From: Ascidiella aspersa
Lineage: Eukaryota
Assembly (NCBI GenBank): GCA_963924565.1
Contig: OZ004612.1
Location: forward strand, 6,882,001-6,946,000
Reading direction: 5' to 3'
Length of the DNA stretch: 64,000 nucleotides
The notes under the pieces were generated by a model. That model saw nothing but the letters and a program-made list of their open reading frames with translations, searched no databases and was not told the DNA's origin. This document shows positions 1 to 64,000 of this stretch, in pieces. A program made the translations under genes and the position numbers. Each line of letters opens with the position of its first letter. The first letter of the stretch is position 1.

Positions 1-137
1 TGTATAGGCCTTATTTCCGCTTTCGTCATTATTACGACTACCGGTATAAGGTATTAGTCCTATTTGCGCCCTATTCCTAACTGTCTTATATTCTGAAGTT
101 GATGTTGTTCTTATTTTTTCTCAAGGCTGGAGTATCT
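1..137 (-). repeat. Dispersed repeat family A (fragment)
   Basis: Reverse complement (ccagccttgagaaaaaataagaacaacatcaac...) resembles 40630-40830 and 51800-51900. Confidence 0.55.
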
Positions 138-3100
138 TCGAAGATATGCAACTTAAGGCCTATATAATAAAAAATGCATGCAATTTAAGAGAAATAGAGG
201 TAGCCTACACCGCAAATATTTCGCGCCCGCTTCGCTCGCAAAGTGCGCCTTCACGTTTTTAAATGTCTCTAGGTGCGCACCTAAGTAAAAAAGGTTAAGA
301 AACAATGTATTAGATAGCAATAAAAGATTGTGATTTTTGTTCTAAAAAGTGCATTATAACGTTATAACCTAGATAAGTGTAGTGGTTTGCCTTTGGTAAT
401 CAGGTTAACGTTCCGCTTGACACAAGGACTGGCATTTTAGGTTTAGGCATACGTGTGTCAGTATATAATATTTTTATTATAAGCAAAACTCGTCAAGTAA
501 ATTAAACTTGACTACTAGGCAGGGACTGCTGTATGCGTTACATGCTGCTATGCACCACGTTTTAAAAAGTATACAGCTGCGCTCTTACGCCAAAAAGTTA
601 AGAAAGCCTGCATTAAAATGGTTGGTAATTTCTTAGGTCATCACTGAACAGCGTGTTTATCGTTTGGTCTTGGCAGATGCCTGTATGTCTATCTGCCAAG
701 CCAAAAAATATAACGTATAATTTTAATAATTCAAAAAGTTTCGCGGCACACTATTTGACAATCACTGGCCTAGGCTTGGAGTCACTAAATTATTTTATTA
801 CAAATAAAATGCCGCGGACCTAATCCGCCAAGTCTCTTAAATAATAAGTTTTTTATCAATTTTTAGTCCAATTTTTTTTTCTCGTTACGCGCGACTAAGC
901 GACGTTTTACCCATACGAAAATAGGTGATTTTAGGTTTTTATTTCATTTTTGACGATATTCCTGAAAGCTTGGATTCCACCCCGGAATCCCGGATCTTGC
1001 CCTGGTCATCAGTAGCGTGCTTATTTTGTGGTCTGAGCCGATGGATACCCTGGCTATAACCTTATCTTAGGCCAAGGAAATATTCGGCCCTGCATTTTTA
1101 AGGTTAATTTTTTGTAAGGGTAGTGCAGATCCAGTAGAAGTACAGTACAGTTTTCGCCTAAAACATAGGACTGATTATCGTCATATTTGTGTCTTGTGTA
1201 AGTAGATAAATACATCGTTTTATTTATGCTGTCTGTATTACTTAGCAACAACTTATTTATTGTTTAATTATTTATCTTACAATTTTATTTTGGTGTAAGT
1301 CACTTGAATGACAATTTATAAGATTAATTAAATTAAAAGAGTGACAAGGTTTTTTAATTCACGTGATTTAATGTTTTTCTAACTATATAAGGGACATGGC
1401 CGGATTAGCTATTGAACCCGTGAGGCCAGGAATGAATGCATTTTTATTACTTTTTGTAGCTTGGTTTGCAAAATAAGGCCCTTCTCTAATAAACAGCCTT
1501 AGGCCTACAGAGCCCTGACCGGACCTGGTAGGCCTACTACCCACCCGTGAATAATGTTTTTATATTTAAGGGTTATAAAACTTTGTAAAGTGTTATAGGC
1601 CAAAAAACATGATGTTAGTTTCAAAGGTAAACAACGTTAATCGTAAAACATAAGCAATTGTTTTGCCAAGCACTTTTAACGTAAATAAATCGATTCATAC
1701 TCACTGTAGTTTTGCTCTATGCTGCAATTATTTTGTATACTTGTCGAAATATTCCATATCTCCTGGGAGGTACTTTGTGAATTGCAATTGTTTAGGTAAA
1801 TTACGAGCACCGCAAATGTAATAAAACAATGGTTTCCTTTTGGTGCCATTCCAGATTTTCATTAAGTAATCACTATAAGCCTGACTTCGGGAATAAGTGC
1901 AAATTATTCGATGCAAATCCTATATATCTTTCCGATAACCTTGATTTTCCGAAAAAAAACGCAGTTATCTGCCTGGATACAACCACTGTTTAGAATTGAC
2001 ACATGTTACTCAGAAGTAAAACAAATAGTGTTTGGATTTATTAAAAATCCACACACAAATATCGAATTTATAACAATGAAAAATTGACATCAGACATGAA
2101 CAGAAAAGGCGTTACTTGAGGAAATTGGCAAATAGCCAGGTGGGTCAAACTTACGTCTTACTTTTGGCGGCATAAATAAAAAAATTACGTCAGCGGGCCG
2201 CGACTATACATCAATGTATAAATGGTTTTGGCGAAAATACCACGATCTACGAAAACGTTTGAAATGCAAAGACTTTTACTTGTCGCCGAAATTTTGGGAA
2301 TGTATTTTGTTTTCAAACAAGTTTCATAATATTTGTGTTTCAAACATGTGTCAAGAGCAGCAAATTTACCAATTTTAATCATTATATTAAATAACGAAAG
2401 TAATTTGTTCGATATGCGTTAAAATTATCCCAAGTGTTCTTGGCATCAACAAAAAAATAGCTTAAAAAAAATAGCGGACGAAAAAATGGAATAAAGGTAT
2501 CAGGAGACAGCAGGTATCAGGAGACAGCGTCCTCTAGTTGCCAGACTCCAGCCATCAACAAAAAGCAACAGCAGCAGGTGAACAAACACCCCAAAATCCC
2601 CAAAAGCAACGATGGCGACCACAAAAAATCTCAGAATAAGCGCAACGATAAACAATATGACGTTCACCCTTAATGAACACACGCCCACTCAAAGCGATGC
2701 ATTAACAGCAGGTGATCCGACAACCAGCCTGGGTGGACTAACATAAGCTCAAGGCTCCAAACAATATAATGTCAAAATGTGTAAGAAATTTACCAAACCT
2801 TTTTTAAAAACAAATTAATTGATTCAGTCCGCATTGAGGAGGTTGCACTGGACGCCATTATAAATCCGCCAACAACCTGTCGTGTTTATGAATATAACGG
2901 GAATATAAAATCATTCTATTCTAAGCTAGTATTCTTGCACTTATTTGGATTTAAACAAATAGTTAAAAATTGACATAAACTGTTTTGATCACTTCATCTG
3001 CCCTGCGAAAACCACTATTGTTTACATTGTAAGCTTTCCCGTATTCCTAATGCCAGGAAAACTTTTAATGTTTGGTAGTTCGAACTTGACTTGGGAAACC

Positions 3101-5169
3101 AAGCAGAAATACGTAAAGTCAAGTTATGGTGGCAACTTGCGTTTTCATCAATAATACTTCACTTTTGGTTGTTCTTTATAAGGATATACTCAATTAGTAT
3201 GTTCTATTTGGAACACTAATATTATGTTTCAAAACGATAAAACGCTTTTACGACTTCTTAACCGTAACAAACATAGAACCATTATACTATTTGACTTAAA
3301 AAATGCATATACATTCAATCCACAGCGATGAGATAAGCCATGTACATAATAAGACACTTACGTTGATGGTTTTTGTGTAATCTTATTTGTCGTGTCTTAC
3401 ATGAGAACGCGAAACGAATATAACGCGTGGAAAAGAAATTCCGCACCATTTCCAGCGAAAATGTCAGCAGTATAAAGAACAACAGGTCTCAGGTCTCTCA
3501 TTAGGCCTTAACATTGCGGCAAGAAGTATAAAATTTTGCGACGTCAATATTACATTGATACCTTCATGTGTCAGAGTGCCACATCCAAGCTGAATATTTT
3601 AATAAGTGTTCTTTATATTTCTGTTCTCTGTAGTTTACAAATCAATATTTATCCGCGTTTTTTATACGACCGGCCTAAAATTAAAAGTTCTAAAGAAGTT
3701 ATTTGTGAAATGACTTAAGACCAATTCAAGTCACTCTTTTATAAGAGCATCCTTTTTTGCAGTTGAACTTGCCTATATTTTTTTCGCATGTAGTATGTAC
3801 ATTTTAAGATCATCATAAAACTTGTGCTGTGGTTTTAACAGGACATAAATATTAAACAAGCTGAAACGTGATTTCGTCATAACCGACAACCTTTTGCTAA
3901 AACATGATTTTTAAATGGCCACAAAGCATAAGAATGTTATCGGAACATTATACTGCTCAAATAAAACCTACATTTTATCATTCAGCTAGTAAAAAGTCAT
4001 TACTGGGCCTACTTATTATGCTCTGTTTTGTTATTACAAGCGCAAAATCATGAAACTTCCCGAGGGTGACGAGCACGAAAGTCATCGTAAAATCGAGGAT
4101 CAAGTCATATGGTTAAAGGACCGCATTGTTGAGGCGCTAGGTTTCAAAATTTATAGAGAAACAAGCGTATTTTGCTTTCAGCAATCGACAACCTCAGAAA
4201 TTAGATTAATATATGGCGGTTGATTAGAAGGGAGTGAGAACCACTTCTGTTGATTAGAAGGGAGTGAGAACCACGCGACTGCATTCACATGTTCTCGATT
4301 CAAGGTCAGTTCGTTGCATTGTACTGGCATCGATTAATAGAGTAGGGCAGGCAACACACAGCAGCAAACAATTCGTTAGAAATAACTGCCATTTTTATAT
4401 TGTGCAAAGCTTGCAGTTTAATATAGGTACTGTGAATGAAGGGAACGTCAAATTTTTGCATATAATTGCATAAAAAGAGACTCAATTCAACTAAAATTTT
4501 TCGTGTTATATCCTACTCGTTATAGGCCTATCACTTTGTGAGTGAAAAATTTTAAGTTTACTAGTTTTCTTTTCAGTTAGTCACACGTTTTCTTCAAGCG
4601 TAAGAAATAAAAGGTCATTCGCAGCAGTCTATGGACTAATTAAATTAGTGGCGGACTTTCGGTTTTGCTTCTACTTCCTTAACTGTTTTTCCTTAAGTTA
4701 ATTAGCCACTGCTATGAATACCATGTCTAATCAACCATCAAAGACGGTTTTACACAGACTCGTAAAAAATAGCGAAAATTGAAGTTAGTAATAGGAGATA
4801 ATGTGATTTTTATTATGAATGCGTTAGATTCTTTTTAATGTAGTAAGACAAGCTATTCTCATTAAGCAGTTTTCAACCGTGGTTTCTTAACTTAATGGGT
4901 AGGTTTGTTTCTGATTTTAAATTTTTTTTGTTGTTCAAAAATACCGTTAGAATAAAGTAATCTTCGGAAAATGCTGTTCAAATTACGGGAAATTTATTTT
5001 TTGTGTTTGATTGCAATTACTCTGTTGACGCGACAATGTTTTTTTTAATTTTTCTTCTAATCGTACCCGCGACTGTTACGATTGCAACAGTGGCTGCATG
5101 CGTTGCCAGGGCGACTTTGCTATATTCATAAGTATAGTTTGAGGAAACAATCTTTGGGCTGAAATGTTC

Positions 5170-5470
5170 TGGATCTGACATTAAGGAGTCAGCCAAATAT
5201 GAGAGACTACATCACGTTTAATTCTACCGAATTATTAATTGCATGTATCAATTTACGATAAAATGGTGTATTTCCACGAAATCTCCTAACATTCTGTCAG
5301 CGTCTCATCGTATTCTTTCCGGATCCGGTTTCAGAAGTCGGAATTGACTTAGTTTTCTAGACGGAAATCAGATTCGTACATCGGGCTTGAATTGGTTTAA
5401 ACCGACTATATCCGCAACCGTGCTTCGTACGAACATGCTGCACATGCGATATCAGAAAAGAACCAGCAAC
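5170..5470 (-). pseudogene. Degenerate P-loop NTPase (NACHT-like) fragment
   Basis: Minus frame reads KSIPTSETGSGKNTMRR*QNVRRFRGNTPFYRKLIHAINNSVELNVM*. This is Walker-A-like, followed by a NACHT-like FY..L..IN segment, with in-frame stops. Confidence 0.3.
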
Positions 5471-6649
5471 ACCATTACTAATAATAATGTGGAATCCACT
5501 GTTGACCTCGGAGGTAGTTTTGGAGTAAAATTTGAAGTAGCAATTTTACCTTCAATCATACGCAAATGACTAAGCGGATGTCGCATTTTAGACTTCTTGT
5601 TCGTATTTCCTAATATTCGACATCATAATTATTTTGCGTCGGGCGTACTTTGCCTTTGACGCGACGAGGAGAAAATGTTGCGAAAATCGATGATGTTGAG
5701 CCATAAGCTGAGAGAAAAAGCGTGCGGCGCGTTTTGGACGGAAGCCATTTCTGCTTGCGACAGGCAGTTAACAGCAGCCTATGCGTTGTTGCGCGATCAA
5801 ATGAAATGCGATAGTTGAGGTTGGCGCAAGCATCGAAACCGCAATACTGTTGCATTACTTCCCTTCTACCTTACGCTCTTTTAATGAAGCAATGCTAGCG
5901 ACGCGTTGTTTTGTGACGTAACACCTAATGAATACGTCATAAGCTTCAAGTCTTGACTAGCAATGAGTAATTACAGCGTGGCATTTGGCGGAATACAGTG
6001 ACGCGATTGCATGAACGCATCTGAGCCTTACAACTATTTTGTGAGGCTGTTTTTAGATTACTTGATTACTGCTTCGCAACAAACCACTGAAAACTAACCT
6101 TATCAGTTGGAAGGAAATGATGCCATTCAATCAAAGCTGAAGACAAGGCGTTGGTTCGAAAAACTCTATTGCACATTGGATCGACTGTACTTATATTAAG
6201 CTTAGAAAAAAGTTTGGATTGAACTATTCCTCAACCCTAGAAAACTCATAAGTGGAACCTAAATTATAGTTACAGTCGAAAGATGCGTTATAAATAAATC
6301 GGCTTTTTACTATACTTGTAACTGTCATGGGCGGTTCATAACTGTATTTATTTCTTATTTTCACTACGTAAATGCAATAATTTTCAAATCTGGATTAGGT
6401 TTTTAACATGTCTTACCCATTCTGGTTAATTTGGTTTAGCCCAAATACCTCGTGTGTCTTAACATCTAAAATGAAAGCTTTACCGACTTAAACAATATAA
6501 AGGCGTTTTTTCGCTTTGTGTGAATCGATAACATGTTTACAATAAACTTTAGTATTGAGAGTAACACCTTTCCAACCTTAAACTTCAACAAAATAACATA
6601 CGATGTATAAGTTGTTAAGATTTACTTCTTTATGATGTTGCGTTTAGAT

Positions 6650-6850
6650 ATAATTTTGTGTCGTCACGTTTTGACGTAAAATTGGGTCGTCACAACAGCA
6701 TATTTATTGTGTCATCACGTTAACTGACGTAACTTTGTGACATAATTTCTGAAACATTGTCAATTTTGACGTAACTTTGTGACATAATTTCTGAAACATT
6801 GCCAATTTTGACGCAATTTTTTGACGCAATTTCTGAAATATTGTCAATGC
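6650..6850. repeat. Minisatellite, ~42-bp unit
   Basis: Repeated (tttt)gacgtaactttgtgacataatttctgaaacattgtcaa; explains the repetitive ORFs at 6704-6929. Confidence 0.85.
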
Positions 6851-7719
6851 CCCGAAACAAAAATCGTAGACTCGCGACTCGTAAGTGCGCATTTCGTATT
6901 TGTGTTTTATGGCTGTTTATTTGCCACACATTTTAACCTGGGCCCGTGCAAATAACGACTCAGACAAACCAGTGAAAAACATAGAGATAACCAACTTAGA
7001 CTAACTTTTAGTTAACCCTTATATAGTTGCAATGTTTAACTCTCTTTAAATGACTATAGTGGCCAACTGTTAGATATCCTTTTACATTTTACCGATAAAC
7101 AATTTGCTGCAATTGCTCCGATAAGGCCTCATACAAAGAAGGCAAGTTGTCACTTTGCTTGTTTATAAATGGAGTCTTCTTGAAATATCAAACGGTAAGG
7201 CAAAATTTATTGAGGAATAAAGTGATTTTCTAGACGTACAAAAGTTGTACTTATATTTTCTATTTGAACTTTGGTATTTCTAGTGTACGTATAATCTAAT
7301 CATACATGGTAGAATCTATATTTTGACTTTGAAGTGCAATTTAAATGGTAACTTTAACTGTACAATTACAAAGCACATTATTCTTTACGTTATTCTAATA
7401 TGTTTGAAAATACGCCATGAGAATGATACTTTCGCCATTTTGTGTCACCACACAACGCATTCAGTCATACACCTGCTGTTGGATTACGTAATCAAATTAG
7501 CAGACGCGCCGCAAGAAATTCTTCATTGATTGCTAAGCGTTTTCCGCATTTTATTTCAGACTCGACGTTTAGTCGCTTGGTCATTTGTTAACATTATTGC
7601 AAAGAGGAAGGTTGGTACGTTTTTCAAGGTAAGTTATCGCTGATTTTAAAACATATAGGTAACAGGATAAACTACTTATTTTGCGTGTGAATTAAACCCG
7701 ACAGTTTCAAGTGTGAGTA

Positions 7720-7910
7720 GCCGCATTGTATATATTTGTCGAAATGGCATGTTTGTCGCGTTATTTAGTTTTGTTTGTCGTTTTGTTGTTTGGTCTTTTG
7801 TGAAAGTGGGACCAAGGGCTGGGTAGGGACTTCCAAGGGTGGTACCGGGTCTCGAGAAATTTCCGGGTGGCATCTTAGACTGGCCCCACTGTGTGAATGG
7901 GAAGCGGTGA
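7720..7910. repeat. Dispersed ~190-bp repeat, copy 1
   Basis: ccaagggctgggtagggacttccaagggtgg...tccgggtggcatcttagactggccccactgtgtgaatgggaa recurs at 13630-13810. Confidence 0.75.
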
Positions 7911-8227
7911 GATTTCTGTGAATATTCAGTATAGTCATTTAAAAGGACGGATTTGTTGTTTTCTACATAATTTGCAAGTCTTTGCTTAATAAGACTCGAA
8001 TCATTTAATTACAATACTGCTCGCATTAACGACTTTGTATTTTATTTCAGGTTCTGGTTGATTGTGAGCGTTAAAACACATGTACCTAAAAAAAATACCT
8101 AAAAAACAATTGGTTCTTTTCAGATAGTCCTGCATTTATGTGAAAAAAGTTAGCCTTATGCTAAATGGACCAAACAGGAATATAGAGTAGTTGAGTAAAA
8201 AAGGGCATGACAATTCTATTTCTTACA

Positions 8228-8640
8228 GAAACTGCTCCATCACCCCTTATGACGAAAGTTAGTTTACAACCTTGAAGGTATGATGTACCATTGTTGGAGA
8301 TAATTTTATTTGTACGAGCGGTAATATAACCAGTTTATTTTGGGCTTCATTCTTCACACGAAAGACGATGAGATGGAGGACATCTACGTTCAACACATCT
8401 GGTAGATGATGAAAGCTATGACAGAGAAAAAGTGCGACCTATTTTATCATCAAATGCAGCATTCTGTTAAAGGTAAGTCAAAGAGTACAATATTTTGATG
8501 TGCTGGCTAACATCAACGCGAGTTAATTGCGACTCCTGTGCTTTTCGTTTTTTTTTTTCAGAGGCAACTTTGGTTTACACTACCAGTCAAAACCTACTGT
8601 GCTTTAAAGTTATCACAATCCTGCTCAGATGGTGGTAGAA
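8228..8640 (+). pseudogene. Decayed spliced exons of an unknown gene family
   Basis: An exon-like piece ends in aaag|gtaagt at ~8472 and reads ...QHIW*MMKAMTEKKCDLFYHQMQHSVK. Homologous pieces occur at ~12200-12345 (VKCDLFCRYMQHAVK) and ~12830-12990; the following intron/acceptor (8490-8561) matches 13020-13085. Confidence 0.4.
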
Positions 8641-8685
8641 ATTAAATTGTTGATGATTGAAAAAGCCTACCGCGCAAGCTAAGAC

Positions 8686-9300
8686 CAGTGCTCCACAACG
8701 GGTGTACCGCGACGTTCCCGGAGGTGTGTTACTTTTTTATTGGTACTTTGTAATAACGAGAACCAACTCGAAAATGGTACGTGTAACCTTATGAACTTTC
8801 AGTAATGTTTCATGTTACCTTCCATCAACTAAAGTCAAATTTCAAACGAGTGTTTTAGGAGTAAACATACAACAATTGTTTTCAAACTTTTCATCAAAGT
8901 AAAACGTTTCATTAATTATCCATATTGCTCAAAAAATTTTATTATTGTAAATGTGATTGTATAAATTAAGGTTGCTGTTTCTAAAAAATAATTAGGATAC
9001 AAAAGACAAAGCAAAATTGTCAAGGTATGCAATTTTAAGAACTTTGGAGCCGGCTTAAGCTAAGGCTATTTTATGACAAAAAAGCGTTAAAAACGCAAAT
9101 TTAGAAGATAAAATAATTTAATTCGTTAAATTTTGGGCGCTTTCGGCGCGTTTAATCTAAATCTCTATTGTTTCGTTGTGGGGTGCTTAGAATATTTGCT
9201 AGTGCTTATTGTAGATCGTCGTATTTGTTTCATAGTTGTGCCACCGAATTGTTTTAATCATGCTGGTGTGCCGCAAGCAAAAAAAGGTTACGGAGCACTG
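8686..9300. mobile_element. Non-autonomous hAT-like DNA transposon (MITE)
   Basis: TIRs cagtgctcc / ggagcactg; flanks gctaagac / gcttagac (7/8 TSD); second family member inverted at 51565-52564. Confidence 0.85.
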
Positions 9301-9639
9301 GCTTAGACGACACTATACGGGATTCGCCGTTAAAAACCCTTTATTGAAAGTTTCTTTATGAACCAGAACTACTTTATGATGTTACTCACCGTCAACTCAC
9401 AATTGTTTACCTTGCTCCAATTTGCTGAATCCCCGAGTTGCCAGAAAAACACCCCTTCATCAATATCACAGTGAGTTTTAATTTTTGATTCATATTATTA
9501 TATAGATGTTACTACCATTATCTCTTCAAGAACGTCCAACCGAGAGTGTCACAAGCTTCGATTGGCATCATCACGTCACCGTGCGGAACCAACATAAGTC
9601 CAGCTGCTTTAAAAAGAAAACAAGTGCTGTATACAAACT

Positions 9640-11110
9640 GAGGCTGTCGCGCGAGCCGATTTCCGGCCGTGGGGTTTGTTTATAGGCCTAACCCCGCTAA
9701 CCCCTTGCCTTACAGGTAACCGTCTTGCGCAAATCAAGGCCCGGCAGGGAGCCTTGCTTGCGTAAAACACGGTCCAACGAGTTGGTGCCGCGAGAAAGAA
9801 CTTGTGTAGTTGTGAGGTTGACCCTTAGGCGCGGCACCATTCCGTAAATATAGGATGCGGCCATTAGCAACCCCCATTTAAAACTGTTAGCGGGATTCCG
9901 GGCAGCCGCCAAGCGCCAAATAGGATCGTTTAGCAAGGAGTGCGGAGCCCGTAAACATTCCCCCGTAAGGTTTGCGATTTAGTTAAGCTTAGGTTCACTG
10001 TGATTGCCTTTAAGATAGAAATGACCTAGAACGTTACTTTGGGTTCCCTACTTGCTTGCGGGAAACGGTGCCTACTATGCTAGATAGGGCCTTGCGCATG
10101 ACAGTCACCGTTGATACAACTCCGCGTTATCAATCCTTTCCAAACATAGTCCTAGGGCATTTGTTTGACTTCTTTGTGAGCCTTTGACCGATCCCCGTAG
10201 ACACTGGTTTTCAACAAAGTTTAGTAGCTCAGCTCTTTGTTAAGAGTGTTTTTTACAGCGTGTCAGCTTAGCACTGCCGCTGTGCGGTAGCTTATTTAGT
10301 TGCAAGTTCTTTTCTTGGCATTTTCACCCACACACAATCACACATAGGCCCCTTTCCACCCCTCCCAGCCCATTGAACAATTGAAAATGCCGGAAAAGAA
10401 ACTCAAAGCGTTGGAAACCAGTTTAATTTGAACGCAATAATTTGTGAAAGTAACGTGGTAAAATCGCGACTAATATATAAAAGAAAATTTGGTTTTCACC
10501 AAGTAAGCTTCCCTCGCGTCCTTTCGACGTGGGACGAGTGTTTACGCCTGCTAGTGCACTCGTCCGGTCATAGGCTTGCCTTTTTTTTTACCTCGACTGC
10601 TTGAGCCAGCATTCTGTTTAGCAGGTACATATTCGCGTTTACCCCACGGTCATGAACGGCGTCGTCGCTTTGCTCTTAAACACAAAATTTACACCCATAA
10701 AAGGGTTCTGTTCCCAACAGATCTATTATAACCTCTGCTAAAGCTTTTGTAGCTCTAAGCAATCGACGAAATCGCGCGGCAGCCTCGCCTTTTATCTTTT
10801 TCTGCATCTCTGCACCTATTTTTGCTTCGCTTAGCAACAGTCAGACGTGGTCCGAGGCGGCGAGTCGTGTGTTCACTTAATTTGCTGCGTTTTTTCGCGT
10901 CTTTTGTTGACTTGTCCGCCTTGGATTGCTAGCGCACATCGGCAGTAGCAAGGTTTCGTGTAAAATTTTCTGCAGACTTCCCAACGAGAGCACATACGCC
11001 AACGAAGAGTAATCGAGTTGCTGAGAGTACGAGTACGATTTATCTGTACGAGTACGCTGGAAATCTCCTTTTTTCTGTTTTTTATCACTTAGTTAGAGAG
11101 GGATTTCGAA
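9640..11110 (+). ncRNA. Candidate long structured RNA / non-coding retroelement body
   Basis: GC-enriched with no credible ORF. Nested helices 9642-48/9901-07, 9693-9701/9886-94, 9720-72 and 9783-92/9830-39; further helices 10274-80/10284-90, 10307-26/10382-400, a three-way junction at 10503-79, and 11060-67/11100-07. The imperfect pairs I checked are mostly G-U on the plus strand. Confidence 0.45.
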
Positions 11111-11344
11111 CTCCAACTTAACCTTTTATATTATTGGTCAAGATAGCTGCACTTCGCTGCTGCCGATTTTAGGATATATTGTGTACTGTGCAAGTAACAA
11201 GCAGGAAGTTTAGGCAGGATAAAACCGTTGCGTACAATCTTAATAGCAATGTTTGACTTCGTAAAACGCGTGACTGTTCAAACAACACTCTTGGTGTTTA
11301 AAATGTGTATTGTGTTTCTTATCTTAATATCTTGCGGCTATTCC

Positions 11345-11485
11345 GGGCCCTGAGGATGGTTTCAAAGCTGCTGCGTTGTTAGATGCTGTTGCCTGAAACG
11401 CAGCGGTTTGGCGTTTTAAGTGGTTTCCAAACTCGGATTTGGCGTCTTAATATGGTTTCCCAAACTCGGTTGGGCGTCCTTAAGA
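11345..11485 (+). ncRNA. Degenerate minimal hammerhead-like motif plus two decayed tandem copies
   Basis: cc-CTGAGGA-tgg (11350-56) ... cct-GAAAC (11395-99)-gcagcg-GTT-tggc, then ~31-bp units tggtttcc(c)aaactcgg(a)tt(t/g)ggcgtc. Confidence 0.35.
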
Positions 11486-11709
11486 GTGAAAGTATGCTTT
11501 TTACGTTTTGCGCAAATAAACTAAAGTTAATGAGCTTGCTGTTTGTTGTTCTAAACATGCGGGGTTGGTGAGTCCGCAAACAAGGATCCTGTACTTTGAA
11601 TTTTTCTTTAATTCCATTAATAGTTTGGGAATGATCAAAACACTCTTGAAAGGCAGACTTCATCCTGGTAATTTCACCAAAGCCCATTGCCCATCCCTAA
11701 AATCGTCAA

Positions 11710-13000
11710 GCCCGTTAAACTAAGGTGGAATTGCCGGATTGGGAAACCCTTGAAAGAGAAATTAATTTGATCTTTAAGTTGCAATTCGACTTCTTAGGCC
11801 AACCTGAATATTGCTTAGGTGGACGCCGCCTTGCATTTCCATGCAAACAGCCCTAAACCTCGCCATGCCCTAAAAAAAGTTTTTTTTCTTGGAATTGCCG
11901 GGCGGGGAATGCCGAGTGATTTTCTTGTTCGACCTATAAGTGGGGTAAATTTTTAATGGGATCAAATAATTTATAAACCCTATTGTAGTATTCACTTATA
12001 ACTAACTCTCGTTGGGAGCTTTTGTTTTTTCATATGTTCCATACGAGTTGGTTACAATGGGCGGAAAGATGATTTCGCATTCGATAATTGAAGTCACCAA
12101 GCTGAATCAAAATGCCTACTAAATTTTGGTAAGATTACTTGTTTGATTGGTGAAACTATCAACGTCTAAACTGCCAAATTTGTACATGTTTGCAGAGGTT
12201 ACATTTGCGCCAAGCTTGTTCTATGCAACACTTCACATGGAAGTTGTCCTCTACGTTTATGGTAGATGAGTAAAGCATATCTCCGACGAGGTAAAGTGCG
12301 ACCTATTTTGTCGCTACATGCAGCATGCTGTTAAATGTACCGTAAGTTAAACGCTGTTGTTATTTTTACGGAATGCTTAGATGCCCATTAAACTAAATTG
12401 GAATTGCCGGATTGGGAAACCTTTGAAAGAAAAATGAACTTTGTTTAAGTTGCAATTGGATTGCTTTGGTCGACCTGAATATCGCTTAGGTGGACGCCGC
12501 CTTGTATTTCCATGCAAACAGTCCTAAACCTCGCCATGCCCTAAAAAAGTTTTTTTTTCTTGGAATTGCCGGGCGGGGAATGCCGAGTGATTTTCTTGGT
12601 TGGACCTGAAGGGCGTAACTTAACTAACTCTTGTTGGGAGCTTTGTTGTTTTTCATATGCGACCAGACTTGGTGTTCATGAGAGGAAAAGATGATTTCTA
12701 TTTCGATTTACCGTGAAGCCACCAAGATTATTCAAAATCCTTACTAAATTTTGGTGAGATACTTGTTTCATTGTGTAGGCTACGCTATTATCAACGTATA
12801 ATTGGCAAATTTGTACATATTTGTAGAGCTTAAATTTGCGCCCAGCCTGTTTTATGCAACACTTTTACTACACTGAGTCAGTCATCTACGTGTACAGTAC
12901 AACCGGTAAATGAGGAAAGCATACATCCGACTAGGTAATGTGCGACCTAGATTTTAGCCAAATACAGCATGTTGGTTGTAAAAGGTTAGTGAAATGATGT
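11710..13000. repeat. Tandem duplication, ~670-bp period
   Basis: 11710-12345 aligns with 12383-12990, e.g. shared ggaattgccggattgggaaacc and cctaaacctcgccatgccctaaaaaaag. Confidence 0.9.
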
Positions 13001-13629
13001 TGTTTTTCACTGAGAATAATTTTTGGATGTGCATTGTAAACATCAATGCGAATTTAAATTACGACAGCTGTGCTTTTTCTTCAGACCCATTTTTTGTATT
13101 CACTGGGATCATTCGAAACTTAAAGTAGATTCAATCCTTGTCAATACGGTGGAAGGAATTTGTTGCAACGATTCTTCAAAATGACTAAAGAACGAATACA
13201 TCGCAAGCTTGGACATCACAATACGGGTTTCTCTATTTTAGAAAAACACATAGGGTTTGTTTTTGTGCAAATTGCATGCTAAATAATGGTTTCAACGCGA
13301 ATTAACGACCGTCAGTTTTTTAAGGTCGAAGAGTTTTGATGTCGTTACTGAAGCTTCATAGAAAATGTTAAACTTTGGTGGTGATCGAAAACTGCTAAAA
13401 TACACTGCTGCTGCTATTTGCCTTGTGGTAAGTTCTTTTTTACAACCTTATAGGCTTTAATAAACCCTTAAAATTGTATTTTTGCAGATGTTTTTTACAC
13501 TTCCGAGTGACGCTGAAACGACGAGAGAGCCATTAATTTTATGCTGTATAGTTTATATGAACGTTTTATTTCCTTATATTTTGGTGGTAAATCTAAACTA
13601 TTTGCAAGATCCGGTGATCTGTGTTTTCT

Positions 13630-13810
13630 GTTGTGCATTTATACGGCTTGGTTTGTTGAATTGTTGTGTTGTGCTTGTTGCTGTTTGGTCTGGTGTGGAA
13701 GTGGAGCCAAGGGTTGGGTAGGGACTTTCCAAGGGTGGCTATTGGGGCTCGCAAGGGATTTATCCGGGTGGCATTGTAGACTGGCTCCATTGTATGAATG
13801 GGAATTGGAA
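13630..13810. repeat. Dispersed ~190-bp repeat, copy 2
   Basis: Homologous to 7720-7910. Confidence 0.75.
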
Positions 13811-14567
13811 AAGTCTATGTATTTGGTGCAACTTTTCTATGTAGGGATTGTGTATAAGTATAGTGTTGGAATACTGTTACTAACATTCCTGTTGATCGGT
13901 GACAATTCATATGTGCGAGGAATAAATCGAACAAAGAAGGTATTAAAAGACGGCCAAACCCAAAATGGAAAAAAAGAGTGATCAATAATTGCAAACGGTG
14001 TGTTGCTATTTATATGAATTTTACAAATCGGCTGATTGTAAAGGTTTTCTTTGTAAATTTTAGCGGTGCCTATAATTTGTGGCACTGTCGCAACCCAGTC
14101 GTCTGCTCCCTGCCGCTAAAATTCTATCACAAATGGCAGATGAGGGATGCATATCCCGTTCTGTAACCTTTTATTCTTATCAAGGTAAGATATATAAACT
14201 CCTTTTGCCTTAGAACTTTTTTAAAGGCTACCTGCATATTGCTAGAGTAATACTCTGCTTTATATGGGTAGGAATATTAAAATATCATTCATGCAGATTT
14301 CCAGTTTTACCGCCGATTGGATTTTGTCACTTCATCACTGCAACTCTTAAGTGCAATTTTCCTGCAATTCCGTTGCATTTCCGCAGTGACATTGTACACA
14401 TCACAAAGTGTATTTTTTTATTTATGTATTGAGTTGGCCAAGTTTTACTGAAAAATTTTGAACGTGAAATATGTTTTACATAACTTTTGCACAATAAAAA
14501 AATGCCTTGTGTTTTTCGGCCAATCTTTAATAGTTTTTCAAAATCCTATCATTTAATCCGGTTGTCA

Positions 14568-17145
14568 CTATTTCAAGCAGAATGTTCTGAGTTCAACAAT
14601 ATTTTCTTGTAAGAGTAGTTTGTTAAGGTTAACAACAATGGCATAAAGCTTTACATTCCTCTGCATCTGTTCACTTCGTTGGTAGCTGAAAGGGTCGGTT
14701 TGACCAAATGGACCGCCAAATACTGGCCCAGATGCAACGCCCATAAGGCCATCCATAGAACTGAAGGCATCTACCGGTCCCCGACTAAATGCCATCATGT
14801 CGAAGAAACCTTCGCGCAGCCAAGACAAAATGGACCACGTCTGTGACCGGATACCCCCTAATTTAAAAAACAAATTCCTAGTTATTGTATATTTAATAGT
14901 AAGTCCGTTTGTTTGGATTTTCCCAGTACAGTGAAATTGCATTTGCTACAACATTCCACTGTATTAAGCATGAAAATTGGTTTCAAAACTGTGATCCAGA
15001 CCTATTAAATTAATTAGACAACACGTGTAGTTTTCTGAAAACTTCGTTAAATTGTCACCTCCTGGATATATCAAATAGCTATCCATACTGATAATACATT
15101 ATATCCGGTTTACTTACGATGTCCAAAAGGCGAGCATCTCATAATGCACTTGAAAAAATTTTAAAACTTATTAAATTTTAGAACTTTAATCGTCGGCATT
15201 ATGTGTTTTGTTGGAGGGCAAGGTTCTGTTGTGGAAACACATACCAAGTTCTAATGCACTTCAAGCACTTTTTCTTATTCATTTGTTCGCTTTCAGTGAG
15301 TGGAGGACACTACAGACCATCGATTCTCGCTTTTTTGATGCATTCCTCCTTTTCCGTACTATTCATTCACGATATTGCCTGTAATAAAAGCAACTTAAGG
15401 TCAAACTGAAAGTAGTATTGTTTTCATTACAATAATTAGGTGTCTGTAATGTGTCGCCACACTGGCCGGTTTTGAATTTAATAATATAAATTTAACATTT
15501 GAAAGTTTTAAAATCATAGGTAAAAAAATGCACAGACGTCCTATGGTAAATACACAGTAAGTCACTTACCACATGCATCTTTCACGCATTTCCTGCATTC
15601 CAGTGTTGCGTTCATGACCCTCATTCTCTGTTCCTTGGGCCTCGGACAGCTATCGCAGTTTTTGTCCTCACGGCTGCAAGAAATCACTCTTGAGAAAATG
15701 CATGATGAAAAAGCGGTGTATTCGACGTCGCGGAAAACCTCTTCCAAATTGTGAAAGCATTCCACCCAGAAATTTACCCACACCACCGCACATAGGGCCA
15801 TGTCTACCAAAAAATAGACCAATTCCACTGGCCATAGGGCCACGTCCACCAGAATATGGAACAATTCCACCTAAAATAGAGACACGTCCACCGGAAAAGG
15901 TTCCAATTCCTTCGGCCATAGGGCCACGTCCACCAGCAAAGGGACGAATTCCACAGGACATAGGGCCATGTCCACCAGAAAAGGGACCAATTCCATATGA
16001 CATAAGGGCCACGTCCACCATAAAAGAGACAAATTGCACCGTACAAATTCTCACCGCATTCTTTAAAATAAATTCTCACCGCATTGACAAATCAGTTTGC
16101 ATGTATAGTGCTTATGCAGTTTGAATGAATTCTTACCGAATCCTTCCTTGACGCATTCCCTGCATTCGTTCCTGGCTGCTTGCATCCCTCGCCTCATTTC
16201 CTCCAAGCTCTTGCAATACTTTAGCGTGACGTAAGTCTTCTTGCACTCACGTGACTTTGCTGAATTCGCATTTGGTCGACCTGTGTTTTAAAAAGTCTCT
16301 CAAATAATGTCTAAATCATATTAATAAGGAGCAAGTGCAATGTTTTTATTATGAGTATTTTATCATGTTTAGGCTAAACAAGGCATACAGTTATACTTGT
16401 TAAATGTGTGATTGCAGTTTATCAGAAAAATTATTGTTGTATAGTGCATATAAATTTATTATATAAAAAGCAATTAGGCTTACCGCCGAAAGGCCCGTTT
16501 CGTCCAACGCCAAATGGAAGTTGATTGTTTCCTGGAAATTGTCTTCCCCTTTGACTTTTTGTACCTGGATAAATATTTTAATGAAAAATTAAAACTTTTT
16601 GCACCTTTCGTACCTATCAACAACAAATAGGAATTAATTATATTATTTTAATACAGATAAACTTTTATTTTGAATAAAAAAAAAAGGAATAGAACAAGTG
16701 TTTGTCTAACGACCCTTTAAAAACCTGTTGTGTTAAATATGTTTAAAATAGTTGAAAGCCGAAAAACACCTGGTCTTCTTCATTGCTTCAAGCAGGATGT
16801 GCAGTTTATAATCCTGTGTCTGTTCTTCAACGGGATGCCGGGACAATAGGAACAATCGGAGAAGGCGTCTTGCACACATTCTTTCCTGTACTTAACGATC
16901 GTGGTAAACGGGTGCATGGATTCTTCGTTCTCCTAAGTTACTGCGACTTCAGCAAAGAGGTACGAAACGCCAGCGTAGCTCTGTGGAATAGAACAAGGTT
17001 GGGCAAGCGGCTGACCATAGCGCGCAAAAAGAAGCGAGTTCAAGTGGACAGCAGCACGACCAACGGCAACAGGGACACAACTGCCCAGTAGACTGGTGAA
17101 AGTTGACTCGATCTGTGATACATGTGTAGAGACGACGGTTTCCAT
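14568..17145 (-). pseudogene. Multi-exon Cys-rich / Gly-Pro-repeat secreted-type protein, disrupted
   Basis: GT-AG exons ~17145-16770, 16564-16484, 16280-16137, 16060-15570, 15378-15245 and 14857-~14600, mostly phase 1. Four modules end in CxxC(V/L/I)(K/R). A signal-like MYHRSSQLSPVYWAVVSLLPLVVLLST starts at 17123. In-frame stops at 16933, 16780 and 15310, and at least 3 frameshifts. Confidence 0.7.
15770..16040 (-). repeat. Coding-type 42-bp tandem repeat (GGRGPM-xxGIGPFS)
   Basis: About six copies of catagggccacgtccacc...aattcc on the plus strand. Confidence 0.85.
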
Positions 17146-19257
17146 TTTATGCCTAATGTGTAAATGGCGGGTATGGAGCAAAAACACAGACGCTTAAATT
17201 CATAAGGTTCCCGGAGACCACCGACCAGCGTGAAAAATGGCTAAATCTGAAGCGTTATATCATAAGCATTAAATATGTTTGGTGAACACTTTATAACTTA
17301 AAATACTCTTTTAAAATGATAAAACGATTTTATTTTATTTTCAATGGGTTTTTGCCTAGTTGAAAATGTTTCCGGAAATTCCAAAGTTTTCTACTGTATA
17401 TATGCAACTAACGCCTTTGCGACTTAAAATATTGCTAAATAAAACTATTTGAATAACGACACGGCGCGTTTTCAACCTCGCTATTACTTTCCAAAAATAC
17501 TGTGTTCGAATTAGTTTATTCTTAGCAAAATAATTTTTAATGTTCACACTCCTTCAATTTTTGTCAGCGGTATTCACCCATATAATAATTTAATTTCATA
17601 CCACATATTTTGAGAACAAATGAAATATAAGTCAATATGATAGAAAACATGAATGGGATACAATAGATTAAAAAAATGGGCAAAAAATTAACCGGAAACA
17701 TAAAGATTTACTAATCTACTTTTAGTTACGTCATGGAATCAAGCATTCTTAATCTCTGGACAAAATCGAACCTGTACATTTGACCAACTCGAATATATAT
17801 AAAAGATGACAAAGAATGATGTAATGTTCTTAGATATTTGCATATATGCCCACAAAAGCTTTTGCTTACCTTTCTGGAACAAAGAGATGTAATTAGACGT
17901 GCACGTGTGTTTAACATGTGGTTCCTTAAATTCTTTAGCAATTACGGTTGTTGGTGTCTGTTTGCTATTTGTTGTACTTTTTTGTAAGACTTTATCCAGT
18001 TGTACGTGAGGGCTTGCGTCGAAGTAACAAACTTTTCACCACTTTTCACGCCGACATTTACACACTTTCAGTAAACTCGCATCTTTCTTATAACTGCATC
18101 TTGTTGTTTTATTACTAACCACTATGTGAGTTTTCGTAACCGCCTTTTTTCTATGAGTTAACGTTGCTGCACGTTTCGGGGATTTTAACGTGACATGCAA
18201 ATTATAAATCTGAGAACACACGGCACTATAGTGAACTACAAATTGCATTGCGATATTGATAAGCTTTCGCATAACAAGTGTAGCAACAGTCTCTAAATAA
18301 GCACCGCAGCAGTTCGCTATTTGAAAACTAAAAAATCCAAAAATAAACATAACACGTCCTATTATAGTTTCCGATGATAGCGTGCACTGGAGTGGTGCAG
18401 AACTTATAATGCAGAGGTTTTTGTGATCTTCAGTTTTTGGTATTTTATAGCATATTTACTTTATAGTTTTTAAATCTTTCGCTTGTTTAGTTTGTATAGC
18501 AAAACTATTAGATCACTCCTTTCCATTGCGCCCCTTTAAATGTTAATTGCTCGAGTTAAAAAGCTATCATTTTCATAATTTTAACCACGCCGATGTTCGG
18601 TGTGTATGTGGCATTTTCTGCCTAAGATCTTCGTTTGATTTTTTTACTTGGCATAGATGCGTACGAATGGGAAAACTCTTTGGTGAAACAAACTCCACAA
18701 TATTCCTTTCATACGCATTGTTATTAGTTCCTAATTTGTGAAGCAGTTGTTATTTTTTAAATTTGTTATATATATGTCATTTTACCATTTAGGCGAACAA
18801 GAATTTCAAGCACCACGTAATAAAACTGAGTGTTCCTTTAGGCATATTTCTTAACAAGAATAAGCTAATACGGTAAACGTTGGGAAGTACAAATTTAAGC
18901 ATGTGCTAACAGATATTTTTAGTTACCCAATCACGTCATGGGACTACAGCGGTAGTCCTTACTAATGTATTGTGTGGGTATAGTTCTCGCTTCACCACGT
19001 TTACAACAAACGGCGGTGGTAGAGTAAGTTCCGGTTACCATAGCTGTATGAAGTTTCATCATGATGTTGATGGCAGTGTAGCGCATTATTAAAAGACAAG
19101 ACCCGATGGGCTTACAATAAAAACTATAAGTATCAGGAAATAAGCCTGCGTTTACATGTGCATGTAATTGGAGAAAAGGCTTCGTAACAACCACCCTGAG
19201 AGTAGTAGTAGTATATTTCTGCTCGTTTAAAGTAAAGAGCAACTTCTGAATGCAAGA

Positions 19258-22200
19258 ATGACAAGACGAAAGATGGCAGGAATACCAATTTTATTCTTGT
19301 TGTTTTTGTCGGAATTTGGAAGTAAAGCAGTTTTAGGACTTGGTGAGTTAAAGTTCTACTGGGTTAAAATGTTTTTTAATCGTTTTAGCACTATGGGTTT
19401 CAACACTCCTAATAAACACAACTGTGAACAAAACGCAACATATTTATTCTATCATAACCTTTATATCTACAAATATCAACTTTTTTTTATTTAGATCGGT
19501 CAGAAGTGTGCAATGGTAGATCGCCAGCAATTGGTAACCGAATATAGTTTTATTAGCTTTGATTTTACATAAAGGCAATGCGTGCCTAAATGATTGATTA
19601 ACTGCAAAACTACTGGTTTAAAGATAATTGTTTTACCACGTGTAAAGCGTAAAAAAATGCAAATATTGTTACAGATGCACCTGAAGAGGCACTAAAATTC
19701 TTTGAGAATCAATCTCTGCTTCATCTTAGCTACTGCCAATGTCAATGTAAGTTTTTGTGGGCTTTATATTTTGTTGCAACCGTATCAAGGTATTGTCAAG
19801 GTCTTTTTAAACAAACTATAACGGAGAAAGTTTAAACCAGCACCGATTAAATGTCGATTAGGCTAGTGTCAAACCACAGAACAAATCAGCATAAAATAGA
19901 CAGTTTGTTTATATTTTTGCTTGCATCGGGTCTTTTTATTTCTCCACTGATTTTAACTAACCTTCTAAAGGAGGGTACTATACACTTACAGGCTGACTAC
20001 TGTTGTTTCACGTGTAACTAGATGTTTTTATCAAAATTACTTGGTCAATACACTCTTCGTTGAACAAAACTTGCTCAGCTAAAAATCGCTTTAGTTTGCA
20101 AGAATACAGTTAAATGAGACTTATCTAATAGCATTGTTTCTTGGAAGCGTTAATTCCCCCCAACGTTGTTAATATAAATTCCAACAGCTATAGTACTGCT
20201 CATCCTTAAAACTTATTACCTGCTTATGTCGCAGCACAATCAACCAACGCTAACGTAACAAAGCTGTTCGCCATCTTTGAAACTTATGAAACACACAACA
20301 CAGCCCAAGCGAAATACCAAAGCCGTGATTCCGAATTGGCCAAACTAGAAAGTTCAGCTGATGGAAGTACACTGAAGTGTCACATTCAAAGGCGACGTTA
20401 TGACTTTGGCTGGTCGATTTCGCCTATAATTGCAATAATATTGCACTGATGAAAATTCCGCGAATAGGGGGTAGAAGCGTTAATAAAATTTGGCTGGACG
20501 AACGATTTCACAATTGAAACAATTCCTGGCAGCAACAGTATTTATAACTTGTTTATGTCGCAGCTCTATCAACCAACGCTAACGTAACAAAGCTATTCGC
20601 CATCTTTGAAATTACTAAATCACACGACATAGCCCAAGCGAAATGCCAAAGCCGGGATTCCGAATTGGCCAAACTAGAAAGTTCAGCTGATGGAAGTACA
20701 CTGAAGTGTCTCATGGATTTGCAAAGTGGAATACACTTCTGGATAGGTGAGTTCAGGACAATAAGACCGAAAACTGAAACATTCGATTTATTAGTTTAAT
20801 ATGAAACGTTATTTGTAAAACTTTAATTATTTTGGAGCAAAATGGTTGAAGTTGTAGAAATACTTTATTAAGAACATTAAGGCAATATAGATATAGGTAG
20901 GCTATCATTTTAAACGTTTCGAATAACTCTTTATTTATTTATTTTTAGCATAATGAAAAGAAGTTTATATATAATGCTATTCTAAGTATATATATATATA
21001 TATATATATATATCAACAGGGTGATATGGCCACCGTACTATCTGACTCCACTTAATCGAAACCAAACAAACTGCCATTGCATTTCAAAGTGCGTACTGTC
21101 AGGTCGCTTAAAGATTTACTGTACATTCGAAAAATTCAGCCATAACTCCGCTTTTAATAAAACAGCTTACAGCGCGGTATTACGCGTCTCGCCAGTAAGG
21201 CGTGCATTTGCTCGACCCACCAGGCAAGGAAAATAGAATCGAGGTGAAATATCTAACACTTTACCAGGCATACACGCTATAATTACAAGCACAAACAGAC
21301 AAGTGTCGATCGCTTTCTACATATACTTCTGATATACTGTTTTAATTATTTCAATGCAGGGTTGAAGTGTGACAATAATGCGATGCAGGGGTGTACGGAT
21401 AAAAGCAGTTATAATTGGATGGACGGTTCTTCCATATCCTGGGGCAACTGGAAAAGTAATCAGCCCGACCATTACAACGAGAAATGCGTTGCAAGCACGT
21501 CTTCTGGGTGGAATAACGCGATATGTTCGACCCCGTTTTATTATTCTTGCTCCAAAGGTATACAGAATAATAGCGCAATGCAACAATATTTAAACACATG
21601 TCATTATAAATCTTTGATGCTACAGATTTGCAATCTACAACAATAACCACAGCAGCTACAACTGCCACAACTAAACCAACAACAACAACAACAACAACAA
21701 CTACGAATACTAAAACAAGACCAACGGCAACACCTACAACTACAACATCAATAACAAGACGTTCGATTGCAGAAACAGCACTATCTACGACTAAAACAAA
21801 AATGGAAACACATACGACGACAACAAGGACATCAACAACAGCAACACCAGCGAAAACAACAATAAAACCTACGACTAGCACAACAACAAGTCCCACAACA
21901 TCCATGAATTCCCCCAGCACAAAAGTTGACACAATTTCACGAGCGACAATGCAATTGACACGCTCAAGTTTATTCGAAACACAAAATGGAACGACATACG
22001 CCATAAGCACAACAACAGAACCAAAGAAACCAGCTCTGGCCGAAACGCAAACAACAGGCGACATTTTTGTTCCAGGTAAGTCAATTTTGTTTCTAACTTC
22101 CGCGCATAATAACGTCCAACGTGAAAAAATACTATTGGCAGAAAAATCGGGTTGAAACGTTTTACTCACTCAACATTCTAGGTCAATGTCAGCTTTGACC

Positions 22201-25183
22201 TTTTTAATCTTAATGTTGCGGAAGCAAATAACATAATATATATTCCACCTAAATAGCGTTCCAAAACGACTTTAAGTTTTCATTATAGATTGGGATCAAA
22301 TCGTGGACGACTGTGCCATTCGTAAGCTACAATTCACCTTGACTGTTAGAGTGTTTATTTATTTTTTAAGTAAATAAGTAAATATTGATTCGGAATGTTT
22401 ACAACAGATACGAAATTATTTTTGAAAATAGTTTGCCCTAGAAAAAATCTCAATATATTAGAGCGGATGTTTTTTTGCCTGTTAAAATATGGCATCAACG
22501 ACAATATTACGCTTTTTTTGTATTTTACGGGTTTGCGAATGGGGATACTTGTATTTCGGAATAATAAATACTATAAAATTTATATGAAGAACAGAGTAAA
22601 TGTTATATACAGAATTCAATCTGACAAGGCTAGCGGCGTCTTTAAACCACGGTCCGTCCATCTCGGACAATATAAACTCGTTCGAAAGCAACCTCAGCAT
22701 GCATCATGAAGGCAATTATTCCTTGCAAAACAACCTTACACAAGTCAGCGTACAAGTTGTGGTGAAACATGTAACCTCAAACGGTGGAACAGTCGAGTCC
22801 GGTTTGGTCGATTTTGGAAAATCCTCTGTAAAAGCTGCCTTTCAGGTTGCCGCTAATTCCAGTGTGGCTATCGTAATGTTTCAAGTGGTCGTTAACAAAT
22901 CAACGCCATGTAAACTTGTCACCACCGATCAATCAAAGCCTAACACGCTTTACGCCGAAGTAAGTCCCCAGCTTTTCATTGGTGTGTCAGGCTACTATAT
23001 CACAACTTATGAAAAGATTATGGGCTCTGTTGCATTTTCGCGGAAAGTTACCGACGATGAACAGAAGTCGCGCCAGGTTTGTGAAAATAATGTAATTTCC
23101 TCGGCTAACCTAGGCTTAGAAAATGTGGAATGGGCTTGCGCTTTCATCGATCAATCTTCCACTTATTCTACCACTGGATGTCGCAGTAAACTAATAGGGG
23201 ATCGGGTCCACTGCGAATGTGATCACCTCACCGTGCTCTCTATTCTGCTTTCAATGAAAACAGCCGCTATATCAAGTGGAGTAAAGGTAAGCGAGTGGCA
23301 ATTCTATAGTTACAGGAATTTTTCCTACGTTGACAATCCTGATAAAACGCATAGAAAAAGTAAATCAAAAACGAATCGGGGATTAAGTTAAATTAATGGT
23401 ACTCTGATGCAATTTTAAGTTTTTAGAGATATTTTTCTTGCTAAATAACTCAAAAATGGATTCCCAAAGACATTGCGATGAACATCGTTCGTTTTTCATT
23501 GGTGAGTAATTGTTCTTTGCTCTTTCAGATCCTCTCGTATGTTTGCGAGTCGATCTCGATCTGCTTCCTCGTGCTCAGCTTCGTTCTATTATTACGTCAT
23601 AAGCGCCAGGTCGCGAGCGACCGGACCCTCATCCAGATCTGCGTCGTCTTCTCCCTCCTGCTCCTCCACGTCGCCAATCTCTTCCAGGATGCAGCGATCC
23701 TCAAAGAAGTCGGATGTGTTTTCCTCTCTGCGAGCATCCACTTCTTCTTACTAGCATCAGGTAAGGTTAAAACGATAGCATGGTCGTCATGTAACGCGTC
23801 CATATGTCGCATTGCCTTTCATCTAATAACTTAAAAATTAACAAATTATATTTTGGAAAAAATAGCAGCAACTAACAGGCATTTACTCTGTTCAAATTCT
23901 CACAGAAATAATGTTTGCACAGAACAATCGTCATGTATTGTCTATACTTAACTTTGTGATAATTACATTTTTATTTCCAGTTTGAAACAAATTTCGTTTT
24001 AATTAAACTTTATAGTACTTGAAAAAATAATTTATCTTTTACTGTTCCGAAATTAGTAGCTTGTCTTTTTGTTGTTTTACAGTTTTCTGGTTTACGATCG
24101 ACGGAGTCCGAATGACAATGGCCATGACGAACCCGATTGGATTTCAGGTCCAAGACTCCCAAAAGCGATCAAAGGTGTTCTTGGTGGTCGGTTGGCTTAT
24201 CGCGGCAATTCTGGTTGGATCGGCGCTCGCCGCAGGTCTTCCCACAGGAAAATATATGAGGGCCAATGCCAACCTCATGACACAGCCAGGAGGAAGCAAA
24301 TTCGACAGATGCTGGCTGGATCCTGACACCAACGTGTTTATTCTCACTGTTATCGTGCCGATCGCGATTTGTCTTGTGGTCAACTTCCTCTTTGCTCTCA
24401 TTGGTTCATTTGTCCTCCTTTCCTCCAGGAAGAAAAAAAAGCGAAGAAGTCCGGGGGAAATGGATCAAGACGCGAAGACGTTTTTCCGCGCCTTCTTTTT
24501 CTTGATGTTGGTTCTTGGAACAACTTGGGTTCTTGGATTTTTTACAGGTAAAATTTGCGCATTTTCAAGAAACAAATTTAAAGACATTACAACACTTTTC
24601 AAAAATAATTATAGGATTTAAAAAAAAATACAATCACTCTGCCTCTTTTGAAGATAATTATACATGTCAACAGCATAAATGCCAGGTAAAATGCAACAAT
24701 GAAAAATATTAAAAAAATTTGCCTTATTATTTGTCTAACCAGATTGTTAATGCTGCGCATAAAAAAATTAAAATAATTCTTTTTAGTACAACATAGCGAT
24801 TTTTAGAACTTTTCAGTATGAAATGCAATTCAAAGACGATCGATGGATTTGTAGCATTTCATGACTTTGTTGCAAACCTAAACATTTTTCTTTCTTTCGC
24901 CACTTTTCTCTTTTTTGTATTTTAAGTAACCTGTAGCATAAATGTTGTTTTTAATTTCAGTCTCTCTAAGCCGTACACAACCTAATAAGTCTAGCGTAAA
25001 ATTGAAGATATTTTTGATCCAGGTCTCGGAGACGAGGGGACGTCAGAAGTGATGACGTACATCCACACGCTGGTGAATGGGCTTCAGGGATTGGCAGTGT
25101 TCTATTGCTACTGCGTCAAGAATGACGTCATTCGCAAGAAAATATCCTGTGTAGGAAAAACTGCCTGGGTTCCAAACCAATAA
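19258..25183 (+). CDS. Adhesion GPCR copy 1: signal peptide - C-type lectin - Thr-rich stalk - GAIN/GPS - 7TM
   Basis: Phase-consistent exons 19258-19342, 19495-19533, 19675-19746, 20564-20746, 21360-21557, 21626-22075, 22613-23286, 23529-23760, 24083-24547, 25023-25183. CTL motifs AQAKC..FWIG, W.DG, QPD, EKCV, WNN; GPS CECDHL/TVLSILL; secretin-like 7TM motifs (CWL, LGTTW, NGLQG). Confidence 0.9.
20235..20449 (+). other. Truncated tandem duplicate of the first C-type lectin exon
   Basis: 20221-20381 is near-identical to 20551-20710, including the acceptor. It has Cys->Tyr, lacks FWIG and the donor, and runs to TGA at 20447. Confidence 0.8.
20987..21013. repeat. (TA)n microsatellite
   Basis: Direct inspection; intronic in copy 1. 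Confidence 0.95.
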
Positions 25184-25462
25184 ACTTCAAGCGTCAATAA
25201 CCTAACCCAGCAAACTTCCCGTACTTAAGATACATCCAAATACAACTGTTTTCTTATCAGCTCTATCCACGTGTATATAGTTTGGCAATTTTCAGCTGTA
25301 AAAATTCGTGTAACAATATTTGCTTGATTTGTTACAACGAGTTAGATTTAAAATTAATCTCTGTATCCTTCCATTTTCTCAACAATCCATTTCTATTATC
25401 GTTTGTCAATTTTCAGCATTGTTATACACAGGTATTTAAAAATGTATATATAGCATTTAGCG

Positions 25463-25783
25463 CAGTGGTTCTTAACCTTATTAAACTGCCGAACTCCTAT
25501 GTTATTCTGCAAGCTTTCGTCGAACCCATCATTTTGACTCGGTATTTGTTTTTTCCTCCCAGCAGTTAAAACTGGTCATAATCAAATTATAAACTTGCAT
25601 TTAGATAGATTAAATTGGCTAAACTTCCAATTTATAACGCTACATGACACCTTGGCACATACAAGAGATTCGAATTTAGCTTGAACTAACAGTGTTTATG
25701 CTTTAGAGGACGTTCTGGCCGAACCCTTGAAACCGCTGCGTCGAACCCCAAGGGTTCGATCGAACCCTGGTTAAGAACAACTG
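25463..25783. mobile_element. hAT-like MITE downstream of aGPCR copy 1
   Basis: TIRs cagtggttcttaacc / ggttaagaacaactg; flanks atttagcg / ctttagcg (7/8 TSD); absent from the paralogous flank of copy 2 (~39850). Confidence 0.9.
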
Positions 25784-26519
25784 CTTTAGCGTGTCCACGT
25801 CAATCATTTAAAAATTAAGCACTGTTTAAGTGATGACGCTAATAATAATGCTTTACCAATTATGAAACTGCAGTGTTATGTTTTATTTTTTTTTGTCCAA
25901 TAGAGTCGCTAATATTGGTATGCTTATCTCCATGAACATTTGTTAAGCCAGTAAAACATACGTGCTAAAATGATATAAGTAAGGAGGATATATTAGTGAA
26001 TTCATGGTTAACTTAAGTGACGTATAAACTGCCAATCGGTAAATAAATCGATTTTTAGCCAAGTGAGGGCCATGAAATTTTGTTCCCGGCGCTGGTATCC
26101 TGATGAATAAAACGCAAAGAATTATAAGGGGTTTATCAAGTCGTAACGAAATTAATCTTTCGAAATAACAGTGTATACACCGCTTTGGCTTCTTTACCTT
26201 AAAGGTACCTAGACTCCATTACATGGATAACACACAGAAGGTTTCTTAAGTCTATACTATTTTATGAGGACAACTTATAAAGATATCTTTAAATATTTCA
26301 TGCTTAAACTGGTCCACGCGAAACACAATTTTTTTTTTCGCTTTTGTTCATCGGTAAAAATATTTTGTGAGCTTTCTGCACATCGAAAAACAGAGTTGAC
26401 TATTCAGCAACCAAGTATCGAACGGCGAAACGAGCAGTGCGTGGAAAATAAGCGTAAGAAGAGAACGGTTTACTTTGTGTACAATAAGTATGTGGGAAAT
26501 TGCACCACTGCTACTAGCA

Positions 26520-29500
26520 TTGTTTATGGTTTTCAAATAGTCATTTGCTAATAACTATACTCGGTCCAGACGGCAAACGAATTTGCAATTGTTGGAACTT
26601 CTTGTCAGAAAAAGAAATTAATCAAAGCACACTTCCGCGAGCCAAGCGCAACCGTATGGAACTAATTTAGGAAAGCTTTTGTCGAGTGCGGAAACTCTAC
26701 CCTAGTTAACCTTCCCAGGAAAAATTCCTTACCAAACATTGAGTGAATGTAAAATTCAGATTGATCTCCAACCAAAGTATTCCTTCTCCGAACCAAAAAA
26801 GTCCATCGAAGTAAATACGATTTGAAAAGATTTTGGAAGTTTACGATTAACTGTGTCTCAGTTATACTGTACATTTGTATTTAGCTACGGCGACAATTAC
26901 TATTTATTGTCACACAACCACTACTCATGACTATTCAAATCATAGATTACCTGATGTGTCATGGCCAGCTCTGTTTGACCCATCCCAAAGTAAGACCACC
27001 CTGTTCTAAGTAGGCAGTAGATGAATGGATAGAAAACGATATCAGTATAATATGAAATTCATAGAAATTATATTAGTATAAATGAATAAGAACATCATAA
27101 ATATCATTGTAGCAAATGCGTAGATTTACTTTAGGTTTCAATGCTTTTCCAACAAACTATTACGACTTATAATTTATTTATTTATTTTACTTTCTGGAAA
27201 CAACTGTTAGCTGAACGCATTTAAAAGAACCTGGTGAACAGTCGCTTACTCTTGTTGTAATCAGTTGATTTAAGGAACTTAAATCTTTGTTTTCGAATGA
27301 GAATTTAATAAAGTAATTTACGCTAATTGGCTATTTATTTTCATTTCCAAGTCTTACATTTGAAGGTAGGATTGGTTATGGTTTCCATATTCATCTGGCA
27401 ATACTACTCTACCCAGACGGCAAACGAGATGAAATTGAGCCTATCGGAAGTAGGAACTGACAATTCATAAACGCACACTTCCATACGCTAAGCGCAAGCG
27501 TTTGGAACTAATTTAGGATTAATTTTGTCGAGTACGGAAAAGAGTTTCCGTAGAGACTTAGCAGAGTCAACATTCTAAGGAAAAATTGTTAACCAAAAGT
27601 TTAGTGAATGGAAAATTCAGATTGGCCTCTGACGCGAGTTTTCCTTCTTCGAGACAATAAAAACCGTCGAAGTGAATATGACTTAAAAAGATTTTGGAAA
27701 TTTTCCGGGTACCTGTGTCTTCACTTGACGTTTGTATTTAATGGTGTGAAAATCATCATGTCCTATCACACAACTATTACTCATGACGATCCGAATCACA
27801 AATTACCTATGTGTCATGATCAGCTCTGTTTGACCCAATCCCGAACTAAGACCACCCTGTTCTCACTAGGCAATAAGAAAAGGGTGAACGTTCTAGATCG
27901 TTCAGGACAAATTTATTTTTAAATGTATAGAAATGATATAAACAAACAAGAATGTCATAAAATATGAGGTATATCATTGTAGCAAATGTGTAGATTTACT
28001 GTAGTTTTTAATGCGTTTCCGTACAAATTATTACCACATTAATTTATTTTCTCTCCGGGAAACAACTGTTAGCTGAACGCATTTAAACAACCTGGTGAAC
28101 AGTCGCTTACTGTTGTTGTAATCAGTTGATTTTAGGGAACTTAAATCTTTGTTTTCTAATGAGAATTAAATAAAGTAATATACGCTAATTGGCTATTTAT
28201 TTTCATTGCCTTGAATTTGATGGTAGCATTGCTTGTGGTTTCTATTCATCTGTTATTAACTACTCGGCCCAGAAGGCAAAGGAGTTTGAAGTTGTGCCTA
28301 TCACAAATAGGAAATGACAATTAATTGAGGCACAGTTCCATGCTCCAAGCGCAAGCGTTTGGAACTAATTTAGAAAAATTATTGTCCATTGCGGAAATTC
28401 TACACAGCCTTCCCAGGAAAAAAAATCTTTCTTAATTTAGTGAATGTAAAATTCTGATTGACCTCTGACGCGGGCTTTCTTTCTTAGAGTCAATAAAAGC
28501 CATCGAAGTGAATATAACTTGAAAAAAATTTACGGGTACCTGTGTTCCCATTTGACATTTGCATTTAATGGTGTAATAATCATCATGTCCTATCACAAAA
28601 CTATTACTCATGACTATTAGAATCACAGATCACTTGATGTTTCATGATCAGATCTGTTTGACCCATCCCGAAATAAGACCACCCTGTTCTCACTATAGGA
28701 TGGATGTTGTTGCTAAACCTTACAGAAAAGAAAGAACGGTTTAGATCGTCTAGGACAAATTTAGTTTTAAATGTATTGAAGTAATAACAGTATAAATAAA
28801 TAGGAATATCAATAATAAGTATGCCATTGTAGCCAATACGAGCTTTACTTTAGTTTTCAATACTTTTCAGTACACGCTAGTACGACTTGATTTTTTTATT
28901 TTTCTGGAAACAATGGTAAGTTAAACGCACTCATGAATCTGGTGAACAAGCGCTTATTGTTGTTGTACTGAGTTGACTTTGAACAAATTAAAACTTTGTT
29001 TTCAAATGAGAATAGATTTAAGTAATTTGCTCTTTATTTGCCAAGATTTTAATTTGATGGTAGTAATGGTTGTGGTTTCTTGGTCATACCGTAAACGAGT
29101 TTGGAATTGTGCTTCTAAAAATAAACATCTTGTCAGAAATATAGGAACTGACAATTAATAAATGCACACTTCCATGTTCACCGCAGTCGTTTGGAATTAA
29201 CGTAGGAATACTATTGTCGAGTGCGGAGCTCTACACAGCAGAGTCAACCTCCGCAGGAGAAATTCCTAACAAATATTGAGTTAATGTAACGATGTATAAA
29301 AAAATAGTTAAAATTATGTTAAATTTGCTCGAGGCCAAAGGTTCAGCAGTGTTTGGTGTGGGTGTCTTCGGCAACCCACTCTCCAAAAAGCGTTTGTGAG
29401 GCGCAGTATGATTGCATAGAGTATAAGCCCGTCCACCCTGATATTTAGTGCCCACATTCCCACTTTCCCAAAATAAGGCTTGAGGAAATGCGGTGCGGTG

Positions 29501-30165
29501 CACAGCGAAAATGCAAAAAAAACTTGGCAAGACGTCAGCTAGAATGTGGAAGGATCGAGTATCTGGGGAAAAGCAGCGAAAAAGAATTGCGTACAAGTTC
29601 GGCAGTTTTTACCAATAGCTTATTTATAGAACTCTATAATGCACATACGAAGTCTAAAAACTTGTTTGAGCAAAAACTTTGTAGTTCATGTATGAACCTG
29701 ATCAAATGCTGCTCTACATGTAACCTCTACATGCAGTTTTTTGGAAATTAACTTAGGAATACTATTGTCGAGTGCAGAGCTCGACACAGCCGAGTCAACA
29801 TTACCAGGAACAATTTCTAAACAAACATTGAGTGAATCTGAGGGATATTAAAAATATGTTTAAAATTATGTTAGGTTCGCTCGAGGAGCACCAGAATGTT
29901 TGTTGAGGGCCTTGCGCACACTATATCTATCAAAAAAGCGTTCACGAGTCTAGGCCTACCTATGACTGCATCGAGTTTAAACCCAAATCTAGTACCTGGC
30001 AGAACAGTCACGAAAAACAAGTTTGTGCAAGTTTGGAATCCGGTCAATTCGCCCATATTTGGCCGTTTTTACTCAGCTCTCTAGCGTTTCAATGCACACG
30101 CGAAGCCTAAAACCTTGTTTAAGCAAATCGGTGGAGTCCATACGATCAAATTCTACTCTATATGT
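26520..30165. repeat. Tandem array of ~850-bp units (3 full + 1 partial) followed by a ~550-bp duplication
   Basis: Anchor ggaactaatttag at ~26658, 27504 and 28361, with variants at ~29193 and 29743. caactgttagctgaacgcatttaaa..cctggtgaacagtcgcttac at ~27201 and 28062, variant ~28911. 29190-29735 resembles 29740-30165. Confidence 0.9.
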
Positions 30166-30707
30166 AAAACAATAGGCAGAGTCGTATAGGCAAACCCATA
30201 CAGATGAAATTAGTTGGGGCCGGTTGTCGTGGTTCAAACAACGCTTTTAAAGTGAATCACCAATTCCGGTCGGTGTAGTTGATGTAAGCTCGCGTCACAA
30301 TCTCTGTTTGACAATACATATTAAGGGGTAGCGCTTTTAAACAAGCAGCCTTAATTTTGACAACGTTTTGTGAAGAATACCATAATTCTGCTTCCGAAAG
30401 GTTTTGTGCGTATGGAGCCAGATGTTCTTCACACTCCAAGCAATGCATGACCGTATTCTGTTCATTGTATTTAACAAGAGATATGTTTGTATTATATAAA
30501 TTCACCTATCGAAAGGGTCAATCATTGTGAATCTCATGTTACAACACTTTAGCAGGTATGGAAAAATGAGACACAAATTGGGAAACTTGTTTAACATCTG
30601 GTCGGTATCAATTATTCTATAAAATTTGTAGTGTTAAAGCTGTATGCTATTGTGTTCAAGTTCAATTGTAGGTGATTATTTTTAGTTTTGCAAACAATCA
30701 AGAAAAC

Positions 30708-33700
30708 ATGTTCTTTACCTTGGTTTGGATTTCACTTGCATCGTTGCAAATCAAGGTTTCTGCCAACTGTAAGTTTAAACTTTAGCCAAATCTTAATATT
30801 AATATATTTGAAACCGGGTTGTTTTATTGTAAATGTTCATCTTTTCTGTATTTTTGTCTTTGCTGTAAATTAATTTCGTTGGTAGTCATAGAAATTTTAA
30901 GGGAACAACATATCTATGTTTGCTGGAAAAATAGGGGTTTCTAAACTTCTCCTAACCTCTGAACAAGCTATGACAAATGTTAACGCGCTGGTGCTCTAAT
31001 GCAGATTGCTTAGTTGACATTCTGTACGTGGTCGATAGTTCCGGGTCGAAAAGCCCGGGTAATTTCTCGACGATTAAAAATGTCCTCTTAAACACCTCCG
31101 ATCTTCTGGAACCGGTCTTTGGTACAAAGCTGCAAGTCGGCATTCTGCAGTATGGAGACACCAGTGGGTCTGGGTAAGCATAACGGTTAATTACAATGGT
31201 TTTAACTACAATCTGGCGACAGTCTCATGGCTAAAATGATGCTGCTTGCCGTGCGTATATTTTGTCAGTATGGTAAGACATTCAGTGAGCAATTCACATT
31301 GACAATATAACAAAGGTTTTATTACGACAGGTTTAAGACTTTGTTTAGGCTCGTTATAAACGCATGGAATATGTGATTTACCATGCGATAGAGAACTTGA
31401 AGTAAATGTTCGACATACCAAATGACGCCATTACTATGCTCAACAAGCATATTAGATGAAACTGAAAAAGTCAAATGTGTTTTATATTCAGATTAGTTAC
31501 CAAAAAAAATATTTAGCGTTAATTAAGAGCTATCTCCATTTGTCAACCTTTTATTTGATAAATTTACCTTTTTTCAATGTTGAGTGCTCCATGTTGGACA
31601 CAAAGTGAGAAAAACACAACAAATTAAAATGGCTATTTACTCGTACCGCGACAGTAAAATTCTTTAGAATTTAAACACACCATGGGTGTTCGACAGACCA
31701 ACGGAATCAGTCGATGAGTTATGAATATTTATGAAAATCAGGGAAGGAAAACAACTAGTATATCCTTTTGTATGGGAGGCCAAATAACAAAGGGCTCGCG
31801 AGCCGCATGCGGTTGTTTAATCAGTTTTATTTTACGTGCCTAACGTTTTGCCTATTTTAACTACTTTAATGCAAAATTGTTTTGCGCTTCACGAAAAATT
31901 TCGGTTACTCTTTATCAGGTTTTTGAATTTTTTCGTTTGGAATAAACACATGCGTCTCATGGCGGTATAAGTCTAAAGGGCGAAAACATTTGTCGCCAAA
32001 ATAAGGGATTGATATTTATTTTTGCCATGTGTTTGGTTTGCCTAATTGCGGTTAATCAATCAAAAATTGTGGCTCTTGATCCCTGATGGTCAAATCCTGC
32101 CCTATTGATACAGAAAAGGCATTGAAAAAACCTGAAGTTCTCCAGTCGAGAAGTCTCCTAACATACAACCGCATTAGCAGCCCTAATTTTGCCTTTTTTT
32201 ATAAAATTTGTAGTGAAACCAGCATTACATACCAGTATATAAGCAAATCCAGTTCTGTAATGACTATTTCTAAAATACCACATTTATACGTATTTATCAC
32301 TGCGGAATAATATGAAAATATCCTTAATCTCTTCACGAAGATGGTTGTGTTGCGAAGGTCAGAGAACATGTTTCTCGTTTTAGTCAAATAGTATTTGTAA
32401 CTTAATCCAATATTACCTGAGCCCGTCGAAATTGAAAAACCGACTACTAATGGTAAATAGGCAATTAAGGTTAGATTATCGCTTTTCACTAATGACTACT
32501 GTATTCATGGTTTTGATTAAATAAGAACTATAAATTTTCATTACATTATTTACCAGGCAACTATTTGGCTGAGCAGTGACGTTCGTTTATTTTGTCACAT
32601 TATTCAGGCGGCCTAACACCACCAATGACCGGGTGGATAAAACAAACAAATTTATTAAACGATTCTACCAATCCTTTATATTAGAAAGTAAAAACGGAAA
32701 GCAAAGGCGCATTGTGTTCAAAAATATCAGCAACAAATCCTAATTACAGCTGCATTATAATTTAGTCCCAAATTTGCATCGTTAATTCCCTATTACTACA
32801 CGACGCCCTTGACACTGGGTCAATGCAACAGCACAACCTGCTACCGGGAAGTAATAAATACAAGGATGTTTTACTATCGTTCATCAAGAACTTTGACTTT
32901 AACTGCATCAGCAATAGAAAGATCTGTAAAGGTGAGAACCAATTTCTTACAACAAATTAACATAAAACGTAAAAAATAAATTAACATAAAACGTGAAAAA
33001 TACTAAACAAAATGAAACACTTATAGTAGAGTTAAGACGGATCGTAAAGTTCCACTAAATTAGCAGGGAACATTGACAATTTTTATTGCGAACTACAGAT
33101 CTGGTGTACGCCTTAATCAAGTATCTTATCACTGGTGTTTGTAAACTCTACCTATATGATGTCAAACTACTTTTGTAGTTTATTTTGCTTTTGTACATTA
33201 CTGGCAAGAGGCCGACAGAGCGAAAAAAGAGCGCGATTGTTGGGTAGGCTATAGAAACGATGCAAAAAATACATCGTCTTTCCACATACAAAAAAATGTA
33301 TTAGTTATGAAACACTTTTTTATTTGTCAAGGTTGAGTTTCCTAAAAGCAAACGTAGTAGTTCTGCAAATAAAATATTGATCCTCATCACAGATGAAGAG
33401 GCGACCGATAAAGGGAACTTGATGAAAAGGTACAGCTATTTGTTCAGTTTGTGATTTATTTCGGTCTGTGGTTTGTCGGTATTCTATGAGTGAAAGTAGA
33501 TTTTTTAAGTAAGCTTAGGAAACCTAAGTTTATCAGCTGAACGGTTGATTTAAATGCATTTATAAAGATGGCGATATCGTCTGGCAAGACATGACTTGAT
33601 AACAACATCCATTTTCTCCCGGTATGGCGAATGTAAATAAATTATGATATCGGAACGCCTTTACTGACCTTTCCTGTTTAATTTCACCTCTACATGTGGC

Positions 33701-36700
33701 TATGTAATAATGATTTTATGGCATCTTGCCTTAGCTACAACCTTACTGAAGCCAACAACATTACTGTGTACGCCGTTGGTGTCGGAAATGTATCTTTACC
33801 GGATCTACGTATCAGCGCGAACGGAGGAGCGACGAACGAAGGAGTTTACAACATTTCCGGCTTTACGAAGCTCAACCAAGTGATAAGAACAATTATCGGG
33901 AACATTGTGGCCGACTGCATTTCGAGTGAGTTTTAGTTGGCAATGCCATCATTTGTTCATTTTATCGGGCGGATCTTGCCGTTATTTTTGCGTGTTCCTT
34001 ATGTGTTGCATCACAAAAAACAGCTTGTAAAAAATAACTTTTAGCTTGTATGACCGAAGGGCCTACCCTGCTTTGTGGACCATTTTTGTGTAAAAAACAA
34101 ACAAGATTCAATGTCTTAGAGTGGGTTAAAAACCAATGAGTTAGAACTAAAATAAAACCGTCTTTAAACAAATTATTAGTAATTGACTTCTAATTCAACA
34201 AATAAAAAACATGTTTTTTGAATGATTTAAATTATTTCATACTACTTTTAGCAACAGTAGCACAATACTCCAATTTGATTGCTACGATGAAATTTAACCA
34301 AACATTTCTTTTTCCAAATGCAATAAAACGCAAAACAGTTACAACAGCAGCTCCTGCAACTTTGGTTCAAGCTACAGAAATACATTCAGTAGCACCTCAA
34401 GAATGGAATACCAGCACTACTGCAACAGGTTATGAGTTTGCTTTACTAAGGTTACTGGTAGCTGGTTTAATTAACTGAGAGTCCAAAAGAAAATAATATT
34501 ACAATTTAAAAAAATTCCCAAAATGTTTAAACGGAAAATATCAAACATATTAGTGATAGTAAAACAAGTAAAGTATTCTCAATCTTACATATTTTGGGAC
34601 TAACCGAAACCTAAAAAGCAATACCACAACAAAAAAGCTTATAGCAAGGTAATGGTGATCATAAAGAAGTGGAACAAACATCGGTGATATTTTTTAACTG
34701 GTAAAAGCACATCAATGGCGTTTGTAGTAGACATTACGTTTAGCCCAAAACATTATATTATCTAATGCTTTGGGTGCAGGTCGTATTCTGAAACTATATG
34801 GGAAGCATAACCTCACTGTTCGACTATAGACCACATGTAAAAATATTGTTCGTTCATGTTTGTTTAGCAAGTTTTAACATCAAATTCGGTTAAAAAAATT
34901 AAAAAGAAAAAGCGGAGGATAAAATTTAGCAATCTTCGATTCAAACAGGAAGTTCTTGTCACATGATAAGTTACATCGAAAGTTTAAGTACCCATATACC
35001 ATATTTTTGGCGTCTTGACAAAGAGTGAGCCACCTCAATGGAGCAGCATCCAATCTATAACAAGTTACGACAAGTTATTCTCTAGTATAAGTTAAATAAA
35101 GAGGTAGTTAAGCAAACGGCCTCCGACGTACATTGCCAAGTTGAACTACATGGCGATCCATGTGAGGTAAATGGAAATTTAACATAATACCAGAGTAATT
35201 TTGCTAAAACTGCTTATCATAAGCCAATACGCAGCACTTAATCTTGGCAAAAGTATGAGTTTGTTTTGAAAAGCCTTCACAAACAAACTATTTCGCAATT
35301 ACCGATTCTGATCACGCTTTATAATTTCACAGTGAACAATGAAGTCTGAACTTCGCAAAAGCGATGAATTTATTTTGATTTGTTTGCTGTTACACGGAAG
35401 CTGCGTTCAAACCAGTAACCCGTTAAACGAAATTTGCTAACTGGTAAAACCGCTGCAATAAGCGCGACATTTTGCGAACTCCTCTTTGATTTTCCATAGC
35501 TAAACATATAGCAAGAAATATTTAAACCTAAAAGTCTTAATTTGGAACGTTGCACTATGTGGCGCTGTACACGTTAGATCAGTATAAATTTCATAGCATG
35601 TAACTCTTTTCTTGCATTTAGTGGGCAGCACAACTCCAAAGGCGTTTGTCGTCTTTTGACTGTTAGCCGTTAATAGGAGTTAATTAATCCCTGCAATAAG
35701 ACTATCGAATTACAACATAAGGATAAGGCCAGTGTGGAAGCGGCATTGATTGACTTAAGCATGGTGTAAATGAGTATGACGACTATTTGGGAGAAATATA
35801 AAATTCAATTCTTCATCTTGTGAGCTTAAATTATTTTTAAGCTTACTTTGTACAAAGTTTGTTATACAATGTAAAAGTTGTAACCCCGAAAGCACGTTGT
35901 GAGTTACCAAACTACATCTTAGGTAAAAAAGATCATGAATATGAAAACGTTAAGTGGTAATTGACATATGATCCTAGAGTGATGTCACGGATTCGTCATA
36001 GGACTAAGAAGTACGCAAATAATGTTTAAAAAACATGACACTTTTTTTAAACCTAAACGTCATCGCGTGGCTCAAAAAGTGCGATAAATAAAACATAAAA
36101 AATATATAAACTGTGATGTCTTTTTTGGCATTTTTTGATGATCGGAGAACATGTAGCATAGCTTGCAAAAACAAAAGCGTTGATCGCCCATTGACTGTTT
36201 GCCGCTGATTGTGTTTTAAATGGCTTATTTAAATTATCCCCACAATAAGACTATAACACGTACACAAATAAGACTATAACACCAAGAATACGACCTGTGT
36301 GTTTGAAGCCGCATGTTACTGTCGATGGTTAAAATAAGATTGTGACTATTTATAATGCAACCCAAATGCACTGTTGTTTCTAAAATGGTGCAATTAAATA
36401 TTCTACTATAGCATACAACGACTGGAAAAGCGTATAACACACTTTGAAGTAATGAAGAACCTTAGTATTAAGCCAAAATGTAATCCTGGTACTAAACTGC
36501 GCCTAACGTATGATAAATCCCCTTTTAATAACAAATTACTCACTTCTGTTGAAACTGTTGCAATATACAAAAAAGATATTACGAATCTTCTAACATTTAC
36601 TTCGTAACACACTTTAAGGTTACACTGTAACAATTGGCCTAAATCACTATCAAATTATTCTCGAAAAGGTTTGTTGTAAGATATCCGTTAAAGTTTCCTG

Positions 36701-39615
36701 ATTGCTTCGTCAAAGTATGCTTAGGATACGACCCGTGTGTTAGCAATATTTGTTCGGATTGTTTAATATTCAACAAACAGATTATCCCGTTTCCCCATAG
36801 CGTAGCCTATACAAAGTATTAAAAAGCCGTGGGAAAAAAAGTGAAATTTGCTTACTGGTTAAACGCCGTGATTATCAGGATACTTTGCGAACTTTTGTCA
36901 AAATTTGCGTGGGTATTGTAAGAAGCAAATAGTATTTTAACCCGTTTAAATGTGTAAATTATCATTATCATGTTTAACAGAGTTACGACGACCCCCGCGT
37001 GAGATGCGCGCTCATTACTCCGCCTCTTCTCTCATAGAATTTTTTTTCTTGTGGGAGTATATAACTGTTTCTTTCTCTGCTATATGAACCTATATGCCGA
37101 TGGAACAACAAGCCACATAATATAGGGATATTTGTATTGTTAATATTTAAGAAATCATATTTACGTTGTTCGTTTACGACCATATTGCGACATAAAACGA
37201 TTTCAATATAAGACTTGCACCTATTCAACGCCAAACAACGTGCATAATAAAATAAGTATATCTTTGGTTGTAGAAACCGAGAAAGTCTTGAGGTTGCTGG
37301 CCAACATTTCGTCTTCTTACGGCGATGATACCGATTCTTTACAAAAGCTCAATTCATTGGAAAACAACCTGAGGCAACTTTCGAAAGGCAACTATTCCTT
37401 ACAATACAACCTCACAAAAGTTAGCCTACAAGTTGTGGTGAAATATGTCGCCTCAACCGATGGAACAGCCACGTCAGGTTTAGTCAATTTTGATAAATCC
37501 TCGGTAAATGCTAGCTTCCAGAATGCCGGCATTTTTCCAGTGGCCATGATAATGTTTGAAGCCGTTTTTAAAAGCAAATCAACATCTTGCGCTTTTGTCA
37601 AAACTGGTCAACAGGATCCCGGCAAACGTTATGCTGAACTAAGCCCCAAGGTTTTTACCGGCGTGTCTGGATACGATTCAAAAACTGGCGCCAGACTAAT
37701 GGGCTCCGTTGCTTTTTCGCGGAAAGTTAAAAATGCCGAACAGACGTCGCGCGGTATTTGCCAAAACAATGTCATCTCCACGAAAAACCTAGGCTTGGAG
37801 AAAGTTGAATATGCGTGCAGTTTTATCGACGGATCTTCGGCCTATTCTACCGCCGGGTGTCGCAATAAAGTGATAGGCGACCGGGTCTACTGCGAATGTG
37901 ATCACCTCACCGTGTTCTCTATTCTGCTCTCAATGAAAACAAGGGCCATTTCAGTTGGAGTTAAAGTAAGAGATTGTCAATTTATAACATAAATGCATTG
38001 GAACAAAAATTCAGTAATTATACGAACAGATAAAGACATACTTTATGACAGATTTCGCACTAAGTCTTTTATTAGGTTGATTTTGTTAGGAGCAATGAAT
38101 TCCTAGGAACACTTCGACTGATACAACCAATTTAAATAGCAACTTTTGTAAACCATACAAACACAACCCAAAATATTTAATTCTAAATTGCCAATTCCCC
38201 AAACAAACATCACTTCATTCATTTACTTTAGGTCCTCTCGTATATTTGCGAGTCAATCTCGATTTGCTTCCTCGTGCTCAGCTTCGTGCTATTGTTACGT
38301 CATAAGCGCCAAATCGCGAGCGACCGGACCCTTATCCAGCTCTGTGTCGTCTTCTCCATTCTGCTCCTCCACGTCGCCAATCTCCTCCAGGATGCAGCGA
38401 TCCTCGACGAAGTCGGTTGTGTCTTCCTCTCTGCCTGCATCCAGTTCTTCTTACTAGCATCAGGTAAGTTTTAAACGAAAGCATGGTAGTTATATATGAC
38501 GCGTAAACATATTGTATTGCTTTCATCTGGTCAATTATATAAAAGGTAGTTTCTTCAAATTTTGCACAGAACTTAATTATTGTGAAGCTGACCAATACAC
38601 TGTTTAACAGATGTTTTTAAATTTGAGATATTTAAATATTTATTTCCAGTTGAAACAAATTACTTTTAATTAACCTTCAAAACACCTGGGAAAAAAATAT
38701 TTTATCTTTTTCTATTCCTAAATAAGTAGCTTGTCTTTTTGTTGTTTTATTAGTTGTCTGGTTTACGATCGACGGAATCCGAATGACAATGGCCATGACG
38801 AACCCGATTGGATTCCAGGTCCAAGACTCTCAAAAGCGATCCAAGGTGTTCTTGGTGGTCGGTTGGCTCATCCCGGCACTTCTAGTTGGATCAGCGCTCG
38901 CCGCTGGTCTTCCCACAGGAAACTACATGAAGGTCAATATCAATCAAGGGAAACAACAAGCAGGACGCAAATTTGACAGATGCTGGCTGGATCCTGGCAC
39001 CAACATATTTATTGTCACTGTGATCGTGCCGATCGCGATTTGTCTGGTGGTCAACGTTATCTTTGCCCTTATCTGTTCCTGGGTGCTTCTTTCCTCCAGG
39101 AAGAAAAAGAAGCGAAGAAGTCCGGAGGAAATGGATCAAGACGCGAAGACGTTTTTCCGCGCCTTCCTTTTCTTGATGCTGGTTCTTGGAACAACTTGGG
39201 TTCTTGGATTTTTTACAGGTAAAATTTGCAATCAATGGGTTTGTGGCATTCCATGACCTTCAAGTTAAAATTTTACTTTTTCTTTGCGAATTTGTTCTTT
39301 TTGTATTTTAAGTAACCTTTAGCATAAATGTTGTATTTAATTTCAGGTTCTTCAAGCCGTAAATAACCTTATAAATTTAGAGTTTAATTAAAAGCTATTT
39401 TTGATCCAGGTGTCGGCGACGAGGTGACGTCAGAAGTAATGACGTACATCCACACGCTGGTGAACGGGCTTCAGGGATTGGCGGTGTTCTATTGCTACTG
39501 CGTCAAGAATGACGTCATTCGCAAGAAGATATCCTGCGTAGGAAAAACTGCCTGGGTTTCAGGCCAGGAGTCTTCAAGCAACCATAACCTAACCCAGCAA
39601 ACTTCCCGTACTTAG
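30708..39615 (+). CDS. Adhesion GPCR copy 2: signal peptide - VWA domain - short Thr-rich stalk - GAIN/GPS - 7TM
   Basis: Exons 30708-30768, 31005-31173, 32766-32931, 33332-33429, 33735-33925, 34252-34428, 37274-37965, 38232-38463, 38754-39218, 39410-39615 join in phase. VWA motifs DILYVVDSSGS, QVGILQYG, KILILITD, VYAVGVG; GPS CECDHL/TVFSILL. Small extra exons cannot be excluded. Confidence 0.88.
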
Positions 39616-40625
39616 AAAACAACCAAATATAATTGTTCGGCGGTTTATCTATTCAGTTAGACCCACGTGGTTAATATGGTGACGTTTAACAACTATAGAT
39701 TTATGCAACAATTTTTGATGAATGCCTGATTTGTTAACACCGAGTTAATTTTAAATTAATCTCTGTATATACTATACTTCCATTTTTTTTAAATCGATTT
39801 CTTTCTTCGTTTATTGATTTTCAGCATTGTTATAGCTTTTTAAAAATGTATGCACGATAAACATTTAAAAAATTATACTGTCGCTAATAACGTGTTACCA
39901 TTTCAGAAACTGCAGTGTAATGTTTACTTTAATTTGGTTAAATGCATAACTTATTAAGTATTAATATTATGCTTATCTCCATGCGAATTTGATTAAGCCA
40001 TCAAAACATTCTTAAGAAGAAAAAATTGTGAATTAATGGTTCACTTAAGTGGCGTCGAAACTGTCAATCAGTTAAAAAATATCAATTTTTAGCCCAGTGG
40101 TGGTAATGCAACTTTATTTCGCCGCTGGTATTTCGATGAATAACACGCATTGAATTTTAGGAGGTCTATGAAAGCCTGTTCAAATTTTGGCGTACCTATT
40201 ATTTGAGAAATCAAAATAATCACTCGAAATGACGGAGTCTAACGGACAAACAGCTTTGGCGACTTCGCCTTGAATTTAGCTAAACTCCATTACATGGATA
40301 AAACAGCAGGTTTTTGAAGTCTATCGGTTTCATGAAGACAATTTGTAAAGTCATCTTTAAACATTTGATGCGAAGCCCGGTCCACGCGAAACAAAATTTT
40401 CTTTTTTGCATTTGGTTTGTACCCATACTAATCAGTCAAAATATTTTGTAAGCTTTCTGCTCATTGTAAAACGTGGTTTTGTTACCTGGCGCTAAACGAA
40501 TGGAAAAAATGTCAACATATACGAGGAAATAACTTAATTTTGAGGATGCTTCTAGACAAATGTAATATACTGTAGCCTGCAGAAAATTTCAGCTGATGTG
40601 TGTAAAGGTATTATGATGTCATAAA

Positions 40626-40830
40626 GAACTCCAGCCATAAGACCGAAATAAGAATAGCATCAACGTCGAAATAAAACACAACCGGAATAAGACCAAAATA
40701 GGTGTAATACCTAATAGTAGTAAACCCGTCTATATGGGAATAAGTCCTAATTCCGCCGGAAGAAGACCTAAATGCTCAGAATCAGACCAATACAACATTT
40801 TACCTATTACTAACTCCCCTAACAAGTGTT
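40626..40830 (+). repeat. Dispersed repeat family A
   Basis: ccagccataagaccgaaataagaatagcatcaacg...ggaataagtcctaa; similar to 1-137 (reverse) and 51800-51900. Confidence 0.6.
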
Positions 40831-41963
40831 TTTGTAGGCGTTGGGTTGATATTGCATTAATTCAGCGCACTATATTAGTTCAAGTAATGAACAAAGCCTA
40901 CTGCAAACTCTAAACAGTACAGATGTTTTTTGGGGGCGAAGCAAAACATACTGAAGTGTACAGTTACTTAATATTACGTCTGAATGCGTTTGGTGTGTTA
41001 TGTGTTATTATTACGATGGCAATTATTGTTTTCATCAAATAGATTACTAGTGATTTTACACTAATATAGCGGGTGAAGACATGCAAATTAAAAAGGGCTT
41101 TTCGTATTGACAAATTTACAGGTACTGTTTTTATTAGGGGAAGTTGAGTTTTGAATAGCGGTTAAAGGGTCAACGGAATAATCATGTTGAGAACCACTGC
41201 TTTAATGTGTATAAAGTTTTCAAAAAGGTATTGGCATATACCTGGCATTGCACAGCAAACCGCCAGTGCGTCACATAGCCGACGGGAAATACGGTAAACC
41301 TCTATTGTCTATACGTAACGAATTATGCTAATAAAGATATGTTTATCTCATCAATAAAAGATAAACATTATTCGGCAAACCGTTTTTAATATAAAATTTT
41401 TTGGCAAAGTGATTTTTTCGAATAGCATTTATGTTTTTTTTGAAATACTGTTATCTGTAAGATATCAAGGAAGTTTTGAGTCCTTCTATAGGTTCGTCTT
41501 CTGCATTTGTGAGTGACATTGGCTCAAAATGCCGCGCACTTTTCGCCTATGATGATTAGACACGAATCTTGTCGTTTTGTGTGCGACTCTGAAATAGACG
41601 TTGATTTGAACGGTACCCATGGTCTAGCCCTTTTATCCTTATGCCTATACCTAGTCTTTCTACAATAATTTGCTTATTTAGTTGTCAACACCTCTGGGAA
41701 CAAGGGCATTATATTTAATATTGCAGTTAATACATCAAACCCGCAATGCCATAAGTTTAACACCGCAAATAATTTGGAAATCTCCTGTATTTAATTGCAA
41801 AAGAAGTACGCTTGAACTTAAACATCATATTTAGACATGACTATATATAGCTTTCGAAAAGTAACAAATTATACCAAGGCTGTTAACCATAATTTAATAA
41901 CTTTTAACATACTGAAATCATATTCTTCATTCAACATAATTCCATACATAGTTTTCATTGTAC

Positions 41964-42082
41964 CTTGCTTTCAGTTAGAGATTTTCCTATGTCTTGACCT
42001 ATTATGTTATGTTGCAGATGTTGAAGCGACACTCTCGGGAACATTGGTGTATGTTGTCGGCAAAATTTCTGCGAAACTCGGG
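41964..42082 (-). pseudogene. Degenerate VWA exon relic (possible fourth paralog)
   Basis: tttag|C CCG AGT TTC GCA = PSFAEILPTTYTNVP versus copy-2 exon PKFASLIPYYYTTP. Same start phase and AAG|gt end, but with stops and a deletion. Confidence 0.4.
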
Positions 42083-44339
42083 CTAAATACAAACTAAAGG
42101 GAATTTCAACATGTTAAGAGCCCCCACTACATAGATAGGGGAAAACGTGTTGCTGAAGCCTACTGGTCCTTAACCCGTTTTATACCGCGCCACCCTTCGT
42201 TAATTGTCCTGTGCGTTCCGCCCCCTCAGATATCACATAAGTGTCCCAGGAAAAAAATCGACATTTTTCGATTACATATAAGTAAGAAATATTAAAGTGC
42301 AAAGATCAAAAGCGAACTCATGCGTTCTATGTGTAATACAAGCTCAAAAGCAAAACAAGATTGTCAAAATAAATTTTTAATGAAGCAAAAGTATCTCTAT
42401 AATTTCAGTATATAATTGCCAACGGCTTTTGTGGGATGGGTCCGATTAAATAACCATGTCTTTAGTAAACAAGCAACAATTTAAGCAATGCAAAAATCTG
42501 AATAATTTTATTGTTAAATGCTCTGTATATTTGGAAGCTAGAGATTCATAAACGCTATTGGCGAGGCGTACAACATCGTCGGGTTAAAAATGTAACGCTG
42601 TTGTTGGAGAAAGAAAAAAGGAAAGTTGTAGGAATTGAATAGCACTTAACCTAGACAACCTGATATGTCAACACCAGCTGTGCCCTTATTTGCTGATTCC
42701 TTATTCTCAACTGACGAATGGCCCGTTTACACTCGACTAGTATTATTAGGTGTGCTGAGCTAAGCTGGGCGTGAAATTGCGTTTGTACTATGGCTGCGTA
42801 GAGCCTATTGTTTAAAAAAGTCACATGATTAAACAGCTGTTTATTGTTAGCTGCTGTTCGATTAACGCTTGGTACAGTAAAAAAAACTGGCATAACAAGA
42901 AGGCGCCAGCACAACAAATTGAATACATTTGTTACTATGCAGCCTGGTTTTACAACTAAATAGCGTTTTTCAAAGCGCTAATTTCATTACGTAAATAGTA
43001 GGATACATACTCACTTCTTTTTTGTATTTACGCAACTACCTTTTTAATTTAGAACTTACCAAGTGAAATACAAAGTACATATTTCAGAAAAAATTGCCAA
43101 AAGTAACGCTGTGATCAATTTTATTGTCGCAACAAAACACGCAAAAATCGAGAAAACTATAGCAAAGCGTGAAACTCTAGAAATAATAGAAATTAAATGC
43201 AAATTACGCTTTGTTAGTGTAAACGGGCCTTTGGTGGAGCAGGAACGTAGAGGTATGCCTCAGTTGTAAATACATCAAGTGTAGGCAGTTTAAAGTTTGC
43301 CATACGTGCGGTCATACCACGTTTTAAGCCTGTGAATTATGTGTCATATTACAATATAATTAAACCACTCAAGTGATAGTTTAAACAATATTGCAACTTT
43401 CTACCCAGTTGCATTTACAACTCGCCTTACAAAAAGTTTGAATATGTTAAAAGTCCATAAAAAACAAATTTTGCCTAAGCATTTAGCAAAAACTTACTTT
43501 GGGAAAAGAAAACAGGAGCTAAAGCGAAAAAGCTGGATTACTGTTCTATTTACTGTAATTCCGTGTTTGTAATTACTATGCTCATTAAAAAGTTTTTATG
43601 TCTAGAACACTAGATTGATGGAGTTAATATAAAAAATCGGTTGAATTGGAGGCACATGGAAAAAACTTGGTTACGTAACTCAAACAGTTAAATTTAAGCG
43701 CTCAAAGTAATTTTTTTGGGGGCTCGTCAAAACTTCTTCGAAATCTTGGACAATGCGAGGGCAATTTGCTACTCAGTAGTGTCAGTGTGCAACATTTAGA
43801 AACGTAAATAACAAAGTAAGAAATAAGGCCCTTAGTCTATCTGACTAATTGAACACCCCTGAGGTCTAGTGACACAATATGCTTTTGTGATCCAGTTTGT
43901 TTTTGGCGAACAGTGTCAGTGTTTGTATGAAACAAACGCGGTTTGTGGAATCGCGAAAGATTGATTAAGTGCTATACAAATGATGTTTTGGGGTAATTGA
44001 ACTTGTTAAGTATCGTAAAGGTCACATTGAAATCATTGGGTAGGGAAATATGGCAACGCAATTTTGGCTCCCTTTTTCATGCCTGTTGGGTAATTATAAC
44101 TGCTACTTCACACTTGATATATTACTTCCTCTGCTGATTAACCTGCTCACAAGCCAACATTACCGTGACTGAAATGTTAATTGCATAGTTAAGTTCATAG
44201 TTCAGTTTTTTAACAGTTTTCAAACCGTGATATTTCGCCAATAAGATTAATCAATTAATTTCTACACATCCGACCATTTTTGAGTGCTGCTATGGAAGAG
44301 TATATCCAAACTTTTTTCGTTCAATTGTTGTACATACAT

Positions 44340-44875
44340 CTTAAGACAAAAAAGTCTTCGTATTCTGCTTAGTAAACAGAATAATACAGCAGTTACCGTA
44401 AATTAGGAAAGCCGTTTGAATAAAGTTGTTGACTGACATCAAGCAATATCCACAAAATAACTGCCATTTAACATCAACTAACCCATGAATCATACCTTTA
44501 AAGCGCCAAAACCCGGTACATATAGCATGTTTGGTCAAGCTTGCCCGGAAATCAAGTATTGCCTAAAAGCTATAGGAGGTTACCTGTTCAATCCAACAAC
44601 GTCCGTTGGGGGGGGGAGGGGGGGGGGTCACTAAAAGCGGCGCAAAGTGACTTACTGTGAAACAAACATTTTAAACTAGATTTAGCATCGATTTAGCATC
44701 GATTTAGTTTTTAAAACACGATTATGTTTTAAAGAGGCATGAAATTACTTAATCTACAGTGTTTAATCGAAATAATATTTGCCCGGTTTCTTATACTCTA
44801 TACGTGTAAAACGACACTTGCTATAGTCTATATGTACTAAATAATCTTCTCAGAATTGTCATTATCAGTAGTTTG
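44340..44875 (-). pseudogene. Internally deleted duplicate of the 5' region of aGPCR copy 3
   Basis: 44400-44606 matches 53568-53776 (intron plus end of Sushi exon); 44629-44872 matches 54514-54742. They are joined by G9-A-G10 at 44608-44627. Confidence 0.85.
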
Positions 44876-45511
44876 ATCAGGGTGGGAAACACTAGGACAT
44901 GTCCCCCAAACAATGTTTCTTGCCACATTTTACAATATCAAAGCAAACTGTTTTGCGGTTTGCGCGAATATTTCGGCCTTGTTGTTGTTTACGAATTTTC
45001 GCCTTTCGTATTGCGCTTCTACATTATTGCAAAAATGTATAGCGACGGTTTTAACAAATCTCTTTATTTCCATCAATTGAGGAAATTAAATCATGACGAC
45101 ATTAAATTCAATTTTCGTTTTTATTTTCAGACAGCGTGGCGCATCTGTAGAGAGCGAGTGTGTAATAACCCAACTTTTCGCGCAGTGTGCGCTGTCTGTT
45201 TGGAATGGTTCACCAACTCATATACACATGAATGGCCATCGAATGACTCACAATATCGGAGGCCTGGAATTCTATTTAAGCTGGGCAACGCCGGGTATTT
45301 CGTCTATCTATAGTATAAATTAAAAAAAATTTCATTCGAAAGTTCTAATGCTCGGTTATTTTGTTTAAAATACAACTATCACCTTACTTTGTTTTTTATG
45401 CGTAATATTCACAATGATTCCATAAAATAAATGTAGGCCTACCGGTCAGTCAGAAATTTAGTTGTTTTAATTTTTATTTTGGTATTAGGCACTCCACAAG
45501 ACTATATAGAC

Positions 45512-46651
45512 TAGAGGTTCCCAACGTGGCTGTACCGCCCCCCTGTGGGCGTTGGCGAGTTCCAAGGGGCGTTTTTAGTCTTTTCTTGATTTGGTGGGCG
45601 CTGAACGCATATAAAGGGGCGTTACATGAAAGTACTTATATCAAAATTTTATAAAAAGTTCACTTAAAAATAGTAACAAACAGCAATGTAGGACGTAGGT
45701 AACTTTTAACCTTAAATGGCAACTTCCGTACTGCGAACTTGTAGTAGTTTCCCTCCCATTGTTACGTAATAATTGGCTTTCTTATGTAAAGCTGTTGGCT
45801 GCGGTTGCGTTTCACCGTTTTACTTTTATACGCGGCAAAATCTTTGTATATTTAAAGCAGGGGTCTCCAATCTACGGCCCTCTACCCGCCGCCTCTTTGA
45901 CAACTAGACACGAGTCCATTTTAAACACTTTTTGACTATTTTAACTTAGTACGGGCGAAAAATTTTCGCGCTGCGTGCGAATGATCTTTCTACGTCCAGT
46001 TTGTTTAAGTTTTGATGCTGTATTTGCACTAGATCAGCGCTTCTTTACCGTTCGGACGTGGAAGGCTGCCAAGTGTGTCGCGGACAAACGAAAAACGTAT
46101 TCAAAAATATTAGACATATATTTTTTAACATTTTTTATTTTTTCGCCAATGTAATAAAAACTAGCAGGAAATTTAAAAGAAATACCGTTATACCCCCAAA
46201 AAATCGCGATCGCTTCGCTCGCCAGGTGCGCAGGTACTTCAAAACATTAACAAACACTATTACACTTTTCATTATTAGTATGGATAAAAAAAATCCGAGG
46301 CCCGCCTGATTCAGAGTTGTTCTAACATTTTGCGCGGCCCATAGAGACATTGATGAGTTTGGTTGGTGCCCGCGACTAGAAAAGGATTTAAAGTCTTGGT
46401 GCAGAAAGATATGAATTTTTCCTGGTAATGGCATAACCTGGTGAAATAATGTATGTATAAATTCCAATAGTGAATGTAGTGAATGACAACCTAAAATATG
46501 ACTGACAGCTCATCGAAACGAAAGTGAAGACAATATTATGTTAGACAACGATTAATATAATACTTTACTGTAAAGCAAGATGACGGGGGCGATATAAAAT
46601 AATAATATTGAGCCCAAGGGGGCTAAGTGTAAAAAAGGTTGGAAAACACTG
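45512..46651. mobile_element. hAT-like non-autonomous element with nested insertions
   Basis: Ends tagaggttcccaac / gttggaaaacactg with a perfect 8-bp TSD atatagac. Inner element starts at 45858 (caggggtctccaa, flanked by atttaaag at 45850 and 46386) and at 46034. Confidence 0.85.
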
Positions 46652-48247
46652 ATATAGACTAATAAACCGCATAAGTTGCATGTAAAGTTTGTTGCACTTT
46701 TTCATTTTTTATTTTTCTTGTTTGTAAAAAGCAACAATTGCGTACATGATACATTATTTTATCAGTGAAGTTTAACTTGAGCAAATTACATTGCGCTAAT
46801 ATCAGCTATATAAAACAGTAAATCATAAATCGAACTTTTTTACTCCTTAATAATAATGAGAGGCCAGTTTTAAATTTACGACTTTGCTACAATCGCCCAA
46901 TATTTCCTTAATGGGGCGTCGTACCTGAACCTGCCATAGTTGCCACTTACTACTTACTAAGAATTAATTTTTTTTTAATTTTATTTTTTTTTAAGTTTCG
47001 TTATCCCCGTTTGGAATGTTTTACTTTGCACTACTCTAATGGAGATGCCTGTGTTTTGGTGTATATTTAAAAGTACCTTACACATCACTAACAATTTAAT
47101 TGAAAAGGTTCGTCAACATTTTATTCGAATTAGTTCAAAGCACACTCGGCTTGGAAAACACACAAAAAACAGAGTTTTCACGAAATAATAAACAGGATGT
47201 GCAATATACAGAATAACGTAAATGCAAAACCATTAATATATATTAAAAAAACAAAAACAATGGAAAGACGGGCAATTGAACAAACATTATAGTTTGTATG
47301 AAGTGATGTTCGTGAGTTTTTTTCGCTTTGAAATCCTGATTACAAAATGTTTACTTATAGGTACTCCGTTTACGATAAGATAGACCGTGTTACGTCGTTT
47401 TATTCCAACTTCAGGGACGAAAATAAATGCGTATATAACTTCAGGGACGAAAATGCGTATTATATAAGTATTAAATTCTACTATTTTAGCGTAATATGTT
47501 TAGTACCGTTGCAAGTGGTGATCATTTAGCCCATATTTATCAAACGCAGTCGCATGTTTGGTTTTGAAAATCTAAAAACGGAAAAGCAAGCACTACTGAA
47601 ATTAAAATATTTTTTCATGAAACAATAAAGAAACTATTTGCTGGCCGTGAATACTAAACCATAATATATATTAAAACACAACTAAACGTTTTGCGAAGTT
47701 TACAAACAGGAAGCGTAAAACACTAAAGGGCGCGGCATTCGACAACATCAAGTTATTAACGTTCTACGGTTATTTGAGAAAGTAAAGACAAAGATTTATG
47801 TTGGACAACCTGTAGCCCTTCACCACCCGTGTAACTCCTGATTTGATTGATAACCGTTCACAGAGCAGGCAAGAAGAACACTAACGCCGTGCGGAATTCC
47901 TTAAGTGTTGAACGTTTTAAAAATTGTGCAAAATCTTAAGTCGCGTAAGGCCAGTGTTGAGACGCCAGTTTTTGCTTATAATTAAATTTTAAATAGCGAA
48001 ACTGTACTTAATGGTGAAATAGTATCAATAGCATTTTAAATACTTTACCAGGTTGCACTTTTACCCGCTTAACTTTTCATGAGCTACCCGAAAATCCAGT
48101 TTTACCAAAAAGTCCTTAAAACAAAACGCAAAAAGCGTAAGGCAAATTCGAACAAACATATATTGTATATAAAAAATTACAATAGTTGCATAAACAGTAT
48201 AAAAAAGTTTCTTATCCACAGTTATAGTTCAATGGGAGCATAGAAGA

Positions 48248-48880
48248 TCATTTATTTGTGTTTGGAATCGTCAACCTTTCCACGTCAATCGATACGCTGC
48301 TCGTACGACGGGAAAATCTGGAGCTGGAAAACATCGCTGCGATCACTGAATGGAGCTCCGCCTTGTTCACAACATTCCGTTGCTGCTGCTCGTGATCGCT
48401 TGATTCCGCTTCGTCCTGGATATCTTCAGAGGTATTTATACCCGCCTCTTGTTCAAAGTTGTCAGAACGGCGTTTTCTATTTTCTTGCTGAAGAAGCAGT
48501 TGATCATTGCTGGGGCTGGGGCTGGGGTGGTGCTGGGGTGGTGCTGGTGCTGGGGCTGGTGCTGGGGATGGGGCTTGGGCTGGTATTTGGTTCGACTTGG
48601 GCTTGGGGCTGGGCTGGGCTGGGGCTGGGGCTGGGGCTGGGGCTGGGGCTGGGGCTGGGGCTGGGGCTGGGGCTGGGGCTGGTATTTGGGATTGGACTTG
48701 GGGCTGAGCTGGGACTTGCGCTGAAGCTGGGGCTGGGACTGGGGATGTGGCGGGGACGGGGGCGCTTCTATTTCGAACCTTATTCACTTTCTCACCTTCG
48801 TCTTGTTCAAAGGTTTCAGTGCGTCGCGGCGTACATTCTTCTGAAGACTCAGTTGACGAGCTCGAAAGATTTTCACGCAA
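48248..48880 (-). other. Out-of-frame ~205-aa Ser/Glu- and Pro-Ala-rich C-terminal tail of copy 3
   Basis: The open frame overlaps the last exon. Its GAG TCT TCA (ESS) aligns with the ESS of copy 2, implying an indel near 48870. Confidence 0.7.
48600..48682. repeat. (GGGGCT)n hexamer repeat encoding (Pro-Ala)n on the minus strand
   Basis: Direct inspection; degenerate copies extend over ~48510-48760. Confidence 0.95.
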
Positions 48881-51800
48881 ACAAAACTTTGTTGAATTAC
48901 GTCATTCTTGAGGCAGTAGCAATAGAACACCGCCAGTCCCTGCAGTCCATTAACCAGCGTGTGGATATACGTCATCACTTCTGACGTCACCTCGTCACCA
49001 ATGTCTAGGAAAACAAAAAAATAATGATATGAAATTAAACAAACGTAAGGGTAAAGGCCTTGTCACCAAATGCCATTGTTCTTGCTAATCATTATCTCAA
49101 TCTAAAATTTTATTCGAAACAAATTTGCAGCGTTGTAATAAAGACTTTGTAACTTACGGGGACCTTTAACAATTTTTCTATTTTATATTAGTTCGATGAG
49201 TGGCCATGACTTTTTGGAATTCTTACCAGTGAAAAATCCAAGAACCCAAGTCGTTCCAAGAACCAGCATCAAGAAAAAGAAGGCGCCGACAAACGTTTTC
49301 GCGTCTTGATTTCTTTCCTCTGGACTTCTTCGTTTCTTATTCTTCCTGGAGGAAAGAAGTACAAAGGCACCAATGAGAGCAAAGATGACGTTGACCACCA
49401 GGCAAATCGCGATCGGCACGATCACAGTAAAAATAAACACGTTGGTGACAGGATCCAGCCAGCATTTGGCGAATTTGCTTCCCCCTTTTTGTGCCACGGT
49501 ATTGGGATTGACTTTCATGTAGTATCCTGTAGGAAGACCAGCGGCGAGCGCTGATACAACTAGAAGTGCCGGGATGAGCCAACCGACCACCAAGAACAAC
49601 TTGGATCGCTTCTGAGAGTCTTGAACCTGGAATCCAATCGGGTTCGTCATGGCCATTGTCATTCGGATTCCGTCGATCGTAAACCAGCAGCCTGAAAAAA
49701 ATTATTAAAGCGTTGGTTGTTTGCGACAAACTTAAAAGTAGGAAAAACTGATGGGGCGTAAAGATGAGCGACAGTAAGACAAAAATATCATTCTAAAATA
49801 TAGTTCAGAAACATTAAATTGTCTCCAAGTCAAATCTAATAAAAAAACAAAATAGTAAAACAAATAAATCTATGTCCCGACAGTAACAAATAAATTACTG
49901 TAAAGTAAAACATGGCTGAAAACTAGAAATTCCACAATCCCCAAAAAGGTTATTTGTTATAAACAAAGCAGTTTAGCAGACAGACATTTAATTTTGCAAT
50001 GGAATGTAAGAGCAACAGCAGGCTCTTGAAACACGGCAATATTTTTTACGGTTGCTACCTGATGCTAGTAAGAAGAAGTGGATGCACGCAGAGAGGAAGA
50101 CACATCCGACTTCATTGAGGATCGCAGCATCCTGGAGGAGATTGGCGACGTGGAGGAGCAGGAGGGAGAAGACGACGCAGAGCTGGATGAGGGTCCTGTC
50201 GCTCGCGATTTGGAGCTTATTACGTAACATTAGCACGAAGCTGAGCAGGAGAAAGCAAACCGAAACCGACTCGCAAATGTAAGACAAAACCTGAAATGGC
50301 AAAACCCTGTTAATCACCAGTGAAAATAAAGTTTGACGTTAACCGCACAATTTGTTTTGGTAATATATTTTGTGGAGCTTATTCAAGAACAATATCCCAG
50401 TAAGCCTAAATTAATTCAGAATCATTAATTTAATGAAGGTAATAAAGTCAAAAATAGTTGACAAACAGAATTGCCACTTGCTTACTTTAACTCCAAGTGA
50501 AATAACCTTTGTCTTTATGGAGAGTAGAATAGCGAACACGGTGAGGTGATCACATTCGCAGTAGACTCGATCGCCTATTACTGTACTGCGACATCCAGCG
50601 ATGGAATATGTCGAAGATCGTTCGATGAAAGCGCAAGCCCATTCCACATTTTCTAGGTCTAAGTTAGCCGAGGAAATTACAGTGTTTTCGCACACCTTGC
50701 GCGATATCAGTTCATCGTTGGTAAGTTTCCGTGAAAATGCAATAGAGCCATTCAGCCTGGCGCCAGTTTTTATATCATAGCCTGACACGCCGATGTAAAT
50801 GTTGGGGCTTAGTTCGGCGTAACGTGTGTTGGGCTTTGGTTTATTGGGTGTGACGAAGGTGCATTGCGTTAAGGCTTTGTGAACGACGACTTTGAACATG
50901 ATAATAGCCACTCCGGATTTGCCTGCTTTTCGGAAGGTAGAATTTACCGAGGAATTTGTAAAATTGATCAAACCTGAATGATAAGTTCCGCCTGTTGACG
51001 TAAGACGTTTCACCACAACTTGTACGCTGATGTGCTTGAGGTTATATTCCAATGTATAATTGCCCTTTGTGAGTTGGCTTAGGTCGCTTTCAAACGTGTT
51101 AAGATATTCCAAACCGTTGCGGAAACCTTTTGTGATTTTGATCAGCAAGCTCATGTTTGGTTCGGGTTCTAAAACGAAGACTTCTTAGTATTCCCATTTT
51201 TAGAAAGACTACATGTCGAAAGGCTGTTTTTAAACTTTATTTGAAACTGTATTACTTTCGAAAAGGATGAGAACTATATAGGCTTAATAGGGATTGCTGT
51301 GCATGCATATCTTACTGCACACTGTAGTTTTCATGTGTAACATGGATGTCAATAACCAAGAAAAAGTTGTTACTTGGAAATAAAATAAAATGTTTGCAGA
51401 TTAGGAATAATGTAAAGCATATAGCGATGTTATGTATTACATTGACTTTCAATATTTATTTGGCCAATCTGCAGTCAATGTGGTCGTATCTTAGTGCTAC
51501 AAATTTTGTTGCCAAAATATCGATCATACACAAAATATGCAGCTACTTTCAGTCAGCACTAGAGCAGTGCTCCGCAACTTTTTTCACTTGCGGCACACCA
51601 ACAGAGCTAAAAATATTCGGCGGCACACTTACGAATTATATGAAGATCGACAATAGACAACAAAAGCAAGATTCCAGGCTACCCAGGGAAAATAGGCGAC
51701 TTTTCATTAAACGCGCTGCAGGCGCCGAAAATTTGACGTTACATACTCTTGCATCTTCTGTTTTTACGGTATTCCTAAAACATCATAAGAAGGCCACAGG

Positions 51801-54466
51801 GAATTCAGCCAAAACACCGAAATTAGAACAACATCAACGCCGGTATAAAACACAGTTGGAATAAGTCCTAAACCCGTCAGATAAAGACCTAAATGGCTAG
51901 AAATACACAACATTTTAGCAAACCTTAAACCCAACCCCTTAATTCGTCACTAAGTCTTCTAATAATTCAAACCCTAACTTAATTTCCAACCCCACCCATT
52001 AGGCTGAACAAAACTAACCCCCCAAAAATGAAAAACAACCAATGCGAAATTCGCAGCTCTCCAACTGCGCCCTAATCGCTGTTCAAACTAGAGCGCCCAA
52101 ACGTCGACACCAAAAGAAGCCAGATTGATGACCCCCGATCATTCCATAGCCTCTAACAACATTTTTAGGCATTTTTGTCCATTAGTAGGCCTAATTCTCT
52201 TAAACTTTGAACCTATTCTGACACAAAAACAGGTTTAGGTATTTTTAGGCGATTTTAGATCTTATTCTATTGTGGTTAGAAAACGATTTCTGCATATTAA
52301 TACCTGTGTGATTGATTTAGTTAAGCAACTGTTTTGAAATCCGACTTTCGGCGTTTGACGTAACGTAGATTTTAGTTTTTTTTTTAATTTATAAGGTACA
52401 CCTTGATTATTGCATAAGGGTAAAATGCCTGCCTTAATATATCATTTTCATTCAATTTTACTGTAAACAGTACATTTAAATACATTTAATAAACGCAAGT
52501 AAACATCTCCGGGAACGTCGCGGCACACCTGGCATGGTCTCGGCACACCGGTCGCGGAGCACTGTTATAGAGCAGCGTTAAGTTGCACTAGTACTGGTTT
52601 TACATGTCGTTACGTGTCGTTCATAGAAGCTGGTGCTACGCTATGGTTGAAATTAACTGTCATGTCCATATGCTCCTTCATTAAGACGCTAAAAATATGG
52701 TGCATGGTTACTACAAAAGACCCTATAAGCGTTTTCTGTAATGGAAACAGTTTTGTCTATTGTCCGAAGCTGAGTTCCTAATGTCTTTCTTTTGTTACAA
52801 TTGAAAACAATGATAAGACGTAGTAAACAAGTCTGGACAAAAAACTCAAACAAGCCTCGACTATAGGACTTTTACCATGTGTTCTGATGCTAACAGCTAG
52901 ACCAGGGGTGGGCAATTATTTTTAACCGCGGGCCGCATGAGAAACTTAAAATGCTGTGGCAGGCCAAGTCAAAAATAATATCTCAAATACACGCAATATG
53001 ACGTCTTTCTCTCACGGGATAAATATAGACTACATATATTGTTGATATATTGGCATTTATCGAGTTGTTGGGCGCGTTGACCTAAAAGTTAAGAATAAAA
53101 TACGCAAAAAATTTTCACAGAAAACGTTCAATGTTTTTTTTTGCTTTTTAAGGCTTTGAGTTGGCCTACCGATATGTTACTTGCGGTACAACGGCCTTAT
53201 TGCAACGATGGTATCAATCGGGTTCATTTACTAAACTTAAGACAAACATGTGCCGGCCAGGCTAACATTCGGCCTTGTCAGAAATGTTGGAACAATATGA
53301 CGAGCACGTTTTCAGCTTGTGCAAAAATGATGCTGACATTTAAAGTATGCCTAATTGTTTACACATTCTGTGCCCTATTAAACCTGAGGTCTCGTTTTTG
53401 TCATTCTTGTTTTTCATATTTTTTTGAAGTTGTATATATATTGTTTATTTTTCAATAGAAATTTATTTTTGGACGGCATAAAACCACAGTCTTCTAACAT
53501 AAGACCCGCTAAAAATGGTTGTATTGTTTCTGCATATAGTAAACAAATTTGGACAGCAGTTTCAATAAATTAGGACAGCGGTTTGAATAAAGTAGTTGAC
53601 TGACAACGAGCAATACACACAAAATAACTGATATTTAAACATGAAACCATGAATTATACCTTTATGTTAAAGACCCCAAACCCTGTACATATAGCCTTAT
53701 GCATTGTCAAGCTGGCCCGGAAATCAAATTTTGCCTAAAAGCTAGGAGGTTACCTGTACAATCCAAAAACGTCCGTGTCCACGTATTTGTCCCAACACAT
53801 ACCGCCGTGTTCTCACCGGCTGTTGAGGCGAATCCAGGGGCACAAGATGCTGTTACCTGCGTGTTGCCAACGTAACCAGGAAAGGCGGGAAGGAAAGGCG
53901 TAACCGATCCCCCATTGCTCACAGTCGGAGCCGCGTCGCAATAAAACGCTACGGCAAATTATAATGTATTTTATTGGGTGAACGATTGACATTGAGTGTG
54001 TACAAATTTTGTAACTAAATCAGTATGTCAAAGTCAAATCATTTGTGAAAATGGACAAGCCAAGTCTAAAAATCATGTAAAAAAAGGAACGTTTGTGAAA
54101 ATGCTGATTACAAGGGGAAATTGGCTTAAAACTTAAAAATCAGTAATTTTAGTTAATGCAGTACTGCAGTATACAGAGAAAATGTGATTGGTACTAAAAG
54201 TTAAAAAATAGGCGACAACAATCCAGCAACAACTGGAATGTATTCCATTTCCTACTTGTATAAACAAAAGAGAAACGAACTTTGTATTGCATTAACGGAG
54301 CCGCCTTTATAATAAATCCAATTGACATGTAAAATTCTTATATACGTTTAAACATTAGGGCAAACTGAGGCTTACTTTCGTTGTGAACAGATTCCGTGAA
54401 GCCGCTTTGTGCTTTTGCAATTGCAAGTGTAAGGAGAATGTTCGCAGCAATATTCATGAGATGCAT
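48784..54466 (-). CDS. Adhesion GPCR copy 3: signal peptide - Sushi/CCP - GAIN/GPS - 7TM
   Basis: Exons 54466-54376, 53948-53754 (C..P..G...C.PGF...C....W....C), 51168-50486, 50290-50059, 49691-49227, 49004-48784. TM exon sizes (232 and 465 bp) equal those of copies 1 and 2; GPS CECDHL/TVFAILL. Confidence 0.87.
51565..52564. mobile_element. hAT-like MITE (same family as 8686-9300, inverted) carrying a family-A insertion
   Basis: TIRs cagtgctccgc / gcggagcactg; subterminal ccgggaacgtcgcgg shared with 8708-8722; flanks cactagag / ttatagag. Confidence 0.8.
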
Positions 54467-55567
54467 CCTTGTCGTTGTTCTACTGTAGGCAGAAATTAAA
54501 CAACAGACGATTCCACTAAAGGAGGCGCAAAATGACTCACTGAAAAAAGAAGAATTTTAAACTAGATTTAGCATCAAGTTGCAGCAACATGTTTATGTTT
54601 TAAGCAGCATGAAATCACTTAATCTACAGTGTCTAATTGAAATAATATTTACCCGGTTTCCTATATTTTATGTGTAAAACGACGCTCGCTATAGGCTATA
54701 TGTACTAAAACTAAACAATTTTGTCAGAATTGTCGTATTAGTTTAATCATCGCGGTGGGGAACAAAGAAGAGCCATTTGCAGACAGTACAAGCAACAAAA
54801 AGTATCAAAATTATTTCAATACAAAAACGGTAAATAATGCAAGGCCAGCCGCAATAATAACGGAATTGTATTATAACAAAACGGTAATAATAAATACAAT
54901 AATAATGGTAATAGCAAAATAACACGCACAATATTTATTAATCTACACCTCTTGTCACACTGAATTTGAACACACTATAACCGATATATTTTGCTGAGTT
55001 CATTTAACGTATTTTCTAAAGTTACATTTGTTACCTCGCTCATAAACTATACACCGAATACCTTGTCACCTTACACGCATTAACAGTCTTAGGGAAAAAT
55101 ATTAAATTACAATATTAATCATTGATCAAACAAAATTAAAAATCTCAATTCAATTGTCGTCCAGCTGGTCACAACAGCAAGGAGCACAATACATAACAAA
55201 ATATTCTCACGTTAATCATTGTGTCTATTCTTATTTATCATGTCAAAACGTGAAGGCGCTAGGAAAATAGCACACGAAAAGGAAATCCCGTGTTTTTTCC
55301 AGCAAATAATGCATTTGGTCTTAATGTAAAACAATGAGGTATCAGCGTATAGTCGTATTGAACGCTCACCTTTAAAACGATCAAGAAAATCTAGCATCGT
55401 CGTATTGCAAAAACTAAAAATACAAACAAATCAAATATAATCGTCGCATCAAATAATTCTAGCGGAAATAGCCTACGTAGTCAAAGTAATTTCTATATAT
55501 GTATGTCTTTAGTCCCTATAGCTAGCATTCAATGACTTTAACCGCGGCCTAAAACTGTACTTTAACC

Positions 55568-55904
55568 CAGTGGTTCCCAAAATGTGGACCTTGGCCCAGT
55601 ATTGGGCCATGAGTCTATTTTAAGTAGGCCATAGGGCTATTTGAAAATATTGCAACTCTACAATATGTGGTAATAAAATAGTTCTTGGCGTATGTAAAAT
55701 ATTTTGTGAAAACTGGGCGACCGTGCCAGCTGTGTTTAACTTTGACAGACTGGAAACTTATTAAGCTCCATTTGTTGCCAGGAATAATAATCCTGATAAT
55801 ATCGGCAAACTTTTATGAATCGATATGCAATAGTCATTACCAGAGGTGAAAAAGCGATGGGCCACGATCTTTTTTCCACGGAATAAAAAAGTTTGGACCC
55901 ACTG
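55568..55904. mobile_element. MITE
   Basis: TIRs cagtggttcccaaa / tttggacccactg; TSD only partial. Confidence 0.65.
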
Positions 55905-57353
55905 CTGAACCGATGCACAGTAAGCTCAAAACACGGTTTTGTTGCAAAATCACGTACGGTCCTTCAATGCCTACGATATACTTCAGAGTCCATACGTTAA
56001 CCGATATCACCAAGCATTGCCCTTTCTTTCATTTGCGTGACTTTACGCTTTAAAAATATGGGGACCATTCTTGTATGACTGCCCTAGCGGCAAATGTTTT
56101 CCGCACATCACCGACTCCCCAATTCATACTTCGGTTGCTTAACGGCTGCAACTGCCACATCTTAACAAATATATTTTCGCCCTGTAAAATTTGACCGCCA
56201 TTGTTCGCAGGCTTTAGATTACTTCCGCTTTAAATTTACCCGACCTGTCTTGGTGCCGCCTTCCAAAACAATTTGCCTATGGCGAAATTTAACGCTGTTT
56301 CCTGTAGGATAAAATGTTAGACAGTGATTTGATTCCTATTTTGTATCTTACATTTTTTCCTCCAACAAAAAACTTCATCGAAAGCTGCACATGCTTCCAT
56401 AAAAATAATATTTTAAAATTCTCCAACTTCCAAACTCGTATAAACAAAGCTGAATTCTAATTTTGACAAAAGACGTGCCGGTTTAAACATTTCGTCGTTG
56501 AAATATTACAACTATAGTTGTCATTATAGCCTCTAAAAATAACACATTTTCACACGTATTTCAACTGCCTAAAATTTGTTAAATTTTCGGTAATCTCAAA
56601 CTTTCGAAGATGTATGTGCTGTATAGCAAAAAAACGAAAACATTAGTATGAGGTCGCAATCTGAAATTGTCAGATCTGATCTGTATGGGATCGCAATCCA
56701 AATTACACTTCTTGAAAGATTAATTTAATTATGTTATTGGATGCAGTTACTTTGCTGTTTTGCAAAATCCGGGGATATGAAACTACTGCCATTTCCGAGT
56801 ATTAGCAACTAAACTTTCATAAAATAAAATACTATGTCGTTACAGTGGGGGATGTTGTCCTATTGAAATCGCATTGTAAAAATATGTTCTTAGTTGAACT
56901 TGTTGGCTTGGTAAGGTCGATTCCCTTCAGTTTGCACTTACCTAGCAGAAGTTTGCCAATGGCTGGTCAACGTATCTCAGATTGTCGCATTCGCATCTGC
57001 AATATTGCATGAAATTCAATCGAGCTTGTATGAATGAAAAGCAGATGTTTTTTTTTATATATCTTAATTTCTTTCTTTTTTGAAATCATGACTTTCAGTC
57101 GTTTATCAAACGAAACTGTTTTTAGCGGTGTACTGCTTCATGCCTTTTAAACACTTCAAAACACCTATGATCGATATATGTTTAATGTCACTTTGAGGTG
57201 ATTCGGGGCACTTTTAGGCAATTTCCGATTTTTAATGCAGTTTAACTATACCTACATTTGTCGACCATAAGGCACGCCTCACTAGGGGGTTAAGTGGTTT
57301 AAATTGTTCCATGCTTCGCTTGGGTTTATTCTGATTTTATGCTGCCCTATAAG

Positions 57354-57857
57354 CAGTGGTGGGATTCAAATTTTTTGTCAACCGGTTCTATCACCAAAAG
57401 TAATATATTTCAGCCGGTTCTGTTACAAAAAGTCATATTCTTTTACCGGGAAATAATTAAAGTAGTTGCAAGAACAGGATGCAACTCAGGTTCTAGCAAA
57501 TTTTTGCGAACTGCGAACAGGCTGAATCCCATCAGCTAACAGCCACACTAAAAAGCAGCAGTCTTATGACTTGTACTTACGACGCAACAACTAAATTTTC
57601 AGACAAACCATACCAGAAGAAAATTACTGCAAATATAAAAATTAACACAATGTATGACTGTTACCTGTGACTTTGCACATTGCACATTAAAAAAAAAACA
57701 ACATATGAGCTACTTGGATCGAAAAAAAATCAATGTATGGAATAAGATGCAGAAATCCATTGACATAGTAACCAGTAATGCTAACCGGTTCGCTGATTTC
57801 ATAAAATGTCGCCAGACGATCTATACAATGGTGCGAACCGGCTGAATTCCACCACTG
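57354..57857. mobile_element. hAT-like MITE
   Basis: TIRs cagtggtgggattca / tgaattccaccactg (14/15); perfect 8-bp TSD cctataag. Confidence 0.92.
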
Positions 57858-58139
57858 CCTATAAGCAAGGATATTATTGGTACGCAGTTATGGTTTATAA
57901 TTTTACTATTTGCTTGTTTTTGAGCAACTCACAATCTAAACAAAAATCGGTATTTCCCTTTAAAATATTTTCTTATTTTTCCGGCCGATTGAGTTATTAT
58001 GAAGACAAACGAAGATTTAAGTCATTTTTATAGCAAGTCAAATTTAGTCAAGCCGATGACCTAAAAATGAAGCGCAAACTTGTAAAATTGGTAAACCTGT
58101 CCAATTATAAGTGTACCCCCAGAGGAGACGGGGATGTGA

Positions 58140-58345
58140 ACATTTTTTGCACAATATGCGCAAAAATGTGCACGCCAAAATGTGCAAAAAATGTGCGCAC
58201 ATTAATAGCTTCAAAAATGTGCGCACTTTTGCCACAATGTGCGCACATTTTATAATGCCTTCAAAAAAGTGCGCACTTTTCTTTAACAATGTGCGCACAT
58301 TTTGAACTGGCTTCAAAAAGGTGCCCACATTTTTTAACAATATTG
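58140..58345. repeat. Minisatellite of palindromic aatgtgcgcacatt cores
   Basis: About seven variants of (aaa)atgtgcgcacatt(tt). Confidence 0.85.
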
Positions 58346-58665
58346 AAAACCACTGTGCGGTAATTACAATACTGATTTTAAGTATTTGGTATCCTGTTTG
58401 TCTTGTTTGAAAAACGGGGATATTTTGTAGTTTCGTAAACAACCGAATTACAAAGAGATCGAAACTTCGGGTTAGCGACGCTTTCTGTCGCTATGTAATG
58501 TAATATGGCCTGGCGTTATTTGAAATCACACAAGGCGTTTCGGCTATACTGCTCGTGTATTGTTGATAAAAATATTGGTGCTTTCCAATAGATTGTTGTT
58601 CCTTGTTGCTACGATACACGACATACCTTAAATGTTTATTGGTAATTTCTTGTCATACTGTAAGG

Positions 58666-59030
58666 CGGTGGTTCTCAACCTTTTTTCATTACTGTCCCGT
58701 TTTCGTTGCACAAAAATTGTGGCCCAATAAAGTTTTATGAAAGAACAAACTATAAAAAGGGTTTAGAACAAATATAGCGGAGCATATATCAAAACAGATT
58801 ATTAATTCAACCGTGCATTAGTGAGGTACTTGCTTCTGAACAATAAGTTTACATTCCTTCTAGATTCTAAAGCCATTACCCCAAGCCATTATTTCCATAT
58901 AATTAAGTATAGTGACACAAATAAAAATAAATTCTTCAATAAATCTAGCTTTTTTTATTTCGGCTGTGGCCCACCTAAAATGTTTCCATGCCCCACCAGT
59001 GTGCCATAGCCCACTGATTGAGAACCGCTG
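58666..59030. mobile_element. MITE
   Basis: TIRs cggtggttctcaa / ttgagaaccgctg; no clean TSD. Confidence 0.65.
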
Positions 59031-60721
59031 TTATAGGTAATACTGTGCAATTATAATACTAGAACACAGGGTCGTCGCACTACGGCCAATGGTGTTAATT
59101 ATTTCGGCAAACGTCATTTTGGTGAAAAAGCAGTTAATTAAATTATATTTTGCTATTGATTTAACGACAATCAGGTTGCAGTCTTACGCTGAAGAATACC
59201 TTTGGACATGACATCATTTATAACAAAAAAAAATTAAATTATAAGTGTTTAGGAACAACACGTTAACCATAAATCGCTAGTCCACATTGGGATAAATTTA
59301 ATATTAAAACCGACAAGAATCTAGCAAACTTAAATATTATAGGATACACGCAAGTTTTTGTCGGGTGCAAATCTAAACCATCTTTTCATGAAAGTTAAAC
59401 ATATCGACAATATTATCAAGCTCTGTATAATGTTTTTTATTAAATTTTTCGACTTTGTCCACCGCACTGTAACATAATATCGCAAGATGCTGACTAAAAT
59501 CACACAAGGCATTGTGACTACTGTTGTTTTGTTGTTAAAATCATCGGTGGTTTCCAATGAATTGTTGTTCCTTGTTACGATAGGCCTACATTACACTGTC
59601 GCTACGATACGCTAAACAACATTGTTGCTACGTTAGGTTACATCGTTGCTAGGCTACTCCCATACTTCGTGTTTCATTTCGACACTGATAGTTTGGACAA
59701 ATCAACCTGTCGATACCTCATCACGTCATTAAAATGGTCAAAAAGTTAAACCATGAAAAGGCAATGTACCTCAGGTTATCAGGCCAAAGCTACCTTAGCG
59801 CTAACAAGCCTAATTAACTTTAATAACATTTATTGTTTGTAATAATTTACCATTCAAGGCGGAAATGCACAAATTAATTTGGTATCTGATCGGCACCGAT
59901 AACACTCCATTATAGGAGTTCCTATACTACCTCTTGTCATCGGGTACCGGCTCCTAACGATGTATCATACATCACTACTCGCTCTTTGTAAAAATTGGCC
60001 AATGCGTTGTAAACCAGAAATTAATTTCGTTTCAATATCCTTGAAACATTACTAATTTGCAGCAATATTGTTGTCAGCTTATTTCTGTTGGGGTTGTTTT
60101 TGTATTTTTGCTCATCTGTTTATTTAAATTATTAGTTTACTGTAATAAAATTGCGTGGCTGTATTAAAAAACAAATAAAAATAACCTAAGCATAAATAAA
60201 TAAAATAAAATACTCAATCTTTGTTTCATTCTAACTACAGAAGGACCAACCCGACGATTCTAAACCTTTGCTATAATTAGAACCAATCCCTGGTAAGACG
60301 ATATCAAGTCTTTTGTACTGTGGGACTTTACAAGGAGAATGCTTCGGTGTATCACTTGCGACCAAAGCTATATAAAAAGCACAGGACAGGCTTATAACAG
60401 AATAACCATGGGGCAACTGTAGGTTGGCGTGATATCCGAAAAAAATAGTTGTATGAAAAGCAATAGAAGTTATATGAAACTTGTGCTAGGCGTTGAAAGT
60501 TAAGAAGGGTCAGTTGCGCTTGGTAATATTTAGCAATATGAACACGGGCTAAACCTGCTTTGGCCAAAATTATTAGCATTGTTTAGGCATAGCCAGAAAT
60601 TTGCCATTCTTTGCATCGAATTTATTATCGTTAATCAGATCAGAAGCATCGATAAATTATCAAATCATATTTGTATTCGATAAAAACTGATTTTAGCATA
60701 CATAACGCAAACGTTTTTAAG

Positions 60722-63700
60722 CTTCCCAAAATAACAACAACGACAACAAAATGAACTGGGAATCATGGAAACAAGAACACGGTAAGCCCTGGTTAACGTG
60801 TTTTATAAAATTATCGCAACAAAATACACAAGGCCCGTGTGTTCGATGACGTCAACTTGAGTTGATGACGTCAAACGTATAAATAGTCTTTCGGGCATAT
60901 TTCTGTCAATATACTCTTGTAGTATGTGCTTCATACCAGCGGTTCCGAAAGGATGTGTCGCGAACCAAACATGAGTCGCAAAGTACAAAAAATGGGTCGC
61001 GCAGTTTCGATTAAAATCTGCCAAAAATTGCACTTTTTTATAATTTATATCTATGAAGAGTTAGTTCCATTGCAATATATTGACTGAAATATTGCAACAA
61101 GCGCATTTCTTTGTATTCGTCTCATTGAACTGAATTAGTGCATCTTAGGCAGTTTTAGTGATATTCAACTCTCTTCCTTCTTTAAATTCCCTTCATTAAT
61201 TAAAAAGCCGAGTTTATTTGATTTCGGAACAATATTTAAACTAAATAGTTTAATAAACAGAACAGTGAATTAAAACGCCAATAATCTATTTTAAACGGTT
61301 TGCTAATAATTGACTAATAAAACCTCACATATTACATGCTACTTGCCGTGTCTTAGGTCGCGTGATGACCACAAAACTTAAATTTGGATTGCACTCCCAA
61401 ACGTTTAAGAACCACTGTTTGATAGCACATTCGTCTGCGTTGCTTTGCCGGTAGAGCGACGGTTCTGGTTTGACGACTGAGGTTGTGAGTTCAAATCTCT
61501 TATAAATAGGTTAAACATAATTAAATAAATAGTCTATAGCCAAACAATTTATTTTATTTTTTTAAAATGCTCATCTTGTGAAAACTTTATTTTCAACCAA
61601 AAACTCTTACAATTACTTGGCCTAAAAGCCTTAAGATTAACTCGCCCAAACTGTGTTTTGCTGTTTAGGAGGGTTTTCAGAAGCAGAAGATGCAGAGAAG
61701 AAGCGAGCGTGGGAAGCAACTCTTGCTAAAGTGACAGCTCACAACTTAAAGTACGACCAGGGTCTGGTTTCCTATCGACTTGGAATGAACAAGTTTGCTG
61801 TACAGGTGACGTTATACGACCCACACTGAATTTTACTTTTTGTTTTACCCTAACGCTTTTCAGGAGTATTAAACTTGATAACCTACAATAGATCCAACTG
61901 TTCAGATGTAAAAATTACATAGCTTAATAATATTGTGAAATAATAAATAAAATCACGTCATCATTTTGGCTTGCTTAACGAGCTTCAAGGAAACTGAAAA
62001 TTAGGTGGTTTACTTGATTTTTTCTTTTGCAAAGAAATGATTTATTTTAAACTCCTTGTAATTTGGTTAAGACATGGCACATGTATAAAGCAAGACATAT
62101 AATTAGCCAAAAATGCAATAACCTCATGTTTTGCACAAGTCGACGACTTTTTAAATAATATAAGTTTGAAAAAATATGAATTATACCAACTAATACTATC
62201 GGTAATAAGCAAAACTGGGTTGGTATCTCATACCAAATCAACATTTCTAGAGTAAAATTTAAAGATAAAGGTTGTCTAAAGCAAATGAACACTTCGGCGA
62301 AGTTCACTGAAAATTATTATTGCAATTATTGCACGTTACAATTTGACAGTTTTGGTTGTTAGGCCATTTTGACACCATTTGGGTAGGCATAAATACCTTA
62401 GTCTAGCACTTTTTATAACCGGTACGCCATGTAAGGTTGCTAGGTGCGCCGCGGACAAAAGCGAAAATATTTTATAACATAAAATATATACTTTTTTGCG
62501 GCATAGCTCAAAGACCCCACAGTACTTTTAAGATACAAACTATAAAGCCTATGTAATGAATAAGAAAAACCAGAAATCTTTAAGATATGATACTTATGGT
62601 GTAATAAAATATACGCTAAACACAGTACTCTTCAATATACGAAACCTATGTAACGAAAACTGTACTTTTTGAGATAGAAAAAAAACAGTACTCTTTAACA
62701 TATGTCTATGTAATAAAAGTTTGCAAGCAATTCAAGAGAAATGGTGGTACATTAAAAAAAATAGCGCTTATTTGAAGGTCTATACTAGTTCACCCTGGCT
62801 TAAAAAATGTCCCTATAGTCAAATATTATTATCAATATATTCTTCCTGCTTTAGCGCCCACCACTTATGAGCACACCAGGAGAAATGGTAGCCGACCCAA
62901 CTGCGTTTCCATTGACACAAGCTTCACAAAATACAAAGTTGCCGGAGTCGGTGGACTACAGAGTTAAGGGTTGGGTTACATCTATGAAGAATCAGGGCCA
63001 GTGTGGAAGCTGCTACGCCTTCGCCGCTGTAAGTCAAATGTTTAATTAAATTTAGTGGGAAAAGTAAAATGATTTTAAAGCATAATCGTTGGAAGTTTTA
63101 GTAAGACGTAGTAAGAACACCAAAGCCCATACAGAAATAGGTATGTATCGTTTTTAACATTTCGAATATCTCTTTATTTATTTTCAAAGAAGTATGAAAA
63201 GACTGAAAACAAATTGTTCAAAATAATACTAAAATGTGCCATTTCGTCGAAGCTCGAGTCCGGCTTCACTTTTCAGCCTGTATTTTACTCATCTATATAA
63301 ATTAGATGGGTATTCAGCAACCCACTTATATGAGTGCAATCTCTAGATGGGTCAATGAAGTTAAATTCTTAGAGTTTAATTAAGAAAAAATGCTTTCGCG
63401 CCTTCTTCATGTATTTAGACTTTATTTAAGTTGCACATCTGTTGGACGGAAAACAGCAGGTTTCGTAAGTCTTCTTGTTTTATGACGTCATTTTATGACG
63501 TTATCTCTAAAAATCCCACGCTGACCTTGGTCCACGCGCATCAGAAAAATTGTAAGGGTTTGCTTTAAAATAAGTTTAAGAACCACTGACCTATAAGCCC
63601 AAAAAGTAAGACATTTAAGCCAGTTTATCGTTTCAGGTTGGTGTTATGGAGGCACAAATTAAAAGGACTGACGACAGACTTGTGAGCCTGAGCACCCAGC

Positions 63701-63813
63701 AACTTGTTGATTGCTCTGACAACTATGGTTGTGGGGGAGGCCACCCGACCAAATGCTTTGAATACGCTAAAAACGGCTTAGCTTGTGATGATTACTACCC
63801 CTACACGGGTAAG
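60722..63813 (+). CDS. Papain-family (C1A) cathepsin L-like cysteine protease, partial
   Basis: Exons 60722-60781 (WESWKQEH), 61669-61805 (I29 propeptide, HN..YDQG..SY.LGMNKF), 62855-63028 (LPESVDYR...[12 protein letters not shown]) and 63637-63813 ([19 protein letters not shown]). The signal-peptide exon is unresolved; the catalytic His/Asn exons lie beyond the window. Confidence 0.9.
60937..61417. mobile_element. MITE in cathepsin intron
   Basis: Ends cagcggttcc / agaaccactg; flanks cttcatac / tttgatag (5/8). Confidence 0.6.
61445..61499 (+). mobile_element. Possible tRNA-derived SINE head (degenerate)
   Basis: A-box-like gccggtagagcg and B-box-like gagttcaaatc at tRNA-like spacing; no complete cloverleaf. 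Confidence 0.3.
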
Positions 63814-64000
63814 GTAGGTCTCGGCGTGGTGAGCGCTATAATGTCACATAAAATTTAAACTTTTAACTACCATAAAGAAGTTTTTTTAACTAAATATAGA
63901 ATTGAAAAAAAAAATTTTTTAGATGTACGCAATTTTTTTATTAGATATGAGCACTTTTCAGTACATGTAAGCACTTACAGAATTTAAAAATAAGCTAAAC

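Follow-up and report, generated by a model that had tools for sequence, protein, structure and literature searches.

Does a 1.5-kb segment of animal DNA that lacks a long reading frame and appears to fold densely on one strand encode a structured RNA, and if so, of which kind? The segment lies in a 64-kb window, that is, the whole stretch of DNA analysed, and all positions below are counted within this window (position 1 is its first letter). A first-pass annotation made from the letters alone had described it as ORF-less and rich in plus-strand-specific RNA structure, had recognised no known family, and had suggested an undescribed structured lncRNA, a retroelement or retrozyme body, or an IRES-like viral relic. 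We find that the fold at 9640-10787 is real, unusually large and stable, and belongs to a diverged multi-copy family. The unit is assignable to none of the known RNA or mobile-element families tested.

The window is gene-poor, with a GC content of ~36%, against 48% in the region of the unit (9640-10787). Adhesion GPCR exons (GPS and 7tm_2 Pfam matches above the cut-off in 3 of the 18 ORFs tested) and a cathepsin L-like exon identify the genome as that of an animal. The adhesion-GPCR genes form three paralogs (21257-25250, 37144-39637 and 48894-51184; two plus, one inverted) that contain GPS, 7tm_2, a mucin-like stalk and a lectin-like exon, and the exons of the cathepsin L-like gene (62858-63812) give a protein match of ~50% identity. 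Repeats include three diverged tandem copies of a ~850-bp non-coding unit at 26584-29080, a 42-bp tandem array of 6 copies with frames open on both strands at 15783-16039, and a 33-bp array of 2.5 copies at 11404-11483, shortly downstream of the unit. The described lack of reading frames was borne out: within 9640-11170, no ATG ORF exceeds 36 codons on the plus strand or 55 codons on the minus strand.

Global fold, strand preference and unit boundaries

Folding of the whole region yields a terminal helix, P1, of 16 bp (9639-9654 with 10772-10787; 2 G-U pairs; probability 0.97; -32.7 kcal/mol), which encloses a nested multi-domain fold of ~1150 nt (9640-10787; Table 1). P1 is the most stable ungapped helix within 9600-11150. 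The helices nested inside it have pairing probabilities of 0.92-0.99, and G-U pairs account for 24 of the 225 high-probability pairs. Compared with shuffled sequences, the plus strand of 9640-10790 has a z-score of -5.2, with 0 of 22 shuffles equally stable, as against -2.9 for the minus strand (22 shuffles). When the terminal helix is removed, the interior still gives z -5.5 on the plus strand (14 shuffles), so a terminal inverted repeat alone is an insufficient explanation. After regression on G and C content, the unit lies 6.2 sd below 53 other tiles of the same size, and tiles that overlap it only in part are less extreme. With sliding windows of 150 nt, only 4 of 51 on the plus strand fall below z -2; the signal is patchy since most of it is long-range.

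Table 1. Coordinates of predicted structural features and of the flanking elements
Feature	Position	Strand	Remarks
Promoter-like triad	9561..9615	+	sequence
Reversed CCAAT box	9561-9565	+	-79 from 9640
CRE/E-box-like TCACGTCA	9571-9578	+	-69 from 9640
TATA-like TTTAAAAA	9608-9615	+	-32 from 9640
P1 5' strand; putative RNA 5' end ~9640	9639..9654	+	pairs with 10772-10787
Core helix 5' strands	9655..9675	+	9655-9658/10657-10660 (0.99); 9665-9675/10641-10651 (0.98)
Domain A	9693..9894	+	closed by 9693-9701/9886-9894
Domain A long interrupted hairpin	9719-9773	+	predicted fold
Domain A three-way junction		+	closed by perfect 10-bp helix 9783-9792/9830-9839, ending CCA
Variable arm B	9962..10062	+	weak fold, z -0.3; replaced in other copies
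Domain C/D	10079..10622	+	probabilities 0.92-0.99
Domain C/D helices	10079-10089/10612-10622, 10102-10106/10595-10599	+	
Domain C/D helices	10176-10189/10566-10579, 10203-10215/10410-10422	+	
Domain C/D hairpins	10141-10167, 10515-10531, 10532-10565	+	
Domain C/D unpaired U9	10581-10589	+	
Stem with 55-nt single-stranded C/A-rich loop (10327-10381)	10305..10403	+	
Stem helix in C-rich arm	10317-10326/10382-10391	+	within 0.92-0.99 probability set
Domain E, small multibranch adjoining P1	10662..10769	+	z -2.9
Domain E helices	10662-10667/10764-10769, 10670-10674/10758-10762	+	
P1 3' strand 10772-10787, then U4 and U5 runs	10772..10801	+	possible short-form 3' end
Possible second domain, may extend unit to 11167	10847..11167	+	RNA membership uncertain
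Second-domain hairpin	10847-10929	+	
Second-domain closing helix	10938-10954/11151-11167	+	-25.6 kcal/mol

All local elements named in the first-pass annotation are found in the sequence, and each beats shuffles when excised alone: the interrupted hairpin (9715-9775, z -3.4), the domain of the perfect 10-bp helix (9775-9850, z -3.6) and the helix around the C-rich loop (10300-10410, z -3.2). The proposed multibranch domain also stands alone (9636-9915, z -3.1, 0 of 200 shuffles as good), but its closure at 9901-9907 does not, since the whole-region fold pairs the ggctgtc 5' strand preferentially with 10772-10787. Likewise, the three-way junction holds by itself (10495-10595, z -4.1), but its closing strand pairs with 10176-10189 (0.97-0.99). 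As all these small windows were chosen for their folding, their z-scores are inflated. In the modelled fold, both local closures are the weaker options and would arise before the long-range helices as the RNA is made. Of the ~1.5 kb originally delimited, 9640-10787 is strongly folded, and 10790-11115 is no better than shuffles (z -1.0). The true ends of the unit, its repeat nature and the upstream promoter-like triad had not been seen at that stage.

Strand specificity was upheld in part. Relative to shuffles, the plus strand is favoured for the unit, for the interior (minus z -1.7) and for 10170-10585 (z -6.2 plus, -1.7 minus). In raw energy the two strands are near equal (-385.0 plus vs -377.8 minus for the unit; -346.6 vs -347.3 for the interior), and 9690-9897 is symmetric (z -4.6 plus, -5.0 minus). 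For the statement that imperfect pairs are mostly G-U, a strand-neutral count gave 8 G.T vs 4 A.C, a difference that is not significant (p = 0.39). With DNA energies, the plus strand is not favoured, and the minus strand comes out slightly more stable (-179 vs -185). Taken together, the strand comparisons make RNA-level folding of the plus strand the likely case.

How robust the fold is to sequence decay was estimated by simulation, with the present copy used as the ancestor. Random mutation at 5% broke a mean of 8.7 of the 124 core pairs, raised the energy to -359 and took away about half of the excess stability; two or fewer core pairs were broken in 0.6% of 20000 trials. As the fold is intact in a copy that differs by 10-20% from its nearest listed paralogs, either selection on structure or recent activity of the lineage is suggested.

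Beyond P1, the possible second domain has a z-score of only -1.3 overall, and paralog contigs join again at 11137. Part of it, 10926-10949, can instead form a duplex with 10271-10292 (-35.0 kcal/mol; 17 of 19 Watson-Crick, a match equalled in 1 of 150 shuffles). A local hairpin at 10274-10290 is worth -10.4, and the cost of forming the duplex about equals the gain. The model thus permits a possible two-state switch, in which this duplex and two local helices would be nearly isoenergetic. Within the same stretch, 11027-11055 forms a hairpin from a direct repeat, with a symmetric GA/GA internal loop and probabilities of 0.87-0.95.

Upstream of the unit, 9561-9615 contains CCAAT-, CRE- and TATA-like elements of putative promoter function. 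These motifs were defined after the site had been seen; on both strands of the 64 kb, two sites have the triad at this loose spacing, one of them being the site of the unit. The other site, at 59085-59178, has nothing evident downstream.

The termini of the unit are inverted (14 of 15 letters match, 9640-9654 / 10772-10786), and the flanks AAACT and GCCTT have nothing in common, so that no target-site duplication (TSD) is seen. With the filter applied, TG..CA ends with a 4-6-bp TSD were not found for left ends in 9300-9700 and right ends in 10560-11500, and beyond 16 bp the best local alignments for inverted or direct terminal repeats were no better than shuffles. T4, T6 and T9 runs occur inside the unit, including U6 at 10249 and U9 at 10581, and an ATG at 10652 opens just 29 codons.

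Several repeats surround the unit. A hAT-like MITE lies at 8686-9300, 340 nt upstream; its ends (8685-8699/9287-9301) are inverted, and its 8-bp TSD contains one mismatch. Many contigs have loose ends at 8682-8862 and 9264-9300, and a partial copy is present at 51565-51738. Two G-rich blocks, 7783-7903 and 13678-13804, are 82% alike and of high summed depth. The minus strand of the former reads as a frame rich in Pro and Gly, which is interrupted in the latter, and the hairpins at 7795 and 13690 fold no better than shuffles. A tandem duplicate, 11710-12364 / 12383-13007 (also 8400-8475), is 73% alike overall and 93% alike over 155 nt; its ends look like splice sites, and depth is high at 11703-11939. 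No intact frame was found in 11710-13007, which from its sequence may be a degenerate multicopy gene or a non-coding host gene.

The copy family

Copies were examined through contigs of two sequencing runs of one study (X1 and X2), aligned to 7200-14300 at 80% likeness. In both runs, the contigs cover 30 of 30 bins and show allele bubbles at half depth, on which grounds X1 and X2 are read as probable genomic DNA. Among sequencing runs containing the stretch, no RNA run was listed, a result that has no bearing on expression. Over 9570-10517, the contigs sum to a depth of 662-774 (X1) and 718-1439 (X2), and by our own calibration a single diploid locus has a depth of ~64 in X1 (from 6 contigs) and ~105 in X2 (from 2 contigs). 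Taken as a rough copy measure rather than a true copy number, the depth peaks at 10172 and 10328 correspond to 28-35 copies per haploid genome in both runs, and the range is about 25-35 when the peak at 9656 in X1 is included. The peaks adjoin core helices, and linkers and peripheral hairpins reach only ~1-6. The check on copy number proposed in the first-pass annotation has thus turned up a repeat family, likely one of roughly 30 diverged copies per haploid genome as judged from contig depth.

More solid than the summed depth are three observations: there are 8-10 distinct contigs at 9656 and at 10172, single contigs reach ~8-16 times the diploid depth, and the nearest paralog pieces, among those listed, are 80-90% alike. 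Subfamilies of ~8-16 near-identical copies would fit a recent mobile burst equally well as a tandem array. No second copy of the unit was found within the window. In X2, contigs of the locus itself have a depth of ~50 across 7200-14300, vs 98-111 for single-copy paralog contigs; the locus is at half depth, as though carried by one haplotype only.

Differences between copies were read from the 40 of 756 substitutions, 12 of 232 indels, 15 of 51 joints and 12 of 354 loose ends that were listed. Two paralogs have a different arm B, with joints in both runs that coincide with the predicted arm ends (9960->10062 and 9963->10056); at 9960->10062, 101 letters are exchanged for 109 different ones. Further joints, 10214->10381 and 10427->10547, fit arm ends poorly. 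For the unit, 11 indels are listed, of which six lie within the C-rich loop and five touch helices. Among the 9 listed unit substitutions, two keep a pair as G-U, one adds a pair, two are unpaired and four break a predicted pair, the partner site lying outside the listing; none of the nine forms a compensatory pair. At 9656, where the best fold already pairs C9656 with G10659, the dominant family allele T9656 still pairs, as U-G. Domain A differs among copies, since insertions at 9697-9701 and 9824 are present in family contigs of high depth.

Both flanks are shared with at least one paralog (9411, 9421->9596, 11030->11137), and one or two paralogs are alike upstream to ~9330 and downstream to ~11170. 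Because the depth at 9411 and 11174 implies that the flanks are common to only 1-2 paralogs, most copies may be without the promoter-like triad.

Relatives were also sought in public DNA collections, which contain almost no animal genomes. Pattern scans gave 0 exact matches in viral contigs and metagenomes and 1 match in prokaryote genomes, and blastn against phages gave no match. A looser pattern matched 68 loci in viral contigs. All 69 loci were rejected, none having an alignment to the region better than E 0.37; the 6 of 69 checked had neither an Rfam match nor a tRNA, and one locus read in detail lies inside phage ORFs. Separately, a group of phage contigs (L003, L006, L010, L011, L025, L030, L038, L053; ~1501-1565) shares an inverted pair of 9 bp around an interior that pairs with itself and varies. 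It sits inside a predicted ORF and is unrelated to the unit at 9640-10787.

Comparison with known RNA families

As in the first-pass annotation, no known family is recognised. An Rfam scan at gathering score gave 0 matches in the entire 64 kb, a scan of 9300-11400 with Rfam 15 at E up to 10 gave only two chance-level matches (E 3.7 and 7.5), and ARAGORN found 0 genes in 64 kb. Among the titles and abstract openings listed in searches of an open-access library, none described such an RNA family. By eye, parts of the unit resemble motifs of SRP helix 8 (9736-9752), twister (10267-10277), the group I S element (10143-10151) and the ends of Y or vault RNA; these candidates were dropped, as each lacks its partner motifs and has no Rfam match.

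With 7SK RNA the unit shares ends brought together in a closed fold, a U-rich stretch thereafter, upstream promoter-like elements and alternative pairings. It differs in being about three times longer (fly 7SK is 444 nt) and in carrying U6 and U9 runs internally, and no Rfam match to 7SK was obtained. Published 7SK features include GAUC repeats within the 5' stem and another stem, on the 3' side, ahead of the U tail (PMC8406779); the unit does not show them, having no repeated GAUC in a 5' hairpin and GATC only at 9924, 10190 and 10720.

A likeness to telomerase RNA is seen in size, in a long-range P1-like closure followed by a second domain, and in variable arms on a conserved core. Moreover, CCTAACCC at 9687-9694 is an 8-nt match to a TTAGGG-type template downstream of a long-range helix. 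Against this, the match overlaps the 9-bp helix 9693-9701, leaving no room for P2, and other copies carry insertions at 9697-9701, directly beside it. For a P2b/P3 pseudoknot, only one helix of at least 6 bp was found between unpaired regions (-6.7 kcal/mol), distant from the template, and the box H-like AGAGTA at 11024 has no ACA past the following hairpins. Fungal telomerase RNAs measure 900-2425 nt, a range that includes the unit, and the animal type is built as T-PK/CR4-5/H-ACA (PMC8480181); for tunicates, it is reported that telomerase RNA was not found in one genome (PMC8704543). A single-copy telomerase RNA was dropped on account of the multi-copy family and the missing pseudoknot, and a highly derived telomerase RNA with paralogs, which would use CCTAACCC as its template, is also very unlikely with ~30 copies.

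Transcription by RNA polymerase III was considered in several forms. A type 3 gene would have a PSE plus TATA and no run of four or more T before its end; the unit has a TATA-like element at -32 and a match of 7/19, counted by eye, to the PSE of U6 (sequence from PMC1790723), and T4, T6 and T9 runs lie inside it, so that it fails as such a gene. For a product ending at the T6 of the family (10170-10175), the T4-free stretch before 10208 is by our estimate not clearly beyond chance, and this candidate was rejected; a short product may end at 10175-10254. A SINE or tRNA-derived element would carry internal A and B boxes and a tRNA-like head; there is no B box on either strand and no plus-strand A box, with 0 ARAGORN hits.

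The suggestion of a retrozyme body is not sustained. Like retrozymes, the unit is ORF-less, strongly self-paired and multi-copy, whereas it has none of their hammerhead cores, tandem 150-450-bp monomers or LTRs. No hammerhead CUGANGA motif occurs on either strand of the unit (the nearest is at 11350), Rfam gives no ribozyme match, and neither LTRs nor tandem monomers of 150-450 bp were found at the unit. Retrozymes are described as a plant LTR type and a metazoan non-LTR type with 150-450-bp monomers (PMC7229834).

GOLLD, ROOL and OLE are large structured RNAs of bacteria and phages. They share with the unit a large, multi-domain architecture without a reading frame; the unit differs in lying in an animal genome, in forming a multi-copy family and in having no Rfam match.

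Proposed scaffold RNA genes, rival readings and significance

We give a probability of roughly 40% to the reading that the unit belongs to a multicopy family of genes encoding a scaffold RNA not described before. It retains the lncRNA suggestion of the first-pass annotation as the leading one, strengthened by the long-range closure, the stability and a multi-copy family with a swapped arm. What is observed is a stable fold, a repeat family, no long ORF, and no mobile-element hallmark except the 15-bp inverted ends. RNA polymerase II would start at ~9640 from the CCAAT/CRE/TATA-like triad, polymerase III being unlikely for the full unit because of the internal U6 (10249) and U9 (10581) runs, and transcription would yield a stable non-coding RNA with paired ends, ~1150 nt or perhaps 1530 nt long. 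In its folding, long-range helices would come to replace the local hairpins that arise first. Exonucleases would presumably be kept from both ends by the 16-bp end helix, the conserved core would keep a fixed shape, and the exchangeable arms, C-rich loop and U-rich linkers would offer protein-binding sites, as in 7SK and the long fungal telomerase RNAs. By this analogy, a scaffold role for proteins is likely. Many copies would supply an abundant RNA, like snRNA genes, and the U1, U2 and U6 snRNA genes of tunicates are likewise multicopy, with 21-46 copies (PMC8704543).

The scaffold-RNA reading is favoured by the shuffle and tile statistics of the unit and interior, by a plus strand that gains nothing when folded as DNA, by depth peaks at core helices in multi-copy contigs, by the exchange of arm B at its predicted ends and by a fold that is intact despite 10-20% divergence. 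Flanks common to the unit and at least one paralog are what DNA-level gene duplication would give, and the triad occurs at only two sites in the window. Points on the other side are the missing compensatory pairs, with 4 of the 9 listed substitutions breaking a pair, the 5 of 11 listed indels that touch helices, the two joints off arm ends, the near-equal raw strand energies and non-significant G.T vs A.C count, the copies that may be without the triad, and the subfamilies that fit a mobile burst equally well.

The main rival, somewhat improbable by itself, is a non-autonomous mobile element that would travel as folded RNA and borrow a reverse transcriptase, the fold acting as packaging and priming signal; the retroelement suggestion survives to this extent, but no TSD, LTR pair or TG..CA end was found. 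A TGG sequence at 9783, which we liken to a tRNA-His primer site, would be masked by the CCA-ending mimic 9830-9839 and could self-prime if cut, and a high-depth contig retains this helix to 9841 and differs beyond. Near-identical subfamilies alongside divergent singletons, and folding of both strands, agree with such an element. DIRS elements offer a parallel: they lack a TSD and have an internal complementary region (PMC8969392), and two segments near the 3' side of 9640-11167 are complementary to its putative termini, 10772-10786 to the 5' one and 10938-10954 to the 3' one, which is the DIRS order. The unit differs from them in having no ORFs and no inverted or direct terminal repeats beyond 16 bp, and in that the complementary segments are 151 nt apart; the best local alignments for inverted terminal or split direct repeats were no better than shuffles. 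A poly(A) tail and a hammerhead core are also missing, the promoter-like signals lie outside the unit, and 9640 and 10787 are absent among the 12 of 354 loose ends listed. Were the unit a DNA transposon, with 9640-9654/10772-10786 as 15-bp TIRs and inner folding incidental or serving a single-stranded DNA step, the multi-copy state, the 14/15 match and a length near the MITE range (PMC8969392) would be explained; the lack of a TSD, when the hAT-like MITE nearby retains one of 8 bp, the interior z of -5.5 without the ends and paralog homology past both ends make this unlikely.

Slightly less probable than a DNA transposon is a structured UTR or intron that would act in cis in a multicopy coding or host gene, such as the degenerate repeat on either side (7783-8475, 11710-13804). 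Neighbouring blocks do have similar summed depth and are duplicated in the window, but the second neighbouring unit is without the structured element, no coding frame is linked, and two equally deep blocks are MITE ends. Lower still we place an RNA virus or satellite RNA of which a non-coding part was endogenised, with panhandle ends, an IRES-like C-rich loop and a pyrimidine tract. Both strands start with nearly identical 15 letters, like replicon panhandles, and the C-rich loop and U9 tract are followed by the ATG at 10652; these 29 codons are no downstream viral ORF, the phage and viral collections searched hold no homolog, and shared flanks and many diverged copies are unexpected for a one-off relic, so the IRES-like interpretation loses ground. 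The derived telomerase RNA discussed above ranks just below it. Chance folding of a GC-richer island would suit the composition and the less extreme partial tiles, but it is already largely refuted and close to negligible: no shuffle was as stable, 6.2 sd remain after composition correction, and two inverted matches of the observed strength were found together in 0 of 150 shuffles.

Each known family tested fails a defining feature, and the standing of the unit as a new kind is provisional. If it is a mobile element instead, it would be RNA-borne, without TSD, LTR or hammerhead, and likewise undescribed in the literature passages seen. To our knowledge, few animal non-coding RNAs of >1 kb adopt an overall fold that is compact and ribozyme-like. 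Returning to the scaffold-RNA reading, it is possible, if rather doubtful, that the family represents a new type of animal ncRNA, very large, abundant and multicopy, in the form of a closed particle of 1.1-1.5 kb with a conserved core, paralog-specific interchangeable arms and a near-isoenergetic switch, as a counterpart of the giant bacterial and phage RNAs. If the unit is transcribed, the fold could readily be solved by covariation across the ~30 diverged copies, and the exchanged arms would suggest paralog-specific partners or guides.

What the first reader, a model, noticed from the sequence alone, without database searches (positions are those of the whole stretch)
19258..54466. Cassette-like adhesion GPCR cluster: one GAIN-7TM module, three unrelated sensor heads (C-type lectin, VWA, Sushi)
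Seen: three neighbouring paralogs have the same GAIN/7TM exon layout but entirely different ectodomains. Every head block (CTL exons, VWA block, Sushi exon, stalks) begins and ends in intron phase 1 and joins a phase-1 GAIN acceptor. Known: phase 1-1 modules are the classic exon-shuffling substrate; CTL, VWA and CCP are glycan, adhesion and complement recognition folds; to my knowledge none is a human aGPCR ectodomain. Inference: a lineage-specific receptor family diversifying ligand recognition by head swapping on a fixed signalling chassis, plausibly for immune or substrate sensing.
Basis: partly seen in the sequence, partly recalled or inferred. Interest (0 to 1): 0.85.

Follow-up and report, generated by a model that had tools for sequence, protein, structure and literature searches.

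The report
Adhesion GPCR cluster with swapped heads
Three neighbouring sea-squirt receptor genes share one signalling body (GAIN domain plus seven membrane helices) but carry a lectin, a VWA or a Sushi head, and the DNA shows that at least one head was pasted on recently by recombination in the intron just before the body: a clean example of a known process, exon shuffling.

Summary
The window (C6:6882001-6946000 of a 309-Mb tunicate genome) carries three adhesion-GPCR paralogs. They assemble into open reading frames of 815, 818 and 628 codons with all-GT-AG introns. The GAIN-7TM exon layout is the same in all three. The heads are Lectin_C plus a Thr-rich stalk, VWA plus a short stalk, and Sushi. 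Every head block is phase 1-1 and meets a phase-1 GAIN acceptor.

They belong to a family of at least 21 members. The TM4-6 exon is 78-100% identical, and the family sits on three chromosomes. Its heads also include Ig, fn3 and other lectins.

Head swapping is shown at DNA level for copy 1. Its promoter region, signal exon, introns, lectin exons and stalk are 73-84% identical and collinear with the head of a distant aGPCR (chassis 29% identical) about 180 kb away. That homology ends at window 22346. Homology to its nearest chassis relatives starts at 22550. Copies 2 and 3 also lose homology to their chassis relatives inside the same intron.

No RNA evidence could be obtained, and function is untested.

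This scan has noted related cases in the same genome: s1-801566 (lectin-aGPCR exon shuffling) and s1-801668 (a lectin-mucin-GAIN array). This is a new variant of a known kind, of moderate interest.

The parts
19258..19342 (+). Copy 1 exon 1: start codon and signal peptide; donor in phase 1
   Evidence: A hydrophobic N-terminus is seen.
20564..20746 (+). Copy 1 C-type lectin exon a (phase 1-1)
   Evidence: Lectin_C profile 2-47, 15.6-19.1 bits. Phases.
21360..21557 (+). Copy 1 C-type lectin exon b (phase 1-1); carries a QPD motif, and WNN in place of WND
   Evidence: Lectin_C profile 51-107, 23.2 bits, above the cut-off. Sequence read.
21626..22075 (+). Copy 1 mucin-like stalk exon (41% Thr; phase 1-1)
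22347..22549 (+). Recombination junction of copy 1, inside the intron before the GAIN exon. To its left the DNA is homologous to the head of a distant aGPCR; to its right it is homologous to the nearest chassis relatives.
   Evidence: homology to C6:6720662-6724597(-) ends at window 22346; homology of 89-90% to C6:6772214-, 6775025- and 6789227- starts at window 22550.
22613..23286 (+). Copy 1 GAIN/GPS exon (phase 1-0), with the H-L-T cleavage triad and a hydrophobic tethered-agonist segment
   Evidence: GPS 25.7 bits. AF2 model pLDDT 79. The top nine Foldseek hits are GAIN domains, E as low as 2e-6.
23529..25183 (+). Copy 1 7TM exons: 23529-23760 (0-1), 24083-24547 (1-1), 25023-25183 (1-stop)
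   Evidence: 7tm_2 60.4 bits. Junctions.
30708..30768 (+). Copy 2 exon 1: signal peptide; donor in phase 1
   Evidence: It is conserved with the paralog just upstream of the window.
31005..33925 (+). Copy 2 VWA block in four exons: 31005-31173 (1-2), 32766-32931 (2-0), 33332-33429 (0-2), 33735-33925 (2-1). The MIDAS residues (DxSxS, a later Thr, a later Asp) are present.
   Evidence: VWA 27.6 and 14.9 bits. Exons conserved in three paralogs with omega 0.35-0.51. Phases.
34252..34428 (+). Copy 2 short Ser/Thr stalk exon (phase 1-1)
   Evidence: Conserved in L018 and L010. Phases.
37274..39615 (+). Copy 2 chassis: GAIN 37274-37965 (1-0); TM exons 38232-38463, 38754-39218 and 39410-39615
   Evidence: GPS 29.7 bits and 7tm_2 60.5 bits.
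54376..54466 (-). Copy 3 exon 1: signal peptide; donor in phase 1
53754..53948 (-). Copy 3 Sushi/CCP exon (phase 1-1), with four Cys and the conserved Trp
   Evidence: Sushi 31.3 bits. Phases. Only the exon itself is homologous (77-79% nt) to CCP-repeat genes on C2 and at C6:6.39 Mb.
48784..51168 (-). Copy 3 chassis: GAIN 51168-50486 (1-0); TM exons 50290-50059, 49691-49227 and 49004-48784
   Evidence: GPS 26.4 bits and 7tm_2 67.2 bits. It is 78% identical, introns included, to paralog L010 from window 51507 to 49527.
20240..20389 (+). Decayed tandem duplicate of lectin exon a. It keeps the acceptor but has lost a conserved Cys and the donor region.
   Evidence: 80% identity over residues 2-51.

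Best explanation
These are three members of a recently expanded, ascidian-lineage family of adhesion GPCRs.

Gene structure. Each gene is built from two cassettes.
- A 5' cassette holds the promoter, a signal-peptide exon and head exons: a C-type lectin with a mucin stalk, a VWA domain with a short stalk, or a Sushi domain.
- A 3' cassette holds one GAIN/GPS exon and three 7TM exons.
- One phase-1 intron joins them.

How the family diversified. The 5' cassette has been replaced repeatedly by DNA recombination inside that intron. Unequal crossing-over between tandem paralogs also occurs. Because all extracellular modules are phase 1-1, any head stays in frame.

How the receptor works (inferred from family knowledge, not shown here). 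The head binds an extracellular partner: a glycan through the QPD-type lectin, a metal-dependent ligand through the VWA MIDAS site, or a protein through the CCP domain. The GAIN domain cleaves itself at H-L|T. Force on the N-terminal fragment, or its removal, exposes the tethered agonist, which activates the 7TM and a G protein.
For: Shown:
- Complete open models with GT-AG introns and the stated phases.
- Domain hits exon by exon.
- GAIN fold confirmed and matched by sequence to ADGRG1, ADGRF1 and ADGRG3 GAIN domains.
- 21 paralogs whose TM4-6 exon is 78-100% identical, on C6, C8 and C2.
- Other heads on the same chassis: VWA, a different lectin, and Ig/fn3/lectin combinations.
- Paralogs are young and under purifying selection. 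The 7TM has median dS 0.32 and omega about 0.2-0.28. The GAIN exon has omega 0.3-0.45. The VWA head has omega 0.35-0.51.
- Copy 1's whole 5' cassette, including upstream DNA and introns, is collinear and 73-84% identical with C6:6720662-6724597(-). That is the head region of an aGPCR whose TM4-6 exon is only 29% identical.
- The junction in copy 1 lies at window 22347-22549.
- Copy 3 and its chassis sister L010 share 78% identity through GAIN, introns and TM exons, but their heads are unrelated.
- Copy 2 loses homology to the C8 paralogs in the same intron, between window 34428 and 35072.
- A neighbouring gene (L012) is a 5'-L002 / 3'-L004 hybrid that sits between its two parents. This is the classic product of unequal crossing-over.
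- VWA exons lie 5-8 kb upstream of chassis exons, on the same strand, at four family-A loci (copy 2, L018, L004, L010) and at about three further places beside more distant chassis (C6:26.7 Mb, C2:7.80 Mb). This argues that head and chassis form one transcription unit.
Against: - There is no transcript evidence.
- The Sushi head of copy 3 is a single case, separated from the GAIN exon by a 2.6-kb intron. Small exons could be missing between heads and GAIN exons.
- The 3' ends are unverified.
- The GPS lacks the two conserved Trp of the canonical motif, so self-cleavage is uncertain.
- Ligands, G-protein coupling and any immune role are pure inference.
- The 7TM data do not statistically reject the GAIN-tree clades (AU p 0.12-0.19). 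A general GAIN/7TM mosaic across the family is therefore not established beyond the L012 case.
Confidence: 0.8

Rival explanations
1. Some heads are not part of the receptor genes. The lectin, VWA or Sushi exons would then belong to separate small secreted-protein genes, or be dead relics, that merely lie upstream of headless GAIN-7TM genes.
For: - There is no RNA evidence.
- Most ascidian relatives in the library show only GPS + 7tm_2, as reported for 21 of 30 Ciona aGPCRs (PMC2396169).
- An orphan lectin + Thr-rich cassette lies upstream of L010's own signal peptide and VWA head, so head cassettes without a direct chassis do exist.
- Copy 3's Sushi head is a singleton.
Against: - None of the head exons has an in-frame stop or a membrane anchor, and all end in phase-1 donors that fit the GAIN acceptor.
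- The GAIN exons begin at an acceptor mid-codon, with no start codon or signal peptide of their own.
- The VWA-stalk-GAIN-7TM order and spacing recur at several loci under purifying selection.
- The lectin-stalk cassette sits in the same position upstream of a different chassis at its source locus.
Confidence: 0.12
2. The different heads reflect old, vertically inherited architectures. Three ancient aGPCR families would happen to sit side by side, and their 7TM exons would have been made alike secondarily by gene conversion. No head would have been swapped.
For: - 7TM synonymous divergence is about half that of the GAIN exon (median 0.32 vs 0.64).
- 7TM GC3 is 0.63, against 0.47 in the GAIN exon and 0.37 GC genome-wide. 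This is compatible with conversion.
- One chassis-internal recombinant exists.
Against: - The dS ratio is roughly constant at all depths, which fits a slower synonymous rate better than episodic homogenisation.
- The GAIN exon tree gives the same sister pairs as the 7TM tree where the latter is resolved: copy 3 + L010 at 100/99.
- Intron homology accompanies the chassis between copy 3 and L010 and between copy 1, L002 and L012, and it accompanies the head between copy 1 and the distant donor.
- This is the signature of a moved 5' cassette, not of a converted 3' part.
Confidence: 0.05
3. The array is largely non-functional: recent segmental duplicates decaying into pseudogenes.
For: - One C8 copy lacks GAIN and TM1-3 exons in 18 kb (P8a).
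- One C8 copy has a frame break in its GAIN exon (P8e).
- Relics exist: a pseudo-exon in copy 1 and a head-flank fragment at window 44370-44860.
Against: - All three window copies have fully open models.
- Omega is well below 1 in the 7TM, GAIN and VWA exons.
- Key residues are invariant across 14 paralogs: four GPS Cys, H-L-T, and the TM6 Trp motif.
Confidence: 0.03

Closest known systems
Ascidian-specific 'unclassified Adhesion' GPCRs of Ciona intestinalis (Kamesh et al. 2008, PMC2396169) and RefSeq/ENA 'ADGRD1-like' proteins of Phallusia, Ciona, Styela and Clavelina
   Same: - They are the closest sequence relatives: TM4-6 is 27-43% identical.
- They have GPS + 7tm_2.
- They are lineage-specific expansions with no vertebrate ortholog.
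   Different: - Most of those proteins show no recognisable head domain.
- Here one tight clade carries lectin, VWA, Sushi, Ig and fn3 heads.
- Only single cases among the relatives have a lectin: Styela Lectin_C and Clavelina SUEL lectin.
Amphioxus adhesion GPCRs with novel N-terminal domains (Nordstrom et al. 2008, PMC2246102)
   Same: - An invertebrate-chordate aGPCR expansion with heads absent from mammalian aGPCRs, including Lectin C-type.
- The authors propose domain shuffling.
   Different: - That paper makes no mention of VWA or Sushi.
- It maps no recombination junction.
- There the heads differ between deep branches, whereas here they differ between paralogs with 7TM dS of about 0.3.
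Vertebrate aGPCR families (ADGRL, ADGRB, ADGRE, ADGRG and others)
   Same: - The GAIN fold.
- H-L-T at the cleavage site, a hydrophobic tethered agonist, and the conserved TM6 and TM7 motifs.
- The presumed mechanism.
   Different: - In metazoan aGPCR families the head architecture normally tracks the 7TM phylogeny (statement in PMC12716839). Here it does not.
- The GAIN is short: about 205 residues before the cleavage site, in one exon, with little of helical subdomain A.
- It lacks the two canonical GPS tryptophans.
Exon shuffling of phase 1-1 extracellular modules (Patthy's rule; established knowledge)
   Same: - Symmetric phase-1 modules (lectin, Sushi, VWA block, stalks) are inserted at a phase-1 intron.
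- The breakpoints are intronic.
   Different: The event is young enough that the donor cassette is still recognisable at 73-84% nucleotide identity, promoter-proximal DNA and introns included. The junction is narrowed to about 200 bp.
Polycystin-1 (PKD1)
   Same: It combines a C-type lectin domain with a GAIN/GPS autoproteolytic domain in one membrane receptor (general knowledge; PMC11458180 listed).
   Different: - It has an 11-TM channel-like body, not a 7tm_2 GPCR.
- It shows no sequence relation to these genes beyond the shared domains.

Membership tests
Adhesion GPCR (class B2) | Secretin-type 7TM core (Pfam 7tm_2) | tested here: met
   - 7tm_2 scores 60.4, 60.5 and 67.2 bits on the TM4-6 exons.
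- Flanking exons cover profile positions 7-91 and 211-250.
- Six strong hydrophobic segments and a weaker seventh follow the GPS.
Adhesion GPCR (class B2) | GAIN domain with GPS motif directly before TM1 | tested here: met
   - GPS scores 25.7-29.7 bits, above the 22.5 cut-off.
- A profile of 14 paralogs hits the ADGRG1, ADGRF1 and ADGRG3 GAIN domains in the PDB.
- The AF2 model (pLDDT 79, pTM 0.75) has nine GAIN structures as its best Foldseek hits, E 2e-6 to 1e-3.
- TM-scores are only 0.34-0.48: this is a short GAIN.
Adhesion GPCR (class B2) | Autoproteolysis at H-L|T/S and a tethered agonist | not testable with these tools
   - H-L-T and four GPS Cys are invariant in 14 paralogs.
- The residues after the Thr are hydrophobic, as in known tethered agonists.
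- The two canonical GPS Trp are replaced.
- Cleavage itself needs a protein experiment.
Adhesion GPCR (class B2) | Signal peptide and adhesive ectodomain on the same polypeptide as the 7TM | tested here: inconclusive
   - Open, phase-consistent joined models exist.
- The same gene order recurs at several loci.
- No transcript evidence was available.
- Joined models were not sent to any database tool; searches were done exon by exon only.
C-type lectin-like domain (copy 1 head) | Lectin_C profile over both halves, the conserved Cys framework, and the Ca/sugar motif | tested here: met
   - Profile positions 2-47 score 15.6-19.1 bits; positions 51-107 score 23.2 bits.
- The framework Cys are present.
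- A QPD (galactose-type) motif is present, but WND reads WNN.
- Sugar binding is therefore plausible, not shown.
VWA domain (copy 2 head) | VWA profile and MIDAS residues | tested here: met
   - The first exon scores 27.6 bits (profile 1-48); the last scores 14.9 bits (profile 128-172).
- The two middle exons gave no Pfam hit alone, but they are conserved in three paralogs and carry the Thr and Asp positions.
- DxSxS is present.
Sushi/CCP domain (copy 3 head) | Sushi profile end to end, four Cys and the Trp, in one phase 1-1 exon | tested here: met
   - Sushi scores 31.3 bits over profile 1-56.
- Residues were read; phases are.
Exon shuffling by intronic recombination | Donor and recipient identifiable, homology including non-coding DNA, breakpoint in an intron, reading phase kept | tested here: met
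   - Copy 1: (donor C6:6720662-6724597, junction at window 22347-22549, phase 1 on both sides).
- Copies 2 and 3: the breakpoint interval is known only from the loss of homology to chassis relatives.
- For the Sushi exon, only exon-level donor relatives were found.

The most novel reading that the evidence does not exclude
The roughly 450-kb C6 region and its satellites on C8 and C2 act as a cassette-built recognition-receptor system. Complete 5' cassettes (promoter, signal peptide, head, stalk) are moved between aGPCR chassis fast enough to give individuals or populations different receptor repertoires. Loci with two head cassettes upstream of one chassis, such as L010 with a lectin-stalk cassette ahead of its own signal-VWA cassette, use them as alternative first cassettes. 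That would resemble the variable-exon/constant-exon layout of clustered protocadherins or UGT1A, and would serve self/non-self, settlement or microbial sensing in an ascidian.
Probability: 0.15. Interest if true: 0.8.

Novelty: new variant of a known kind. Interest (0 to 1): 0.55.

Why it matters
Adhesion GPCR families normally keep their ectodomain architecture along the 7TM tree. Here one young clade (7TM dS about 0.3) carries at least six head types, and one swap can be read directly from the DNA: the donor, the recipient and a junction of about 200 bp.

- This gives a rare, dated, natural example of exon shuffling by intronic recombination.
- It is also a natural chimera series. The same GAIN-7TM body carries lectin, VWA, Sushi, Ig or fn3 heads, which could be used to ask how different heads drive one tethered-agonist receptor.
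- VWA and Sushi heads on aGPCRs were not found in the papers searched.
- The general principle is textbook, and similar lectin-aGPCR shuffling was already noted elsewhere in this genome. The value lies in a clean case and a catalogue, not in a new mechanism.

Tried and rejected
- **Joined models.** The joined spliced models were not sent to any search tool. All database searches were exon by exon, by reference. The joined frames were checked only locally, by coordinates.
- **Genome DNA.** The heads of L002, L012, L021, L004 and the three C2 copies, and the donor gene itself, could not be read. They are known only through the coordinates of search hits.
- **Genome-wide Pfam searches.** Searches for VWA and Sushi saturated at 150 scored candidates and did not reach the cluster. 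One DNA search was swamped by a dispersed repeat and was repeated without it.
- **First AF2 model.** A more diverse alignment fixed this.
- **Family-wide GAIN/7TM mosaic.** AU tests on the 7TM data do not reject the GAIN-tree clades (p 0.12-0.19). I claim chassis-internal recombination only for L012, where a sliding-window comparison shows it directly.
- **Homogenisation of the 7TM by gene conversion.** I considered this as the main cause of the 'fixed chassis' and found it unproven. The dS ratio is roughly constant at all depths.
- **Head-state count.** Counting head-state changes on the trees is uninformative. Five changes for six states is the minimum possible.

Full report
**What is there**

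The window is C6:6882001-6946000 of a 308.6-Mb, 75-contig genome. It has about 37% GC and no gaps. Stop-to-stop frames showed three sets of paralogous exons: copy 1 on the + strand at 19258-25183, copy 2 on the + strand at 30708-39615, and copy 3 on the - strand at 54466-48784.

Pfam scans were run exon by exon, by reference.
- GPS scored 25.7-29.7 bits in all three GAIN exons.
- 7tm_2 scored 60-67 bits in all three TM4-6 exons.
- Copy 1 gave Lectin_C on two exons: 15.6-19.1 bits for profile 2-47 and 23.2 bits for profile 51-107.
- Copy 2 gave VWA on the first and last exons of its block: 27.6 and 14.9 bits.
- Copy 3 gave Sushi, 31.3 bits.

**Gene models and phases**

I read the splice junctions on the sequence. 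I then checked them by coordinates alone.
- Every intron is GT-AG.
- The three joined frames are open from Met to stop: 815, 818 and 628 codons.
- The chassis has the same layout in all copies. The GAIN exon is phase 1-0, and the TM exons are 0-1, 1-1 and 1-stop.
- Signal-peptide exons end in phase 1.
- The two lectin exons, both stalk exons and the Sushi exon are 1-1.
- The VWA domain is split over four exons. Its internal phases are 2, 0, 2, but the block as a whole is 1-1.

The joined models were never sent to a database tool; they were used only locally to check frames.

**The chassis is a real aGPCR body**

- The GAIN exon keeps four Cys and H-L-T invariant in 14 paralogs.
- A profile of it hits the GAIN domains of ADGRG1, ADGRF1, ADGRG3, ADGRD1 and ADGRL3 in the PDB.
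- A first AF2 model from close paralogs failed (pLDDT 35). A second, built with ascidian homologs added, reached pLDDT 79 and pTM 0.75.
- The nine best Foldseek matches of that model are all GAIN structures: BAI3, CD97, CELSR1, latrophilin-1, BAI2, GPR110 and ADGRL3, with E from 2e-6 to 1e-3.
- The domain is short, about 205 residues before the cleavage site, and lacks the two canonical GPS tryptophans. Self-cleavage is therefore inferred, not shown.
- The TM6 and TM7 motifs typical of aGPCRs are present.

**Organism and relatives**

A search of 1.84 billion representative proteins with the TM4-6 exon gave only 59 hits. The best were 42-43% identical, and those whose source I looked up were all ascidian: Phallusia mammillata, Ciona, Clavelina and Styela. 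The genome is therefore an ascidian whose proteins are not in the libraries. Of the 20 longest relatives scanned, 17 showed only GPS + 7tm_2 or 7tm_2 alone and one (P0047) showed neither. One Styela protein has Lectin_C and one Clavelina protein has a SUEL lectin. This matches the Ciona survey, where 21 of 30 aGPCRs had only a GPS (PMC2396169).

**The family is much larger than three genes**

The TM4-6 exon finds 21 copies at 78-100% identity.
- Eleven lie on C6 between 6.748 and 6.932 Mb.
- Eight lie on C8.
- Three lie on C2.
- The next tier is at 49% identity or less.

Where I could read upstream DNA, the heads differ.
- VWA plus stalk is found on L018 and L010. By search hit it is also on L004.
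- L016 carries a different Lectin_C.
- Two C8 copies carry tandem Ig repeats.
- Five C8 copies carry lectin, Ig-like, fn3, fn3 and Ig exons.
- One C8 copy is truncated and one has a frame break.

**Age and constraint**

| Region | Median dS | Omega |
|---|---|---|
| 7TM exons | 0.32 | about 0.2-0.28 |
| GAIN exon | 0.64 | 0.3-0.45 |
| VWA head | not computed | 0.35-0.51 |
| Stalk | not computed | 0.6-1.3 |

The median dS values come and the omega values. The expansion is recent. Constraint relaxes from the membrane outwards.

**Head swapping shown at DNA level**

Copy 1.
- Its lectin exons have their closest relatives at C6:6721526-6722200(-), at 75-79% amino-acid identity.
- A DNA search with window 18800-22620 found collinear homology of 73-84% with C6:6720662-6724597(-). 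It covers about 450 bp upstream of the start codon, exon 1, intron 1, both lectin exons, the stalk exon and about 270 bp of the next intron. It ends at window 22346.
- That region lies about 8 kb upstream, on the same strand, of a chassis whose TM4-6 exon is only 29% identical to copy 1.
- Copy 1's nearest chassis relatives are L002 and L012: the GAIN exon is 88-90% identical, with dS 0.16-0.18. Their homology starts at window 22550, 63 bp before the GAIN exon. They show no match to copy 1's head.
- The junction is thus confined to 22347-22549, inside the phase-1 intron.

Copy 3.
- It is the well-supported sister of L010 in both the GAIN tree and the 7TM tree (100 and 99).
- The two share 78% identity, introns included, from window 51507 to 49527, with patches of homology up to 52844. 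Their heads are Sushi and VWA.
- Only the Sushi exon itself resembles CCP-repeat genes elsewhere: 77-79% nt at C2:12.64-12.72 Mb and C6:6.386 Mb.

Copy 2.
- It and L018 (both VWA) are sister to the C8 Ig/fn3/lectin group in the GAIN tree.
- Homology to a C8 copy runs back to window 35072 and stops before the stalk exon, which ends at 34428.

All three junctions fall in the same intron.

A further discordant case is a VWA first exon that is 69% identical to copy 2's. It sits upstream of a chassis only 33% identical, at C2:7.80 Mb.

**Mechanism of turnover**

A sliding-window comparison of L012 with its neighbours shows a clear switch.
- L012 is 94-98% identical to L002 from the GAIN exon through two introns into the first ~150 nt of the TM4-6 exon.
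- From there on it is 86-97% identical to L004, through the 3' flank.
- It lies between its two parents.

This is the expected duplication product of unequal crossing-over in a tandem array. By contrast, a general GAIN/7TM mosaic across the family is not statistically established (AU p 0.12-0.19).

The copy-1 event joined cassettes of two families that share no intron homology, and the donor lies in the opposite orientation. It was therefore not a simple homologous exchange.

**What is known, and novelty**

- Shuffling of aGPCR ectodomains is an accepted idea. Lectin C-type heads are described in amphioxus (PMC2246102).
- Sponge aGPCRs carry SRCR, Ig and fn3 heads (PMC4302439).
- In metazoan aGPCR families the head architecture is reported to follow the 7TM tree (PMC12716839). 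This clade does not follow that rule.
- I found no mention of Sushi, C-type lectin or von Willebrand domains in a 2026 aGPCR review. I found no mention of VWA or Sushi aGPCR heads in the other papers searched.
- Another agent of this scan reported a lectin-stalk-GPCR fusion made by exon shuffling on another contig of this genome (s1-801566). I did not test it.

**Limits**

- There is no RNA evidence.
- The 3' ends, and possible small exons in the long introns, are unverified.
- Ligand, cleavage, coupling and biological role are all inferred.

**Verdict**

It is a new variant of a known kind, of moderate interest.

Noticed in passing
L012 (C6:6786148-6789606), compared with L002 and L004: L012 is a hybrid gene. 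It is 94-98% identical to L002 from the GAIN exon to about 150 nt into the TM4-6 exon, then 86-97% identical to L004 through the 3' flank. It lies between the two parents. This is an anti-Lepore-like product of unequal crossing-over.
   Followed up: yes
C6:6775025-6775473 (-), outside the window: There is an extra copy of the copy-1-type GAIN exon (89% nt identity). It lies 2.4 kb upstream of L002's own GAIN exon and has no TM4-6 exon beside it. It may be a duplicated exon or a chassis fragment.
   Followed up: no
L047:7370-8402 (-), just left of the window start: An orphan head cassette lies about 2 kb upstream of L010's own signal-peptide exon and VWA head, on the same strand. It holds two Lectin_C-like exons with an EPN motif, about 32% identical to copy 1's lectin, followed by a Thr-rich frame. 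It could be a relic, or an alternative first cassette.
   Followed up: partly
window 20240-20389 (+): A tandem duplicate of copy 1's first lectin exon lies here. It is 80% identical over 50 residues and keeps its acceptor. It has a Cys-to-Tyr change and has lost the 3' end and donor.
   Followed up: yes
window 44370-44860 (-): This fragment is 77-81% identical to two non-adjacent pieces of copy 3's head region. One piece is the DNA upstream of exon 1. The other is the end of the Sushi exon plus the following intron. There is no chassis nearby.
   Followed up: no
window 21004-21322 and about 54767-54942: Two short dispersed repeats, each with at least 40 genomic copies, lie in head introns or flanks. 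One is about 200-300 bp at 84-88% identity. The other is about 176 bp at 89-92% identity.
   Followed up: no
7TM exons of all 20 family members analysed: GC3 is 0.63 in the 7TM exons and 0.47 in the GAIN exon, in a genome of 37% GC. Synonymous divergence in the 7TM is about half that of the GAIN exon at all depths. This could reflect codon selection or GC-biased conversion; it is unresolved.
   Followed up: partly
L033-L036 (C8:22706001-22755000): Two C8 paralogs carry near-identical tandem repeats of about 2.7 kb, each unit holding several Ig-like exons. Heads therefore also grow by internal duplication.
   Followed up: partly
C8 paralog head introns, e.g. L037-L042: A frame of about 120-140 codons resembling a GIY-YIG endonuclease sits in an intron between the two fn3 exons of several C8 copies. 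It was not scanned against Pfam, and a Penelope-like element is only a guess.
   Followed up: no
window 48251-48901 (-): A long open frame rich in Pro-Ala dipeptide repeats overlaps the 3' end of copy 3's last exon in another frame. It could be an alternative C-terminal tail, or just a microsatellite.
   Followed up: no
C6:26.72-26.76 Mb and C2:7.80-7.83 Mb: VWA first exons lie 7-8 kb upstream of more distant aGPCR chassis (33-49% identical in TM4-6), so VWA-headed aGPCRs exist in several subfamilies. The C2 VWA exon is 69% identical to copy 2's, although the chassis is only 33% identical.
   Followed up: partly
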